From: a virus
Virus record (IMG/VR): IMGVR_UViG_3300042888_002402
DNA: 64,000 bases
Reading direction: 5' to 3' (one strand)
Positions 1-64,000 of this stretch are shown in pieces. Below the pieces are notes generated by a model, which saw nothing but the letters and a program-made list of their open reading frames with translations, had not been told where the DNA came from and did no database searches. Each line of letters starts with the position of its first letter. Position 1 is the stretch's first letter. Both the position numbers and the translations under genes were made by a program.

Positions 1-1
1 C

Positions 2-286
2 GCCATTGGTATTCATACCCAGTGTAATGTTGTTGTTGATAGACCTGAACCTATTGAATATGTCCAGCGTGTGTTTACCAGCAGCCGGATCTCCGTAGTT
101 GCCGCACATAAACATTTTGTCTAATTGGCGTATTTTATCTTCATTGATCACATTGAGAATTTGACTCATAGAAAGATGATGCTGACGATCTTTTCTAAAG
201 TTTGTGTCAGTTTCTCTAGCACACAACGGGCATGCGGCCTGGCATACGTCCGTGGGTTCGAGATGTAGAACTTTTAAGTCACGCAA
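2..286 (-). CDS. Radical SAM protein, 5' part only (runs off the window); not in the ORF track
   Basis: Manual translation from TTG at 286 (alternative TTG at 292), overlapping the gp46-like stop: LRDLKVLHLEPTDVCQAACPLCARET...MFMCGNYGDPAAG...GMNTNG. Has CxxxCxxC, a GDP (GGEP-like) motif and TNG; frame is open to the window edge. Confidence 0.85.
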   Translation of the reverse strand, partial: MRDLKVLHLEPTDVCQAACPLCARETDTNFRKDRQHHLSMSQILNVINEDKIRQLDKMFMCGNYGDPAAGKHTLDIFNRFRSINNNITLGMNTNG

Positions 287-2042
287 GATCAATGTCCGTG
301 TTGTAGCTAGTAAAGCCGTTTTCTTTGATAACTTTGAGAATGTTCTCCACACGTCCGGCCAGTTCATCGCGATGTGAAACAAGCCAGATTGACTTGTGGC
401 GTTCACGACTCATTTTCTTCAGCAAAGCCAGTGCATTCTCTACACCTTGTGTGTCTAAACCGCTGTCGATCATTTCATCAACAAACAACAAATTGATAGG
501 CTGGTATAAACTTTCCCAGACATCACGGAATGCCCAGCTCATACTCAATATCAATCTGTTGCGTTCGCCACGCGATAAATTATCAAAATCTAATTCACGC
601 CCTAGTTCTTCAATGCTGACTGTTAAATCGTTTTGGAATAACACTGTGTGCGGTAATCCAATACGATCTAGATAGTGTGTGAGCCTTATATTAAGATAAC
701 TTAAATTTTGCTCAATGATTTTTTTGCGAATAAAACTGTCTTTGCTGGTCAATAGTTTAAGCAAGAAATCTTGATGCTCTTGCAATCTTGTGAGTTCATT
801 GAGTGTTTCATAATCAACTGTTTGCAGTGCCTGTCCTTGCATATCTTCAATTTGCTCACCGTATGGATCTACTTCTGCTGACTTGTCTGCAATTTGTTTT
901 TGTAGATTTTCTAGTGTGGCACGGTGCTGAATGGCATCCTCTTCTTTGTCATAGAACATTTTAGGAGGCTTGCCTAACACACCTAATCCTTTGTGTGTGG
1001 CTTCCAGCTGCATGAGATCATGTGTGTACATTTCGGCATTGGCATGAGCTGTGGCCAGATCTTGTTGTTTACTGGCCAGTACTTCTTCATGTTTTTCGTC
1101 ATGCAGATCTTGCCCGCAGGCATGACAAGTATGTTTTTCCAATGCAGCTACGTCTTTGACTATCTTGGCAATTGTTTTTTCTTCTCGACCTAAATCAAGT
1201 TTAATTCGACTGATAGAGCCGGCTAGGTCATTGATATCTTTGCGTTTTTGATCCCAAAGTTTGTGATCCTTGTGCGCTTGTATTTCAACATCAATATCAA
1301 TTTCTTTTAACGCAGTTAGTGCGTTGGTAAGATTGTTAATATCTTCTGTGTGTTTGTTAGACCATAAAGTCTGGCGGCGTTTTATGGCTTCAATTTGTTC
1401 TTCGATTCTTTTGTTAGCTTCGGTAACTGCACGAATTCTAAATTCTTCTTGAGTTATTGCATCTTTAGTTTCTCGATTAAGTTCTTTAATCCTGTCAGCT
1501 CGCTCGCTGAGCATGGTAATGCCTAACAACTGTTCAATGATGGTGCGCTGGTCGTTGGCCTTTAGACTCAGGAACGGTTCTGTGTAAGTGTTAAGTGCCA
1601 GGATATGTTTGAACATATCGTGACTTAGACCTAGAGTTTGTTCAATGGCATCCTGTGTTTCTCTGCTGTCGCCCTGTGCTTCGTCAGTGACCATTTGCTC
1701 TTGATTGTTCACAAAGAATCTTAACACATTGGGTTTGCGACCTCGTTCAATTTTATAATCTCGGCCATTGCAAACAAAGTCTAAACTGACCAACATGTTC
1801 TTCCCATTGGTTTTGTTTACTAAATTATCTTTGCGAATGTTTGAAAGAGCATTGCCATACAATGCATAACTTAAAGCATTGATGATAGTGGTCTTACCTG
1901 TGCCGTTACGGCTTCCATCTCCGCCTAGATCTAGATTTTCGCCTAGCACCAGTGTGAGATCACTACGATCAAAGTCAATGGCCTGTGTGGCATTGCCCAC
2001 ACTCATGAAATTTCGGACAGTAAGATTTTTAATGTGTATCAA
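279..2042 (-). CDS. gp46: Recombination endonuclease ATPase subunit, T4 gp46/SbcC/Rad50-like
   Basis: N-terminal RNFMSVG, Walker A GSRNGTGKT, coiled coil with zinc hook CHAC, signature LSRGE, Walker B LFVDE, H-loop VSHR; same operon as the gp47-like gene. Confidence 0.93.
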   Translation of the reverse strand: MIHIKNLTVRNFMSVGNATQAIDFDRSDLTLVLGENLDLGGDGSRNGTGKTTIINALSYALYGNALSNIRKDNLVNKTNGKNMLVSLDFVCNGRDYKIERGRKPNVLRFFVNNQEQMVTDEAQGDSRETQDAIEQTLGLSHDMFKHILALNTYTEPFLSLKANDQRTIIEQLLGITMLSERADRIKELNRETKDAITQEEFRIRAVTEANKRIEEQIEAIKRRQTLWSNKHTEDINNLTNALTALKEIDIDVEIQAHKDHKLWDQKRKDINDLAGSISRIKLDLGREEKTIAKIVKDVAALEKHTCHACGQDLHDEKHEEVLASKQQDLATAHANAEMYTHDLMQLEATHKGLGVLGKPPKMFYDKEEDAIQHRATLENLQKQIADKSAEVDPYGEQIEDMQGQALQTVDYETLNELTRLQEHQDFLLKLLTSKDSFIRKKIIEQNLSYLNIRLTHYLDRIGLPHTVLFQNDLTVSIEELGRELDFDNLSRGERNRLILSMSWAFRDVWESLYQPINLLFVDEMIDSGLDTQGVENALALLKKMSRERHKSIWLVSHRDELAGRVENILKVIKENGFTSYNTDIDLA

Positions 2043-3181
2043 ATGGTGTCTAGCCTATGGTTTAAAATAGTATTTGAAAATTCTTGAACATAAAACCTGT
2101 GGTTAAATTCAACTGTATCCTGTACACTATACATTAAATCTTTCAACTGGTCAATTGATAGTGCGCCAATTTCCTTGACAATTTTTATCACTGCTCGTAT
2201 GCGATGGTTCGGATCTTGAATTAAATCATAGTCTTCGTTCCATAGATGATCAAAAGTTTTAAATCCTAATTTTTTTATTTGAGCTAAAGATCCAGGTGCA
2301 CCTAAAATTACAAAAGGTCTTTTATACAAGATTGCTCGAAATGTTTTTTCTGTTAGATACGGATACGGGTATTGTAATACAGTCTCAACCGACACGTATA
2401 AAAATGCCTGCTGAACCGACGGAATATCCCACCGATTTATATTTGGTGCACCGGTGATTGTTGTATCTTTCCAATTGTTGGAAAAAAACCAATGGTGTCG
2501 ATTAAAAACGTCTTGCCCAGCAACATCTATGCCAAATCGATCATTAATGTTAGTAAACGGAGTCGTTGTTACAAATATCAAATCAGTTGGCAGGTTTGTA
2601 GTGTCGCTGCTAATCTTTGTTGTGTTTGAAAGTGTGGCCAGGGCGGAATTAAAATGCCAGGACAGAATACCACAGTCTAGCAACTGGTGTTCTCGAAGAT
2701 AGCACAAAAACATGACCCGATGCAATCGTTTGGCACCATTTAAACAGATGTAGGATTTAACAATTTTGTCAACATTGATATCAATTGATTGAGGATTTGG
2801 ATCAGTTTGTTTCAGTAAATAGTTATTTTCAAATATTTGCATGCCAAACTCGTCGGTTACTCCTTGATTTATTTCGCTTGAAATACCATAGTGATTGGTC
2901 AGCAACAGGCAAAAGCACACAGATATGTCCAAATGATTTAAACAGGTCATGAGATTGCTGATAATAAATCCATCTCCGCTGCTTCCATAGTAAAAGTCTG
3001 TGTCATAATGATAAATTAAAATTCGATCATTTGGATCATAATGATCTTTATATGCCAAAGACAAACTCTGGTACAATCGGCCAGGATCATTTGCTAAATT
3101 ATGTAAATTAATTTCGGCTATAATGTTATATTTTGCTTGTAGCCTAGCATAAACCATTGGCCATAGAGGATATGTCAGCAT
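2039..3181 (-). CDS. Hypothetical protein of the 'TEKT' family, putative GT10/GT-B-like glycosyltransferase
   Basis: C-terminal VSVET...YLTEKTFRAILYKRPFVILG...GFKTFDHLWNEDYD is shared with 3 other ORFs here and resembles the GT10 donor-binding motif (FEN...DY.TEK...P...G). Function inferred. Confidence 0.5.
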   Translation of the reverse strand: MLTYPLWPMVYARLQAKYNIIAEINLHNLANDPGRLYQSLSLAYKDHYDPNDRILIYHYDTDFYYGSSGDGFIISNLMTCLNHLDISVCFCLLLTNHYGISSEINQGVTDEFGMQIFENNYLLKQTDPNPQSIDINVDKIVKSYICLNGAKRLHRVMFLCYLREHQLLDCGILSWHFNSALATLSNTTKISSDTTNLPTDLIFVTTTPFTNINDRFGIDVAGQDVFNRHHWFFSNNWKDTTITGAPNINRWDIPSVQQAFLYVSVETVLQYPYPYLTEKTFRAILYKRPFVILGAPGSLAQIKKLGFKTFDHLWNEDYDLIQDPNHRIRAVIKIVKEIGALSIDQLKDLMYSVQDTVEFNHRFYVQEFSNTILNHRLDTI

Positions 3182-3208
3182 AGTAGCTTTGATTTTTTTA
3201 ATGGCATT

Positions 3209-4222
3209 TCATAAATTCTGATAGATTTGCAGCAATAACTTTGAATCAAAGAATTCAGATTCAATATTGGTCAGTTGGTCTGTGACAATTTGATCTACAC
3301 TTTCAAATTTGATTTCGCCAGGCGACATGTCTGTGTCTACTGCTGAATTCTTAACAGGAATCAGTGCCATTTCACGCAGATTATAATCCTTGACAAACGT
3401 ATCTTTGATAAAGTTTGCTTCCTCGTAGCTGATGTCAATGTCTAATTCTACACGAATATGCATATTTGGTGCTAGCAGTGTCGGGGCACTGTCGATTACT
3501 TGACTAAGTTTGAGCACACGATATAATGGTTGTCCTGGCCAAGCATGATATTCCGGCTCATCTCCCCAGTTCAATATCATCATTCCGCGATCTGCATCTC
3601 CGGCATCTGCATAATTATGAGGAAAGCAATTGCCAATGTAATGTATATTTTTACGTTGTTGTCTAAGATGAAAGTGCCCACTAAAGACTCGATCTACACC
3701 ACCAAAATCTTCTGCCGATATTTCTCCATGGTCTGGCATCTCTACCATGGCATTCATTTTGAAATGTGGCAGTTCAAAATGTCCAAACACATATTTGGAT
3801 GTTAATTTGGGCACACGCTTGTGATCATCTCCAACTAGCCAAGGAGCAATAGTTACATCACCATCAGTGAACCAGTCGTTTACAATTTGAATGTTGGGCA
3901 GGTGTCGAGCCCATTCAGTGCTGTAGATATCACGTCGGTCACGATAGTACAAGTCATGATTGCCAGGAATAAAATAAAAGCGATCAAATGCCGCCGAAAG
4001 CTTTTCTAAACTACGCAAACTGTATTGCAAGGTCTGCATGTTTATGCTGGCACGATGATGACTCCAATCACCCAGGAACATGCCAGTCTCACAACCATTT
4101 TTTTTGGCAGTGGCAATAAACCAATCAACAAAATTGCTGCAGTCTTGATTGTGAACAAGACTGTTTGATTTCAGCCCAAAATGTATATCTGTGCAAACTG
4201 CAACTTTTTTAAATAGACTCAT
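3209..4222 (-). CDS. gp47: Recombination endonuclease nuclease subunit, T4 gp47/SbcD/Mre11-like
   Basis: Metallophosphoesterase motifs TDIHFG, GDW, GNHD, GHFE, SGHFH; lies between the gp55-like and gp46-like genes as in T4-like phages. Confidence 0.93.
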   Translation of the reverse strand: MSLFKKVAVCTDIHFGLKSNSLVHNQDCSNFVDWFIATAKKNGCETGMFLGDWSHHRASINMQTLQYSLRSLEKLSAAFDRFYFIPGNHDLYYRDRRDIYSTEWARHLPNIQIVNDWFTDGDVTIAPWLVGDDHKRVPKLTSKYVFGHFELPHFKMNAMVEMPDHGEISAEDFGGVDRVFSGHFHLRQQRKNIHYIGNCFPHNYADAGDADRGMMILNWGDEPEYHAWPGQPLYRVLKLSQVIDSAPTLLAPNMHIRVELDIDISYEEANFIKDTFVKDYNLREMALIPVKNSAVDTDMSPGEIKFESVDQIVTDQLTNIESEFFDSKLLLQIYQNL

Positions 4223-4229
4223 TGAGTAA

Positions 4230-5132
4230 TTATACTACATCATCTAGACTGGAGTAAACCGGACCGGACAACGCCATCATTGAATGTTTGCCAGTGTTTT
4301 GTCGCGTCCATGACGGATTGAGACCATTCATTTCTAATATGTCGTCTCTGATATTTTGATTTTTCTTTTCTAAATTCAAGATACGAGTAAAGCTATTAGT
4401 GATAGCGGCAGTATAATACGCAAAAGGGTTCTGCGATTTTGATTCATCGAACTGAAGTCCGATTTGACTGAGCTGCAACAGGGCTTGTCCGCGCATTTCT
4501 TCATTGTAGGTGTATCCTCTCCAATTTGATCGTGTGGCATAACGCTCACATAACTTCATAAACATAGTAGCCAACTTGCGAGTCATTTCGCCATGATCTC
4601 TGCTGAACTCGCCGTTGACTAAATCGCCTTTCCAATGGCTTTTGCCCACAAGATAAGGAACTTTATTTTCATCTAAGCGATAGTGATAAAATGGAGGAAA
4701 GTTTAATCTAACATGTTTGGGATCCAACACAGGAATTTCCACCAGTTCTGCCAATGGATCTTCCTCCTCCATTTCCAGTTCAAAAATATCTTGAAGCTTT
4801 TGTTTTTTGGCCTCAGCTTTGGTAATCTTTTTAGGCGCCATTGGAATATGCTCCCAACAGGTTATCCTAAACACAAGATCAGTGTTGGCAATCTTTTTAG
4901 GATCTACAATTATACCTTCACGTTTGAGCCGGTCTGCACGATTGCGCCGCGCCTCGGCCACAGTTTTTTGATTGATTTTGTTAACTGCTGGTAAAATAAT
5001 ATCGTATTGGTGATCCAATTTGGGATCACGGAATGTGCAATATGTATTTTTACTTGAATGTATTTCTTTAAGAATATCTCTGTTGTTGAGATAGTTGACT
5101 TTGGCTGGGGTTCTAGCTATAGTTTCTGCCAC
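4230..5132 (-). CDS. gp55: Late-transcription sigma factor, T4 gp55-like
   Basis: YLNNRDILKEI at the N-terminus and RSNWRGYTYNEEM...FDESKSQNPFAYYT...NSFTRILNLEKK match the gp55 pattern. Start moved to GTG 5132, which follows an AGGAGA RBS. Confidence 0.85.
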   Translation of the reverse strand: MAETIARTPAKVNYLNNRDILKEIHSSKNTYCTFRDPKLDHQYDIILPAVNKINQKTVAEARRNRADRLKREGIIVDPKKIANTDLVFRITCWEHIPMAPKKITKAEAKKQKLQDIFELEMEEEDPLAELVEIPVLDPKHVRLNFPPFYHYRLDENKVPYLVGKSHWKGDLVNGEFSRDHGEMTRKLATMFMKLCERYATRSNWRGYTYNEEMRGQALLQLSQIGLQFDESKSQNPFAYYTAAITNSFTRILNLEKKNQNIRDDILEMNGLNPSWTRQNTGKHSMMALSGPVYSSLDDVV

Positions 5133-5156
5133 TGATGTTCTCCTGAATATATATTT

Positions 5157-5184
5157 ATTGTAGCACAAACACAACAGTTGTCAA
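5157..5184 (-). promoter_or_regulatory. Sigma70-type promoter for the gp55-gp47-gp46 operon
   Basis: Minus strand reads TTGACA-N16-TACAAT with an extended -10 (TGc); a TAAATA also lies at 5152-5157. Confidence 0.7.
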
Positions 5185-5218
5185 CCTTAATCATTATATT
5201 TGCCGATTATTTTACTGG

Positions 5219-5224
5219 TAAATA
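5219..5224 (+). promoter_or_regulatory. Putative late promoter (GGTAAATA) at the head of the structural module
   Basis: TAAATA core of the T4 late consensus TATAAATA, 17 nt before ATG 5242; the motif recurs in other intergenic gaps of the structural block. Confidence 0.55.
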
Positions 5225-5241
5225 CTGGACAGAGAACAAAC

Positions 5242-6681
5242 ATGGCCGGACTAACACCAGAAGAACAAGCATTTTATATAGAGGACCTTGCACGAGTAAC
5301 TGAGTCTATTGCTTTTCTGCAACAAAGGATTGCAGAAAATCAAACGGCTATCAACGAAGCACAGGTTCAAATCAATGCGGCCCAACAGACTATTGCAATT
5401 GATCAAGCTAACTTAAATAATCCAGATGTTGATCCTGCCTTCTTGCCGGATATTCGTGAAAACATCGTTGAAGCACAAGCAAGTATCAATCAAAATCAAA
5501 TTGTTATTCAACAATCAACCAACACTATTGCAGTAGACCAAAATCAACTTGGTGAACTGGAATTATTTCAGGAACGAGATCAAGAAGCATTAACAGGAAC
5601 TGCATCACCTAGTCCGGTTTCTACCACTGTAAATGTCCAATCAGTGACCACGGCAGTGGGGGTACCGGTCAGTCAAATAGCTCAATCTGCTGGTGCAGTA
5701 CCAAACAACATTGCCAGGCCAGCAGCATACAACAGCAATGGACAGTTAAATCCAGGCTATGTATTGGATGAAAACAACAATCCTGTGTTTGTGGGTGTCA
5801 ACACCGCGGCCACACCTGTGTCAACTTCGCAGCTGTCAGCGGCACAACAACAGGCCACACTTAGACTGGCTCAACAACAACAGACTATTGCTGCCCAACA
5901 ACGCACAGTAAACTATGGAGATTGGCGAGTCAAGCTAAGTCTGGCGCCCAATGCCAAATATTTGTACAATTCTAGCAATCCTGGGATACTGCAACCATTG
6001 TCCAGCAACAAAGGCACAGGCGGTGTTATATTTCCCTACACTCCGTCAATAGATACTGCGTATCGAGCCAACTATAGCAACTATGATTTAACACATTCGA
6101 ACTATCGAGGATATTTTTATCAAAACAGCTATGTGGATGCAGTAAGCATGCGAGCTACGTTTACTGCTCAGAACACCAATGAAGCAAACTATCTGCTGGC
6201 AGTAATACATTTTTTCCGTTCAGTGACAAAAATGTTTTACGGGGCCAATGACAGTCTACGAGGATCACCGCCACCATTGGTATTTTTAACCGGACTAGGG
6301 TCTTATCAGTTTGCACAACATCCCTGTGTGGTAAGTAGTTTTGCTTATAATTTACCATCAGATGTAGACTATATCCGGGCACTGAGCAACAGCAATCTTG
6401 GAACCAATCAACAAAATCAACAAATAAATCAAAGCACAATTCCCACAAACGGGTCAACCAGCAGCGATAGATTGGCCAATAATGGGCTACCAGCTGGTGC
6501 CACTGCCACACCAAATCCTGCGCCAAACACTGCAGATTTATTAAACTCACCTACCTATGTGCCAACTAAATTAGAAATGACAATAACTTTACTGCCTATA
6601 CAAAGTCGTCAACAAGTAAGTCAAAATTTTAACATGCAAGATTTTGCCAGTGGATCATTGTTAAATGGAGGATACTGGTAA
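5242..6681 (+). CDS. Baseplate/tail-tube initiator-like virion protein (gp48/gp54-like) with N-terminal Gln-rich coiled coil
   Basis: Core DWRVKLSL...GVIFPYTP...FTAQ...FFRSVTKMFYG...PPP.VFL.GLG.YQF...PCVVSSF looks like a tube-fold baseplate protein; first gene of the baseplate operon. ATG 5242 preferred over TTG 5200. Confidence 0.55.
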   Translation: MAGLTPEEQAFYIEDLARVTESIAFLQQRIAENQTAINEAQVQINAAQQTIAIDQANLNNPDVDPAFLPDIRENIVEAQASINQNQIVIQQSTNTIAVDQNQLGELELFQERDQEALTGTASPSPVSTTVNVQSVTTAVGVPVSQIAQSAGAVPNNIARPAAYNSNGQLNPGYVLDENNNPVFVGVNTAATPVSTSQLSAAQQQATLRLAQQQQTIAAQQRTVNYGDWRVKLSLAPNAKYLYNSSNPGILQPLSSNKGTGGVIFPYTPSIDTAYRANYSNYDLTHSNYRGYFYQNSYVDAVSMRATFTAQNTNEANYLLAVIHFFRSVTKMFYGANDSLRGSPPPLVFLTGLGSYQFAQHPCVVSSFAYNLPSDVDYIRALSNSNLGTNQQNQQINQSTIPTNGSTSSDRLANNGLPAGATATPNPAPNTADLLNSPTYVPTKLEMTITLLPIQSRQQVSQNFNMQDFASGSLLNGGYW

Positions 6682-6980
6682 TGGCTTCATACGATTCAAC
6701 TAGTCCTTATTATCTCACTGGGTATAGTCAGTTTTTCTTAGATACTATGATCAATCGTCCCATACCCAAACAACCAGATGATATATTGTTCAAACTAAAT
6801 TTGACTTATCAATACCGACCAGATTTACTAGCATTTGATTTGTACAAAGATTCACGATTGTGGTGGGTGTTTTATCAAAGAAACCCCAATACATTACAGG
6901 CGCCACCATTGGATTTTGCCGCTGGTGTTGCTATATATTTGCCAAAACTTGCTACACTAAAGTCAGCATTGGGATTCTAA
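6681..6980 (+). CDS. Baseplate wedge protein with LysM-like fold, T4 gp53-like
   Basis: 99 aa with YRPDLLAFDLYKDSRLWWVF...N...I.LP, typical of gp53/tail-X LysM-like proteins; position in the baseplate operon. Confidence 0.7.
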   Translation: MASYDSTSPYYLTGYSQFFLDTMINRPIPKQPDDILFKLNLTYQYRPDLLAFDLYKDSRLWWVFYQRNPNTLQAPPLDFAAGVAIYLPKLATLKSALGF

Positions 6981-6981
6981 C

Positions 6982-8433
6982 ATGTCGCAACCACCTATCG
7001 CCAGTTCTGGAGTTATAGCAAGTGTTCAGCAGACTGCCAAAGATGACGGTGCTTTAAATCAAGACCCCAATCAACCTGGTACTGTGCTGACATTAGACGG
7101 CAGAATTATACCAGCTGGAACTCCTACTGCTACTCCTGCTGCTTCAAATACCACGGTGGTCAATGGGCAAACAATATCAGCCACTGATGAAGCAGGAACA
7201 AATGCTCCTTTAAAATCTATAACCCAGACGCAGGCTACTCCTCCGTACAACCCTAATTTGACTGCTCCAGTTGGTACACTGGGCAGTGGAACATTTGGCA
7301 TTTTAAATCAAGACGGTAGTCAAGCAGGACCTAACAGTGGTGTTGGGCAATTTTTTGCTGCAGGGCAACTTCCTGGAGCAGGGTCTGGATCAGGGGTCAA
7401 CAATTTGGCTAACCAAAGCGATGACAATCCGGGGGCTACCAATGCTCCTGCAGGAACACAACAGGTGTTAACACAAACATTTGCTGGACAAATCGTCACA
7501 CAACAAAATCAATTGGATCGATATGCCAGTTATACCTATGCACTGTCGTGGTACTTGCTAACACCAGAACAATATAGTATTTTTCAAACAGGATCAAAAA
7601 ATTCATCGTTGTGGATGTTATTGATGCAGAGCGGCGGTGCTGCGGCTACTCCTACACAGTCTTTTGAAAATAGTGAACAAACATCTTCTAGCATGGGAGG
7701 ACGTAGCCAATTTTTTCCCTATGATTTCTACATGGATGATTTAGAAATTACTACATTAGTTCCATTGGGAGGTACAGGGTTGTGTCATAGTGCCACTGAT
7801 ATAAAATTTAAAATTGTTGAGCCCAATGGCATTACTTTAATCAATAACTTGTACAACGCAGTAACTACGTTGTACAAACAACCTCAGACAACCTCTACCG
7901 CAACAACAGTCAATACCAATGCTACCACGTCTATTCAAAATCCCAATTACCCAATGGCACATTACTGTATGGTCATACATTTTTATGGATATGACCAACA
8001 AGGCAATTTGGTTGCACCTGCTACAGGTTCTTATGGCCCCAATGGCGGCCGTGCCGCAACTGATCCTACAGCAGTGATAGAAAAATATTATCCATTTATT
8101 ATAACAAATTTAAAATATAGAATGGCCAATAAACAAATTGAATATGAATTAACCGGCAAGCCACAAGCACAGAATTATAATCTTGGTACTGATCGCGGCA
8201 GTATCCCGTTTAACTTTAATCTAGCAGGAACCACAGTGGGACAATTGCTGTCAGGTACTGGAATCAGCACTCAAACCAATACCGCAGATCCCGGTGCCAG
8301 AATAACCAACCCTACTCCGCCATCAGCAGGTGCAGGCAGAGGATTTGTCAATCCTCCATTGGTAGGTGATACCAATCCTTCCTATGTCAACAGCACCAAT
8401 GGTAGCGAATCTGTTATAGGAATTGATTTTTAA
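6982..8433 (+). CDS. Virion baseplate hub/tail protein, N-terminal part
   Basis: Low-complexity N-terminus then N.LDRYASYTYALSWY...FYMDDLEI...FKIVEPNGITL...FYGYD; same frame as 8449..10128 with one TAA between them. Confidence 0.5.
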   Translation: MSQPPIASSGVIASVQQTAKDDGALNQDPNQPGTVLTLDGRIIPAGTPTATPAASNTTVVNGQTISATDEAGTNAPLKSITQTQATPPYNPNLTAPVGTLGSGTFGILNQDGSQAGPNSGVGQFFAAGQLPGAGSGSGVNNLANQSDDNPGATNAPAGTQQVLTQTFAGQIVTQQNQLDRYASYTYALSWYLLTPEQYSIFQTGSKNSSLWMLLMQSGGAAATPTQSFENSEQTSSSMGGRSQFFPYDFYMDDLEITTLVPLGGTGLCHSATDIKFKIVEPNGITLINNLYNAVTTLYKQPQTTSTATTVNTNATTSIQNPNYPMAHYCMVIHFYGYDQQGNLVAPATGSYGPNGGRAATDPTAVIEKYYPFIITNLKYRMANKQIEYELTGKPQAQNYNLGTDRGSIPFNFNLAGTTVGQLLSGTGISTQTNTADPGARITNPTPPSAGAGRGFVNPPLVGDTNPSYVNSTNGSESVIGIDF

Positions 8434-8448
8434 TTATTTTTAAATCCT

Positions 8449-10128
8449 ATGGTAACAAGTAATAATTTTTTTGGCAACAACGGCGGCGGAGCAGCATTTG
8501 GTAACCCTACCATTGCTCGGCAAGGTCAAACATCTGGGGCAACTCAGATTAGCAATGCAGGAGCTGGTCGAGGATTTGTTAATCCAACTTTTGTTGATCC
8601 ATCTTTGTCTCCTCCCAAGGCGCCTGCTGCACAAGCCAAAACCAATGCGGTTTATTCTAGTCTAGTTGATGCATTGAATCAAAATCAAGCAAAGTTAGTT
8701 CGAGACCGCAAACAAGAAATTGCAGATCAGTATATTATAGAATTTGCACCACAAGACTTGGCTGCCAGTGGATTAAAAAAACCCGGCGAAGTGAATTCTG
8801 AAAACACTGCCATGCAAAACAACAACACTGCAGCCAGTGTGTTAAATCCATCAACCAACTTTATTGACTACAATAGTCAAGGTTGGCAAGTCACTGCTGG
8901 CACACAAATAGTACAACTAATTGATCAAGTCATGCGCAGTAGTACCTATATAAGCAATCAACAATCAACAGTGATAGATGATGACGGGCAAAGTAAAGCA
9001 AATCCTTCATCTACTGCTAGCACCGCATGGTATAAAATTTCAGTGCAAGCTACACCACTGGGCTACGATCATATCAGACATGATTTTGCCTATCAACTAA
9101 GATATGTTATAAGTCCTTATGCCATAAATCAAGCTGCCAGTCAATATTTTCCAGACAGTAGATATCGAGGAAGTCATAAAAGCTATAACTATTGGTTCAC
9201 TGGATTAAACACACAAATACTAGATTTTGCGCAAGAGTATAACAATCTTTATAGAATAGTCATAAGTGGTATTGGAGCTGATCTCAAACAAAATGTAACT
9301 AGTGATTTTAGAGATCAATTTCGTAGAACTTATATGCCTACCAGTGCAGTGCAAACCCAAGGCGGCAATCCCAACTATGTTTCAGAGCCAGGCAGCAATC
9401 TGGCAGATTTTTTATACAGCCCTACAGACCAAGCCAAATGCCGGCTTAAAATTGTAGGAGATCCTGCATGGTTGCAACAAGGAGAAGTAGGGCCTGGCAT
9501 TGGATCAGTCACTCAATTTGATTTTCGTCCTTTCAATGCTGACGGTAGCATAAATTATGACAGTCAACAAGTTGTATTTGACATCAGTTGGAATAGACCT
9601 TCTGATTATAATCTCAGCACCGGTACCGTAGACATTCAAAACAACAAGTACGGCCAGCCATTGGAAAATGTAACATACACTGCAATCAAATGCAAAAGTA
9701 CATTTAATCGCGGCAGATTTGAACAAGAGATAGATGGTCGGGCTCTGATTGAATTTAACAAAAATGGACAGAGTCAAGCAGCAGCTGATGCTGAGGGTCG
9801 TAATGCTGGAGGAGGTCAAAGTTCAAGTGCATTTGCTGCAGTTGATCCACGCAGGGTTGACCTAGCAAGAACTGGAACTGGCAGCGGAGCAGGTTCCAGT
9901 GCATTTGCTGCAATTGATCCACGCAGAGTTGACCTAGGGATCAACCCCAGTCCAGACTCAACAAGTCAAGTATCACCAAGTAATCCTGCTCCGCAGCCAG
10001 CAACACCACCTACTGCACCAACCAGCAACGGCGATATAAATTCTACCAACGGCAATACTCCACTGGATCAAACAGTTGGATACGACAACGCAGATCAAAC
10101 ATCACAATTCATGAATAGGGAAGCATAA
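8449..10128 (+). CDS. Virion baseplate hub/tail protein, C-terminal part (gp27/late-control-D-like position)
   Basis: GTQIVQLIDQVMRSS, K.YNYWFTG.NTQILDF, LKIVGDPAWL, STFNRGRFEQ; directly upstream of the gp5-like spike. Confidence 0.5.
   Translation: MVTSNNFFGNNGGGAAFGNPTIARQGQTSGATQISNAGAGRGFVNPTFVDPSLSPPKAPAAQAKTNAVYSSLVDALNQNQAKLVRDRKQEIADQYIIEFAPQDLAASGLKKPGEVNSENTAMQNNNTAASVLNPSTNFIDYNSQGWQVTAGTQIVQLIDQVMRSSTYISNQQSTVIDDDGQSKANPSSTASTAWYKISVQATPLGYDHIRHDFAYQLRYVISPYAINQAASQYFPDSRYRGSHKSYNYWFTGLNTQILDFAQEYNNLYRIVISGIGADLKQNVTSDFRDQFRRTYMPTSAVQTQGGNPNYVSEPGSNLADFLYSPTDQAKCRLKIVGDPAWLQQGEVGPGIGSVTQFDFRPFNADGSINYDSQQVVFDISWNRPSDYNLSTGTVDIQNNKYGQPLENVTYTAIKCKSTFNRGRFEQEIDGRALIEFNKNGQSQAAADAEGRNAGGGQSSSAFAAVDPRRVDLARTGTGSGAGSSAFAAIDPRRVDLGINPSPDSTSQVSPSNPAPQPATPPTAPTSNGDINSTNGNTPLDQTVGYDNADQTSQFMNREA
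9826..9937 (+). repeat. 40-nt direct repeat, 2 copies (9826-9865, 9898-9937), encoding SAFAA(V/I)DPRRVDL
   Basis: AGTGCATTTGCTGCA(G/A)TTGATCCACGCAG(G/A)GTTGACCTAG; 2 mismatches, 72-nt period, in frame. Confidence 0.9.
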
Positions 10129-11702
10129 TGGCAGGAGAAAATCTACCACGAAGTACAGGCAGAGCAAGTAATTTTAAATTTGACCGCGGAGGCATGCCTG
10201 CTGAATTTGGGCCGTACATTGGAATGGTCAAAAATAATATCGATCCAACCCGCCAAGGAAGACTACAGGTATACATTGAGCAATTTGCCTCTGGCACGCC
10301 AGACAATCCAAATTCATGGCGAACAGTTAGTTATTGTCCACCTTTCTACGGACTAACTCCTAAGTCCGGAACCAGTGCTGGAGTTGGCGGATACACTCCT
10401 GGAAATCAACAAAGTTACGGCATGTGGTTTACACCACCGGACATTGGAGTCAGTGTATTGTGTGTGTTTGTGGAAGGAGATCCCAGTAAAGGCTATTACA
10501 TAGGTTGTATTCCAGAGCCTGGTATTAATCACATGATTCCTGCCATTGGAAGTGCACCAGCTGCACAAGCCACCACACAAAATGACACACAGGCCAGTTA
10601 TTTCAATGGATCTGCTAGTTTGCCAGTTACTGAAATAAATGCTGACAACACTGCCATTGGTGATAGTCCACAATTTTGGAAACAAAATAAACCTGTGCAC
10701 AGTTATGTGGCTGCCACCCTGTTTCAACAAGGACTGATCAATGATCCTGTGCGTGGGCCTATTGCATCAAGTAGTCAACGAGAAAGCCCTAGCAACTGTT
10801 ACGGCATTTCAACTCCGGGCCGTGCAATTTATCAAGGCGGAATAGATGACGCTGATGCTGGAGACACAGCTGCACAATTGACACCGCAAGATGTTAATGT
10901 GATTGGTCGACGTGGAGGTCACACTTTTGTAATGGACGATGGCGATGTAAACGGCAGCAATAATCTTGTACGGATTCGCACTGCCAAAGGTCATCAGATC
11001 ACCATGAGTGATGATGGCAATGCTTTTTATATCTGTCATGCCAATGGTCAGACCTGGGTCGAACTTGGTCAAGAAGGCACACTAGATGTATTTTCAACCA
11101 ACAGTATAAACTTACGTACACAAGGTACATTGAATTTTCATGCAGATCAAGACATAAACATGTACGCTGGCGGAATTGTAAATATCAAAAGCAAAGGTTC
11201 AACTGCTATTCAAAGCGATGGCAATATGAATTTTGCCAACAAAGGTAGTATCACCATGTATGCCACAAAAAGTATGGGAATTAAAGCAGGAACCAGTTTG
11301 GCTATTAGCAGTAATTTAGGCAGTTGGAGTGCAGGAGCAACATTGAGTTTGTCAGGCGGACTCATATTCTTGAATGGTGGCCCTACACTGCCTGTCAGTG
11401 CGCCCACTGGTATAACAAACTACATACAACCAGATGTGAAATTTAACGCCTCCTCGGGCTGGACCGTGGACCCGGCAGGTCTAACCAGTGCAGTGACCAG
11501 AGCACCCACGCATGAACCTTGGCCTTACCACAATCAAGGAGTGCAAGCCAGCGTAAATTTAGGAACTGCACAACCAACTTCTCCTCCTGGTGCTCCTACC
11601 ATGCCGGCTGATATCAGTATAACTGCCACTGACACTGTGACATCAGTGGCCACTGATGCCATTGATCAGTTTAATACAGATTCTGGGACAAACTTTCCAT
11701 AA
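10128..11702 (+). CDS. Baseplate central spike/hub protein, gp5/VgrG-like (OB fold plus beta-helix)
   Basis: GPYIGMVKNNIDPTRQGRLQVYI OB-fold start, GMWFTPPDIG.SVL, GHTFVMDD, IRTAKGHQI, then short beta-strand repeats; no embedded T4 lysozyme domain evident. Confidence 0.8.
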   Translation: MAGENLPRSTGRASNFKFDRGGMPAEFGPYIGMVKNNIDPTRQGRLQVYIEQFASGTPDNPNSWRTVSYCPPFYGLTPKSGTSAGVGGYTPGNQQSYGMWFTPPDIGVSVLCVFVEGDPSKGYYIGCIPEPGINHMIPAIGSAPAAQATTQNDTQASYFNGSASLPVTEINADNTAIGDSPQFWKQNKPVHSYVAATLFQQGLINDPVRGPIASSSQRESPSNCYGISTPGRAIYQGGIDDADAGDTAAQLTPQDVNVIGRRGGHTFVMDDGDVNGSNNLVRIRTAKGHQITMSDDGNAFYICHANGQTWVELGQEGTLDVFSTNSINLRTQGTLNFHADQDINMYAGGIVNIKSKGSTAIQSDGNMNFANKGSITMYATKSMGIKAGTSLAISSNLGSWSAGATLSLSGGLIFLNGGPTLPVSAPTGITNYIQPDVKFNASSGWTVDPAGLTSAVTRAPTHEPWPYHNQGVQASVNLGTAQPTSPPGAPTMPADISITATDTVTSVATDAIDQFNTDSGTNFP

Positions 11703-13930
11703 TGTCTATATTTAAATACACACTGGCTTCGGGAGATAACTTTACTCTTAGAGCTCCTGCAGGAACCACTCAGGGGCAAGCCGACTCGGTATTTTATTCG
11801 CAAGTGGCAGCAGGTAGTCTAGTAGGATATGCGCCAGGGCAAACTCTTACCAGTGCGTTTGCACAATCAACAAAATTTCAACTAAGTCGTTTAGATCGCG
11901 GCAGTGCCGGAGTAGATGATATTGCAGTGTTGTCAGTGATATCTGGGCTTCCGGTAATTTCTGCAACATTGCCATCATCAATTAACACTGCGTTATCAAA
12001 CCCTGTAAACGCTGGAAATGTCATAGGCATTGTGTCAGACAGCACTGGATACAACAATGGCAGCAATCTCAATGCTCCTGCTATTGGACCACTGAGTTCT
12101 GCTCAGGTGCAAGCGGTACAGGCACAGATTATAAATTTTGTTAACCAACCTGCAAACACAATAACAGTACCAGGTGCTGGTGCCAGTGGTGCCGGCGTTG
12201 GCCAATACGGATTTACTGCGCAACAACTGGAACAGTCCGGCTATCTTAAGCCTGGTATCAGTGAATTTATAACTAATGGTAACGAAAGCATAACCGGTCC
12301 AACTGACTTTCCTATAAACACGTTGGTTCATTATGATGTGACAGGTGTACCAAACACTACTTTTAGTTGGCAATCCATTGGGAGTTCAAATCCCAATGGA
12401 TTCACTCAAGGAGGGCCGTTTACTTTCGACGGCAATGGCACTATTCTACCTATTTTCACCCAACATGGTATACCAGGCACTTATCAATACTATGGATTTT
12501 TTAGCACAGGACATACTTTTACTTGGACAATGTATGTTCCGTTTGTTGGTAAAATTGGCCCAAATTACACAAAAAGAACTGCAGGAAATTTTGTACAAGT
12601 GTTGGATGCTCCTGGAGTATGGACTGGCAAAGATGGCATCAACTCATTAAATAACTTGTTGGCAAGTCCATTGGTACAAAATATTGCTCAAACCACACTG
12701 ATGCAAAATGCCTACAGCGGGTTAACAGCAACAGGAGTGATACAACCACCAGTGACGCAACCTTCAATCAGCCAAGGACAAATATATACACAAACTGGTT
12801 TACAACAAGTATCAGCAGTGAGTTTAGCAATTAATTCTGCACTAGCTGTTCCTGGAGTGGTGCAATCTTCTTTGTCAAACTTTCCAATAGTTGCACTGAC
12901 ATCTGCCGCAGTTGCAGTGACTGACACATTGGCCAGCGGCGCCATTGACAATCTAAACACTGGCGCTTATTCCATAGTGTCAGATAATACTAGTCGAGTC
13001 AATAGTATAGTCACCGGCACCACGGCGGCATTGGTATCCACTGCTAGTAAATTTGGTACTTTAGCAGTGAATAATTATATCACTCAAACTTTAGGCAGCA
13101 ACCCAGCATCAAGACTAGCACGAACTTATGTAAACAACGCTATAAATCAAGCTACAAATAGTGTAATAAGAGGAGTTTCTTCCACAGTAACAGGATTAAT
13201 AAACGGCACTACCAGTATCAATCAAATTGCCACATTGGCAAAATCATCTGATTTTGCCAGTACACTGGCTGATCCCAGCACTGTGTTGTCTTCAAGCAAC
13301 ACTGGCGAAATAATAGAGTCGGGCATTAACAATGTAACAAGCTTTGTTAACAGTGCTGGAACTAACATTAATAATGCAGTTGACAGGATAACCGCTGGAA
13401 ATTTCAATTATTCAGGGCTGGCACAAGTTGGCATAGGATTAGCTGCAAACAGATTAGGAATAAGCCAATCTACTGTTAATGCTGTACAGACTGGATTACA
13501 GGTGGCCAGGGCACTGTCCACTGGTGGCCTAAGTGCTCTTGCAAATCCTGGTGTGATACGCAGTATCACTGGATTGCTTGGAGGAAGTAGTTTACTGAGC
13601 AGTAGTTCCTTGAGCGCATTGAGAACAGTGGCCAGAATACCGGGACTAGGAGTAATCATGGGCGGCCTCCTGGGCGGTGGTGGCTTGGCCGGACAAACTA
13701 GACAAGCAGCAGGATTTAGCAATACTGTCAATCGTGCCATAGTAGATGTGGCGGTTTCAAAAATCTTAGGCAGTAATAAAATTCCTGCGCCAGTCTATGG
13801 ATACCCATCTCGTCGAGCATTGGCGCCAGCAACAAATATATTGCAAGCTCAGAATGTATTGGCTAAATCTAATTTGCCAACTCAAGCAGTTTTAGGTGGA
13901 CAATCTATTGATATATCTGGACCAAATTGA
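11702..13930 (+). CDS. Virion protein with a split lysozyme-like motif and Gly/Ser/Ala-rich C-terminus
   Basis: GVGQYGF...LEQSGYLKPG and GVWTGKDGINSLNNLL...Q resemble motifs of lysozyme-like tail domains; lies between the gp5-like and gp25-like genes. Confidence 0.4.
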   Translation: MSIFKYTLASGDNFTLRAPAGTTQGQADSVFYSQVAAGSLVGYAPGQTLTSAFAQSTKFQLSRLDRGSAGVDDIAVLSVISGLPVISATLPSSINTALSNPVNAGNVIGIVSDSTGYNNGSNLNAPAIGPLSSAQVQAVQAQIINFVNQPANTITVPGAGASGAGVGQYGFTAQQLEQSGYLKPGISEFITNGNESITGPTDFPINTLVHYDVTGVPNTTFSWQSIGSSNPNGFTQGGPFTFDGNGTILPIFTQHGIPGTYQYYGFFSTGHTFTWTMYVPFVGKIGPNYTKRTAGNFVQVLDAPGVWTGKDGINSLNNLLASPLVQNIAQTTLMQNAYSGLTATGVIQPPVTQPSISQGQIYTQTGLQQVSAVSLAINSALAVPGVVQSSLSNFPIVALTSAAVAVTDTLASGAIDNLNTGAYSIVSDNTSRVNSIVTGTTAALVSTASKFGTLAVNNYITQTLGSNPASRLARTYVNNAINQATNSVIRGVSSTVTGLINGTTSINQIATLAKSSDFASTLADPSTVLSSSNTGEIIESGINNVTSFVNSAGTNINNAVDRITAGNFNYSGLAQVGIGLAANRLGISQSTVNAVQTGLQVARALSTGGLSALANPGVIRSITGLLGGSSLLSSSSLSALRTVARIPGLGVIMGGLLGGGGLAGQTRQAAGFSNTVNRAIVDVAVSKILGSNKIPAPVYGYPSRRALAPATNILQAQNVLAKSNLPTQAVLGGQSIDISGPN

Positions 13931-13972
13931 TGCATACAGCACTGCCGCATGACAACCTCTAATTTGCCACGG

Positions 13973-13978
13973 TAAATA
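13973..13978 (+). promoter_or_regulatory. Putative late promoter GGTAAATA, 4 nt before the gp25-like ATG
   Basis: GGTAAATACAACATG in the intergenic gap; no Shine-Dalgarno sequence. Confidence 0.55.
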
Positions 13979-13982
13979 CAAC

Positions 13983-14357
13983 ATGGCCACATTCATTGGA
14001 TTTAACACTATCAATCAGTATAAAAAATTTACTGTGGTTGATTTTGACTTGATCAAAATTGATCTTTTAAATGCGTTTAACATACGTCAAGGACAACTAG
14101 TGGGACGTCCAGGATACGGCACTACACTTTGGAACAACTTGTTTGAAAATCAAACACAAGAAACTCTGGCCAGTGTATACAACGAGATCCAAAGAGTTGT
14201 GTCAGGTGATCCCAGAGTGTATGTGAGCTCTCTACAAGTGTTTCCGCAACAAAACGGTTTATTAATACAACTTGCACTGGCAACAGTTGCTGGACAAGAT
14301 GCCAAACTACTGAGTATATTCTTTGACCAGGGTGTCGGGGTTGCTACCTACGTTTAA
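13983..14357 (+). CDS. gp25: Baseplate wedge subunit, T4 gp25-like
   Basis: LIKIDLLNAFNIRQG...RPGYGTTLWNNLFE...IQRVVSGDPRV fits the gp25/GpW pattern; 124 aa, upstream of the gp6-like gene. Confidence 0.85.
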   Translation: MATFIGFNTINQYKKFTVVDFDLIKIDLLNAFNIRQGQLVGRPGYGTTLWNNLFENQTQETLASVYNEIQRVVSGDPRVYVSSLQVFPQQNGLLIQLALATVAGQDAKLLSIFFDQGVGVATYV

Positions 14358-14378
14358 CTACGCAGTTTATTTTTTCCA

Positions 14379-14384
14379 TAAATA
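14379..14384 (+). promoter_or_regulatory. Putative late promoter (CATAAATA) before the gp6-like gene
   Basis: TAAATA in the intergenic gap, followed by an AGGAAG RBS and ATG 14403. Confidence 0.5.
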
Positions 14385-14402
14385 ATAAGAATAGGAAGAG
14401 AC

Positions 14403-17400
14403 ATGGCAACAACCACAAGACAGACAGTAATTTTTGGTGTTGAAGATTGGAAACGAATCTATCAAACTTACCGAGAAGCTGACTTTCAAAGTTACGATTT
14501 TGAAACACTACGCAAAAGTTTTGTAGATTATCTGCGATTATACTATCCAGAAACATTCAATGACTACATTGAATCATCAGAATTCATTGCCTTGTTGGAT
14601 GTCATGGCCTTTATGGGGCAAAGTCTTGCATTCAGGTCTGATCTAAACACACGTGAAAACTATTTAGACACTGCTGAAAGACGAGACAGCGTGGTTAAAT
14701 TGGCCAACTTGGTCAGTTATACTCCTTTGCGCAACACTGAATCATCTGGCTACCTCAAAGTCTTCAGCGTAAAAACAACAGAAAATGTCACTGATTATAA
14801 CGGAGTCAATCTTGCCAACATCACAGTTAACTGGGCTGATCCTAGCAATCTCAACTGGCAAGAACAATTCACCAGTATTATCAATTCTGCGTTAGTAAAC
14901 ACACAACGCTTTGGCAAACCAGGGAACGACCAAGTTATTCTTGGAGTGGATACTCAAGAGTACACTGTAAATCTAGTGCCAGGTTTTCTTCCTGTGATTC
15001 CATACACTGCAACCATCGACGGAATCAACATGCCATTCGAGGCAGTGAGCGCAACCAGCTCAGGTCAAACATATATCTACGAGCCACCACCGCTGCCTAA
15101 CGGACAATTTAATATGTTGTTTAGAAATGATCAACTGGGATTTAGCAGTGCCAACACAGGATTTTTCTTTTATTTCAAACAAGGCGTGTTGCAAAATCAA
15201 GATTTTAACTTGCCAGAACGCATCAGCAATCGCCAAGTCAATATCAATATTGAAGGCATTAATAACACTGACGTTTGGTTGTATCAATTGGATAACGTTG
15301 GCAATATAACCAGTTACTGGCAGTTTGTACAGAGTGTATACGCGGCAGCAGTTGAACAACTGACGCCGGGCACAAGAGACATCTATAGTATAACCAGTGC
15401 CACCAACGATCAAATTATATTAAACTTTGGCGATGGAGTTTTTAGCACTATACCAGTGGGAGCATTTCGCACGTATGTACGGTCGAGCAATGGATTAACT
15501 TACATTATCAATCCAGAAGAAATGCAAAGTGTTAGCATACCAATTAGTTACGTTAGTCGCACAAATCAAATTGAAACTATAACTTTTACTTGTGGAATTA
15601 CCAGCCCAGTGACCAACGCTCAGGCTCGAGAAACTCTGGAGCAAATTAAACAACGAGCTCCTGCACAGTATTACACACAAAATCGTATGGTCAATGGAGA
15701 AGATTACAACAATTTTCCATTTACTCAATACAATAGTATTTTAAAAAGTAAAGCATTGAATCGTGCATCCATTGGCACCAGTCGATATCTTGATCTTGTG
15801 GATGGTACAGGAAAATATTCTAGCACTAATATTTTTGCCGCTGATGGTGCTTTGTACGAAGCCAACACTTTGCCGGCATTCCAATTTTCCTGGCTAACCA
15901 TTCCGGACATTTCGGACGTGCTCTACAATCAAATTAATCCTTTGTTGATCAAAGCTGGTCTACAACAATTTTATTACGCTAATTTTACAAGACCAGATTT
16001 GTCCGTGCTAAATTATACATGGCGTCAAAGCACAGTAATTACAAACGAAACCACTGGATATTTTCAAAATGCTGCAGGCACTCCGGTGCCCATTGGCACC
16101 TATGCCAGCAACAATGCCAAGTACATAACCGAAGGCAGTCTTGTTAAATTTGTTCCTCCCACTGGATATTATTTTAATTCAGACAATCAATTGGTAGCTG
16201 GCATCCCTGGGCTGGCCGGCGATAAGTTAGTAATATGGGCAAGCCCTACCGCAGTTTATCTAAGTGGAACTGCCAGTGGATTTGGCAATTTGCCGTCGGG
16301 TGTGGGCCCTGTTGTGTTGAATAATTTTGTACCCACTGGTGCAATACCCACACAAGTTATTCCAGTGTTTGTAACTGATATTCCTGTGAGTGTTCAACAA
16401 AATATTGTAAATCAAATTTATTTGAATCAAAATTTTGGCATTGGTTACAATAATATAACTGCCACTTGGTATGTTATAACTGCTAACAATCTTGCAACAA
16501 ATGCTGCATTTAGTTTGACCAATCAACAAAGCACTGCTGGTACAAATAGCGACGCTTCGTGGTTGATACAAGTTACCACTACTGCGTCGGGCTTGGCCAA
16601 TTACACAGTGGTGTCAAGAAGTTTAGATTATTATTTTGGCAGTGTTATAGACACAAGATTTTTCTTCTATACCAATCAACCAATTTATGACTCGCGCACC
16701 GGAACTGTGATCAGAGATTTTGTCAATGTATTAAAAGTTAACAGTCAACCTGACAGCAATTTCCCATTGGCAGGTGATAATGTGTTGACCATTATAGATC
16801 AACCTGTGCTCAGCGATGGATTGGTTGACGACTTTCAGGTGTTGGTTAGTTTTGCTACAACACCGGGTGATTTGATACCCATAAACCCTGACTTTTTCAA
16901 TGATATCGTGGCCCCTAATGTTAACGCAAATCACAAATTAGTTTTTTTGCAACAAACAGTGGACTTTGATAATCTTCAACGATACTTGTTGGTTGCATCA
17001 GGAACAGTTAACAGTGACTATGCTACGTTGGGAGCAATTGAATTGGCCATAGCACAGTACAATCTTGGTCAAGTGTTTTATGCCTATCAAGATCAGGTGT
17101 TCTATACCCTTGCAGTAAACTCTGCAGGCGACACCATACTAACTGTCAATTCAACTTATATTGCGTATACTGGTAGACAAAGTTTGTACTTTCAATATAG
17201 ACACAACAGTCCATTGACCAATAGAATAGATCCTGGATCAACAAATATCATTGATATCTATATTGTAACCAATTCTTATTACACTGCTTATACAAATTGG
17301 TTACGCGATTCCACAGGAACAGTGCCGTTACCATTGGCACCCACCATTGATGATCTCACAACTGCATACGTTGGACTACAAGATTACAAAATGATATCAG

Positions 17401-17816
17401 ATAATATGATATTAAATTCTGTGCAGTTTCAGCCATTGTTTGGCAGCAAGGCCGCACCAGCTTTGCGAGCCACAATAAAAGTCATACAATCTACACAAAG
17501 CACTGCCAGCACCAGTGAAATAAAAAATCTTGTTGTGGCCAATATGAACGCATATTTTGACATAGCAGTTTGGGATTTTGGACAAACATTTTATTTTTCA
17601 GAACTGGCTGCATACATACATCAACAGATAGGCGACATAGTTAGTTCTGTTGTGCTGGTTCCTTTAAATCCACAAAAGAGTTTTGGCGATTTATACGAAA
17701 TCAGATGTGCACCTAATCAAATTTTTGTGAATGGTGCCACTGTTAACGACATACAGGTCATAACTGCATTGACCAGTACAAACTTACAAACTGCTCCTGG
17801 CAGCGGAGTAATTTAA
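14403..17816 (+). CDS. gp6: Baseplate wedge subunit, T4 gp6/baseplate J-like
   Basis: DFETLRKSFVDYL...FNDYIESS...LLDVMA...ENYLDTAERRDSVVKLANLVSY, FGDGVF and ETLEQIKQRAPAQYYTQNRMVNGEDY are gp6 hallmarks. Confidence 0.88.
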   Translation: MATTTRQTVIFGVEDWKRIYQTYREADFQSYDFETLRKSFVDYLRLYYPETFNDYIESSEFIALLDVMAFMGQSLAFRSDLNTRENYLDTAERRDSVVKLANLVSYTPLRNTESSGYLKVFSVKTTENVTDYNGVNLANITVNWADPSNLNWQEQFTSIINSALVNTQRFGKPGNDQVILGVDTQEYTVNLVPGFLPVIPYTATIDGINMPFEAVSATSSGQTYIYEPPPLPNGQFNMLFRNDQLGFSSANTGFFFYFKQGVLQNQDFNLPERISNRQVNINIEGINNTDVWLYQLDNVGNITSYWQFVQSVYAAAVEQLTPGTRDIYSITSATNDQIILNFGDGVFSTIPVGAFRTYVRSSNGLTYIINPEEMQSVSIPISYVSRTNQIETITFTCGITSPVTNAQARETLEQIKQRAPAQYYTQNRMVNGEDYNNFPFTQYNSILKSKALNRASIGTSRYLDLVDGTGKYSSTNIFAADGALYEANTLPAFQFSWLTIPDISDVLYNQINPLLIKAGLQQFYYANFTRPDLSVLNYTWRQSTVITNETTGYFQNAAGTPVPIGTYASNNAKYITEGSLVKFVPPTGYYFNSDNQLVAGIPGLAGDKLVIWASPTAVYLSGTASGFGNLPSGVGPVVLNNFVPTGAIPTQVIPVFVTDIPVSVQQNIVNQIYLNQNFGIGYNNITATWYVITANNLATNAAFSLTNQQSTAGTNSDASWLIQVTTTASGLANYTVVSRSLDYYFGSVIDTRFFFYTNQPIYDSRTGTVIRDFVNVLKVNSQPDSNFPLAGDNVLTIIDQPVLSDGLVDDFQVLVSFATTPGDLIPINPDFFNDIVAPNVNANHKLVFLQQTVDFDNLQRYLLVASGTVNSDYATLGAIELAIAQYNLGQVFYAYQDQVFYTLAVNSAGDTILTVNSTYIAYTGRQSLYFQYRHNSPLTNRIDPGSTNIIDIYIVTNSYYTAYTNWLRDSTGTVPLPLAPTIDDLTTAYVGLQDYKMISDNMILNSVQFQPLFGSKAAPALRATIKVIQSTQSTASTSEIKNLVVANMNAYFDIAVWDFGQTFYFSELAAYIHQQIGDIVSSVVLVPLNPQKSFGDLYEIRCAPNQIFVNGATVNDIQVITALTSTNLQTAPGSGVI

Positions 17817-20800
17817 TGGCCACAGTTCGCACAGTTGATTTTTTACCAGAAATATTTCAAACACCGGTTAACAAGCAATTTTTAGCAGCCACTCTTGACC
17901 AACTGGTTCAAGAACCTAAATTTAAAAAATCACAAGGGTTTATAGGACAACGAGTTGGACCCGGGGTCAATGCCAATGACCAGTATGTGATTGAACCTAC
18001 AAAAAGTCGCAATGATTATCAGTTAGAACCTGGCGTGGTTCAAATTGATCCAGTTGATGCTAAAAAAATTGTTGATGTCATAACTTATCCAGGCATAACT
18101 GATGCATTGACTCTGCAAGGTGGAATCACCAACAATGCAGATTATCTTTATACCAGTGATTACTACACCTGGGATCCTTTTGTTGATTTTGATAAATTTG
18201 TAAACTACGCACAATATTTTTGGTTGCCCAATGGACCAATGGCAGTTGATGTGAGTGCCACTGGAGTACCTGTTACCGACAGTTTCACTGTGACTCGTGC
18301 AAATGGAGTCTATACTTTTAGTGGGTATGCAGGCAACAATCCAGTACTAACTTTGGTCAAGGGCGGCAACTATACATTTAATGTGGCACAAAATACCACT
18401 GAAACAATCACATATCGTGTGACCAATAGTGGCACAAGTGCATATGTGATCAATCAAGAATCAAATCCCAGTCTGACTTTGGTTCGAGGAAATACATACT
18501 ATTTTAATCTGTCATTGACTGGCGCTTTTCCTTTTTTTATTAAAACTATTGCCAGCCTGGGCCCGGTCAATGTCTATTCCAATGGAGTCATAAACAACGG
18601 AGCCAGTGACGGACAAATTATATTCACAGTGCCCCAAGATGCTCCAGATGTATTATTTTATTGCAATCCAGTGGAGTTTAATCTACGTGGGCAATTTAAC
18701 ATAATTGACGCAACTGCAGGAACTGGCAATGATTTCTGGATTCAAACTGATCCTGGAATCAATGGACGTATCCCTGCAACTCCTAACATCAGTAGTAGAA
18801 CTATACTTGGAGTAACCAATAATGGTATTGATCTCGGAACTATTACATTTGATGTACCCCTCAGTGACGCACAAAGTTTTTATTATAATTTACCTGCTAT
18901 CCCACTCAACAACGGCACAGTTGATCTTATAACAACAACCTTACAATTCAATCAAGTCAATAATCAATTTCTTGATGCATTTTACACAGCCAATCCCAAT
19001 GGGATAGATGGCATAACAAATTTAAATGGTCGCACCATTGTTTTTACTGCAACTCAAGGTTGGGAAATAACAAGTTTTTTTGATCCGTTGGTCACTGGTC
19101 AAAACGGACAACCAGGCAGCTTTGATAGTTTGCCGTTTGATAACACTACTTTTATTACCAATCCAGAAGAACAATACAGTGTCTGGAGAATTCAGTATCA
19201 AACTGATTCGGGTGGCCAGGTCTATCTGTCATTGACCAGTGTTGCAACTGTGCCAGAATTAGATAAATTTACTATTTTGTTTGGCAACCAATGGGCCAGC
19301 ACACAGTGGTATAAAGATGTCGATGGGTATTTTGAACAAATTCCATTGTTGACTGCAGCACGTAGTGTACTATGGTATCAAGATGGCACGGATCCTAATA
19401 TTTTTGGTCAAATTCGATTAATTGATCAAACGGGTGTTTCTACATTGGATATTGATACTATCATTGGACAAAAAACCTATACAAGTCCCAATGGAGTAAC
19501 ATTCACCAATGGTATGAAAGTAATATTCCGTGGTACTACGGCTCCGGCCAGTTATTCAAATAATGAATATTATATAGAAGGAGTTGGGACTGCAATTCAA
19601 TTGTTGCCAGTAACCAATTTTGTAACACCGGAACCATATGTTGAAGCACAATATGCATTGATCAACAGTGACTCTGCATTGAACGGCCCGTTGACTCCGG
19701 ACTATTTGACAATAAATCGAGCCAGTGGAGATTTAAACCCATGGTCTCGTAGCAATCGTTGGGTTCAAATTGATGTTATCAATGCGTCGGCTGCTTACAA
19801 CAATACTGTTCCTGTGTTAGATAACAATTTTCGTGCTCGCCGACCTATATTAGAATTCCGTGCTGGAACTCGATTGTTTAATTTTGGAACACAAGGCAAA
19901 CCACCGGTTAACATTATTGATTTCACACAAACAGATGCACTAAGAACAGTCAACGGCAGCATTGGTTTTGGCACTGATGGTTATGAGTTAGTCAGCGGTG
20001 ACAGAGTTGTTTTTGCTGCTGATATAGATCCTGTTGTTCGGCGAACAATATATCAGGTTAGTTTTATTATTCCTGATACCGTGCCACCATTGATTTCACA
20101 GCCATTGATTAGTTTAATTCCTGCTGCTGATAGTCCAGCATTGCTTGATCAAAGTGTGTTGTGTTTAAATGGTAACACGTTACAGGGTCAAAGTTTCAGA
20201 TATGACGGTGTTAATTGGGCGGAAGAACAACAAAAACTCAATGTCAATCAACCTCCTCAATTTGACATTTATGATGCTGATGGAATAAGTTTTGGTGACA
20301 GAGTCAAATACTCCAGTTCAAACTTTCTAGGCAGTTCATTGTTCAGTTATGCAGTGGGATCTGGTCCGTTAGATTTATATTTAGGATTTCCGTTAACCTA
20401 TCTGAGTTTGACCAACATTGGTGATATTGTTTTTGATAACAATTTCTATGCTGATTCATTCACCTACACATTGAATACTGTTGGGCAGACTGTGCCATTA
20501 AGTTCCGGATTTGTAAGGCAGTACAGTACCCGATTGCTGTACGACCGAGAAATTGGATGGCAAAATGGAATAACCCAAAGTCAAATTAGACAACAATTTC
20601 AATTTGTCTATGATGGATCGCCTTCACTACTGGATATTGCAGTCAGTACTGGCACAGTGGTTCCTGCAGTACAAGTTTTTATCAATGCTACTTTTCAAGA
20701 ATCTTACAACTATAGAGTCTCTATAGGAACCAACACAACCACAATCACATGGTTGACCGAGTATGCACCTGGAGACTTGATTGAAATTCAAGTGCTCAGT

Positions 20801-23800
20801 GATCAGGTCAGTACAAATGGATTTTTCCAAGTTCCTATGAATTTAGAAAACAATCCATTAAACGGCAACAGCACACAATTTACGCTGGGCACTATTCGCA
20901 ATCATTACAGTACCATTGCTCAAAATCTTATTGGCTTGCAAGGGCCAGTCATTGGTGCAAACAATACCAGAGACCTGGGCAACTTGATCCCTTACGGTTT
21001 ACAGATACTGCAACAAAGTTCGCCGCTCACGTTGGCCGGCTATTTTATGCGAGATCCCAACTATGATGTATTTGCTAGTTTGGATTTTAACAGCCGAGAA
21101 TACATTAAATTTAAATCTTTATTGTTAAACACTGTGATCAGTAACGATTACGGAACAATGACCATTCCAGAAATATTAGATTCTGCAATTGCACAAATCA
21201 CTGTTGGCAGAACAAATTTAAGTCCGTTCTATTGGAGTGACATGTTGCCAACTGGCACCACGTTTATTTCAAACTCCACAACAGTATCACAAATAACAAC
21301 ATCAGTATTCAACACTTCACAAACTTACAATTTTACTGAATCTAACTACTTGGGATTATTAGTATACCTCAATGATGTGTTATTGGTGCGCAACTATGAT
21401 TACATAGTGAGTGTTGATAGTCCTGTGTTGACCATAACAGTACCATTGAGCGTAGGCGATGTTGTCACAATCAATGAATACAGTGATACTGTTGGAAATT
21501 TTGTACCCAACACACCAACCAAATTGGGCTTGTATCCTAAATTCAAGCCTGAAATCTTTTATAATCCTGACTATTTAAATCCTGTTCTGGTTATACAAGG
21601 ACATGATGGTAGTATAACAATAAGTTTTGGTGATTTCAGAGATGAAATCTTGTTAGAATTTGAAAAACGAATTTATGACAATCTTAAAAATGATGGTAAT
21701 CCAGTACCGTTGGTTGCCGAAGATGTTGTGCCAGGATTTTTTAGAACCACGGATTACACACAGGCGCAGATAACACAAATACTCAGTGAAAGTTTTTTAA
21801 CTTGGGTAGGCCAAAACAAAGTAGACTATAAAACACAAAACTATATTGCAACAAACCCGTTTACCTACAACTACAGTGTGTCTGGTAACAAACTCAACGA
21901 AGAACCGTTGTTGGGCGCCTGGCGAGGTATCTATCGTTATTTTTACGATACCACAAGTCCTAATCTAACACCATGGGAAATGCTGGGATTCTCAGAGCAA
22001 CCTGCCTGGTGGACTGCACGTTATGGTCCTGTGCCGTACACCAGTGATAACCTGGTATTATGGGGCGATCTTGAAGCCGGATACATAGCAGATCCTATTG
22101 CACCTTATATTGATCCTCGTTATGTACGTCCTGGATTGACCACAGTGATCCCGGTGGACTCGCAAGGTGAATTACTAAGTCCATTACAAAGCGTAGTGGG
22201 ATTGTATAATCCCAATGCTTGGCGTAAAAGTTGGGTAGTCGGCGATGGCGGTCCAACTGAAGCTTCATGGTGGGCTAGTTCAAGTTATCCGTTTGCAGTC
22301 ATGCGATTGCTAGCGTTAACACGCCCGGCTGAATTTTTTAGTTTGTTTGTGGACAGAGACCTGTATCGCTACAATGCGGAATTTGAACAATATCTCTACA
22401 ATGATCGTTATAGAATCAATGCCAATGAAATTCAAGTTTATGGCAACGGAGTCAGCAAGGCCAGTTACATAAATTGGATTATTGATTATAATCAACAACT
22501 TGGTATTAATTCATCTTCGGCACTAACTAGAGATTTGGCCAATCTTGATGTGAGACTTTGTTATAGAATGGCTGCGTTTACAGACAAACAGTATGCTAAT
22601 ATCTATTTGGAAAAGTCTAGTCCAGACAGCCAAAATTCTAGTTTGTTGTTGCCACCGGAAAGTTGGAATTTATTACTATATGCCAATCAACCTTTTGGTG
22701 AGATTGTGTACAGCTCGCTAATAATTCAACAATTAGAATCAGGGTTCACTGTGTATGGATACAGTAATGTTCAACCATATTTTCCAATTGTGGCCAGTGC
22801 TACCAATGGAACAACACAAACCATCAGTGCCGGTGGCACTGATGTAATAGTTCCTGCACAGTATACCAATAATATAGTTAATATACCTTATGGATACAAT
22901 TTCTCTAACGCTACAATTGTTGTGGATTTTATTTTAAGTTATGGTGTATTTTTAACCAGCCAAGGGTTGGTATTTGACGGAGTACAAAATGGTTACACCC
23001 TTAACTGGGCACAGATGGCTCAAGAATTTTTATACTGGAGCCAACAAGGCTGGGCTCCAGGCACAATTATTAATTTGAATCCTGGTGCCAGTAAAATAAC
23101 TGCATACAAGCCCGGAGCAGTTGTGGCAGCAGTCACAAGTTTGACTCCAGAAAATCAGTTGACTGATCAAAACAAACAGTCGATCAAATCGCGCGATTTG
23201 ATCGTACAACGATACGGAGATACATTTACCATATCATCTGCCACGAATCAAACTATTTCATATCTGGATTTAAAATTTACCAATTATGAAAATATGGCTG
23301 TGTTGGACAATGTTAGTATTTTTAACGATTTAATATATAATCCCATAACCGCAGAACGACAAAGTCGTATGGCCTGGAAGGCCAGTATCAGCAGTGACTG
23401 GGATGGCACTTTAAATGCGCAGGGATTTGTACTAAATCAAAACAATGTTGATCAATGGCAACCTAGTGTAAAATACACCAAGGGTGAAATAGTAATTTAT
23501 AAAAACACCTATTGGAGTGCGTTGAATATAATTCAACCTAGTACAACTTTTGACTATGCCAATTGGGTCAAGAGTGATTATGCTATGATCGCTCAAGGTC
23601 TGTTGCCTAACATTGCCAACAAAGCTGATCAACAAGCCAATAGCTATAATATCTATGATGCCAATTTGGCCAGTGACAATGATTTACTGGCATTTGGTCT
23701 CACTGGATTTAGACCACGTCAATACATGGTTGACCTTGATCTTGATGATGTTAGTCAAATACAGCTTTATCAAAACTTTATTGCCAGTAAAGGTACTAGA

Positions 23801-26800
23801 TTAAGTGCAGAATTATTTACTCAGGCCAATCTTAGAAGAGAAACTGGACAGTACAACATATACGAAAATTGGGGAATACTAATAGGAACCTATGGCGCTA
23901 ATGCCAATCGTAGTTGGTTCGAACTAAATCTCAATCAGGCACTGTTAACTGCCAATCCTAGCACAGTACAAATCATACAACCAGGTCAATCAAGCCAAGC
24001 TGATCAAACAATATTTCTAAGCAATCTCTGGAGTGAAAGTTACGCTATACCTACTGTTAATATTTTGCCTACAACATACGGTACAAATCTTGACACAGCA
24101 TTACCATCTGCAGGCTATGTTAATGTTGACGATGTAGATATAACAGTATTCAATCTCAATGATCCAGAAGCCATCAATGCTAACATTGATACAATCGGCA
24201 ATGGAACAATTATTTGGGTAGCACAAGTTAACAGCTATGATTGGGGCATTTTTAAGTGCATTCAAATTCCAAGTTCCATGACGTTGTTGAGCAACAATTT
24301 AAATGGAACTAGTGTAGCTCAATTCACTGGTACTCATGGGCGATCAGTGGGCGATGTTATTATTATAAGATATTTTAATGACGGAGTCAATGGAGTTTAC
24401 CGAGTATTAAGTGTGCCAACACCCACCACACTAGTGGTTGCATTTGCATTTACCAATACCAATCAAAGTCAAATCACAGGCACAGGATTGGTATTTTATC
24501 TACAAAGCACAAGAGTTGCTCAAGCAAGTGATATTAATAATTTGCCTTTTGTCAATGACCTTGTTTCGGGTGCAAAGGTCTGGGTTGACAACGACGGGTT
24601 TGGCCATTGGGAAGTGTTGGAAAAAACTGCGCCGTTCAACATTGCTGACACACTTACACCTTTTACCTTGTTTACTGATTCTTTGTTTGGTACCAGTGTT
24701 AGTCAAACCACAAATCATCAGAGTGCACTGGTCGGTGCACCCCAGGCCCTGTCTGGTGCAGGCGCAATTTATACATACCGTCAAAATAACATAGTTCCTT
24801 ATGTTGATAATATATTACTGACACTCAATGCCACAGGCACTGCAGGATATGGTAACAGTGCTAAATTTGGCAACAACAATTGGGCTATTGCTGGCGCCAG
24901 CGCCAGCAACGGCAATGCTGGCTATGCAACCACTTTGTATCAAGTTCCTGGCTCCAATAGTTATTTACAAACACAACTGTTGGTTGCACCAGATCAAAAC
25001 TTTGGTCCTACACGATTTGGATCAGCAGTAGCAATAAGTTTTGACGAGCGTTGGATGTATATCAGTGCACCTGGGGCTGATGCAGTGTATGCCTACGGCA
25101 GAGTTGATGTGCCAGTACAATCAGTGACATACACTAGCAATGGCACTACATCATCGTTTAACTGGTCAGAATCAATCACAATTGATCCAACATATCCAAA
25201 TCAGTTGCTGGTGATTGTAAATAATTTAATTGCAATCGAGGGCATTAATTATTATATCAATGCAAACGTAGTGCAATTTTTTACTGCACCAGCTGCTGGT
25301 CAACCAATAACACTGCGACGTAGACAAGCAGCGCAGATTGATCGTCAAGATTATTTTAACATTGAGCAAAATTCAACCAGTGGCACTGGTGTAGGAGCTG
25401 CATTCACAGTGGTAAACACTCGCGGCGTTTACAACCCCACAATAACCACTGCAGGCACTGGATATGCGGTCAATGATACCTTGACCATTGATTATACTCA
25501 AATTTGTCCCAATGGATCAGGTGCAAACAATTTGGTTATAACAGTGACCGAAGTTCAAGCCGGTGCAATTACTGCATTTAGTTTTGCTGGCAGCGGTGTC
25601 ACTACAAACAACGGCTTTGCACTAGTTGAATATTTAAACACAGTGTCTGACATTTACTCATTCACAGTCACAGTCAATGGTGTATTGCAAAGACCGCATC
25701 TTGATTATGATTTCAATAGTGATAGTTCGTTGGATTTTGGTCTGTTAGAATTTAACACTATACCTCCAGCAGGAGCAGACATTGCAGTTTCCGCCAGCAC
25801 ATATTGGCAATATATCAATTCAATTACTGTCAATGGTCTTGGCGCAGACGCAATATTTGGATCTAGTTTGGATACCTCCACTGATGGCCGACAATTGTTG
25901 GTAGGCACTATCAACGACAGTGCCAATACCCCAACTGGCACGGTTCAACTGGCCGGATCAGTGTACGTGTACAATCGTAGTTCTGTAAGCTACCAAATAA
26001 CCAATGCTGCCCAAACCACATACGTAATACCAGGCACATACACTGATCCTGTTGCAGTGTTGTTGAACAACACGTACTTGACCAATACTGCTCAATACAT
26101 CAATGGGCAGTACACAGTGAGTGGCAGCAATATCATATTGAATACTGACCTAACATTGACCATTGGTGATATATTAACAATTGAAACCAACCAGTTCCAA
26201 CTGGTTGAAAAAATTACAGCAAATATTCCAGCAGCACAATCAGCATTTGGATATGCAGTTACTATATGTCCTAATAATTGCAGTGTGTATGTTGGTAGTC
26301 CATTGAGCAGTCAGTCCGGAGTAGTGCAATCCGGCGCTGTTGCGCGATTTGCCAATCAGACTAGAATATACGGAGTAATTACATCAACTGTGGCCAATCC
26401 TACATTGATTGCCGGGGACACCATTAGAGTCAATGACATTGAAGTAGCAGTGCCTGTTGCTCCTGACAACAATCTAGCAGGTCTGGTGGATGCAATAAAT
26501 GCTGCCAATGTGCCAAATGCAGCTGCAACATTGACACCCAATGTGGAGTTTGTTGGCGATGGCACTACTAAAATATACAACGTAGGATCCATTTATTCAG
26601 CTGCTGAATCGTACACCACAGTGGTCTATGTCAACTCAACATTGCAAACAGCCGGTGTAGATTATACCTACAACAATACTACTCAACAAATAATATTTGT
26701 CACTGCTCCGGGTGCAAACTCAGCAATTATTGTAGTGTCTGGAAGAATAACAATATCAGTAATAAACGCAACATCTGTTTCGCCTTTCAACAAACTCAGT

Positions 26801-29800
26801 GTGTTTCCGGGCCTAGTAAACTCTGCATTTGACACAATTGGATTTAATCTCTATGTTTGGGCGCAAGATATTTTAAGTCCAAATCCAACAGACTACGCAC
26901 AATTTGGTTCTAGCATTGGTGTAAATTCTGATGCAATCAATATTGTAGTTGGAGCACCCAATGGTAATGTTTATGAAAGAGAAATATTTGACGGCGGCTC
27001 TACCTATTTCGATGACAGAAGCACAACTTTTTTTAACCCTATTGTCAACAGTGGAGTAGTGTATACATATGACTATTTGTCCGGCACGTCTGCTGCATTT
27101 GTGTCATTGACAAATCCTGGAGCATTTGTGTTTGGACAACAAGTGTACAGCACACAATTAGCAACCGGTGACCAATTTGGTACTGCTGTAAATTATATCA
27201 GTAATCGTTTGTTAATAGGAGCTCCTGGCAGCGATCTTGGAGACAGCAGTGTAAATTATGGCGAAGCATATGTGTTTAATAATCCCACTGGCTCATTGGC
27301 TTGGACTCCAACGTATTTTCAAGAACCAGTGGTTGATACAAATCTTTTAAATACTGTTTACAGCTACGACAAATTGTTAAACAGCACACAAACATATTAT
27401 GATTTCATTGATCCACTGCAAGGAAAAATATTAGGAGCAGCTCGCCAAAACATTGATTACATTGGTGCAGTAGATCCTGCAAATTACAATCAAGGTTCTG
27501 TACATAATGTAGGAACCAGCTGGGGATCAGCGCATGTGGGCGAAATTTGGTGGGATACCAACCGTGTTAGATTTATTAACCCCAGCCAAGACGACATTGT
27601 GTATGCCAGCAAACGTTGGGGACAAGTGTTTCCGGGTAGTAATGTAGACGTTTATCAATGGATAGAAAGTTTAGTAACACCTGCAAATTATGCAGGTCCA
27701 GGTACTCCGTTGAGTACAATCAGTTATACTGTTGCAACCACGGTTGATAATAATGGAATTTTTGAGACATATTACTATTTCTGGGTACGAGGAATCGCAA
27801 CAATAAACACCGCAGTGGGCAAAACTTTAAGTACAACTGGTATTGCCAGTTATATTTTGAATCCCATTGGCAGCGGCATACCTTACATAGCTGGATTAAA
27901 TGCCAGCACTGTGGCAATTTACAATGCAGGTAGTTTATTATCAGCACAAGATACCATACTACATGTTGGCTTCGATCGTCAAGCTACTTCAGGTGATGTT
28001 CATGCTGAATATGCATTTATAGCCGACGGTCAAGCAGATAGTTTTTTAAATGCTAATCTATATCGAAAATTACTAGACAGTTTTTGTGGTGTAGATGTGC
28101 TGGGTAATCTTGTACCAGACCCAATGTTGAGCCCTGGCCAACAGTATGGAGTTCAATTCCGGCCGCGCCAAAGCATGTTTATCGATAGATTTACGGCACT
28201 ACAAAACTACTTGACTCGTGCTAACAATGTACTGGCGCAGTATCCTATCAGTGAGATTCGCAGTTTTAATTTGCTCAATAGTTCAGAACCAAAACCTGCG
28301 CCCAACACAGGAGCTTGGAATTTTGAAGTGCCTAATCTTGAAACACTAAGGTATCAAAATCTTGCACAAGTTCCGCTGGGATATTTGTATCTAGTAGATT
28401 CTGATTCAAGTCAACAAGGACTATGGACAATTTATGAAGTTGCTCAAGGTAGCATACTGGGTCAACGAGTTCTGAATCTTACACGTATACAAAATTATGA
28501 CACTACCTTGTACTGGAACTATATCAACTGGTATCTACCAGGATACAATAGTTCAACACAGATAGTGGCAACTGTTGCCAATTATTCAGACCTCAGCACA
28601 TTGACCTTACAAACTGCGCCTATAGGCACTAGTGTAAAAGTTTCTGCCAACAGTCAAGGCAAATTTGAAATTTATAATAGAACTGCAACAGGATGGGATC
28701 GAGTTGCATTGCAAGATGGCACCATTGAATTCAGTGCAAAATTATGGAACTATGCTCTGGGACCATACGGGTTTGACGCCGAAGTGTTTGATGCTCAATA
28801 CTTTGATCAAGAACCAGTGATAGAAACTCGTCAGATTATTCGTGCACTAAATCAAGAAATTTACATTGATGATCTCTTGATAGAACGAAATCAATCATTG
28901 ATTTTGATGTTTAACTTTATCTACAGTGAATTTACTGCACCAGAATGGCTAATAAAAACCAGTTTTATCAATGTAGATCATAGATTACAGGCGTTGTTGC
29001 CTTATCAATTGTACCAACCTGAAAATCAAACATTTGTAGAAGATTATATCCAAGAAGTCAAACCATATCACACACAGATACTTAACTTTAACCTTATCTA
29101 TGATGGTACAGATACCTATGCTGGATCTTTAACTGACTATGATGTACCAGCTTACTGGAACACTGATTTACAAATTCCACAATTTGTAAGTCCGGTATTG
29201 ACTCCGTATACCAGCGCCCTTAGCACCACAGAAAATTTCAACAGTGATGCTGCATCTAATGCTGCCGTCTGGTTGCAATTTCCTTGGAATCAATGGTACA
29301 ACAACTATCTATTAGAAATTCAAGATGTTATTGTTGTCAACGGCGGATCAGGGTATAGTTATAACAATCCGCCAACTGTGACAGTGACTGGTACCTGTGT
29401 AACGCCAGCCACAATGACTGCAACAGTCAATGGTGCTGGACAAGTAACTGCTATTAATATTATTACTCCCGGAGCTGGATACAGTACCACTGCACAGATT
29501 GTATTGACATCCGCAGTGGGATCTGGAGCCATCTGTGTTGCACAAATGGCCAATGATCTTGTCAGATCAATCCGTACAGTGATAAAATATGATAGATATG
29601 AATATCAAAGCTCTATAGTAGAATGGCAACCCAATGTTGTTTATACTCAAGGCACACAGGTGCGCTATGTGAATGTGGTCTGGAGTGCCAACACCACACA
29701 ATCATCTGCTAGCTTTTTACCTTCTGATTGGACATTGGTAAGTGCTGACTCGCTAAGTGGTGTAAATCGTACTCAGGGATTTTATACACCGGGTCCAGAT

Positions 29801-32137
29801 CAACCCGGGTTGAGTTTGCCGTTGTTGATCAACGGTATTGATTACCCTGGAGTTCAAGTCACTGCACCAACCTATAATCAAAACACAGGGTTTGATGTTG
29901 GTAATTTTGATATCAACCCATTTGATAATTTTTTTGTAAGTCCGGGCGGATTTATAACCTACGATCCTTCTATACTTGATACTGAGTACAGTAGTTCTTA
30001 TCTTGACATATATCTTGGCACACGGCCAACTGATATAAATGTATCGGGCGGTGCCTATATTAGTCCCTACAGTAGTCATGCACCAGAAGAACTGGTACCA
30101 GGTGCAGAATTTGACACCTTAGATTTTAGAGTTTACACAACACCTGGAGCAGATTGGCTTAGTAGAGGTCATGGATTCCCGTTGATTGTAAAAAGATATA
30201 CCTATGATCCGGCAAGTCCTGCACTGTACTTTGGAGATTTGTTACCGTACCCAATGGTAGTACTGGCCTGGAATATAACCACTGGCGTGGGTCTCCAACC
30301 AAGTTCTTATGATTGGGTTAATTACACATTGACTGTGACACAGGCTGTCACTGCAGGCGATGTGATACAACTTTCAGTTGTGGCCACTGGTGGCGGCAAC
30401 CAACTGATGAGTGACACCTACATTGGGTCCAATATTGGTAACACAATAATTATACCTTTTCCTTACAGTGCCATCAGTGGATTTGTTATCTATAACAGCG
30501 AAAATGGTCCGTTGCAGCCTGGAGTTGATTATACCTATGTCTCCTATGCTGCTAATAAAACTCAAATAACTTTTGCAACCACTTATGGTGCCACTGACAG
30601 GATCAATCTAACCTGTCTTGGGTATGCAGCCAGTGGCCCAACATACAGCTGGAGTCTGCCTGTAATTCAAACTTTTGTAATTACCAATTCAGCAGTGTTG
30701 ACTTATACACTGACCAACAGCTTGCAAGGTACAAATCCAGTTAATTTAATAGTCATGCGAAACGGAGTTCGCGCTCGTCCGTATTCTAGTGTTGACTATG
30801 TCAGTGACGGCTCAAGTTTGGAATACTATCTGCCAGACCGCGGAGGATACAGCCAAGAAAGTATTGCTGATGCTGATGTGTCGGTATACGAAAATAGCCA
30901 ATTGTTAACTCAAAATGTTGACTATGTTGTTGACGCCTGGGACCCGTCATCGCTGCGTACCATAACATTAACCAATCCTGCCACATCGGGCACAGTTGTG
31001 TTGATTTCTATCAGCACTGACGCTCAGTACTCTATATCTGGCAATCAACTAACGTTCTTGCCAAGTGAAGGGTTAAGCCCTCAAGTTGGAGACACCATTG
31101 AAATCATAACCTGGAACGACACGTCTGAACAACGATTATTAACACAGGTCTGGGTAGGCCCGATAACCGAAGGCGTGTTAGTTAGTCAAGCATTTGATTC
31201 AACTGATTTTGACAACCCACCTGGGCCTCCGTCGGCTGACCCAGGACTATTTGATCAATCCAGTGGCATTCAAATACAAACAAATATATTTGACACTGGA
31301 AGAGAAATATTAGATCCAGAACGAATACTGGTAACACTGAATGGCAGTTTCTTGATCAACGGCAATGGTTACATTGTTGACGGATCTAAGATAATAATAC
31401 CTGGCCCACCTATTAGCACAATAGCAGTGCTGGCAGTCACAAGCTTTGCGCAATTTTCTGTACCAGCTGCTATGGCCTTCCGCATATTCCAAGACATGCG
31501 CGGTATACAAGCTACCTATAGAATAACAGCAAATACCACAACCACATTGGTACAACCGGTGTCCATGACCGACGATGTAATTTATGTGGCAGATGCCGCA
31601 GCTCTTATTGAACCAAACTTGGCAGACAATGTTTGGGGTGCACTGACCATCGATGGTGAACGTATTATGTATCGTGAGAGAAACACCACAAACAACACAG
31701 TCAGTAGTTTGTTGAGAGGAACTGCTGGAACTGCCAACGCATCACACACAGTAGGAGCCACAGTATACAATATTGGTCCTGGAAATTTACTATCAGCAGA
31801 GTATCAAAACTATGTGGTTGTCGACAGCGCACTAGGCGACGGGTCAACCACAGTATACGTGGCCGACAACATTGATGTTGGCAACATGGACAGTACAACA
31901 ATGGAAGAAGCAGTGCAAGTGTACATTGGCGGAACATTGCAAACTTCTGGATATGTTATAACTGCTGACAACCCTGTCACGGTAGAATTCGCCACTGCAC
32001 CACCAGCTGGTGTAGAAGTAGATATTTTGGTACGTAGAGCATTGACCTGGTACGCACCCGGAGCAGGAACTCCTAGCAATGGTGAACCACTACAAGAAAC
32101 TGAAACCGCGGCAGCAAGATTCCTGCGTGGACTTTGA
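17816..32137 (+). CDS. Giant 4773-aa virion protein (gp7-position baseplate wedge/adhesin) with FG-GAP propeller, CBM-like and beta-sandwich repeats
   Basis: Uninterrupted 14.3-kb ORF coupled to gp6; starts RTVDFLPEIFQT..NKQFL; has IQEVKPYHT, seven FG-GAP-like blades, two WQP..Y..G..V.Y....W motifs, many V..NG.L.....DY repeats and GSGY repeats. Confidence 0.8.
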   Translation: MATVRTVDFLPEIFQTPVNKQFLAATLDQLVQEPKFKKSQGFIGQRVGPGVNANDQYVIEPTKSRNDYQLEPGVVQIDPVDAKKIVDVITYPGITDALTLQGGITNNADYLYTSDYYTWDPFVDFDKFVNYAQYFWLPNGPMAVDVSATGVPVTDSFTVTRANGVYTFSGYAGNNPVLTLVKGGNYTFNVAQNTTETITYRVTNSGTSAYVINQESNPSLTLVRGNTYYFNLSLTGAFPFFIKTIASLGPVNVYSNGVINNGASDGQIIFTVPQDAPDVLFYCNPVEFNLRGQFNIIDATAGTGNDFWIQTDPGINGRIPATPNISSRTILGVTNNGIDLGTITFDVPLSDAQSFYYNLPAIPLNNGTVDLITTTLQFNQVNNQFLDAFYTANPNGIDGITNLNGRTIVFTATQGWEITSFFDPLVTGQNGQPGSFDSLPFDNTTFITNPEEQYSVWRIQYQTDSGGQVYLSLTSVATVPELDKFTILFGNQWASTQWYKDVDGYFEQIPLLTAARSVLWYQDGTDPNIFGQIRLIDQTGVSTLDIDTIIGQKTYTSPNGVTFTNGMKVIFRGTTAPASYSNNEYYIEGVGTAIQLLPVTNFVTPEPYVEAQYALINSDSALNGPLTPDYLTINRASGDLNPWSRSNRWVQIDVINASAAYNNTVPVLDNNFRARRPILEFRAGTRLFNFGTQGKPPVNIIDFTQTDALRTVNGSIGFGTDGYELVSGDRVVFAADIDPVVRRTIYQVSFIIPDTVPPLISQPLISLIPAADSPALLDQSVLCLNGNTLQGQSFRYDGVNWAEEQQKLNVNQPPQFDIYDADGISFGDRVKYSSSNFLGSSLFSYAVGSGPLDLYLGFPLTYLSLTNIGDIVFDNNFYADSFTYTLNTVGQTVPLSSGFVRQYSTRLLYDREIGWQNGITQSQIRQQFQFVYDGSPSLLDIAVSTGTVVPAVQVFINATFQESYNYRVSIGTNTTTITWLTEYAPGDLIEIQVLSDQVSTNGFFQVPMNLENNPLNGNSTQFTLGTIRNHYSTIAQNLIGLQGPVIGANNTRDLGNLIPYGLQILQQSSPLTLAGYFMRDPNYDVFASLDFNSREYIKFKSLLLNTVISNDYGTMTIPEILDSAIAQITVGRTNLSPFYWSDMLPTGTTFISNSTTVSQITTSVFNTSQTYNFTESNYLGLLVYLNDVLLVRNYDYIVSVDSPVLTITVPLSVGDVVTINEYSDTVGNFVPNTPTKLGLYPKFKPEIFYNPDYLNPVLVIQGHDGSITISFGDFRDEILLEFEKRIYDNLKNDGNPVPLVAEDVVPGFFRTTDYTQAQITQILSESFLTWVGQNKVDYKTQNYIATNPFTYNYSVSGNKLNEEPLLGAWRGIYRYFYDTTSPNLTPWEMLGFSEQPAWWTARYGPVPYTSDNLVLWGDLEAGYIADPIAPYIDPRYVRPGLTTVIPVDSQGELLSPLQSVVGLYNPNAWRKSWVVGDGGPTEASWWASSSYPFAVMRLLALTRPAEFFSLFVDRDLYRYNAEFEQYLYNDRYRINANEIQVYGNGVSKASYINWIIDYNQQLGINSSSALTRDLANLDVRLCYRMAAFTDKQYANIYLEKSSPDSQNSSLLLPPESWNLLLYANQPFGEIVYSSLIIQQLESGFTVYGYSNVQPYFPIVASATNGTTQTISAGGTDVIVPAQYTNNIVNIPYGYNFSNATIVVDFILSYGVFLTSQGLVFDGVQNGYTLNWAQMAQEFLYWSQQGWAPGTIINLNPGASKITAYKPGAVVAAVTSLTPENQLTDQNKQSIKSRDLIVQRYGDTFTISSATNQTISYLDLKFTNYENMAVLDNVSIFNDLIYNPITAERQSRMAWKASISSDWDGTLNAQGFVLNQNNVDQWQPSVKYTKGEIVIYKNTYWSALNIIQPSTTFDYANWVKSDYAMIAQGLLPNIANKADQQANSYNIYDANLASDNDLLAFGLTGFRPRQYMVDLDLDDVSQIQLYQNFIASKGTRLSAELFTQANLRRETGQYNIYENWGILIGTYGANANRSWFELNLNQALLTANPSTVQIIQPGQSSQADQTIFLSNLWSESYAIPTVNILPTTYGTNLDTALPSAGYVNVDDVDITVFNLNDPEAINANIDTIGNGTIIWVAQVNSYDWGIFKCIQIPSSMTLLSNNLNGTSVAQFTGTHGRSVGDVIIIRYFNDGVNGVYRVLSVPTPTTLVVAFAFTNTNQSQITGTGLVFYLQSTRVAQASDINNLPFVNDLVSGAKVWVDNDGFGHWEVLEKTAPFNIADTLTPFTLFTDSLFGTSVSQTTNHQSALVGAPQALSGAGAIYTYRQNNIVPYVDNILLTLNATGTAGYGNSAKFGNNNWAIAGASASNGNAGYATTLYQVPGSNSYLQTQLLVAPDQNFGPTRFGSAVAISFDERWMYISAPGADAVYAYGRVDVPVQSVTYTSNGTTSSFNWSESITIDPTYPNQLLVIVNNLIAIEGINYYINANVVQFFTAPAAGQPITLRRRQAAQIDRQDYFNIEQNSTSGTGVGAAFTVVNTRGVYNPTITTAGTGYAVNDTLTIDYTQICPNGSGANNLVITVTEVQAGAITAFSFAGSGVTTNNGFALVEYLNTVSDIYSFTVTVNGVLQRPHLDYDFNSDSSLDFGLLEFNTIPPAGADIAVSASTYWQYINSITVNGLGADAIFGSSLDTSTDGRQLLVGTINDSANTPTGTVQLAGSVYVYNRSSVSYQITNAAQTTYVIPGTYTDPVAVLLNNTYLTNTAQYINGQYTVSGSNIILNTDLTLTIGDILTIETNQFQLVEKITANIPAAQSAFGYAVTICPNNCSVYVGSPLSSQSGVVQSGAVARFANQTRIYGVITSTVANPTLIAGDTIRVNDIEVAVPVAPDNNLAGLVDAINAANVPNAAATLTPNVEFVGDGTTKIYNVGSIYSAAESYTTVVYVNSTLQTAGVDYTYNNTTQQIIFVTAPGANSAIIVVSGRITISVINATSVSPFNKLSVFPGLVNSAFDTIGFNLYVWAQDILSPNPTDYAQFGSSIGVNSDAINIVVGAPNGNVYEREIFDGGSTYFDDRSTTFFNPIVNSGVVYTYDYLSGTSAAFVSLTNPGAFVFGQQVYSTQLATGDQFGTAVNYISNRLLIGAPGSDLGDSSVNYGEAYVFNNPTGSLAWTPTYFQEPVVDTNLLNTVYSYDKLLNSTQTYYDFIDPLQGKILGAARQNIDYIGAVDPANYNQGSVHNVGTSWGSAHVGEIWWDTNRVRFINPSQDDIVYASKRWGQVFPGSNVDVYQWIESLVTPANYAGPGTPLSTISYTVATTVDNNGIFETYYYFWVRGIATINTAVGKTLSTTGIASYILNPIGSGIPYIAGLNASTVAIYNAGSLLSAQDTILHVGFDRQATSGDVHAEYAFIADGQADSFLNANLYRKLLDSFCGVDVLGNLVPDPMLSPGQQYGVQFRPRQSMFIDRFTALQNYLTRANNVLAQYPISEIRSFNLLNSSEPKPAPNTGAWNFEVPNLETLRYQNLAQVPLGYLYLVDSDSSQQGLWTIYEVAQGSILGQRVLNLTRIQNYDTTLYWNYINWYLPGYNSSTQIVATVANYSDLSTLTLQTAPIGTSVKVSANSQGKFEIYNRTATGWDRVALQDGTIEFSAKLWNYALGPYGFDAEVFDAQYFDQEPVIETRQIIRALNQEIYIDDLLIERNQSLILMFNFIYSEFTAPEWLIKTSFINVDHRLQALLPYQLYQPENQTFVEDYIQEVKPYHTQILNFNLIYDGTDTYAGSLTDYDVPAYWNTDLQIPQFVSPVLTPYTSALSTTENFNSDAASNAAVWLQFPWNQWYNNYLLEIQDVIVVNGGSGYSYNNPPTVTVTGTCVTPATMTATVNGAGQVTAINIITPGAGYSTTAQIVLTSAVGSGAICVAQMANDLVRSIRTVIKYDRYEYQSSIVEWQPNVVYTQGTQVRYVNVVWSANTTQSSASFLPSDWTLVSADSLSGVNRTQGFYTPGPDQPGLSLPLLINGIDYPGVQVTAPTYNQNTGFDVGNFDINPFDNFFVSPGGFITYDPSILDTEYSSSYLDIYLGTRPTDINVSGGAYISPYSSHAPEELVPGAEFDTLDFRVYTTPGADWLSRGHGFPLIVKRYTYDPASPALYFGDLLPYPMVVLAWNITTGVGLQPSSYDWVNYTLTVTQAVTAGDVIQLSVVATGGGNQLMSDTYIGSNIGNTIIIPFPYSAISGFVIYNSENGPLQPGVDYTYVSYAANKTQITFATTYGATDRINLTCLGYAASGPTYSWSLPVIQTFVITNSAVLTYTLTNSLQGTNPVNLIVMRNGVRARPYSSVDYVSDGSSLEYYLPDRGGYSQESIADADVSVYENSQLLTQNVDYVVDAWDPSSLRTITLTNPATSGTVVLISISTDAQYSISGNQLTFLPSEGLSPQVGDTIEIITWNDTSEQRLLTQVWVGPITEGVLVSQAFDSTDFDNPPGPPSADPGLFDQSSGIQIQTNIFDTGREILDPERILVTLNGSFLINGNGYIVDGSKIIIPGPPISTIAVLAVTSFAQFSVPAAMAFRIFQDMRGIQATYRITANTTTTLVQPVSMTDDVIYVADAAALIEPNLADNVWGALTIDGERIMYRERNTTNNTVSSLLRGTAGTANASHTVGATVYNIGPGNLLSAEYQNYVVVDSALGDGSTTVYVADNIDVGNMDSTTMEEAVQVYIGGTLQTSGYVITADNPVTVEFATAPPAGVEVDILVRRALTWYAPGAGTPSNGEPLQETETAAARFLRGL

Positions 32138-32143
32138 TCAAGG

Positions 32144-32149
32144 TAAATA
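32144..32149 (+). promoter_or_regulatory. Putative late promoter GGTAAATA, 4 nt before ATG 32154
   Basis: GGTAAATATATCATG, same spacing as at 13973. Confidence 0.55.
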
Positions 32150-32153
32150 TATC

Positions 32154-32303
32154 ATGACTGAAAATAAAACGACAAAACAACCCGTGCCAGAGGTTAAAAC
32201 TACAACCAAACGACCTGACGAAACAGGAAGTATTTCGGTTGAAGGTTTTGTAAGGATTTTTGATCCAAACACAAAAGAAAAATTTGTGGAGAAACGAGCA
32301 TGA
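32154..32303 (+). CDS. Small protein (49 aa) similar to the N-terminus of the next gene
   Basis: MTENK...RPDETGSISVEGFVRIFDPNTKEKFVEKRA; ATG 32154 follows the promoter motif; ATGA overlap with 32300. Confidence 0.65.
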   Translation: MTENKTTKQPVPEVKTTTKRPDETGSISVEGFVRIFDPNTKEKFVEKRA

Positions 32304-32908
32304 TTATTCAACCTGGACTGGCCAAAATAGAAGGATTTGTCAAGATTCACGACCCCAAAACTGGGGAAATTTTACTTGATAAAAAAAATGCAATTCACTA
32401 CGAAAATATCAGCATCTGTATGGCACAGATGCTGAGCGACAAAAATCTTGGATACATCTATCAAATGGCTTTTGGTAATGGTGGCAGCGCAGTGGATCCC
32501 ACTGGTGTTATTACCTATTTGCCACCCAACACCACTGGTCAAAATGCAGATTTATACAATGAAACTTATTACAAAGTGGTTGACAATAATTCAGCTGCAA
32601 ACCTAGATCCTGCCAACAACTACATAACAGTGCTGCACACATCTGGTAATGTGTACACTGACATAGTAGTGACTTGTTTGTTGGACTACGGTGAGCCTGC
32701 AGGACAACAGGCCTTTGACAACAGCACCAATTTCAACGGTGAATATGTGTTTGATGAATTGGGATTAAAATGTTGGTTTGGTAGTTCTACTAATTTGTTG
32801 TTGATCACGCATGTTATATTTCACCCAGTGCAAAAAAGTTTAAATCGTCAAATACAAATTGACTATACTTTGCGCATCCAAACCTTGACCAACCTGAGTG
32901 CAGCATAA
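32300..32908 (+). CDS. Baseplate/tail-fibre attachment structural protein
   Basis: MAFGNGG, LYNETY.K, LDYGEP, FDELGL, THVIFHPVQKS..R.IQIDYTL resemble tail-collar/fibre N-terminal-type domains; position in the tail module. Confidence 0.55.
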   Translation: MIIQPGLAKIEGFVKIHDPKTGEILLDKKNAIHYENISICMAQMLSDKNLGYIYQMAFGNGGSAVDPTGVITYLPPNTTGQNADLYNETYYKVVDNNSAANLDPANNYITVLHTSGNVYTDIVVTCLLDYGEPAGQQAFDNSTNFNGEYVFDELGLKCWFGSSTNLLLITHVIFHPVQKSLNRQIQIDYTLRIQTLTNLSAA

Positions 32909-32955
32909 ATATGTGTACATTAACACGCACTAAATACACAATGACGGAGTAAATA
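32906..32955 (+). promoter_or_regulatory. Cluster of three TAAATA late-promoter-like motifs
   Basis: TAAATA at 32906, 32931 and 32950 in the ~50-nt gap before the tail-fibre-like gene; GGAG RBS at 32946. Confidence 0.45.
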
Positions 32956-32959
32956 AAAG

Positions 32960-34240
32960 ATGTCGTATACAATAACTTTAACCGATGGCGCGGTATTTGC
33001 TACCATAGCAGATGGCACCATTAATACCGCTAGTTCAATGACACTAGTAGGTAAAAATTATGCTGGGTATGGTCAATTTTTAAATGACGACATTATACGC
33101 CTATTAGAATCTGGGTCAAACACTACTGCTCCTAGTGCACCGTTACAAGGACAACTTTGGTTTGATTCCACCGCAGGCCTACTTAAAGTATACAACGGCA
33201 CAGTTTTTAAAACTATCAGTGCAGCCACTGCTAGCACAACTGCACCTAGCAGCAACAGCACTGGTGATTTATGGTTTGATACTACCAATCAACAACTTAA
33301 TGTTTGGACTAGTACTGCTTGGTTACTGGTTGGCCCACAATTCACAGCCGGACAGGGTATAACAGGTGCAATTCCTGCTACCATTGTAGATAACACCAGT
33401 GTAGCTCACCAGTGCATTGAACTTTATACTAACAACAACATCGTGGGTATTGTGAGCCAAGACGCAACATTTACACCTCAAGTTGCCATTAGTGGATTTA
33501 CAACCATCCGTCCTGGTATTACATTGGCCACTCTGGTGGGTGCCAATGTTCCTTTGTTCCAAGGTACTGCTACTAATGCTCAAGCACTAAACAGTTTAGC
33601 AAGTAGTTCGTTTTTGCGAGCGGATGCAAATACCAGCACAACAGGCACACTGAGTGTGCTAAACAATTCAGGATTGGCAGTGGGAATCAACAGTGATTTT
33701 AGGGTTACAGTTGCTGGAACTGCAATTACTGTGGCCAACCAAACTTCAAATGGTAACATTAACTTTAATGTTAACCAAGGCGGAACTCCAACCACAGTGA
33801 TGTCAATCAATGGCAGCACCGGTGTTATCAGTGGCAATCAAATTAATGCTAACTATGCTGACATGGCAGAACGTTTTGCCGCAGACTCAGCATACGAAGC
33901 AGGCACAGTGGTGGAACTAGGCGGCAATGAAGAAATTACCATGGCCGCACAGGATCTAAGTGAAACTGTGTTTGGTGTCATAAGCACTCATGCAGCCTAT
34001 TTAATGAACGGCCGTGCTGGTACTGATATCACTCACCCGCCTGTGGCAATGACTGGAAGAGTTCCAGTCAAATCTGTTGGCGTCATACACAAAGGCGATC
34101 GACTGGTGTCTGCTGGCAACGGCCGGGCCAGAGCTGCTCAATCTGGGGAAGCAACTGCATTTAATGTAATTGGACGTGCGTTACAAGATAAATTAGATGC
34201 AGGCGAAGGCATGGTAGAAGCCATAGTCACAATAACATAA
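32960..34240 (+). CDS. Tail fibre/short fibre-like protein with C-terminal peptidase G2 (IMC autoproteolytic)-like domain
   Basis: LVGKNYAGYG, two G.LWFD....L.V repeats, C-terminal YADMAERF...GTVV.LGG...PVAMTGRVPVK...KGDRLVS...IGRAL. Confidence 0.7.
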   Translation: MSYTITLTDGAVFATIADGTINTASSMTLVGKNYAGYGQFLNDDIIRLLESGSNTTAPSAPLQGQLWFDSTAGLLKVYNGTVFKTISAATASTTAPSSNSTGDLWFDTTNQQLNVWTSTAWLLVGPQFTAGQGITGAIPATIVDNTSVAHQCIELYTNNNIVGIVSQDATFTPQVAISGFTTIRPGITLATLVGANVPLFQGTATNAQALNSLASSSFLRADANTSTTGTLSVLNNSGLAVGINSDFRVTVAGTAITVANQTSNGNINFNVNQGGTPTTVMSINGSTGVISGNQINANYADMAERFAADSAYEAGTVVELGGNEEITMAAQDLSETVFGVISTHAAYLMNGRAGTDITHPPVAMTGRVPVKSVGVIHKGDRLVSAGNGRARAAQSGEATAFNVIGRALQDKLDAGEGMVEAIVTIT

Positions 34241-34252
34241 CAGGATTTAAAA

Positions 34253-35236
34253 ATGACATATTCATCAGGCGGATTAATACAAGCAACTGATTATAATGGC
34301 TTTGCCAGCACAACATCAGGTGCAAACATAAATGCTGTGTGGGGCACTGCAACAAGCACTAGCGGGTATGGACAAGGAAACATTGCTACGGTCAGTGCCG
34401 CAGCCACAGTCACTGCCACACAATGGGCCACTCTCAACAACACCATTGCTGCAACAGCCAATCATCAAGGCACGTCAATAACTAGTAGAACCAATCCAAC
34501 GGCAGGCGATACCATTAGTATATTGTCCAATATTAACACTGACATAACAAATCTAAACACCAATCAAAATAACGCTTATGCAGTTGGCAGTCAGTTCACA
34601 GGATGGACCGGAACAACAGCCAAAACTACCAGTACTGGATCCGGCGGCACTGCTTGGACCCTAACTTTCACACACACAGTTACTTTTGCAAATACCACTG
34701 CACTGTACAGTTTCTTCAATGCGGGTGGCTATGTTCAATTACAATTTGGTAAAACATCAACTGGCACCAATGAAGACACAGCATGGAATGCTTTTGTTGG
34801 CAATGGCACTGCCAACGGAGTAGTGGGAAGAATTGTGCAAACTGGTGCAGCTGCATCTAAAACTATTGCTGGTTCATCTTACACTGGAACCACTAAATTT
34901 GGTGGCTCAGGCACACCAACCACACTAGCAACTTCAACAGGTGTGTATGCATTGACTGGCTCACCAACCACCATCTACAAACAATTTGACTCTGGAGCAG
35001 CTTATGCTGCCAATTATGTTCAAATCAATGCCAGCATCAGTGGCGCAGTGTTGACTTATACCACAACATGGTTTGATGACGGAACTGCTGTTTCTGCAGT
35101 GATTACTGGCGGTACTGCTCCTACTGGCGCTACATTTGGAACTGCACCAACAACATTGTGTACATACTACCCACCTGAAACAACATACCTAAGTAATACT
35201 TGGGGAACCCCAACAGTTGCTGCCACAGTGTCATAA
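34253..35236 (+). CDS. Thr/Gly/Ser-rich virion structural protein
   Basis: MTYSSGGLIQATDYN, GYGQ, VTATQW..L, FFNAGG; very few charged residues; last gene before the terminator. Confidence 0.6.
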   Translation: MTYSSGGLIQATDYNGFASTTSGANINAVWGTATSTSGYGQGNIATVSAAATVTATQWATLNNTIAATANHQGTSITSRTNPTAGDTISILSNINTDITNLNTNQNNAYAVGSQFTGWTGTTAKTTSTGSGGTAWTLTFTHTVTFANTTALYSFFNAGGYVQLQFGKTSTGTNEDTAWNAFVGNGTANGVVGRIVQTGAAASKTIAGSSYTGTTKFGGSGTPTTLATSTGVYALTGSPTTIYKQFDSGAAYAANYVQINASISGAVLTYTTTWFDDGTAVSAVITGGTAPTGATFGTAPTTLCTYYPPETTYLSNTWGTPTVAATVS

Positions 35237-35258
35237 CATCCAAAGTCTAGTATTACCA

Positions 35259-35284
35259 AAAGGGCCTTCGGGCCCTTTACTATT
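35259..35284 (+). terminator. Rho-independent terminator with C(UUCG)G tetraloop
   Basis: AAAGGGCC-TTCG-GGCCCTTT perfect 8-bp stem followed by ACTATT; ends the structural module. UUCG hairpins are typical of T4-like terminators. Confidence 0.85.
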
Positions 35285-35304
35285 GACCAAATTTAATGTA
35301 TAAT
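35276..35304 (+). promoter_or_regulatory. Sigma70/T4-early-like promoter for the enzyme cluster
   Basis: TTTACT-N17-TATAAT, overlapping the 3' arm of the terminator; ATG 35311 is 6 nt after the -10 box. Confidence 0.65.
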
Positions 35305-35310
35305 TAACAC

Positions 35311-35619
35311 ATGAATACTGATGAATTAATTGCACACAGTCGAGCCCGTTTTGATCATGCGGTTGCAAGACGGGTACTAAAAGAAAAATACCAAGCCAAA
35401 ATGACGTTTGCTTATGCTGGAGGTCTTTGGCAGGCTGGCCCCGAGCTACTGTGCTTGTTGGCTGCGTGTCCAGATCGTAGCTCTGCTGTAATTTTGGACC
35501 TGTATGAAACGCCAATACAAATCAATGTGGATGAGCTGGAACTTGCGGCAGCACAACGATGGCAGGAACAGATGAACGCATGGTTGGTAGAGTACACAGA
35601 AATTAATAAAAATAGATGA
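35311..35619 (+). CDS. Hypothetical protein
   Basis: 102-aa ORF after the promoter, ATGA-coupled to the next gene; no motif recognised. Confidence 0.7.
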   Translation: MNTDELIAHSRARFDHAVARRVLKEKYQAKMTFAYAGGLWQAGPELLCLLAACPDRSSAVILDLYETPIQINVDELELAAAQRWQEQMNAWLVEYTEINKNR

Positions 35620-36416
35620 CTACCGGAGTATTAATTTTTGCCTACAACAATGAGCATATTGATTATTTGGCCATGGCTGCATGGTCAGCAAAAAATATTC
35701 GTAGACATTTAAAATTACCTGTGTGCGTTGTGACTGATCTGCCAGTGCCGGCTGAATACAACTTTGAACAGGTGGTTTATGCAGCCACTGAGAGTCAAAA
35801 TTCACGTTGGTTTGCTGACATTGATGCCACTGTCACTTGGTACAATGGCAATAGATCCAATGCATACGAGCTGTCACCATGGGATCAAACACTGGTGTTG
35901 GATGCAGACTATGTGGTAGCAAGCAATCAACTGTCACGGTTATTAGCTATAGATCAAGATTTTCTTTGTCATCGTTGGGCCTACGATGTCACCGGGCTAC
36001 AACCATTCGACGACAATAACTTTTTTGGACTGCATCAAATGCCAATGAGTTGGGCAACTGTCATGCTATTTCAACGAAGTAAGACTGCAGAATTAATTTT
36101 TGAATCTATGCAAATGGTTAGAGACAACTGGAATCACTACAGAAATTTATACGGAATTCTAAAACCCACTTATCGCAATGATCATGCACTCAGCATTGCT
36201 TTGAATATTGTTGATGGCCACACATTACGTATTCCGGCCATACCGTGGCAATTGGCCACAGTGACTCCGGACAATCGCCTAACACACATTACACAAGACT
36301 CATACCGTGTGGATTTTACCACCGCAGACAAAAAAACACGTTGGATACAATTAACAAATGATTTTCATGCCATGGGCAAACAACATTTAGGAGCCATAAT
36401 TGCTAATAACACATGA
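35616..36416 (+). CDS. Putative glycosyltransferase, GT-A fold (GT8-like)
   Basis: GVLIFA...DYL.MA...SAKNI, SPWDQTLVLDADY (DxD), WATVMLF, RND.ALSIA, H.MGK. Confidence 0.65.
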   Translation: MTTGVLIFAYNNEHIDYLAMAAWSAKNIRRHLKLPVCVVTDLPVPAEYNFEQVVYAATESQNSRWFADIDATVTWYNGNRSNAYELSPWDQTLVLDADYVVASNQLSRLLAIDQDFLCHRWAYDVTGLQPFDDNNFFGLHQMPMSWATVMLFQRSKTAELIFESMQMVRDNWNHYRNLYGILKPTYRNDHALSIALNIVDGHTLRIPAIPWQLATVTPDNRLTHITQDSYRVDFTTADKKTRWIQLTNDFHAMGKQHLGAIIANNT

Positions 36417-37143
36417 ACGTGGCTATTTGATTCCGGCCGTAAACACTGATTCAGTTGACTATGTGCAATGTGCAGAACAACTGGCAGACAGTATCAGAAC
36501 ATGGCATCCAGATGCAAATATAACAATACTGACCAAAGATCAGTTACCACACGGTGACCTTGGTGGATACGTCAATGATTGTCAGGTATTTCAAGCAAGT
36601 CCGTATCGACAAACAATAAAACTCGAAGCTGACATGATTGCGGCCGGTCCGATAGACCACTGGTGGACATTGTTTGAAAATCGAGATGTTGTGATCAGTC
36701 AAGGTGCTAGAGATTTTTATGATCGTCCTGCCAAGTCAAGACATTATAGAAAAATATTTGACCACAACAATCTTCCAGACGTATACAATGCCATCACATA
36801 CTGGCGGGTAAGTCAAACTGCTAAAGAATTTTTTAATCTAGTGCAGACTATTTTTACAAATTGGGCTATGTATAAAAAACTATTAAAGATGCCCGATGAA
36901 GAAGCCAGTACAGATGTAGTGTATGCCATGGCAGCAATTGTCATGGGGCCAGAGCGAGTGACATTGCCGGTGGGTTTAGGTCCAACTATTGTGCACATGA
37001 AAAAGCACATAAATTCAATTGCCACTAGCAATTGGACTCAAGAATTAGTTTGGGAAAACACTCGTCCAGGCCTTAGAGTAAATACCGTAGCCCAATGGGG
37101 GTTGTTCCATTATCACGTCAAAGATTGGAGAATGAATGAGTAA
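36400..37143 (+). CDS. Putative glycosyltransferase, GT-A fold (GT8-like), paralog of the previous gene
   Basis: GYLIPA...DYVQCA..LADSI, SPYRQTIKLEADM (ExD), YNAITYW, STDVVYA, VHMK, FHYH.K. Confidence 0.62.
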   Translation: MLITHERGYLIPAVNTDSVDYVQCAEQLADSIRTWHPDANITILTKDQLPHGDLGGYVNDCQVFQASPYRQTIKLEADMIAAGPIDHWWTLFENRDVVISQGARDFYDRPAKSRHYRKIFDHNNLPDVYNAITYWRVSQTAKEFFNLVQTIFTNWAMYKKLLKMPDEEASTDVVYAMAAIVMGPERVTLPVGLGPTIVHMKKHINSIATSNWTQELVWENTRPGLRVNTVAQWGLFHYHVKDWRMNE

Positions 37144-37420
37144 AGAACAAGACAAAATTAAACATTCCAAACGACTACAAAAAGATGAAAACGCTATAAA
37201 AAAACAAACAAAGATTGCTAAAGAATTTGGAATACCTGTTGAAGAACCTCACAAGTTTGTCAAACATCACGCAATGAACTGCGGCAATCCAAAATGTGTA
37301 ATGTGCAGTAATCCTCGTAAAACTCTTAAAGAATTAACCCAACAAGAAAAACGGTTGTTTCAAGATGTTGACACCCCTAATGACAAACACAGCAACGGAT
37401 TGAAACCCAAAGATGAATGA
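37136..37420 (+). CDS. Small basic hypothetical protein with a Cys/His cluster
   Basis: KHHAMNCGNPKCVMCSNPRK, possible zinc site; overlaps both neighbours. Confidence 0.65.
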   Translation: MSKEQDKIKHSKRLQKDENAIKKQTKIAKEFGIPVEEPHKFVKHHAMNCGNPKCVMCSNPRKTLKELTQQEKRLFQDVDTPNDKHSNGLKPKDE

Positions 37421-37757
37421 AACTACAGAAAACTTTTGGGCCGCCTGGGCAATACCAGCAACTCCTCCAATCCTTCCATTTTATAGATTGTACCATGATG
37501 AGCAAGGATATCTATTATTTTATAGCATGGAAGATGTTCCAGGTAATTACATAGAGATTGACCAAGAAACATTTGCAGCCAGTTCCCCAAGAGTCAAAGT
37601 CATTGATGGTCAACTGTATCATATAAAAACCAGCAGAGTATTGAAATTAGTGCCCGCAGATCAAGGACAAGCATGTGATCCTAGAGATGTTGCAGTAATA
37701 ACTACAGAATCAAATAAACAATATTGGAAGGTGAAAACCACAGATGAAACAAGTTGA
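37413..37757 (+). CDS. Hypothetical protein
   Basis: 114 aa, FYRLYHDEQG; coupled in the operon. Confidence 0.65.
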   Translation: MNETTENFWAAWAIPATPPILPFYRLYHDEQGYLLFYSMEDVPGNYIEIDQETFAASSPRVKVIDGQLYHIKTSRVLKLVPADQGQACDPRDVAVITTESNKQYWKVKTTDETS

Positions 37758-38676
37758 CATAGCAGATTTAGACTGCATTTATCTTTCATATGACGAACCA
37801 CAACGCGAAGAATTTTGGGTTAAAATTCGCAATATGATTCCGTGGGCCAAACGTGTTGACAGTGTTAAAGGGTCAGACGCAGCTCATAAAGCTGCTGCAG
37901 ATGTCAGTGACACAGAAAGATTTATTTTGATTGATGGCGATAATATGCCAGACGAAAAGTTTTTCAACTTGACATTAGCGTTGCCAGATGAGCAATGGGA
38001 GTCTGCAGTATTTCGCTGGCGAGCACAAAATCACATCAACGGTCTTATGTATGGCAATGGTGGATTAAGTTCCTGGACAAAAACATTTGTTAACAACATG
38101 CAAACTCACGAAGCCACCGACGGCCGAGCTGAAACTGAAGTTGAATTTTGTTTTGATCCACTGTATTGGGCCATGCATGACTGCTATAGCATAACATATC
38201 CCAATGGATCTGCTTATCATGCCTGGAGAGCAGGATTTCGTGAAGGTGTAAAGATGTGTTTGGATCGAGGAAAACGCCCAGACATCACTGAATTCAAAGA
38301 CCGTGTGCATAGTAGAAATTTAGATCATCTAACTATTTGGCACAATGTAGGCCGCGATGTTGAGTACGGTATATGGGCTATTGCTGGTGCTAGAATGGGC
38401 ACATACATGACCATGATTACTCCACAGTGGGACTATAGAACTGTACAAAATTTTGATGAGCTAACAACGTTATGGGACACAGTCAAAGACAGTGATCCAG
38501 AATTATTGGCAGGCAGAGTAGCAGAAGATTTAATCACGCAATTGGATTTGCCTATCAACATGATGTTAGCAAAAGAAAGTGCGTTTTTTAAACATCATTA
38601 CAGATCAAATTGGCACAATCGAGGTGTTATGATTCGAGAAATCGATGTAATTCGTAATCAGGAAGGGCGGAAATGA
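37744..38676 (+). CDS. Putative glycosyltransferase, GT-A-like
   Basis: DCIYLSYDEP, RVDSVKGSDAAHKAAA, FILIDGDN (DxD), NGLMYGNGG, AWRAGFREGVKM; similar to the C-terminal domain of 59125..60729. Confidence 0.55.
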   Translation: MKQVDIADLDCIYLSYDEPQREEFWVKIRNMIPWAKRVDSVKGSDAAHKAAADVSDTERFILIDGDNMPDEKFFNLTLALPDEQWESAVFRWRAQNHINGLMYGNGGLSSWTKTFVNNMQTHEATDGRAETEVEFCFDPLYWAMHDCYSITYPNGSAYHAWRAGFREGVKMCLDRGKRPDITEFKDRVHSRNLDHLTIWHNVGRDVEYGIWAIAGARMGTYMTMITPQWDYRTVQNFDELTTLWDTVKDSDPELLAGRVAEDLITQLDLPINMMLAKESAFFKHHYRSNWHNRGVMIREIDVIRNQEGRK

Positions 38677-39596
38677 AAAAATTATTAATCACAGGCAGTA
38701 GTGGGTTTATTGGACAACACATGTTGTCTAGACTAAAGGACAAATTTGAAATATATTGTTTAAAAAGTGATCTAAGAGATCACAAAACAGTTAACAAAGA
38801 AGTTCAATCATTCAATCCTGATTTAGTAATACATCTAGCAGCCAGAACAGAAGTAGAACAAAGTTTTTATGAACAGGTAGAGTTTTCTGAAATCAATTAT
38901 GTAGGAACCGTTAATTTAATTGAATCTATGCTACAATGTAAAAAGATTCCAAAATTAATTTTTGCTAGCACTATGGAAGTATATGGTTGGCAACCAGTTA
39001 GCGACTTAGTTAAAAATGGCAACATACCGGACAGTATTCCGACGTTTGATCCGGATACAACTATACCCAACCCTAATGCACCTTACGCTGTAGCAAAGTT
39101 TGGTTGCGAAAAATATATTGAATATGCACATCGCAGTTGTGGACTACAATATGTAATAGTTCGACAAACCAACGCTTATGGTCGCCATGACAATAATTTT
39201 TTTGTAACCGAACAAATTATTACACAAATGCTAGATAACTCAGACCAATGTAATTTAGGCTACCAAGAACCCTACAGAAATTTTATTTTTATTACGGATC
39301 TATTAGATGCATGGGAAATTATGATCGACCAATTTGATCAAATATCAAATAATATTTTTACTGTAGGACCCAACAATGCTATTAGTATTGATGCGTATGC
39401 TAAACTTATTGCTAAAAAACTCAACTGGAACGGCACTATTAGCTGGAACACAAAGCCCAAACGCCCTGGTGAAATCTGGGTCTTAAACAGCAGCGAAGAA
39501 AAGTTAACACAGTTCACTGGGTGGAAACCAAAAGTATCGTTAGATGAAGGATTAGACAAAACTATCGAGATATGGAAAAAAATCAAACATTTATAA
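38673..39596 (+). CDS. NAD-dependent nucleotide-sugar epimerase/dehydratase (extended SDR)
   Basis: ITGSSGFIG, HLAA, STMEVYG, YAVAK (YxxxK), NAYG, RPGE. Confidence 0.9.
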   Translation: MKKLLITGSSGFIGQHMLSRLKDKFEIYCLKSDLRDHKTVNKEVQSFNPDLVIHLAARTEVEQSFYEQVEFSEINYVGTVNLIESMLQCKKIPKLIFASTMEVYGWQPVSDLVKNGNIPDSIPTFDPDTTIPNPNAPYAVAKFGCEKYIEYAHRSCGLQYVIVRQTNAYGRHDNNFFVTEQIITQMLDNSDQCNLGYQEPYRNFIFITDLLDAWEIMIDQFDQISNNIFTVGPNNAISIDAYAKLIAKKLNWNGTISWNTKPKRPGEIWVLNSSEEKLTQFTGWKPKVSLDEGLDKTIEIWKKIKHL

Positions 39597-40540
39597 TTCA
39601 CGGAACCAATGATAAACTTTGGAACTTTCAAGAACTAATTGGTTACTTGGTTAAAAATCAACACAAGCATATTTCCTTAGTTATAAATCCAGAAGCCATC
39701 TGTCTTGAAACTCTGGGAATTTATAAATTATTAGAACATTTCAGTTTTGAACAAGTTGATATTTACACAGAAAATTGTTTAGAAAAACATAGCAAGTACA
39801 ATATTATACAATTTGATTTTAGAACATCGTGGCTCAAACAAAAATGGAACGTTGATGCTGAGTATCATTCTTGGAATCAAAAAAAAGTCTTTTTAGCATT
39901 TTATCATAGACCTACCGCCAGCAGACTAGGATTAGCATCTCACTTGTACTGTACTCATCCGGCAGCTTCATTGGTGCATTTTTCTTCTTTTGTTAATAGC
40001 ACAGAGACAATTTATCATTTTGAACTTGATAAACTATTGTCATATGATATACAATCCGTAAAAAATGCAACTAGCATGATACCAGATATGCCAATTTGGT
40101 CCAACGGCAAAGAAGATCTTACTCTTATTAAAAAATTTATAGTTGACGAAAATGTGGACACTATACTTAAAACAATCTATCAAGACATATTAATCGACGT
40201 AGTCAGTGAAAGTCATTCACTTGGAAATACGTTTTATGTAACAGAAAAAACTGTACGACCTATGTGGCTGAAAAAACCATTTATAGTATTTGCTTCTTGT
40301 AATTATCTTTTGTATCTTAAACAGATGGGATTCAGGACCTTTAGTGATTTTTGGTCTGAAGAATATGACGGATACGAAGGACGAGATCGATATGTCAGAA
40401 TTTTGAATTTGATTGATGAAATTGCCAAAAAACCTGCTAGTGAACTAGAACGCATGTATTGGGATATGCAAGATATCCTTGATTGCAATTATAATTTATT
40501 ACACGATCAAACTTACCAAACAAATATTACTGCTATATGA
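39572..40540 (+). CDS. 'TEKT' family hypothetical protein (putative GT10/GT-B-like)
   Basis: DVVSES...FYVTEKTVRPMWLKKPFIVF...GFRTFSDFWSEEYD. Confidence 0.5.
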   Translation: MEKNQTFIIHGTNDKLWNFQELIGYLVKNQHKHISLVINPEAICLETLGIYKLLEHFSFEQVDIYTENCLEKHSKYNIIQFDFRTSWLKQKWNVDAEYHSWNQKKVFLAFYHRPTASRLGLASHLYCTHPAASLVHFSSFVNSTETIYHFELDKLLSYDIQSVKNATSMIPDMPIWSNGKEDLTLIKKFIVDENVDTILKTIYQDILIDVVSESHSLGNTFYVTEKTVRPMWLKKPFIVFASCNYLLYLKQMGFRTFSDFWSEEYDGYEGRDRYVRILNLIDEIAKKPASELERMYWDMQDILDCNYNLLHDQTYQTNITAI

Positions 40541-41949
40541 CAAACAAAGGCAACAAAGTTGTAACAGACTCTAAATCAAAATTTCTAAGTTCTGCAGAAC
40601 AAATGAAAGAAGAGCTAGGACCTGCACTATGCTTGGCCAAATGGAAACAGGTCAGTTTGCATCTCACAACTGGACTTAATAATAGTTGCTACCATCCACC
40701 ATTACATTCAATGGATCCAACAGCAATCGCATCCAATCCATCAGCATTGCATAACACCGAGCACAAAAAAGCACAACGCAAGATCATGCTAAAACAAGAG
40801 CGGCCTACCGAATGCAGTTATTGTTGGAACATGGAAGATAATGACAAACTCAGTGATCGTCATTACAGATCTGGGGAGCCCTGGGCCGCAGTTGACTTTG
40901 AAAAGATCAAACACTCTTCAGGAGACGAAGATGTTGTGCCAAGCTATGTTGAAGTCAATTTTAATCATGCTTGTAATCTGGCATGCAGTTATTGTAGCCC
41001 ACAATTTAGCTCATCGTGGCAGTCCGAAGTTAACAGATTTGGTGGATATCCTACTAGTACTACTCATAATGATCCTAAGCATTTTACAGGGCGCAATCGT
41101 CCTATACCTGTAAAAGAACACAATCCGTATGTAGAAGCGTTCTGGCGTTGGTGGCCTACACTGTATCCAGAACTTAGACATTTCCGTATGACAGGCGGTG
41201 AGCCTCTAATGGACAAAAATACATATCGTGTGTTTGACTATGTGTTGGCAAATCCCAAATCAGATCTGCATTTGAATGTTACCAGTAACTTTTCAGTGGA
41301 GGAAAGTCTATGGCAAAAGTATAAAGAATCAGTTAAACAATTATGCGAAGGCGAAAAAATTGAGCACTTTATGCAGTACGTTAGCCTTGACTCGTGGGCA
41401 GAGCAAGCAGAATATATTCGGCATGGATTAGATTTTGATCTCTTATGGGATCGTGTAAATCAATTTTTAACAGAAATACCAGGGCGCAATAGCATAACAT
41501 TTATTATAACTATGAATAATCTAAGTGTTACAGGCTTTTCTAAACTCATGGCTGGTATTCTTGGCCTAAGAAAAATCTACAGTAAAACATATCAACGAGT
41601 ATGGTTTGATACCCCGTTACTAAGACAACCCACATGGCAGAGTTTGCAATTGTTGCCAGAAAGCTATGCAGATCAACTGGAACATCTGTGGGGATGCATG
41701 CTAGGTCAAATTGAAACTGAAGATGACCCATTTCACGGATTTAAAGACTACGAACTGCAACGATTAGACAGAGATATTGCTTGGATGAGGGATGGGCAGC
41801 AATTAGATACGGCATACTTGCAACGTAACAAAGCAGACTTCTATCGTTTTTTCAGTGAAGCTGATCGCAGACATGGCACAGATTTTTTAACTATATTTCC
41901 TGAAATGTCGTCATGGTGGAAGGAGTGCCAATATTATGCCAAAAATTAA
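40537..41949 (+). CDS. Radical SAM enzyme with N-terminal Twitch/SPASM-like domain
   Basis: N-terminal CLAKW, SCYHP, ECSYCW; core CNLACSYC, TGGEPL, AEYIRHGL. Confidence 0.88.
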   Translation: MTNKGNKVVTDSKSKFLSSAEQMKEELGPALCLAKWKQVSLHLTTGLNNSCYHPPLHSMDPTAIASNPSALHNTEHKKAQRKIMLKQERPTECSYCWNMEDNDKLSDRHYRSGEPWAAVDFEKIKHSSGDEDVVPSYVEVNFNHACNLACSYCSPQFSSSWQSEVNRFGGYPTSTTHNDPKHFTGRNRPIPVKEHNPYVEAFWRWWPTLYPELRHFRMTGGEPLMDKNTYRVFDYVLANPKSDLHLNVTSNFSVEESLWQKYKESVKQLCEGEKIEHFMQYVSLDSWAEQAEYIRHGLDFDLLWDRVNQFLTEIPGRNSITFIITMNNLSVTGFSKLMAGILGLRKIYSKTYQRVWFDTPLLRQPTWQSLQLLPESYADQLEHLWGCMLGQIETEDDPFHGFKDYELQRLDRDIAWMRDGQQLDTAYLQRNKADFYRFFSEADRRHGTDFLTIFPEMSSWWKECQYYAKN

Positions 41950-42001
41950 AATTAAATTTAACAGCGGTAGCATAGTAGAAGATGTACGGAAACATAAATG
42001 A
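41936..42001 (+). other. 21-codon bridging mini-ORF (MPKIKIKFNSGSIVEDVRKHK)
   Basis: Starts inside the end of the radical SAM gene; its TGA overlaps ATG 41998 (ATGA). May be a gene remnant. Confidence 0.3.
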
Positions 42002-43011
42002 AAACTGCTCTCATCACTGGTATCACAGGCATGGTAGGATCGCACCTGGCGGATTTTTTGTATGAAAATACCAATTGGAACATCATTGGTCTAACCAGAT
42101 GGAGAAGTCCGTTAGAAAACATAAAGAATTTAATCGACCCGATCAACAACAAATGTCGTGTAAAACTTATCTATGGCGATCTGAATGATGATAACTCTTT
42201 GGATTTGGCTATCAAGACTGCTATGCCAGATTATGTATTCCACCTAGCAGCACAAAGTTTTCCACTGACCAGTTTCACTTCTCCGGTAGATACGCTCAAT
42301 ACCAATGTTTTGGGCACAGCACGATTATTAGAGGCAATTAAAAAAAACAAACCTGATTGTATTGTGCATGTGTGTGCATCGTCTGAAGTATTTGGTAGAG
42401 TCAGTAAAGATAAACTACCAATTGATGAAGAATGTTTGTTTCATCCAGCCAGTCCTTATGCTATATCTAAAACAGGCACAGACCTATTGGGTAGATTTTA
42501 CGCAGAAGCATATAAGATGAATATAATGACCACACGAATGTTTACGCACACCGGTCCACGGCGTGGTGATGTATTTGCCGAATCATCTTTTGCTAAACAA
42601 ATTGCTTTGATTGAAGCAGGATATATTGATCCAGTTGTAAAGGTTGGAAATTTAAAAAGCCTCAGAACAGTTGCTGATGTTAGAGATGCAGTAAGAGCTT
42701 ATTATATGTTGGTTACAATAAATCCTATTCCAGGAGAATACTATAATATAGGTGGAACATATTCCTGCACAGTGGAAGACATTCTACATACATTAATCAA
42801 CATGTCAACTGCAAAAGACAAGATAAAAATTGAAGTAGATCCTGACAGAATACGGCCAATTGACGCAGACCTGCAGGTGCCAAACACAAATAAATTCACC
42901 CTACACACTGGCTGGCAACCTGAGATATCATTTGAACAAACCATGCGTGATCTGCTTGATTACTGGAGAGAACAAGTAATGACACATAAAGGAAAGTTTT
43001 TAGTAAGATGA
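41998..43011 (+). CDS. GDP-sugar 4,6-dehydratase, DmhA/WcbK-like (GDP-manno-heptose type; Gmd family)
   Basis: ITGITGMVGS, RWRSPLENI, HLAAQSFP.TSF, SSEVFG, PASPYAISK, TTRMFTHTGPRRGDVFAES, VGNL.S.RT..DVRD; these recall the DmhA/WcbK subgroup more than E. coli Gmd; next to an HddA kinase. Confidence 0.8.
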   Translation: MKTALITGITGMVGSHLADFLYENTNWNIIGLTRWRSPLENIKNLIDPINNKCRVKLIYGDLNDDNSLDLAIKTAMPDYVFHLAAQSFPLTSFTSPVDTLNTNVLGTARLLEAIKKNKPDCIVHVCASSEVFGRVSKDKLPIDEECLFHPASPYAISKTGTDLLGRFYAEAYKMNIMTTRMFTHTGPRRGDVFAESSFAKQIALIEAGYIDPVVKVGNLKSLRTVADVRDAVRAYYMLVTINPIPGEYYNIGGTYSCTVEDILHTLINMSTAKDKIKIEVDPDRIRPIDADLQVPNTNKFTLHTGWQPEISFEQTMRDLLDYWREQVMTHKGKFLVR

Positions 43012-44009
43012 TTATTGTTAGAACACCTTATAGAATTTCTTTCTTTGGCGGCGGCACTGATTATCCAGCCTGGTACCAAGAGAATAATGGAATAGTGCTG
43101 TCAACTACTATAAACAAATATTCTTTTCTAGTAATTAGAAAACTGCCAGAAATCTTTGATTACAAATATCGTATTCGATACTATGAAAAAGAAGAAGTCA
43201 ATTCGGTGGATCAAATACAAATTCCTGTTATACGCGAAGCAATAAAATATATGAAAATTACCGAAGGCGTTGATATCACACATCACGGCGATCTTCCGAA
43301 TAGATCCGGAGTCGGATCTAGTTCCAGCTTTACAGTATCTTTACTGCACGGATTGGCTGCTTTACGCAACCAACAAAGAACCAAAAGAGAACTAGCATTA
43401 GGGGCAATACATTTAGAACAAAATATATTAAAAGAAAGTGTAGGATCGCAGGATCAAGTGGCAGCCAGTTTTGGTGGATTTAACAAAATAGAATTTGGTG
43501 GGCAGTCTGACTTTATGTGTCATCCTTTACCTATTAATAAATCCACATTGGATTCTTTGGAATCTTGGGTTCAAATATTTTTTACAGAAGATCTAAGAAA
43601 CTCAGCCGACATTGCAGAAAAAACAATATCAAATATTAAAAATAAAACAATTTTATTAAAAGACATGATGTCATTGACATCTGAGGCTCTGAACATGTTG
43701 TTTGCAAATGATATAAATTCCTTTTCAAAGTTATTAAATGAAGAATGGCAGATTAAAAAATCTATAGAAAAATCAATAACAAATGATAAAATTGATGCCA
43801 TTATACAATCTGGACTGGCCAATGGTGCAGTTGGAGCCAAATTATTGGGTGCCGGCGGTGGCGGATTTGTTTTATTTCTAACTCCTCCGGAGCAGCAAAA
43901 ACAAGTAACAGATGCATTAAATCTAAAAGAAGTTCCTGTCGATTTTGAATATCTAGGAAGCCAGTTAATTTACTGCGACTATCAAGACAGAGAGAAACAC
44001 TATGACTAA
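43008..44009 (+). CDS. hddA: D-glycero-alpha-D-manno-heptose-7-phosphate kinase-like GHMP kinase (HddA/WcbL)
   Basis: RTPYRISFFGGGTD, P..SGVGSSSS, GSQDQ..A.FGG, GAKLLGAGGGGF. Confidence 0.85.
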   Translation: MIIVRTPYRISFFGGGTDYPAWYQENNGIVLSTTINKYSFLVIRKLPEIFDYKYRIRYYEKEEVNSVDQIQIPVIREAIKYMKITEGVDITHHGDLPNRSGVGSSSSFTVSLLHGLAALRNQQRTKRELALGAIHLEQNILKESVGSQDQVAASFGGFNKIEFGGQSDFMCHPLPINKSTLDSLESWVQIFFTEDLRNSADIAEKTISNIKNKTILLKDMMSLTSEALNMLFANDINSFSKLLNEEWQIKKSIEKSITNDKIDAIIQSGLANGAVGAKLLGAGGGGFVLFLTPPEQQKQVTDALNLKEVPVDFEYLGSQLIYCDYQDREKHYD

Positions 44010-44952
44010 AATTTATGTTGCTGGACATCGTGGATTGGTTGGATCTACCATTGTGAAGATGTTGTTAATGCATGGAGTTCATCCAGTGGATATTATTACT
44101 AGAACCCACAGCGAATTAGATTTGACTGATCAACATGCGGTGAATAAATTTTTTAAATCAACACCAATTGATCAAGTTTATTTTGCCGCTGCCAAGGTTG
44201 GCGGAGTAATGGCCAACAATAATTACCCGGCTGAATTTATCTATAAAAATTTAATAATGCAAACCAATGTTATCAATGCCGCGCATGTAAACAATATACA
44301 AAAATTTTTAATGATTGGATCCACTTGTATCTACCCACGAGTAACTGAGCAACCGATAAAAGAAACAGCGTTACTCTCAGGATATCTCGAATCAACCAAC
44401 GAACCCTATGCTGTTGCCAAAATTGCTGCATTAAAGATGTGCGAAAGCTATAATAGACAATACAATAGAGATTACAGAACAGTGTTGCCGTGTAATGTGT
44501 ATGGCCCTGGGGATAATTATGATCCTGTTAATGGGCATGTGACCGCTGGAATGATACAAAATTTTCACAATGCAAAAATTCAAAATAGTCCAACAGTTAA
44601 AATTTGGGGCACTGGCACGCCACGTCGTGAATTTTTATATTCAGAAGACATGGCCAATGGTTGTATAACCGTTATGAATCTTGAAAAACAACAATGGGAT
44701 TCTGTTACCGAACCAATGAGAAACTTTATTAATCTCAGTCAAGGAGTTGATATTACAATCAAAGAAATGGCACAGACGGTGGCATCAGTGGTTGGATTCA
44801 CTGGCAACATTGAATTTGATACAACCAAGCCTGACGGAACTATGCGTAAATGCACCAACAACAGCAAACTACTTTCGCTAGGCTGGCAGCCTTCTGTGTC
44901 ATTAACAGACGGATTGCAACACACATACAAGGCATATTTAGAAACACTATGA
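44002..44952 (+). CDS. fcl: GDP-L-fucose synthase-like epimerase/reductase
   Basis: YVAGHRGLVGS, AAAKVGG..AN..YPAEFI, GSTCIYP (Cys kept), YAVAK, NVYGPGDNY, GHV (His kept), WGTG.PRREFL, KPDGT.RK. Confidence 0.9.
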   Translation: MTKIYVAGHRGLVGSTIVKMLLMHGVHPVDIITRTHSELDLTDQHAVNKFFKSTPIDQVYFAAAKVGGVMANNNYPAEFIYKNLIMQTNVINAAHVNNIQKFLMIGSTCIYPRVTEQPIKETALLSGYLESTNEPYAVAKIAALKMCESYNRQYNRDYRTVLPCNVYGPGDNYDPVNGHVTAGMIQNFHNAKIQNSPTVKIWGTGTPRREFLYSEDMANGCITVMNLEKQQWDSVTEPMRNFINLSQGVDITIKEMAQTVASVVGFTGNIEFDTTKPDGTMRKCTNNSKLLSLGWQPSVSLTDGLQHTYKAYLETL

Positions 44953-46007
44953 TAACAATTATAGGAGAATTCTTTGCCAAAACTGTGCCGTTTGGGTTAC
45001 AGGAACACCGTATTTTTAATTCTGTAAAAAAACAAATAAACAATAACTTTCCAAGTTCTAACAATTTAATAATAAACACCACTTGGATAGGGCCTCAGTT
45101 TGATAATCAATCATGGTCGTTGATTCAAAAACTAATAGCTAACAACAAAAAATTTGATAATTTATTTTGGACTGGTATTATCGATCCTATCACAATACTG
45201 CCTGATCAAATTAAAGAGGTAGAGCAGGCATTGTGTTTAGAAAAAATTTTTTATATAGGTGTTGCATTTGATGGCCGCTGTTCATTTAATACTCATTCGA
45301 TAGTATGCCAAGAAGAATTTCCAGAATACACACAAGATGAATTAGAACTAAAAGATTTAAAGTTTTTATATGTAAACTACAACAGAAAACCTAAACCATT
45401 CAGGATCAAGTTGGTAGAAAAATTGCACGAACATAACTTAGAAAAATACGGAATAATCTCTTTAGGAAAACCAGAATTACACTATGACGTTTCCCAAGGA
45501 TTGGACACCGACAAATATTATACACTCAATGACAGCACCGATCCTACTAACAACAACAGGTTTCCAATGGTCAAAACATTTGGCAGTGTGCCTGCTGATT
45601 TTTGTAGTCTCGGAGACTTGACCATATGGCAACAGCATTTTTTAAATGTTGTTAGTGAGACAGAATTCTTCCCATGGGATACAGTGTTTCCTACAGAAAA
45701 AACACTAAAGCCGATCATTGGAATGCGACCATTTATAATAAATGGACAAACTACCATATATGATTGGCTACGTCGTCAAGGTTTTCGAACCTTCAATCAT
45801 TATTTTGACGGTGTAGAATTAGAAAATATACCAGAGTATGAAGTTCATGATTCTATCATTGCTGTTATACGATACCTTACAACACTAGACAAAAAAGAAA
45901 TAATTAAAATATACTCTGATATGCTGCCCGATTTAGTACATAATAGAAATAGATTTTTTGAGTATGCCCAAGAGCAAAAATACAAAACGGAACATCTATT
46001 TGAATAG
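44949..46007 (+). CDS. 'TEKT' family hypothetical protein (putative GT10/GT-B-like)
   Basis: YNRKP...R, FLNVVSET...FPTEKTLKPIIGMRPFIING...GFRTF; start set at ATG 44949 (ATGA overlap with the fcl stop). Confidence 0.55.
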   Translation: MITIIGEFFAKTVPFGLQEHRIFNSVKKQINNNFPSSNNLIINTTWIGPQFDNQSWSLIQKLIANNKKFDNLFWTGIIDPITILPDQIKEVEQALCLEKIFYIGVAFDGRCSFNTHSIVCQEEFPEYTQDELELKDLKFLYVNYNRKPKPFRIKLVEKLHEHNLEKYGIISLGKPELHYDVSQGLDTDKYYTLNDSTDPTNNNRFPMVKTFGSVPADFCSLGDLTIWQQHFLNVVSETEFFPWDTVFPTEKTLKPIIGMRPFIINGQTTIYDWLRRQGFRTFNHYFDGVELENIPEYEVHDSIIAVIRYLTTLDKKEIIKIYSDMLPDLVHNRNRFFEYAQEQKYKTEHLFE

Positions 46008-46010
46008 CCT

Positions 46011-46736
46011 ATGAAATTTTTTATATTGGGTAGTAGTTGGGGCATGGGAGAATGGACCATAAAAAGTGGTAAGTTTGAATCAATACCCAACACTGGATTA
46101 GATTATCACTTGACTCAACTTGGGCACACAGTTACAAATATATCCGCCGGTGGCGGCAGTAATTTTGGCCAATTAAGACATGCATACTGGACCCTCAAAG
46201 AAAATTCAGACTATGATTATATAATTTGGTTTCAGACAGAGTCAATAAGAGACGTAGAAGAAATTCTTATAAACGATCCTGAAGAAGGTCAACGACATTT
46301 TCCAAATTTTGATATAAGCAATTTCGATGTCGGATTGGATTATCTAGATTTTGAGAATTACAAATATGCACAAACAATTGCAGATGAATACAATATACCG
46401 TTTATTGTGATTGGAGGGCAGAGTCCAGTTAACCCCGTAATTGCCCAATTTTCTTTTGCACAACATATAATACACTGTTGGCTGGCAGAACTACTAGAGT
46501 TAAATTTTATTCCACCAAAAAATACTTTTTTTATTAGATCATGGGATAAATTTAAAAGAATATTAGATCATTATGGTGTTGATCAAAAAGAGTTTATTAT
46601 TAATAATATAGATCAATTAGATAAAGCAAAAATAATACAGGAGTTAACAGTTAAAAGTTTGTTGTTTCCAGACAACTGTCATCCTTCAAGTGAATACTTT
46701 AAACAATTAGCGCAACGAATAATAAAAATGATATGA
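46011..46736 (+). CDS. SGNH/GDSL hydrolase-like protein
   Basis: Block I-like LGSSWG, block II-like GGGSN, block V-like DNCHP. Confidence 0.55.
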   Translation: MKFFILGSSWGMGEWTIKSGKFESIPNTGLDYHLTQLGHTVTNISAGGGSNFGQLRHAYWTLKENSDYDYIIWFQTESIRDVEEILINDPEEGQRHFPNFDISNFDVGLDYLDFENYKYAQTIADEYNIPFIVIGGQSPVNPVIAQFSFAQHIIHCWLAELLELNFIPPKNTFFIRSWDKFKRILDHYGVDQKEFIINNIDQLDKAKIIQELTVKSLLFPDNCHPSSEYFKQLAQRIIKMI

Positions 46737-46897
46737 TCAATGACTATAAATTAATATTAGAACAAATTGCCGCAGTAGTCGAAGATTTATGTCAACAAGA
46801 TCTTGCAAAATTTCTCTAAGAATGTTATAATGTGTGTGAGTACAATCAACAACACCTTGCAGAAATGCAAGTAAAAGTTAGAAAAGAGTTTTATTAA
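46733..46897 (+). pseudogene. Probable remnant of a 'TEKT' family C-terminus with an internal stop
   Basis: Reads MINDYKLILEQIAAVVEDLCQQDLAKFL*ECYNVCEYNQQHLAEMQVKVRKEFY* (TAA at 46817); resembles the terminal helices of the paralogs (RIEKVTQLLKDL...CVPIVEHNFEH). Confidence 0.45.
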
Positions 46898-46905
46898 GGG
46901 CATAA

Positions 46906-47553
46906 TTGTTAAAAGCAGCTATTGTATATGTTCAAGGATCTGGTGGAAATCTTCTATCTAGGACTTTGTCACTGAGTGAAAAAACTGTAGCATATTTGCC
47001 GGCGGAATATAGTCAGCACCAACCCTACTTAAAATTATCCGCTCAACAGAGATTTTTATTGTATAATAATTGGAATTCAGCGGACTGGCCCAGTACAGAA
47101 AACGCATTAAAAATTTGGTACCATACTGGTCTACAGGATTTTGTTAACTACGAAAATAGTAATCTTTGGTTGATTGATCATTTCCATCCAGCAATGTTTA
47201 AATTTGAGTCAGACAGAAAACTCTTGTGGGATAATGTAAATTCGTGGGAACAATTAATTTTTATCAAATATCAACCCAGTAGTGTTGAACTAATTAAATA
47301 TCTGGCTAAGATAAAGAGACTAGATTTAGATAGTGTGTATCAACTTGAACAGACCGAATTAGAGACTTTTGATAAATTACAGACTGATTATCAAGCAAAC
47401 ATTATTAACTGGGAACACATGTTAGAAAAAGACAGCTATGTTGATGTAATACATCAACTGTCTCGAAAACTAGATCTAGATCTAGATTTGGCATTAGTTG
47501 TTAAACTTTGGCAATCATGGAAAACAGCAACGGATAAATTATTAAATGAATGA
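46906..47553 (+). CDS. Hypothetical protein, possible P-loop/sulfotransferase-like fold
   Basis: N-terminal IVYVQGSGGNLLSRTL and late INWEHML resemble sulfotransferase-fold patterns; TTG start. Confidence 0.4.
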   Translation: MLKAAIVYVQGSGGNLLSRTLSLSEKTVAYLPAEYSQHQPYLKLSAQQRFLLYNNWNSADWPSTENALKIWYHTGLQDFVNYENSNLWLIDHFHPAMFKFESDRKLLWDNVNSWEQLIFIKYQPSSVELIKYLAKIKRLDLDSVYQLEQTELETFDKLQTDYQANIINWEHMLEKDSYVDVIHQLSRKLDLDLDLALVVKLWQSWKTATDKLLNE

Positions 47554-48874
47554 CATAGAATTTAAACAACAAGTACTAGACACCAAAAGTGCCAGCTTCT
47601 GTGCGGCCAAATGGTACAATGCCACTATATGGTTGGGTTCAGGACAGACCACCAGTTGTCACCACCCACTGCCACATGCTATAGATGTTGACGACATTAA
47701 ACGCAATCCTAGTGCATTGCACAACACGCAGAAGAAAAAAATGGAACGTGAGCAGATGCAACGAGGTGAACGTCCCAGCGGGTGTGAATACTGCTGGAAG
47801 ATAGAAGACATTGGCAGAGATAATATTAGCGACCGTGTGTATAAAAGTAAAATTTACCCTATAGAGGAACTCAACCGTGCATTCAGAACACCTGCTAGGG
47901 AAGACTTTGATCTCAAAACGCTTGAAATTGCGTTTGATCGTACTTGCCAATTTGCTTGTAGTTATTGCAACCCTGCTTTCAGTAGCACATGGGTCAATGA
48001 CATTAAAAAACACGGCGCCTATACCAATTTGGTGTCCGATGGCCGCAATCACTTTACTCACACTCACGACGGCAGTCAACTATACCGTTTTGGTGAAATC
48101 AATCCATACGTTGAAGCATTTTTTAAGTGGTGGGAAACTGATCTTCACAAAACTCTTCAAGAGCTCAGAATAACCGGCGGTGAACCGTTGATGAGTGCAG
48201 AGACATGGAAACTGATTGAATGGTTTAAAGCCAACAAAGGACGTAGCAAAACACGTCTGGCCATCAACAGCAATCTAGGCACTGATGTTGACATAGATCG
48301 TTTGCTTGAGGCCATTGATGGAGTCGAAGTTGATTTATATACCAGTAACGAGTCAACAAGCCTACAGTCTGAATATATTCGTGATGGACTTGTGTGGGAT
48401 GATTGGGTCAACAATGTAGAACGGTTACTTGATTCTGGAAAATTCCGCAGTATTCATGTCATGTGCACAATCAATGCGCTGTGTTTAGATAGCTTGGATA
48501 GTTTGCTTTCTTGCATACACAATTGGAAAATTGAATATGGAAGAGATGCAATTAGTTTTACTTTAAATATATTACGTTTTCCCAGCTTTCAATCGCCATT
48601 GGTGTTGCCAAACAACATGCGTGAACAATATAAAACCTGTCTTGAACAGTGGTTGTATCAAAATGACGGAGAGTTTTTACATGAACACGAGCATAATCAT
48701 ATACAACGATTAATTGACTATCTTGATGTAGTTAAAACTCCGCATGCCGAATCGGCCAAATTAACTGTGCTTCAACAAGATTTTAAACAATTTTACACAC
48801 AATACGATCAGCGTCGTGAAAAAGACTTCGGTTCCACGTTCCCCGAATTAAAAGATTGGTACGACTCATTGTGA
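47546..48874 (+). CDS. Radical SAM enzyme with N-terminal Twitch/SPASM-like domain (closest paralog of 40537..41949)
   Basis: CAAKW, SCHHP, NPSALHNT, GCEYCW; core CQFACSYC, TGGEPL, SEYIRDGL. Confidence 0.88.
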   Translation: MNDIEFKQQVLDTKSASFCAAKWYNATIWLGSGQTTSCHHPLPHAIDVDDIKRNPSALHNTQKKKMEREQMQRGERPSGCEYCWKIEDIGRDNISDRVYKSKIYPIEELNRAFRTPAREDFDLKTLEIAFDRTCQFACSYCNPAFSSTWVNDIKKHGAYTNLVSDGRNHFTHTHDGSQLYRFGEINPYVEAFFKWWETDLHKTLQELRITGGEPLMSAETWKLIEWFKANKGRSKTRLAINSNLGTDVDIDRLLEAIDGVEVDLYTSNESTSLQSEYIRDGLVWDDWVNNVERLLDSGKFRSIHVMCTINALCLDSLDSLLSCIHNWKIEYGRDAISFTLNILRFPSFQSPLVLPNNMREQYKTCLEQWLYQNDGEFLHEHEHNHIQRLIDYLDVVKTPHAESAKLTVLQQDFKQFYTQYDQRREKDFGSTFPELKDWYDSL

Positions 48875-49746
48875 AAATACTAGGTACATTATTTGTACTA
48901 CTGTTAAATACTGCGGCATTAGCAGATGTAGTCAAGATATATTCTCCATATGCTCCGTCGCATTCGGCCACTCCTGCTATGTTTAAAATCATTAATCAGG
49001 CCAACAAATCGCAACACACTTATTCTTTTGTGCTGGAATTCAAGCCCGGCGGCAACCAAATGATTGCTCTACAAGCATTGGATGCAACCAGCCTGGCCGT
49101 TATTGCTCCGGCCTTTGTAGAAAATGTAGCCGCAGGTAAGATCTTAGAGTCGGACTATGTGCCTGTTCATGCTCTGGGCGATGCTTGCTGGACAGTGATC
49201 ACAAATGGTAGCATTACGGATCAAAAAGAAATGACTGTGGGCGGAGTGGGTATTGGTAATGCCACACATTTAACAGCCCTGGCACTAGGCGAGAAATATG
49301 GCTTTAGCGTTAGATATATAGTGTTCAAAAGCAACAACGATGCCTTGGTAAACATGGCCGGCAACAATGGAATTTTTATGGTAATTGATCGTTACGAATC
49401 ATATCAAACACTAAAAACCAAAAATGCCAAGTTGCAAGCATTTGCGGCATCCTGTCCCACTAGACTGCCGCAGGCACCCAGTGTTCAAACTCTGCATGAA
49501 ATAGGTATTGATGCGCCGTATGTGTTCAACATCATTGTGGCACATAGATCAATGACGGCCACACAGCGTCAAGCAATAGCAACTGTGTTAAATGATGCAC
49601 AACGAGCTGTTGGATACAGTGAAATTTTTAACTTGTCTGGGGTAAAAATCCCCGACATCTCGGCAGAAGAATTCTATGCTAAATCTGTTGCACAAGTTAA
49701 AAGATTGCAAGAAAAATATAGAAAAGAAATTAATCAATCACGATGA
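48871..49746 (+). CDS. Tripartite tricarboxylate transporter substrate-binding protein (TctC/Bug family)
   Basis: Signal-peptide-like start (..LLNTAALA-D), KPGGNQMIA, GIGNATHL, FKSNNDALVNMAG, RLPQAPSVQTL.E.G; GTG 48871 overlaps the upstream stop. Confidence 0.75.
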   Translation: MKILGTLFVLLLNTAALADVVKIYSPYAPSHSATPAMFKIINQANKSQHTYSFVLEFKPGGNQMIALQALDATSLAVIAPAFVENVAAGKILESDYVPVHALGDACWTVITNGSITDQKEMTVGGVGIGNATHLTALALGEKYGFSVRYIVFKSNNDALVNMAGNNGIFMVIDRYESYQTLKTKNAKLQAFAASCPTRLPQAPSVQTLHEIGIDAPYVFNIIVAHRSMTATQRQAIATVLNDAQRAVGYSEIFNLSGVKIPDISAEEFYAKSVAQVKRLQEKYRKEINQSR

Positions 49747-51002
49747 CATACCGATATAATTCAACAGATCTAGTCCGAACCACCGAACTCACTGTTCGCG
49801 AACAGTTTCTTTTACAGGACTCAAAAACCTTCTGCATGTATCCTTGGATTCATTTACATGCTTATCCCACAGGCGAAGCATATCCTTGCTGTCATGCTGA
49901 AATGAAGCCAGGTGTTATGGGCAACTGTAGAACAAATACGCTAGAAGAAATATGGCGCGGAGAGCCCATGCAGAAGTTACGTGCGCACATGTTAAGCGAA
50001 ACTCCTCATGCTGCCTGCACACGCTGTTATGAACAGGAAGAATCAGGTTTCTTTTCGGGCCGCAAGAGTGCAAACAAGCATCATGGGCATCACATAAAGA
50101 AGCTGGCGGAGAATCCATTTGAAATGACTTATTGGGACATACGTTTCTCAAACTTATGTAATCTTAAATGTCGTAGCTGTGGGCATATTTTCAGCAGTCA
50201 ATGGTATCAAGATCAAGCAAAACTTGCTGGCTCAGAGTGGAAAGAACGCAATACTGTTCTTAACTATGCTGGCCGTACAGAAACAGACATGTGGGAACAA
50301 CTGGAACCACATTTGGATTATGTGGAACAGATATATTTTGCCGGTGGCGAACCGTTGCTGATGGATGAACATTATCGTATCTTAGATGAATTGGTACGGC
50401 GAGGCCGGTTTGAGGTGCGTTTAATATACAACACAAACTTCACACATACTGACTTAAAAGGGCGCTCGGTGTTTGAATATTGGAAAAAGTTTAAATCAGT
50501 GGCAGTGGGCGCAAGTTTAGATGACATGGGTGCCCGTGCAGAATACATACGCAAAGGCACAGACTGGGCAGTGGTGCGCCAGAATCGTCAAGACATGCTG
50601 GCCGTATGTCCAGATGTGGATTTTTACATCTCGCCTACACTAAGCATCATGAATGCATGGCATCTGACAGAGTTTCATCGTGCCTGGGTAGAACAAGGTC
50701 TAATCCGCGCACAAGACCTCAATGTAAACATACTACAAGATCCGCTACACTACAGGATTGATATTGCACCGTCTGACTACAAAGCACAGTTACAAGCAAA
50801 ATGGACACAACATATTGAATGGCTTCGTCCACAAGATCACTTGGGTCGCGCAACGCAGGGATTTGAAAGTGCAATTACTTTTATGAATGCCACAGATAAC
50901 ACACAGCTAATAGATACATTCTGGCGCAAAACACATGAACTAGATGAGATCAGAAAAGAAAACATTCTGGACGTGATACCAGAATTGAAGGCTCTGAAAT
51001 GA
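49743..51002 (+). CDS. Radical SAM enzyme with N-terminal Twitch/SPASM-like domain
   Basis: CMYPW, G.AYPCC, GN.....LEEIW, ACTRCY; core CNLKCRSC, FAGGEPL, YNTN. Confidence 0.9.
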   Translation: MTYRYNSTDLVRTTELTVREQFLLQDSKTFCMYPWIHLHAYPTGEAYPCCHAEMKPGVMGNCRTNTLEEIWRGEPMQKLRAHMLSETPHAACTRCYEQEESGFFSGRKSANKHHGHHIKKLAENPFEMTYWDIRFSNLCNLKCRSCGHIFSSQWYQDQAKLAGSEWKERNTVLNYAGRTETDMWEQLEPHLDYVEQIYFAGGEPLLMDEHYRILDELVRRGRFEVRLIYNTNFTHTDLKGRSVFEYWKKFKSVAVGASLDDMGARAEYIRKGTDWAVVRQNRQDMLAVCPDVDFYISPTLSIMNAWHLTEFHRAWVEQGLIRAQDLNVNILQDPLHYRIDIAPSDYKAQLQAKWTQHIEWLRPQDHLGRATQGFESAITFMNATDNTQLIDTFWRKTHELDEIRKENILDVIPELKALK

Positions 51003-52210
51003 ATATTCCACACGATAAATTCTGTGTATTGCCCTGGATCAGCTTAGAAGCCAGTCCTGTTGGTACAGTGCGTCCTTGTTGCTTGGCCGACGACGAAATT
51101 GTTGACAACAACAATGAAAAGTTCAGTTTAATGACTGCTGACTTTGCTGACATACAAAACAGCACACACATGCGCACATTGCGTGAACAATTTCTAGCAG
51201 GTGAAAAACCACAGACATGCCGCAAGTGCTGGAATGAAGAACGTGCAGGACGCACTAGCAAGCGTATGCACACCTTGGACAGAATGAAACACATGGGCAT
51301 CACGTCAGACTGGACTGCCGATTCCAAGCCCGTGATGTTCCTGGATCTTAAACTGGGCAACATCTGCAACCTAAAATGTCGTATATGCGGATCATGGAGT
51401 TCAAGCCAATTTGCCACAGAAGAACTGGCACAATTGCCCACGGAAGAAAAAAAGTCCAGTTTTGCATATCAAATGTTACAAGCAGGTGCTTGGCCTAGAG
51501 ATAATACTCAGTTTTGGGGAGAAATTGATCAGCATTTAAATGATATACGCTATATTGAATTCACTGGCGGCGAGCCATTTATGATTCGAGAGCATTTCCA
51601 AATGCTACAGGGCATCGTGGATCGTGGTATTGCACATCAAGTTGAAATACATTATAATACAAATGGCACACACTACCCTGAAGAAGCCGTTGAAATTTGG
51701 AAACATTTTAAAACTGTGGAAATAGCATTTTCAATTGATGACCTAGGCGCAAGATTTGAATATCAGCGCACCAACGCGGTATGGTCAGACGTGGTGTTCA
51801 ATATTGATCGTTTCCGTTTACTAAGAGAAGACTATCCTAACATTCAGTTACAATGCTGTGCCACTGTGAATGTGTTTAATGTGCGCTATATTGATCAACT
51901 GGCACAATGGATCAACCAGCAGGCCTTTGATTTTGTGTACTGGAACATGATGCACGATGCATGGTATTTCTCAATTGCTACACTGCCCGCGATGGCCAAA
52001 GCAGCCATTGCAGATCATTTACGCACATGTGATGTTCCTGTCAAGTGGCGCGGGGAATTTGACAACATAATTGAATTTATGAATGGTGGTGCTGACTCTG
52101 ATGGATTTATATTGCGTATGAAAGTGCGTGATCTAGATCGCAAACGGAATCAGAACTTGGCCACAGTGGCTCCAGAATTGGCAGAATTAATTGAATACAC
52201 CAAAACCTGA
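50999..52210 (+). CDS. Radical SAM enzyme with N-terminal Twitch/SPASM-like domain
   Basis: CVLPW, GTVRPCC, TCRKCW; core CNLKCRIC, FTGGEPF, YNTNG. Confidence 0.9.
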   Translation: MNIPHDKFCVLPWISLEASPVGTVRPCCLADDEIVDNNNEKFSLMTADFADIQNSTHMRTLREQFLAGEKPQTCRKCWNEERAGRTSKRMHTLDRMKHMGITSDWTADSKPVMFLDLKLGNICNLKCRICGSWSSSQFATEELAQLPTEEKKSSFAYQMLQAGAWPRDNTQFWGEIDQHLNDIRYIEFTGGEPFMIREHFQMLQGIVDRGIAHQVEIHYNTNGTHYPEEAVEIWKHFKTVEIAFSIDDLGARFEYQRTNAVWSDVVFNIDRFRLLREDYPNIQLQCCATVNVFNVRYIDQLAQWINQQAFDFVYWNMMHDAWYFSIATLPAMAKAAIADHLRTCDVPVKWRGEFDNIIEFMNGGADSDGFILRMKVRDLDRKRNQNLATVAPELAELIEYTKT

Positions 52211-53489
52211 CACCTTGTGCATGGCACCGTGGACGCACACATATCTCAGTCCGCAGACTGAACGACGCATGTGTTGTGCCTCACGAGAAAATGCACAAAG
52301 TTTCACACAGTATATAGATACTGGTCCGGGTACCGGTAATTATACTCCTAGTACTTTAGAAGAACATTGGAATAGTGAACACATGAAGTCAGTTCGTCGT
52401 CGTATGATGGCCGGGGAAACATTGCCCGAATGTGATGTATGCAACAACAAGCTATTAAATACAAATGTCTATCGCAGTTATTTTAATCAACTCTTTGGCC
52501 ACAAATATGTAGATGTCATGTCTGCTACTCTTCCTGACGGATCAACATCAGTAAAACCAGTCAGCTGGGATTATAGATTTAGTAATCTTTGCAACTTTAA
52601 ATGTCGCATGTGCGGAGATATGTTAAGCAGTTCATGGGAAAGCGAACAACGTCAGCATGACATGATTGACTGGACCAATACAAAAAATAATTGGATGATT
52701 CCTGATGTAAGAAATAAAATAAGTAAATTTCAAGATAGCCAAATTGAGTTAGAATTTAGTCAAGCAGTAGAAGAACATCGTGTAGAAGAAGTGTATTGGG
52801 TTGGTGGCGAACCGTTGATGTATGAACAACATTGGCGGTATATGAAACGCATTATAGAACTGGGTGATGGAAAAAATGTCTACGCTAGATACAACACAAA
52901 TCTCAGCCGCATTGATTATCGCGGGATTAATTTGTTCAGTGACATATTGGCCAATTTGCGAGATTGGCAAGTATGTGCAAGTCTTGATGGCACCGGAGTA
53001 GTAGGAGAATACATACGAACAGGACTTGATTATCAACAGTTCTTGCAAAATTTCAACAAAGGACTTGCGTACAAGCACAACAGTAGGAACATGCGTCTTG
53101 ATTTTACTCTTACTTTACCAGGAATGTTTGAAGTCAACAACATGCAAACATTATCACAACAATTAGAAGTAGAGCTACTGACCAAAGTGGTGTTTAGTTT
53201 TAGCCCTGATATTGTGATGAGTCCATTGGCATTGCCCAGAAAGTTGTTGGATCCGTGGATAGATGAACTAGTAGACCATTCAACTGGTACAATGCGCAGT
53301 ATGCTACTACAGTTAAAAACAAGACCCACATTTGAAGAACAATGGCCCGAAGAATATCAATCTGCTATTGCACAAGGTAAAGCTCGTGTGTTAAAATTAG
53401 AACAGATTAGAACCCAATCAACAACAATGACAGACATACTCAGTGCCCGGTCTGATGTACTTAAATGGTGGATGCAAATTGAAAGTTAA
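52191..53489 (+). CDS. Radical SAM enzyme with N-terminal Twitch/SPASM-like domain
   Basis: CMAPW, RMCC, LEEHWNS, ECDVC; core CNFKCRMC, VGGEPL, YNTN. Confidence 0.9.
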   Translation: MNTPKPDTLCMAPWTHTYLSPQTERRMCCASRENAQSFTQYIDTGPGTGNYTPSTLEEHWNSEHMKSVRRRMMAGETLPECDVCNNKLLNTNVYRSYFNQLFGHKYVDVMSATLPDGSTSVKPVSWDYRFSNLCNFKCRMCGDMLSSSWESEQRQHDMIDWTNTKNNWMIPDVRNKISKFQDSQIELEFSQAVEEHRVEEVYWVGGEPLMYEQHWRYMKRIIELGDGKNVYARYNTNLSRIDYRGINLFSDILANLRDWQVCASLDGTGVVGEYIRTGLDYQQFLQNFNKGLAYKHNSRNMRLDFTLTLPGMFEVNNMQTLSQQLEVELLTKVVFSFSPDIVMSPLALPRKLLDPWIDELVDHSTGTMRSMLLQLKTRPTFEEQWPEEYQSAIAQGKARVLKLEQIRTQSTTMTDILSARSDVLKWWMQIES

Positions 53490-54543
53490 AGTAGTATTAA
53501 GAAACCCGTTAGATAAAACAGACACAGTTGACTACACTATTGTAGTCAACGATTCACCAATGGGTCTGCGTTGGTATCATGCATTGCAAGATTTACTAAA
53601 ACGAAACAAATATTTAGAAAAGAATTTTTGTTTTTTAGGATTTCCAGATAGCTCACGAGATTTAGATTATATTTGCAAAGAACTGACCTGGGCTAAAAAT
53701 ACCATTAATTGTTTTTTTGCAGGCAAATACACTATCAAAGAAATTTTTTCTCCTGACTCATTACGCACAGGTCTTGATCCTAATCAAGACCTAATGAATC
53801 AACTGCACAATCATTTTGAACATTTACAAGGTACAGTTTGGGAACTAAGTGATTGGTATAAACGTGCAGATTACACTACAAAATTTGCTATTAGACAATT
53901 AAATCTTCTATGCCACGAAGCAGAAAGTTTGATATTATCACAACGTAAAAAAGTAACAAATCCAGACTGGGTACGCTCTAGTCAAATCACTACATTTTTG
54001 AATGCTGCTCGAATTAATTTTCCAAATGAATATAAAACAACCTTTGATGAAACTAGATACGATAGAAAATTTGGCGAAGTATATTTGCACTGGACACAGA
54101 TCGGCAAAACTCTTTATGAGGTTTACAGAGACGAACAAGGTGTAGACATTGATCAATCTGTGTGTGATGCTATAACGCATCTACGTTATTATTCTGGAGA
54201 ATTTGACATTGAATGGGGCCAGGATGTTGTTTACGGTACGCATTATTGGCACAAAAAAGAAATAGACAAGTTTAAAGAGTGGCTAGTAAAACAAGGATTT
54301 GATCCAGAAGACTCACAATACAATTATGGATATCATCCAGTGGGGCAAGTTGATTTACAAAATAGTTTTGGAACTACTGATTTCAAACAAATTTTGTCAA
54401 TGTTAAGTAAACATTTAGATATATACAAGATAGAAGCCAATGGAGTGTCTGCAACTTATGATTATACATGGAGTGACCCTGACTATTATCAAAAACAAAT
54501 TGCATGTTTGACACCTGGTTACAATCATAGTTCAAAAATATAA
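53443..54543 (+). CDS. Hypothetical protein (true start probably TTG near 53479)
   Basis: 366-aa ORF with NQLHNHFEHLQG, LNLLCHEAE, YLHWTQIGKT; lies between the radical SAM array and the carbamoyltransferase. Confidence 0.7.
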   Translation: MPGLMYLNGGCKLKVKVVLRNPLDKTDTVDYTIVVNDSPMGLRWYHALQDLLKRNKYLEKNFCFLGFPDSSRDLDYICKELTWAKNTINCFFAGKYTIKEIFSPDSLRTGLDPNQDLMNQLHNHFEHLQGTVWELSDWYKRADYTTKFAIRQLNLLCHEAESLILSQRKKVTNPDWVRSSQITTFLNAARINFPNEYKTTFDETRYDRKFGEVYLHWTQIGKTLYEVYRDEQGVDIDQSVCDAITHLRYYSGEFDIEWGQDVVYGTHYWHKKEIDKFKEWLVKQGFDPEDSQYNYGYHPVGQVDLQNSFGTTDFKQILSMLSKHLDIYKIEANGVSATYDYTWSDPDYYQKQIACLTPGYNHSSKI

Positions 54544-54553
54544 AGGAATTACA

Positions 54554-54655
54554 ATGAATTGGTTAAAAAATTTAATAGCCCGTGTGCGTCTTGAAATACG
54601 GTATCGTAAAAAATTAAAAGAATTGCGCAAAAGAGATCCGTTTATTTACAAATGA
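54554..54655 (+). CDS. 33-aa basic microprotein coupled to the carbamoyltransferase; not in the ORF track
   Basis: AAGGA RBS, then MNWLKNLIARVRLEIRYRKKLKELRKRDPFIYK*; its TGA overlaps ATG 54652 (ATGA) and it fills the gap. Confidence 0.7.
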   Translation: MNWLKNLIARVRLEIRYRKKLKELRKRDPFIYK

Positions 54656-56151
54656 AAGTATTAGGTATAAGTGCTGGGTTTCATGATGCGTCAGTGTCGC
54701 TGATTGATAATGGGACCATTTTATTTGCTGGACATGCAGAACGCTACAGTAAGATTAAAAATGATGCCCATATAAATGATTCACTTGTTGCAGATGCACT
54801 AAGTCACGGCAATCCTGATCTGATTGCCTATTATGAACGCCCTTGGATCAAAAAATTACAACAACTATATTCAGGACAGTATGAAGAAGCATTTGATTTT
54901 GGCAACTTTACTTTGGATCAGTATTTGCGTAAACATCTATCTGACACTGTTCATCGGCAGCAACTATTACAATGCCCTAGAAAATATATGTCCCATCATC
55001 ATAGTCACGCCGCCGCAGGATTCCAATCCAGTCCCTATAACAGGGCCACAGTGGTTGTAATTGATGCAATTGGCGAACTAGATACCATATCAATTTGGGG
55101 TGCGGAATATAATAAGCATGGTCACGCAACATATAAGAGGCTCTGGACACAACGTTATCCACATTCAATTGGACTGTTCTATTCGGCGGCCACCGCCAGT
55201 GTTGGGTTGCGACCACTGGATGAAGAATACATTTTGATGGGCATGGCTGCGTATGGAGATGCCACAAAAGCTGTTGGCATGCATGCTTTAGTAAAAGATT
55301 CAGATCAGATACTCTTCCGTGACAATCTACACACAGGCATTGACAGTAAATATCTGCAGGATCTAGAAGAATTTGATATTGCTGCCGGAGCACAGGCCAT
55401 TGCAGAGCGACTAATCAACAGTGTCATGCGTAGAGCCAGTGACTTTAACTGGTCTAACAATTTGGTCTATATGGGAGGAGTTGCTCTTAACTGTAGTGCT
55501 AATCGTAATTTGGGGAAGTTTTTTGACAATATTTGGATTATGCCTAATCCTGGCGACGCTGGCAGTAGTCTGGGTGCAGCGGCACTGGCATACAGGAAAC
55601 AGATACATTGGCCCAATGCCTATCTGGGCACAGATATTCCTGGTGATTATCCTGTCAACAACATTGTGGATTGTCTTCTACGTGATAAAATTGTGGGTGT
55701 GGCCAGTGGACGTGCTGAATTTGGGCCCAGGGCTCTGGGTAATAGATCATTATTGGCAGACCCTCGTGGACCAGACATAAAAGAACGTGTGAATGATATT
55801 AAAAGACGACAGCAATTTAGACCGTTTGCGCCTGTAATTCTAGAGGAACATGTTGATATGTATTTTGATATGCCACGCGGATTTCTAGACAGTAGATACA
55901 TGCAGGTGATTGCTCGTTGTAGGCATCCTCACATATTTCCTGCTATTGTTCATAGGGACGGCACTAGTAGGGTGCAAACAGTACCTGCAGACGGGTCTGG
56001 AATTAGACAACTACTAGAAGCCTGGTACAAGGCAACAGGCTGTCCTATGTTGTTAAACACAAGTCTAAACATACGTGGAGAACCCATGGTAAATGATCGT
56101 GCAGATGCAGATCGATTTGAACAACTATACGGCGTTAAGGTTTGCAGTTAA
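54652..56151 (+). CDS. Carbamoyltransferase, NodU/CmcH/TobZ family
   Basis: LGIS...HDAS, ERYSKIK, HHHSHAAAG, VIDAIGE, SIGLFY, MGMAAYG, GGVALNC, PGDAGSSLGAA, EFGPRALGNRSLLADP, FRPFAP, HRDGTSRVQTV, LLNTSLN..GEP. Confidence 0.95.
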   Translation: MKVLGISAGFHDASVSLIDNGTILFAGHAERYSKIKNDAHINDSLVADALSHGNPDLIAYYERPWIKKLQQLYSGQYEEAFDFGNFTLDQYLRKHLSDTVHRQQLLQCPRKYMSHHHSHAAAGFQSSPYNRATVVVIDAIGELDTISIWGAEYNKHGHATYKRLWTQRYPHSIGLFYSAATASVGLRPLDEEYILMGMAAYGDATKAVGMHALVKDSDQILFRDNLHTGIDSKYLQDLEEFDIAAGAQAIAERLINSVMRRASDFNWSNNLVYMGGVALNCSANRNLGKFFDNIWIMPNPGDAGSSLGAAALAYRKQIHWPNAYLGTDIPGDYPVNNIVDCLLRDKIVGVASGRAEFGPRALGNRSLLADPRGPDIKERVNDIKRRQQFRPFAPVILEEHVDMYFDMPRGFLDSRYMQVIARCRHPHIFPAIVHRDGTSRVQTVPADGSGIRQLLEAWYKATGCPMLLNTSLNIRGEPMVNDRADADRFEQLYGVKVCS

Positions 56152-56839
56152 CTTGTAGCCAGGCAACTACTTGATCTGCAAAAGCCTGGTGAGCCGCTAA
56201 AAAATAATGACCCCAGTCTGTGTGCGGATACTTATTAGTCTCACACCAAGCACAAAAATCTGTATCAATTGCCCAATTAACTCTATCAGTATACTCAACA
56301 GGATGAAAGCTGTTGATATTGATCACTCGTATTCCGTGTTGTGTTGCTAGTGCATTTAGTGCCAGGATATTTTTTAATTTATTCTGGTTGCTTGCTTGCT
56401 GGTTGAGATGGAATTTATTCCATTCATCAGCATACGCCAAATATTCCTCTTCAAAAGATATTTTACCGCCGTCATTATCTCCTGACAACGCATAGGTACT
56501 AGATTTATATCGAGTCCAATGCTGCCTGCCCATAGACATTGGTAACCAACATTTATCAATATCGTGCCATAGTTCAGTTCGAGAACAGCCAGTCCAGCAG
56601 GCTATAACTACATCATTGGTGGTTAAATTTTTTAATTGTTCAATAAAAATTCTGAACATTGCATCATTGCTGCCTCCAGATATGGCATAGTTCATTGGCT
56701 CATAACCTAATCGTCGAGCTACTGAAACAGGATAACTGTTTAACCAACCAAATGATCCAGGATTGTCTATGGTAATGCTAGTGTCCTGGTACATCTCTGC
56801 ACCAGCAGCATGGCTGCAACCTAAAATCAGTGCCTTCAT
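56135..56839 (-). CDS. SGNH hydrolase-like protein
   Basis: From ATG 56839 (overlaps the upstream stop): ILGCSHAAG, NYAISGGSND, C-terminal DWGHY...AH. Confidence 0.55.
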   Translation of the reverse strand: MKALILGCSHAAGAEMYQDTSITIDNPGSFGWLNSYPVSVARRLGYEPMNYAISGGSNDAMFRIFIEQLKNLTTNDVVIACWTGCSRTELWHDIDKCWLPMSMGRQHWTRYKSSTYALSGDNDGGKISFEEEYLAYADEWNKFHLNQQASNQNKLKNILALNALATQHGIRVININSFHPVEYTDRVNWAIDTDFCAWCETNKYPHTDWGHYFLAAHQAFADQVVAWLQVNCKP

Positions 56840-57864
56840 AGGTATGTTTCTAATCCACCGCGTCGACGCAGATCCTGTGTGCAACAACTTATTCCGCCAT
56901 CCCAAAAATAACTGTGTCTTAATTCGCAAATGATAGGTTCAATATGATGGCGATGGCAAAAATCAAAAACATTTTTATTGTACGCACTGAATATGACATG
57001 ACTTTCATCTAGCACCAGACAGTTGACATCAAACACAGTTTCGGCAACAAAGCCAGTCCATTTATTAAGATAAGTGTCTACAAACTGAGTAAATTCAGGT
57101 GTAGGAGTTTGTCCTTGCACATACCAAGCACCCGGATTTGCATCATATTTAAACTTTCCAACTTCCATGGCAGCCCATATACTAGAGTCCCAAATTTTTA
57201 AGACTTCCCAACCCGGAAAGTCTTCAGCCAGATGCAAATGCATATCGTGTTTGCTTGATAATATAACACCAGGTTTAAGAATAGCAAACACAGCATCGCC
57301 ATGTCCGTCGGTTACAGCTTCGTGAATGCGATAGCCTTCACCCAGCATGTTGTCCACAATCCAACGAGTCTGATCAGGCCGCAAGAAATCTGAGTTGTCA
57401 AAGAACACATCGCGCCCCACACGCACAATACAACTGGCACTGGCACCATTTAGGATACAGTCTTTGTCCCAACGACTCTTGTGTGGATTAACAACTTGAT
57501 CGCCAAATTCAGCACAGATGTTATCTAGTTCTTCTACGTTGATCACACGCAACAGTTTATCACCCAGGGTGATTTGCCAATCTCGTGGCGTCAGTGGCGG
57601 CAGCGGAACACCTCCTCCTCCTTCAGTTTGACGCCAAACAAATGCGTCTTTCCAGGGCAAGCTGGGGCGATGTACTTGAGCCCCATACTTCTCAATGGTT
57701 TTTTGCAGGCCGTCGAGATCCTCTTCAGTTTCGTGGAGAATCTGTTGCAGTTGATTACGCACTTGCGGATTGTCAATAAAATCAAAGTAATCGGGTGGGT
57801 AGGCGCGACCTACAATGACCTCTTCAAGAGGTTGCCAGCTGGTGTAGGAGTTAATTTTGTTCAT
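56836..57864 (-). CDS. Amidinotransferase family protein (glycine/inosamine-phosphate amidinotransferase-like)
   Basis: NSYTSWQPLEEVIVG, VHRP, PRD, RVGRD, GHGDA.F..LKPG, FDVNCL, FWDGGISCCTQDL.R (C-terminal catalytic Cys region). Confidence 0.85.
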   Translation of the reverse strand: MNKINSYTSWQPLEEVIVGRAYPPDYFDFIDNPQVRNQLQQILHETEEDLDGLQKTIEKYGAQVHRPSLPWKDAFVWRQTEGGGGVPLPPLTPRDWQITLGDKLLRVINVEELDNICAEFGDQVVNPHKSRWDKDCILNGASASCIVRVGRDVFFDNSDFLRPDQTRWIVDNMLGEGYRIHEAVTDGHGDAVFAILKPGVILSSKHDMHLHLAEDFPGWEVLKIWDSSIWAAMEVGKFKYDANPGAWYVQGQTPTPEFTQFVDTYLNKWTGFVAETVFDVNCLVLDESHVIFSAYNKNVFDFCHRHHIEPIICELRHSYFWDGGISCCTQDLRRRGGLETYL

Positions 57865-58048
57865 GTAAGTTCCGTAGTAAAGTATTTAATCTGTCCAGTT
57901 TTGTGGATTGATATAACTGCCAGGTGTGCAGTATGTCATCACAGCAGCGCAGAAACACGCCGTGTGGATCTTGTTGTATTTGTTGTAATGTGTGTTTTAT
58001 TTTGTCGTTAAGAATACGATCAGCTACAAAATTAAACTGTAAACTCAT
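57851..58048 (-). CDS. 65-aa bridging ORF, possibly an internally deleted gene
   Basis: Overlaps both neighbours; no recognisable domain. Confidence 0.4.
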   Translation of the reverse strand: MSLQFNFVADRILNDKIKHTLQQIQQDPHGVFLRCCDDILHTWQLYQSTKLDRLNTLLRNLHEQN

Positions 58049-59123
58049 TAAACATCTCCATTAACTCTTTCCATAATATGTTTTCAAATCCTGTGCCATA
58101 AAAATGTTCAAAGTTATGTTCCACTATTGGCACACAAGCACGATGTATTTGTTGTCGTTCTTTAATAGATAGACTGTTTAAATCTTTAAGTAATTGTGTA
58201 ACTTTTTCAATTCTCTTAATATCGTTGGTTTCTTCATCATAGCTTTCGTCAAAAATTCCTTGAAAAGTTTGAAACCCGTAACTTCTCATATAGCGTAAAC
58301 TATGTGCAGGTGCTACTAACACAAACGGCATTTCTAGTGCAATAGCCTTGAATGTTTTTTCTGTTATATGCAATCGTTGACCAAAATACACTGTTTCTGT
58401 TGGTACATACACCAAACTATCTGCTGCCTCATCAAAGTTAGTCAACCAACAACTGGTCATTTGTTGGGTTTCTTCCCCCGGAAATAGTTTAGGTAAGTCT
58501 GCTGTCCGAAACATTTGCTCTATGTCAGGATATATGTTATTATACTTTTTAGCTACTACTGAAATATCTATATTTTCGTATACACATGTGCGTGGCGCAG
58601 ATATCCAGTTGTTTTCTAAATTATATTTGAATACATTATACAAAAACAACACACGATGATCACGTTTTCCGGCAATAATGCGATTGGGACTTATAAAAGT
58701 TTTTGTTGGTGCACGATCACGAGCACGTGGTATTAGGAATGTTTTATCATACCCCCTGAACCAATCTTTACAAGCCCACCCATGATAAAAATAATAATGA
58801 CTACTCCATCCATAAGTTGCACACAGTTTCTCGACAAATTCACCTTGTTCACTGACAATTATGTGTCCAATTGGTTCTGGAGTTATATCACGATTTCGAA
58901 TCAAAACTTTTTGAAATAAAGAGTTGTGTAAATCTAAATGCACAGGTTCTTGATCATGCAAAAATACATAGTCATTTTCTACAATGCTAACAACCCCAAG
59001 ATTAAATAGACTGTCTGGATTGGCACTACCAGGAGGGTCACAAAAAAATAATCTAGTACCAGGCTTATTTTTCTTTAGCCAAGGCCAAATTGTATTGTTG
59101 TAAATTTCATCTATTCTAATCAT
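58032..59123 (-). CDS. 'TEKT' family hypothetical protein (putative GT10/GT-B-like)
   Basis: HDQEP, NR....R.HR, YVPTET...HITEKTFKAIALEMPFVLVA...GFQTF...DESYD. Confidence 0.55.
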   Translation of the reverse strand: MIRIDEIYNNTIWPWLKKNKPGTRLFFCDPPGSANPDSLFNLGVVSIVENDYVFLHDQEPVHLDLHNSLFQKVLIRNRDITPEPIGHIIVSEQGEFVEKLCATYGWSSHYYFYHGWACKDWFRGYDKTFLIPRARDRAPTKTFISPNRIIAGKRDHRVLFLYNVFKYNLENNWISAPRTCVYENIDISVVAKKYNNIYPDIEQMFRTADLPKLFPGEETQQMTSCWLTNFDEAADSLVYVPTETVYFGQRLHITEKTFKAIALEMPFVLVAPAHSLRYMRSYGFQTFQGIFDESYDEETNDIKRIEKVTQLLKDLNSLSIKERQQIHRACVPIVEHNFEHFYGTGFENILWKELMEMFNEFTV

Positions 59124-59124
59124 T

Positions 59125-60729
59125 ATGTTTGACGTATTTTATTCCGGAATCAAGCCCAATTTATTTCCTCATGAGCAGTCAGCCACTGATATCGAGCATG
59201 CAATAACTCTGAGTGGTACAAGATATTTTTGGTGGATAAATTACTTATCGGACTACTCAGGCTTTGATTTTCTTTGGGAGCCAGTATCATGGGAAAAAGA
59301 TCAAACACATGTATGGCCCAGTCAACATCAAGAAAATGGCGGTACTTATCTTGTGCCTAAACAACACAGCAGTGAAGTCAACAGAAAACATAATAAAATA
59401 CCTCGTGTAAAAAGTGTACCTATCATAGGAATTGACCACGGCAATGGATTAAACTGTACTGTTGATAGATCTAGTAGATTTATAAATGACTATCTAGGAA
59501 CTCTTAAGCGTGTGTTGTCAACAGTGAAAGATGAGTATGTTTGGATAGTTAGCAGTGTATGTGATTATTCTGATTTTGATTTTACCTGGCATCCCAGTGA
59601 ATGGCAGGCCGCAATGTTGCATGTATTTCACAGCAACGAACAAAAATTTGGAGACACGTTTTACATACATGTGCCTAGCTTTCTTAAAGGAACTGAGAAT
59701 TTAGTGTTGTTAGAATGGTTCAATACCATTCACTTTGTAGAAGATATTCAAGTTCCACGCCGCCCTGTACCTGTGGTACAACACACGCATGACACTCATG
59801 TACAAGCAGTTTGGGAATATGACTTTCAAGATCCAGTGGTGGAATTTACTGTTGATAATTATCGTGGGGGTGTTCCTACAGTTAATCTTTGGCGGCAGTC
59901 TGTGCGTGATGTAACACCGTTGACTCCAGGAGCATCTCGAGTGCTGGTGCCAAGAGATGCTAAAAATCATTTAAAAACACAATTGTACGATTATCCAGTC
60001 ATAAACAAAACACATCGAACTGTTGGAAAAGACAATCCGTTAGATATTGTGTTTATCAGCAACGGTGAGCCCATGGCTGAAGATAACTGGCTTCATCTCT
60101 TTGACACATGCAGCCAACTCAACAGAATTACTCGTATAAATGGTGTCAACGGCCGTGTGGCAGCTTATCATGCAGCAGCCGCAGCCAGTAACACACCTTG
60201 GTTTTTTGCAGTGTTTGCTAAACTACAGGTAGAATCTATCTTTGACTGGTCCTGGCAACCAGATAGATTACAAGAACCCAAGCACTATATTTTTTATGCA
60301 GCCAATCCTGTGAATGGCCTGGTGTACGGACATCAAGCAATGATTGCTTATAATAAAAAACTAGTGTTAAACAACTCTGGTGTCGGATTGGACTTCACGC
60401 TAGACTCAGCACATGAAGTTGTGCCTGTTATGTCTGGCACTGCTTATTATTGTGAAAGTGCATGGGTGTGTTGGAGAACTGCATTTCGTGAAGCACTTAA
60501 ACTTCGACACAGTTTGCCCAACGTAGAAAATGAATATAGACTTAAATGTTGGTTAAAAGAAGACTCTGGTACTATTGCCAATGGACATTGGAGCCATAAA
60601 GGTGCACAAGATGCAGTGGAGTTTTATGAATTAGTAAACGGGGATTTTGCCGAGCTCAAAAAAAGCTATGACTGGGCTTGGCTGGCCAGCTATGCGTTTG
60701 TTAAACGGAATCTAACAACTGATCAATGA
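59125..60729 (+). CDS. Multi-domain putative glycosyltransferase-like protein with internal repeats
   Basis: Two FDF.W.P..W....HV(W/F).S....G.T repeats, then a domain similar to 37744..38676 (DIVFISNGEP, GVNGRVAAYHAAA, NGLVYGH, WRTAFRE..K) but with no DxD. Confidence 0.55.
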   Translation: MFDVFYSGIKPNLFPHEQSATDIEHAITLSGTRYFWWINYLSDYSGFDFLWEPVSWEKDQTHVWPSQHQENGGTYLVPKQHSSEVNRKHNKIPRVKSVPIIGIDHGNGLNCTVDRSSRFINDYLGTLKRVLSTVKDEYVWIVSSVCDYSDFDFTWHPSEWQAAMLHVFHSNEQKFGDTFYIHVPSFLKGTENLVLLEWFNTIHFVEDIQVPRRPVPVVQHTHDTHVQAVWEYDFQDPVVEFTVDNYRGGVPTVNLWRQSVRDVTPLTPGASRVLVPRDAKNHLKTQLYDYPVINKTHRTVGKDNPLDIVFISNGEPMAEDNWLHLFDTCSQLNRITRINGVNGRVAAYHAAAAASNTPWFFAVFAKLQVESIFDWSWQPDRLQEPKHYIFYAANPVNGLVYGHQAMIAYNKKLVLNNSGVGLDFTLDSAHEVVPVMSGTAYYCESAWVCWRTAFREALKLRHSLPNVENEYRLKCWLKEDSGTIANGHWSHKGAQDAVEFYELVNGDFAELKKSYDWAWLASYAFVKRNLTTDQ

Positions 60730-61813
60730 TGTATTCTATTTCTAAATCTGTAAGCTCAGGATACAGTGGAAGAGAAAGCACACGCCGACTGAGCATGGTT
60801 GCTACACTTGTCATATCGGGCCCAACAAACTGTTGATACGCAGGCAGTTCGTGCAATGGGTTACGATAGTGTATTTTAGTTTCTATATTTTTTAAGGCAA
60901 TTTTACGTTGCACTATATCTGCGTTGTCTACTTCTATAACAAACTTGTGAAAGCAATGTCCTGAGCGAGTTTGATCATTGACTAAACATCTAATATGATT
61001 GTGATCTTTTAGTCGATCGCACCAATGATCGACTATCTTTTCTCGTTGATGTTGCCACTGGTCAATGTACTTTGTTTTAACCAGCATGGTAGCACAGTCT
61101 ATTTCACTCATGCGGCTATTAGTTCCTGTTTCAACATTTCCGGGTTTACCATTGTCTCTCCAAGCCCGAGCAAATTCTGCCAGTTTGAGATCTGGAGTAA
61201 GCACTGCACCGCCATTGCCATAGTTAGACAAATTTTTCATTGGATCAAAACTAATGGCCATAGCATTGGCAATTGACATTTTTCTTGTAGATAGCCAATG
61301 TTGAGCACCATCTTCCAACAACAGTCCTGTGGATACTTTATTGGTCAATGTATAATGAGGAATTGCACCGTATAGTCCTACTAGTACTGTGGCATCATAC
61401 ACCTTGTTTTTGGAGATGTTTGAATAGTTAGCTAACCCATTACGGTCAACGTCTGAGAATTCTATATTCCAACCAGCCCGTAGAAAAGCATTGGCAGTGG
61501 CCTGATAGGTAAGAGTAGGTAACAGTACTGTAGCCGAGTTATTACTAGACAAGTAATTTTTGATGCAATACTCGGCTATGATTTCCAAAGCCTGAGTGCC
61601 ACTGTGACAAGTTATAGCATACTTGGTATTATTTTTTTTTGCCAACCAAGATTCAAATTCAACCGTGTAGTTGCCATTCATCAACTGTCCAGACCTCAGA
61701 ACAGTATCTATAGCATTGAGGATTTCAGATCTGAGATTGTTGTATTGCTTTTGGAGCCCAGTAAAGGGAATTTTTAATCCAGGTGTAGTAATTTTCAAAT
61801 CCTTCTTTGACAT
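60701..61813 (-). CDS. DegT/DnrJ/EryC1/StrS family PLP-dependent sugar aminotransferase
   Basis: SGTQAL, TYQATANA, VGLYG, EDGAQ, SFDPMKNL (PLP lysine), GNGGAV, NSRMSEI, IHY..PLH, LSLPLYP. Confidence 0.92.
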   Translation of the reverse strand: MSKKDLKITTPGLKIPFTGLQKQYNNLRSEILNAIDTVLRSGQLMNGNYTVEFESWLAKKNNTKYAITCHSGTQALEIIAEYCIKNYLSSNNSATVLLPTLTYQATANAFLRAGWNIEFSDVDRNGLANYSNISKNKVYDATVLVGLYGAIPHYTLTNKVSTGLLLEDGAQHWLSTRKMSIANAMAISFDPMKNLSNYGNGGAVLTPDLKLAEFARAWRDNGKPGNVETGTNSRMSEIDCATMLVKTKYIDQWQHQREKIVDHWCDRLKDHNHIRCLVNDQTRSGHCFHKFVIEVDNADIVQRKIALKNIETKIHYRNPLHELPAYQQFVGPDMTSVATMLSRRVLSLPLYPELTDLEIEYIIDQLLDSV

Positions 61814-62705
61814 CTACTTTGGGGTCAAATCCAAAGTCATTGCGTGCCGCATCAATATTTAATGCACCACGACTTGGAAAATCTGCATCCTTGTCTCTTA
61901 GTTCAATGGTGCCAGACCCTACAATATCAACAATCATTTTGGCAGCTTGGCTCAAACTAACACTATGACTCTTGGTAATATTATATATTTTATTATCAGT
62001 ATTATTACTCACGGCTGCTTCAACAATGCCTGCGGCTGCATCATCTACGTAGGTAAAGTCCAAGGTTTCGTTGGAGCCGTTTACATAAAGAGTTTCTCCG
62101 CGCATAGCTCTGAGCATAAATTTTGCAACCACTCGGTCTTCAACGTCAAGTGGTCCGTATACAGCGCTAGGGCGAATAATAGTATAATTAAAACTGCCAC
62201 GACGGGCGTAATCTTTGACAAGGTGTTCTCCTGATAGTTTCATAATTCCATATTGACCAATTGGATTGCATACAGCGTTTTCTGTTACATCATCCAAGAA
62301 GTCCCCGTAGACCATTGAGCTAGAAATGTACAATACTTTACGCACATGGTGTTTTCGAGCACTTTCAAGTATGTTAATAAGTCCTTCCATCATGACTCGG
62401 CTGCCCCATGCAGGATCAGCATTGACAACTTTTTGTCGCGGAAAACTGGCCATGTGTATAACAATTTCCGGTCTGTGTTTACCTATTACGTAATCCACAG
62501 TTTCTGCAGATTCAATGGATGCACTGTAAATCGGGCTATTAACTTTTTTTAGCCTTTCGCCCATAAGATAATCTAACTCATCTTGCGGAACAAGCCCGTA
62601 GTTTGTTTTATTGTCAATTATTGATACTGAATGATCTAATTTTTCTAGTAGATTTACTACATTATGACCAATAAGACCACACCCACCTGTCACTAATATA
62701 TTCAT
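61725..62705 (-). CDS. NAD-dependent nucleotide-sugar epimerase/dehydratase (extended SDR)
   Basis: From ATG 62705: ILVTGGCGLIG, SSSMVYG, YGIMK (YxxxK), RPSAVYGP, DFTYVDD. Confidence 0.9.
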   Translation of the reverse strand: MNILVTGGCGLIGHNVVNLLEKLDHSVSIIDNKTNYGLVPQDELDYLMGERLKKVNSPIYSASIESAETVDYVIGKHRPEIVIHMASFPRQKVVNADPAWGSRVMMEGLINILESARKHHVRKVLYISSSMVYGDFLDDVTENAVCNPIGQYGIMKLSGEHLVKDYARRGSFNYTIIRPSAVYGPLDVEDRVVAKFMLRAMRGETLYVNGSNETLDFTYVDDAAAGIVEAAVSNNTDNKIYNITKSHSVSLSQAAKMIVDIVGSGTIELRDKDADFPSRGALNIDAARNDFGFDPKVDVKEGFENYYTWIKNSLYWAPKAIQQSQI

Positions 62706-63697
62706 TTGGTTATTTCTCCGTATAGGTAATTGCTCCACCATTCATGCCCTTGTTCCAATGGATGCTTGGTAGCATGCGGACTATTAAATGGGGAATTTGT
62801 CAACCAGTTAACCGCTTCGAGTGATTGTTCTATTAGCTCGAGCAACTGTAGTTTACTATTTTGAATTTGTAGATGCTTGATAAATTTAGTAACTGGATCT
62901 ATAGCTATGCCACTCATTAAGTATAATGGATCTGGATATTTAGTTAAATTTCCGTGATCTGCAATAACGTCAACCCAGCGTTGAGTAACATAATTACCAG
63001 ACTGTAACTGTTTGTTATTGTTAAAAAAACTAGTAAAATTCCTACCTACATAACAGTTTAAATTTAGTTTACTAAATTTGTTGAGAACAGAATTTAGTGC
63101 AGTGACGGAGTATTGTTCAACCAGTTCTAGTAGTTCCAACACACTGGTGGCAAATTTTATTTTTAAATACAATTGTAATATATGAGTAAATTCTAAATTT
63201 TCCGTAGATAATTCATTTATTGCAAAAGACATGTCAGACTCATTATATGTGCCATTGACAATGTCATTGAACCTTGGCCAGGTGTCGCCGGCTAATACAT
63301 CAGTGTATAAAGATTCATAATCTAAAAAAGTGTTAGTTAATTCTCTGCCAGACTCAGTCAGCGTAACTACCAAATAAATTTGTTTGTATGTTTTAGTTAA
63401 CTCAGAAAGAACTTTATGCAGATGATTAATTACCGATATATTATCAAGTCCTGGTAGCCCAATATTAATAAAATCAGCTGAAAGTTTTTTTGCTAGTAGA
63501 TGCCCATAAATGTGATTGGTTCTGTGTTCAACGTTGTCATAATATCTATTGGTACCGCCAAGGCTATCGCCCCATGTCCAACTATCACCTGCAGTTATCA
63601 ATAATATATCTTTATTGTAATCTTTTTCAAAATACCAGTGACGATCCGGTTCATGCGGTAACATAAGTGAGTCAATGGATAATTGAGTTAACTGCAT
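62702..63697 (-). CDS. SGNH hydrolase-like protein
   Basis: TAGDSWTWGD, NIGLPGLDN, TESGR, C-terminal KHP...GH. Confidence 0.55.
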   Translation of the reverse strand: MQLTQLSIDSLMLPHEPDRHWYFEKDYNKDILLITAGDSWTWGDSLGGTNRYYDNVEHRTNHIYGHLLAKKLSADFINIGLPGLDNISVINHLHKVLSELTKTYKQIYLVVTLTESGRELTNTFLDYESLYTDVLAGDTWPRFNDIVNGTYNESDMSFAINELSTENLEFTHILQLYLKIKFATSVLELLELVEQYSVTALNSVLNKFSKLNLNCYVGRNFTSFFNNNKQLQSGNYVTQRWVDVIADHGNLTKYPDPLYLMSGIAIDPVTKFIKHLQIQNSKLQLLELIEQSLEAVNWLTNSPFNSPHATKHPLEQGHEWWSNYLYGEITK

Positions 63698-63999
63698 TTA
63701 TTGCCCCATCGTAATTGCCAATATACCTGATCAGACTCTGTTAATCTTGCAAATATATAATATTTAAATCCATAGTTGTAAAGATCTGGTCGTCTGACCC
63801 AGTAAGGTTTATCTTCTGCATGCGCCATGACCCAGGCTCCTGCTTCACTTTCTTGCCACTCTATCAATGGTTGTCCAGCATATAAATCTGGATCCTCTAC
63901 ATCGCCCATTGTAAATGAATGTACCTGGACATCACTAAATTTTACAGGTTTGTCGTTGACAATCTTTGTGTATGGTTCTTGAAATAGTTCAGACCATTT
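63688..63999 (-). CDS. Hypothetical protein, 3' part (start lies beyond the window)
   Basis: Frame stays open upstream of ATG 63909 to the edge: KWSELFQEPYTKIVNDKPVKFSDVQVHSFTMGDVEDPDLYAGQPL. Confidence 0.65.
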   Translation of the reverse strand, partial: KWSELFQEPYTKIVNDKPVKFSDVQVHSFTMGDVEDPDLYAGQPLIEWQESEAGAWVMAHAEDKPYWVRRPDLYNYGFKYYIFARLTESDQVYWQLRWGNKCS

Positions 64000-64000
64000 T

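Follow-up and report, generated by a model that had tools for sequence, protein, structure and literature searches.

The window analysed here, a 64,000-nucleotide stretch of viral DNA, carries between positions 35311 and 64000 a block of 30 ORFs and an overlooked 33-aa ORF (54554–54655). Upstream of the block lie a gp6-like baseplate wedge gene, a giant ORF of 4773 aa, a fibre-like ORF and an ORF with 23% Thr. An earlier note on this DNA had described a 29-kb block of about 30 mostly overlapping genes after the tail module; the block is present there, behind tail and fibre genes, and the gene number and overlap given for it are correct, with the 33-aa ORF missed. The block may continue past the end of the window, where g30 is partial. 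Gene order was compared in 80 viral loci fetched out of 207 matches, and the locus counts below refer to these. The features are:

34253–35236, plus strand: 327-aa fibre-like ORF, the last one ahead of the block, 23% Thr, S+T+N+G = 51%; candidate acceptor, outside the enzyme set
35259–35304, plus strand: promoter-like region, GC hairpin (35259–35279), then TTTACT-N17-TATAAT, TG-extended
35311–35619, plus strand: g1, 102-aa core protein (56/80 loci, median 64% identity; homologue in the phage RsoM2USA 27% identical)
35616–37143, plus strand: g2 and g3, two core paralogues, Rossmann-like at the N-terminus, putative GT-A-like transferases
37136–37420, plus strand: g4, 94-aa Lys-rich insert, present in only one relative
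37413–37757, plus strand: g5, 114-aa conserved core protein
37744–38676, plus strand: g6, best-conserved core protein outside the radical SAMs, with DGDN, NGLxYG and WRxxFRE motifs; putative GT2-like transferase
38673–40540, plus strand: g7 and g8, NDP-sugar SDR and 'TEKT' GT-B paralogue; variable insert
40537–41949, plus strand: g9, N-terminal-twitch radical SAM, core (NF033640, 295 bits; 80/80 loci; RsoM2USA 33% identical)
41998–46007, plus strand: g10–g13, variable GDP-6-deoxy-sugar cassette, GC 0.35–0.37
46011–47553, plus strand: g14, SGNH-like by motif only, and g15, without assigned family; variable
47546–48874, plus strand: g16, N-terminal-twitch radical SAM, core (NF033640, 298 bits; 80/80 loci)
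48856–49746, plus strand: g17, TctC/Bug-like solute-binding protein with signal peptide; variable
49743–53489, plus strand: g18, g19 and g20, core, N-terminal-twitch radical SAM paralogues in tandem (NF033640, 400, 333 and 291 bits)
53455–54543, plus strand: g21, core protein (70/80 loci)
54554–54655, plus strand: basic 33-aa microprotein that has a separate ribosome-binding site and overlaps g22 at ATGA
54652–56151, plus strand: g22, NodU/CmcH/TobZ-type carbamoyltransferase, core (68/80 loci)
56135–56839, minus strand: g23, SGNH-like, weak DUF6071 match; variable
56836–57864, minus strand: g24, amidinotransferase-family enzyme by family profile against PDB sequences, core
58032–59123, minus strand: g25, core 'TEKT' GT-B glycosyltransferase, predicted from an AF2 model (pLDDT 85.6)
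59125–60729, plus strand: g26, core, two N-terminal repeats and a g6-like C-terminal domain without the DGD motif
60701–62741, minus strand: g27 and g28, DegT/PseC-like aminotransferase and NDP-sugar SDR; closest relatives only
62702–63999, minus strand: g29, GDS motif, SGNH-like by motif only, and g30, partial

The end of the TATAAT box lies 6 nt from the ATG of g1, with no Shine-Dalgarno sequence between them. The same hairpin and a TGTAYAAT box 5–9 nt upstream of the ATG are present in ~45 relatives, and RsoM2USA has a similar arrangement. To judge by its sequence, 35259–35304 looks like the block's own promoter. The position of the hairpin and the conserved promoter-like box between the fibre genes and the block argues that the block is a separate transcription unit, and with a box of the sigma-70 type early expression would fit better than late expression. 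A second sigma-70-like site is found at 46803–46831, in the gap between g14 and g15.

The syntenic core consists of g1–g3, g5, g6, the five radical SAM genes, g21, the 33-aa peptide, g22 and g24–g26. It was found in no fewer than 207 IMG/VR contigs, including several genomes of ~345 kb, and its gene order is repeated in 80/80 fetched viral loci, an arrangement that exceeds chance. The core enzymes do co-occur in relatives, one of the points on which the earlier note had staked its reading. Contigs of marine and freshwater origin that were binned into MAGs have the core as well, and the marker protein g6 is present in only 1/50,697 deposited phage records. The variable slots across relatives hold 80 gene clusters, and the recognisable ones are mostly sugar-tailoring genes (SDRs, UDP-glucose dehydrogenase, DegT, PfkB kinase, hexapeptide acyltransferases and methyltransferases), together with extra radical SAMs. 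Some accessory genes of relatives encode AMP-binding enzymes and a tryptophan-halogenase-like protein, which look more like small-molecule chemistry. The accessory part of the window has a lower GC content and different Lys/Arg usage, and the textbook sugar-nucleotide genes (g7, g10–g12 and in part g27/g28) lie mostly within it. Instead of the single 29-kb pathway proposed earlier, the block is, by the relatives' loci and GC, a mosaic of a conserved core and variable inserts, and the earlier observation of the gene block is partly confirmed overall. A reduced form, g1-g2-g3-x-g6-rSAM-g6', is present in the cultured Ralstonia phage RsoM2USA, where the tail sheath gene (ORF359) and the virion protein gene ORF356 precede it, with an SDR gene between these two (PMC8504454). 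A search of the 12 kb flanking the radical SAM gene on each side gave no match there to g22 or g24.

Five Twitch radical SAM enzymes had been claimed, and g9, g16, g18, g19 and g20 all exceed the cut-off of 170 bits for NF033640 (N_Twi_rSAM, 'twitch domain-containing radical SAM protein'), with scores of 291–400 bits, full-length matches and an auxiliary-cluster Cys motif N-terminal to CX3CX2C. All five keep four invariant N-terminal cysteines together with CX3CX2C. The three tandem paralogues occur in 80/80 loci at 72–82% identity; in these the Pfam SPASM match is at the N-terminus, ahead of Radical_SAM, and the invariant residues are C31, C50, C92, C95, C139-X3-C-X2-C and GGEP. We know of no NF033640 member with an assigned reaction, and none was found in the literature searched; the family is a catalogue entry, and therefore membership says nothing on substrate. 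The enzymes resemble BtrN, HygY, NeoN and AprD4 in combining a radical SAM core with a single auxiliary Fe-S domain and in occurring alongside DegT-type aminotransferases in sugar tailoring, but the twitch domain is C-terminal in those four and N-terminal here, and an NCBIfam search gave no sequence-level match to any of them. The best NCBIfam matches outside the family were MoaA, viperin and peptide maturases, at 15–30 bits.

The product of g22 contains both Carbam_trans domains (Carbam_trans_N, E 1.6e-32; Carbam_trans_C, E 4.3e-48), in agreement with the NodU/TobZ carbamoyltransferase named in the earlier note, and its NodU match (E 2.7e-40) is far under the NodU equivalog cut-off. The microprotein ahead of it has an almost invariant C-terminal YRKKLKELRKRDPFIY stretch and presumably resembles the small SxtK-type partners of carbamoyltransferase-type enzymes. 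The proposed amidinotransferase, g24, is an AGAT/StrB1 homologue by its family profile (AGAT, E 1e-18; StrB1, 5e-14; HsvA, 7e-14; SxtG, 6e-13); the single sequence gave no Pfam or NCBIfam match. The profile match extends over three segments and most of the protein and includes the nucleophilic Cys in GG-x-x-C-x-T, although identity to the AGAT family is low and the g24 lineage is phage-specific. In our numbering, the AGAT nucleophile Cys aligns with Cys327 of g24 and the triad His with His188, while the aligned triad-Asp position is a near-invariant Ser and the Asp was not mapped. A homologue is annotated in Synechococcus phage S-SCSM2R. In the T4-like Campylobacter phages CP220 and CPt10, five radical SAMs and a putative glycine amidinotransferase form a module described as interchangeable and non-essential, with no function assigned (Timms et al. 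2010, PMC2853527). This is the same unusual pairing as in the block, but the paper mentions no glycosyltransferases or carbamoyltransferase (PMC2853527). CP220/CPt10 were not retrieved by tblastn with g18 and g24, so the two modules are either distant homologues or just analogues.

Among the transferases, g25 is the clearest. Its predicted fold points to a GT-B glycosyltransferase: the top Foldseek matches were all GT-B, and by VIA-align, where WaaG and WaaB also came up, the closest solved folds were the two T4 DNA glucosyltransferases (beta-GT, Z 10.6; alpha-GT, Z 10.3), just ~1 above fucosyltransferases (alpha-1,3-fucosyltransferase, Z 9.2) and protein O-glycosyltransferases. Of the three 'TEKT' GT-like proteins listed earlier, g25 is thus GT-B by a confident fold model and g8 and g13 are its paralogues by sequence. 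Viral 'TEKT' relatives are fused to UDP-glucose dehydrogenase or methyltransferase.

The four proteins previously called GT-A-like (g2, g3, g6 and g26) are a more qualified case. DXD-type motifs (LDADYVV/LEADMI in g2/g3), an ESM-Atlas neighbour cluster of g6 auto-named 'Glycosyltransferase 2-like' and bacterial g6 relatives (actinomycetes, Bacteriovoracaceae) that adjoin GT4 or GT2 genes speak for the assignment. Against it, g2/g3 and g6/g26 gave no Pfam, NCBIfam or PDB-sequence match and the g6 fold model was poor, and g2, g3 and g6 are unproven as GT-A-like enzymes. A profile-profile comparison of the g2/g3 family with the g6/g26 family gave no similarity. g6 is present in 76/80 loci at a median identity of 74% (44% for the RsoM2USA copy) and has homologues in at least 8000 metagenomic protein clusters. 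The core protein g21 has no Pfam, NCBIfam, PHROG, PDB or Atlas match and belongs with ~7800 metagenomic clusters, all unnamed.

The sugar-nucleotide genes named in the earlier note were recovered by HMM: the four NDP-sugar SDRs are extended SDRs (g7, 38673; g10, 41998; g12, 44002; g28, 61725, minus strand), the sugar kinase is a GHMP kinase (g11) and the DegT aminotransferase is g27. In the g10–g13 cassette, g10 is a 4,6-dehydratase closest to GMD, g11 an HddA-like GHMP kinase, g12 an Fcl-like GDP-fucose synthase (440 bits) and g13 a 'TEKT' GT-B whose true start is probably 44949. The first three are translationally coupled to the fucosyltransferase-like GT-B, and their best NCBIfam matches (Gmd, HddA, Fcl) recall the GDP-6-deoxy-heptose and GDP-L-fucose cassettes of Campylobacter, Yersinia and Burkholderia surface glycans, all below equivalog cut-offs (g10, 156 vs 415; g11, 145 vs 600; g12, 440 vs 500). 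Unlike HddA/DmhA/Gmd/Fcl-type cassettes, the block has no GmhA, GmhB or HddC partners, and the genes are a variable insert, absent or represented by distant matches only in relatives. g27/g28 recur only in the closest relatives, at 51–71% identity in two of them. The SGNH-like assignment of three proteins is putative, with GxS...DxxH motifs and, for g23, a sub-threshold DUF6071 match in its favour; PDB-sequence searches with g23 and g29 gave no match.

The enzyme classes support the phage-encoded sugar-tailoring and -transfer pathway proposed earlier, and the block very probably yields an unusual decorated sugar chain. That it carries out sugar chemistry at all we consider likely; that it forms a cytoplasmic tailoring and glycosyl-transfer system in two layers, the acceptor left open, we judge slightly better than an even chance. 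Points against this two-layer reading are the separate transcription unit with its promoter-like box, the T4 DNA glucosyltransferases as nearest folds to g25, the small-molecule look of some accessory genes of relatives, the unproven GT-A status of g2, g3 and g6, and the Ser at the aligned triad-Asp position of g24. No block enzyme has a TM segment, and all block proteins are soluble except g17, the only non-cytoplasmic one. In five relatives (95–100% complete) there was no NTP_transferase, Bac_transf or Glycos_transf_4. The absence from these relatives of sugar nucleotidyltransferases, priming transferases, ThyA-type hydroxymethylases and TGT/DpdA, together with the soluble enzymes, suggests that host NDP-sugars are used and that the action is cytoplasmic. 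The first layer would be the conserved core, spread over hundreds of related jumbo-phage contigs: the putative transferases g2, g3, g6 and g26, the GT-B g25, the five N-terminal-twitch radical SAMs, the AGAT/StrB1-family amidinotransferase, the NodU/TobZ-type carbamoyltransferase with its coupled 33-aa microprotein, and g1, g5 and g21. The second, the variable inserts, would supply special donors in this phage: the 4,6-dehydratase, HddA-like kinase and Fcl-like reductase may make a GDP-6-deoxy-hexose or GDP-6-deoxy-heptose for their own GT-B, and the SDR and DegT genes a 4-amino-4,6-dideoxy-type sugar. Host NDP-sugars would be converted to deoxy- and amino-sugars, and a short glycan built on a cytoplasmic acceptor by the soluble transferases. 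An amine would become a guanidino group through the amidinotransferase, with arginine as donor, a hydroxyl or amine would be carbamoylated, and the five radical SAMs may carry out C-H abstraction (epimerisation, oxidation or deoxygenation) at different positions. An aminoglycoside pathway was also considered and rejected: no cyclitol or 2-deoxy-scyllo-inosose-type scaffold enzyme, sugar nucleotidyltransferase or exporter was found, and of the aminoglycoside-type claim the likeness in enzyme class stands. No characterised pathway of such composition was found in the literature searched, as had been stated, and the earlier interpretation is partly supported overall.

The three targets suggested earlier (virion proteins, host surface and DNA) are not equally likely. 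Our best guess, a tentative one held at somewhat less than even chance, is that the glycan is put on virion proteins made by the phage, most of all on the Thr/Ser-rich fibre proteins encoded just upstream. Chloroviruses and mycobacteriophages encode glycosylation of their virion proteins. Virus-encoded glycosylation, such as that of DNA by the T4 alpha- and beta-glucosyltransferases, to which the g25 fold is closest, likewise has soluble transferases act in the cytoplasm on a macromolecule made by the virus, with NDP-sugars from the host, but with one to few transferases and no known radical SAM, amidino or carbamoyl chemistry. It is unlikely that the enzymes instead act at the inner membrane face on host lipid-linked LPS, O-antigen or capsule intermediates, altering the infected-cell surface so that superinfection is excluded or progeny do not re-adsorb to debris. 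LPS and capsule loci typically contain genes for GDP-6-deoxy-hexose/heptose and amino-dideoxy-sugars, soluble GT-Bs are common among LPS-core transferases, WaaG and WaaB are among the fold matches of g25, cyanomyophages are reported to carry LPS-type gene clusters, and the signal-peptide protein g17, a D-Ala-D-Ala carboxypeptidase in a variable slot of relatives and possible early expression from the sigma-70-like promoter would all fit. A self-contained route of this kind is unsupported, however, because the five complete relatives lack a priming phosphoglycosyl transferase, the block genes showed no flippase, polymerase, ligase or exporter, and the enzymes are soluble, without membrane segments. 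The core is also kept in phages of presumably very different hosts (marine, freshwater, Ralstonia) and thus of different surface glycans.

Least probable of all is that the sugars are placed on a modified base of the phage DNA, with amidino, carbamoyl and radical steps decorating it further and host nucleases blocked. The CP220/CPt10 group has since been reported to carry non-canonical guanine replacements, and the variable transferase content among close relatives recalls the T-even phages. The T4 enzymes as best structural matches of g25, a promoter that fits early genes and the five radical SAMs with a putative glycine amidinotransferase first noted in CP220/CPt10 (PMC2853527) point the same way. 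The T-even kind of DNA glycosylation is nevertheless unsupported because the five 95–100% complete relatives have no ThyA-family hydroxymethylase and no TGT/DpdA; the small lead of the T4 Z scores, related gene sets in bacterial chromosomes and the location of the block in the structural-gene region also weigh against DNA. A Tet/JBP search gave no match, and its control was uninformative. Only a little less improbable is a different kind of product, either a free glycosylated, guanidinylated and carbamoylated metabolite or a RiPP-like matured form of the 33-aa peptide that acts inside the infected cell. Twitch/SPASM radical SAMs often act on peptides, the core encodes a peptide with an almost invariant C-terminus, AMP-binding and halogenase-like genes occupy variable slots, and Bdellovibrio-like bacteria have radical-SAM-rich islands with g6 relatives. 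But the block holds no scaffold synthase, protease, leader-recognition domain or exporter, translational coupling links the peptide to the carbamoyltransferase and to nothing else, and at least seven transferase-like genes are hard to square with a six-residue core. Moreover, RsoM2USA keeps the g1–g6/radical SAM part, with g22 and g24 unmatched within 12 kb of the radical SAM gene and the peptide outside that search. As for the preferred acceptors, the virion proteins, fibre or tail genes adjoin the block both here and in the distant RsoM2USA.

The block of sugar-modifying genes behind the tail and fibre genes (window 35311–64000) holds 30 ORFs, g1–g30, the majority of which are coupled by start/stop overlaps, as the earlier note had read it. 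For three genes the longest-ORF start probably lies too far 5′: start 44949 instead of 44850 restores ATGA-type coupling for g13, start 56839 does the same for g23 (56836–56929), and start 53455 instead of 53443 agrees with the stored Atlas record for g21. Co-occurrence and synteny in relatives, by which that note proposed to check its claim of a sugar pathway, extend to one gene order across 80/80 loci examined: g1-g2-g3-g5-g6-[slot]-g9-[slot]-g16-g18-g19-g20-g21-(peptide)-g22-[slot]-g24-[slot]-g25-g26. Relatives seldom or never have g4, g7, g8, g10–g15, g17, g23 and g29 at these positions, and g27, g28 and g30 recur in the closest relatives only. The block is a conserved core with swappable inserts. 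Four further features are referred to below.

Features of the window
17816–32137, + strand: giant ORF of 4773 aa after the gp6-like wedge gene, matching FG-GAP repeats and CBM5/12
35259–35311, + strand: GC hairpin after the last fibre gene, then a promoter-like box, TTTACT-N17-TATAAT (TG-extended), ahead of g1
48856–49746, + strand: g17, a periplasmic solute-binding protein of the TctC/Bug family that carries a signal peptide, amid the cytoplasmic radical SAM genes
54554–54655, + strand: basic microprotein of 33 aa that has a ribosome-binding site of its own and overlaps the g22 gene by ATGA, missing from the gene list of the earlier note

Relatives of the radical SAM gene g18 number at least 207 in IMG/VR (75–89% identity), and five of the contigs that carry them are 342–353 kb long and 95–100% complete. 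Across relatives the slots are filled by 80 different gene clusters. Those that can be recognised include additional radical SAMs, SDRs, UDP-glucose dehydrogenase, DegT, PfkB kinase, hexapeptide acyltransferases, methyltransferases and GDSL/DUF6071 proteins, in addition to two AMP-binding enzymes and one halogenase-like gene. The GC content of the insert-rich 38–48 kb is 0.35–0.38 as compared to 0.41–0.44 for the core radical SAM genes (48000–52000), and the accessory genes have a higher Lys/Arg ratio than core genes, which together point to genes acquired recently from another source.

More distant versions of the core are found on marine and freshwater contigs binned into MAGs, and the MAG-filed contigs with the cassette have the appearance of jumbo-phage sequence that was binned with bacterial genomes. 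The entire phage cassette is present at 50–83% identity in L083, L084, L133 and L134 (NZ_JBBAKG010000001.1, NZ_JBBAKG010000003.1, ‘Haliscomenobacter sp.’ MAG); L090 and L099 are likewise MAG-filed carriers, and such contigs span 148–350 kb. Bdellovibrio-like chromosomes have radical-SAM-rich islands with g6 relatives, and in Streptomyces, Nocardia, Micromonospora and Salinispora g6 occurs alone, coupled to a GT4 gene. In three such loci (L119, L122 and L124, from Streptomyces and Nocardia, near 8830–10700) the g6 homologue is translationally coupled to the GT4-type glycosyltransferase gene, and in Streptomyces L119 the pair adjoins a gene for an HTH regulator. Near the actinomycete g6-GT4 pairs there was no match to a radical SAM gene. 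Among 50,697 deposited phage records g6 was found in Ralstonia phage RsoM2USA only, and the core had no match at the DNA level. RsoM2USA carries g1-g2-g3-x-g6-rSAM-g6′ shortly behind ORF359 and ORF356, with an SDR gene between these two; by mass spectrometry ORF359 is the tail sheath and ORF356 a 21.1-kDa virion protein (PMC8504454). The g6 and g21 families each comprise thousands of metagenomic protein clusters, none of them named and none with a Pfam domain; an ESM Atlas search with g21 itself returned no match.

At the centre of the core are the five radical SAM proteins (g9, g16, g18, g19 and g20) that the earlier note had called Twitch enzymes. All five exceed the curated cut-off (170 bits) of NF033640 (N_Twi_rSAM, ‘twitch domain-containing radical SAM protein’), with full-length HMM scores of 295, 298, 400, 333 and 291 bits, respectively. 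The paralogues share invariant C31, C50, C92 and C95, followed by C139, C143, C146 and GGEP. The Pfam SPASM match at residues 9–96 is N-terminal to Radical_SAM, and the auxiliary-cluster domain is placed N-terminally because the four invariant cysteines precede CX3CX2C in all five proteins. By these scores and motifs, all five are true NF033640 members. We know of no member of NF033640 with an assigned reaction.

Single-sequence HMMs are blind to g24, the amidinotransferase of the earlier note; a family profile built from 23 orthologues matches the AGAT/StrB1 family. Against PDB sequences this profile gave AGAT at 1.1e-18, StrB1 at 5.1e-14, HsvA at 7e-14 and SxtG at 6e-13, over three matched segments. 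The invariant Cys327 of g24 aligns to the nucleophilic Cys of AGAT GGFHCWT and His188 to the triad His of AGAT NPHIDATF. The triad Asp of AGAT, whose residues were counted by hand, falls just beyond the aligned segment, and by this count g24 has a near-invariant Ser at the position. As judged by this profile, g24 is a divergent amidinotransferase homologue. The proposed NodU/TobZ carbamoyltransferase, g22, is recovered by both Pfam domains over their cut-offs: Carbam_trans_N (ASKHA/Kae1-like) at 113.7 bits (cut-off 24) and Carbam_trans_C (YrdC-like) at 163.5 bits (cut-off 27). It has the HHHSH metal motif and scores 138.7 bits against the NodU equivalog NF041651, below the 1000-bit cut-off. 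On its domain content and this score, g22 is a member of the NodU/CmcH/TobZ family and not a NodU orthologue. The microprotein encoded next to it was found in 53/68 relatives, and its last 17 residues are almost invariant among them, while the carbamoyltransferase itself is only ∼67% identical. We take it to be reminiscent of the SxtK-type ‘PFIY’ partners of carbamoyltransferases. The peptide had no usable match in Pfam (E up to 10) or NCBIfam (E up to 1), the literature searched held no papers on DUF5989, and complex prediction with g22 scored 0.00 in two runs, which speaks neither for nor against binding.

The three ‘TEKT’ proteins (g8, g13 and g25), previously described as glycosyltransferase-like, are all paralogous, and a confident model (pLDDT 85.6) assigns the GT-B fold to g25. 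All 50 top Foldseek matches of this model are GT-B-fold proteins, and VIA-align against GT-B enzymes gives Z 10.6–7.2 over residues 1–363, the full length with two Rossmann-like domains. The best matches are the T4 beta-glucosyltransferase (Z 10.6) and alpha-glucosyltransferase (Z 10.3), and the model also aligns with alpha-1,3-fucosyltransferases (5zoi, Z 9.2; FUT11, Z 8.3; FUT9, Z 7.6) and with the protein O-glucosyltransferase POGLUT (Z 9.1). A TEK motif is present in g25, Pfam Glyco_transf_10 does not match it, and in the model its GT10-like features are not separable from those of other GT-B families. On its predicted structure, g25 is a GT-B glycosyltransferase. Fusions with UDP-glucose dehydrogenase or with a methyltransferase occur among its viral relatives.

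The remaining candidates are less firmly placed. No match to Pfam, NCBIfam or PDB sequences was found for g2, g3, g6 or g26, and family profiles of g6, g2/g3, g25 and g21 gave nothing significant against PDB sequences. DXD-like motifs occur in g2, g3 and g6, and none in g26; the Atlas neighbour cluster of g6 carries the name GT2-like. The AF2 model of g6, from a shallow alignment of 24 sequences, is poor (pLDDT 47.5). Profile-profile comparison found no relation between the g6 and g2/g3 families. From motifs, cluster name and gene neighbourhood, g2/g3 and g6/g26 are putative, unverified GT-A-like proteins. Similarly, g14, g23 and g29 are putative SGNH-like proteins, an unverified assignment based on GxS and DxxH motifs seen by eye and on their sole family match, that of g23 to DUF6071 (23.9 bits, under the cut-off of 27); g23 and g29 had no match when searched singly against PDB sequences. 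The unannotated ORFs gave nothing usable in Pfam (E up to 10) or NCBIfam (E up to 1).

Genes for sugar-nucleotide conversion are as the earlier note had listed them. By Pfam and NCBIfam there are four extended SDRs, one HddA-like GHMP kinase as the sugar kinase (g11), and one DegT/PseC-like aminotransferase (g27). Among the SDRs, g10 has GDP-mannose 4,6-dehydratase as its closest family and g12 is Fcl-like (440 bits). None of the block enzymes has a membrane segment, and a signal peptide is found in g17 only. In the five near-complete relatives, with positive controls matched, we found no sugar nucleotidyltransferase, no priming phosphoglycosyl transferase (PF02397, PF00953) and no TGT/DpdA. 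Given soluble enzymes and these missing families, the block must depend on NDP-sugars of the host and operate in the cytoplasm. The block itself has no priming transferase, flippase/transporter or polymerase, and is therefore not a self-contained surface-polysaccharide pathway.

The block is a real, conserved phage sugar-tailoring system of the virus-encoded glycosylation kind. The variable cassettes would convert host NDP-sugars into 6-deoxy and 4-amino-dideoxy donors, and soluble transferases would build up a short sugar chain on an acceptor in the cytoplasm. The amidinotransferase may then add a guanidino group and the carbamoyltransferase a carbamoyl group, and each of the five radical SAM paralogues may edit a different C-H position. 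Our favoured acceptor, with a likelihood somewhat short of even, is virion fibre proteins, because the module adjoins tail/fibre genes in two very distant phages, because the neighbouring proteins are Thr/Ser-rich and because a core with hypervariable inserts resembles exposed-glycan loci. Remodelling of the host envelope by way of host lipid-linked intermediates is unlikely, and a free metabolite or matured peptide as the product slightly more so. Hypermodification of DNA appears the least probable: the fold of g25 matches T4 AGT and BGT, but an acceptor-base pathway is lacking. The ThyA-family hydroxymethylase (PF00303) is absent from the five relatives that are 95–100% complete (control matched in 10/14 genomes), and a Tet/JBP search of relatives matched nothing, yet is uninformative as its control matched nowhere either. 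T-even-style DNA glycosylation by the block is unsupported by the gene content of these relatives.

For the virion, a more specific reading is that the core (g1–g6, the five N-twitch radical SAMs, g21, the microprotein with the carbamoyltransferase, the amidinotransferase, g25 and g26) is an unrecognised phage radical-SAM glycan-editing system. It would place a guanidinylated/carbamoylated sugar coat on virion fibre proteins, new radical chemistry by NF033640 enzymes would act on the protein-linked sugars, and exchangeable donor cassettes would make the coat differ between close relatives, much as O-antigen loci do for bacterial surfaces. Taken as a whole this reading is rather unlikely.

The comparison with aminoglycoside pathways in the earlier note was by enzyme class. 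No cyclitol scaffold enzyme (2-deoxy-scyllo-inosose or myo-inositol-phosphate synthase type) was found among the 30 ORFs with Pfam, NCBIfam or PHROGs, and the block has no resistance gene, exporter or other membrane protein. The resemblance is therefore at the level of enzyme class only, and we dropped the reading of the block as specifying an aminoglycoside antibiotic. Five radical SAMs and a putative amidinotransferase, the pairing seen in the block, were reported and left unexplained in Campylobacter phages CP220 and CPt10 (Timms et al., PMC2853527). A 2025 cyanophage study (PMC12801897) detected a g24 relative, annotated as glycine amidinotransferase, in virion preparations, and termed a separate trio of DegT-like, radical SAM and inosamine-amidinotransferase genes ‘antibiotic synthesis genes’. 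The literature searched, including jumbo phage with radical SAM and glycosyltransferase, held no paper characterising the cassette.

To our knowledge, virus-encoded glycosylation is known from a few simple systems only. The block is much larger than these, is abundant in nature, with at least 207 IMG/VR contigs bearing the core, and is built around a radical SAM family without a known reaction; there is a fair chance that it conceals new chemistry. Should the product decorate virions, it would matter for the host range, stability and recognition of phages in lakes and oceans, and would provide new enzymes for the guanidinylation, carbamoylation and radical editing of sugars. If it marks DNA or the host surface instead, it would represent new anti-defence or exclusion chemistry. 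Since RsoM2USA has a culturable host and a minimal module, the question is open to direct testing there, on ORF348–354 and ORF358.

Genes in the left half of the window are those for SbcCD-like nucleases, a late sigma factor resembling gp55, virion proteins, a baseplate hub, gp25 and a gp6-like wedge, together with three fibre-like ORFs and the 4773-aa ORF, which is presumably a giant fibre or a protein attached to the baseplate. The wedge protein shares ∼34% identity with its counterparts in the 121Q/PBECO4/Rak2-type and Phosso jumbo myophages, which makes the window a distant uncultured member of that assemblage. The virion proteins at 5200–35236 are all charge-poor (K 1–3%, D+E 3–9%) and rich in S, T, N, G and A, and Thr makes up 23% of the final ORF ahead of the block. 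A lysine-specific depletion tied to amidination/carbamoylation was considered and dropped: all charged residues are scarce, and lysine is not singled out.

The hairpin and the conserved promoter-like box between the fibre genes and g1 suggest that the block is its own transcription unit with a dedicated promoter. The TATAAT box ends 6 nt 5′ of the g1 ATG, with no Shine-Dalgarno sequence, so that a leaderless g1 mRNA is possible. Both the hairpin and a TGTAYAAT box are kept in ∼45 relatives (among L001–L078), the box ending 5–9 nt before the g1 start codon, and RsoM2USA has a similar layout (L082, 8140–8196). In the window the TGTAYAAT box occurs before g1 only. No copy of the T4 late-promoter box TATAAATA occurs in the window. 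TAAATA boxes lie near several structural-gene starts and 18 nt 5′ of g24 and are too weak for assigning early or late timing.

Relatives of g17 occur in ∼10 related loci at ∼40% identity. The TctC/Bug family is expanded in Betaproteobacteria, and this affiliation may hint at a betaproteobacterial host.
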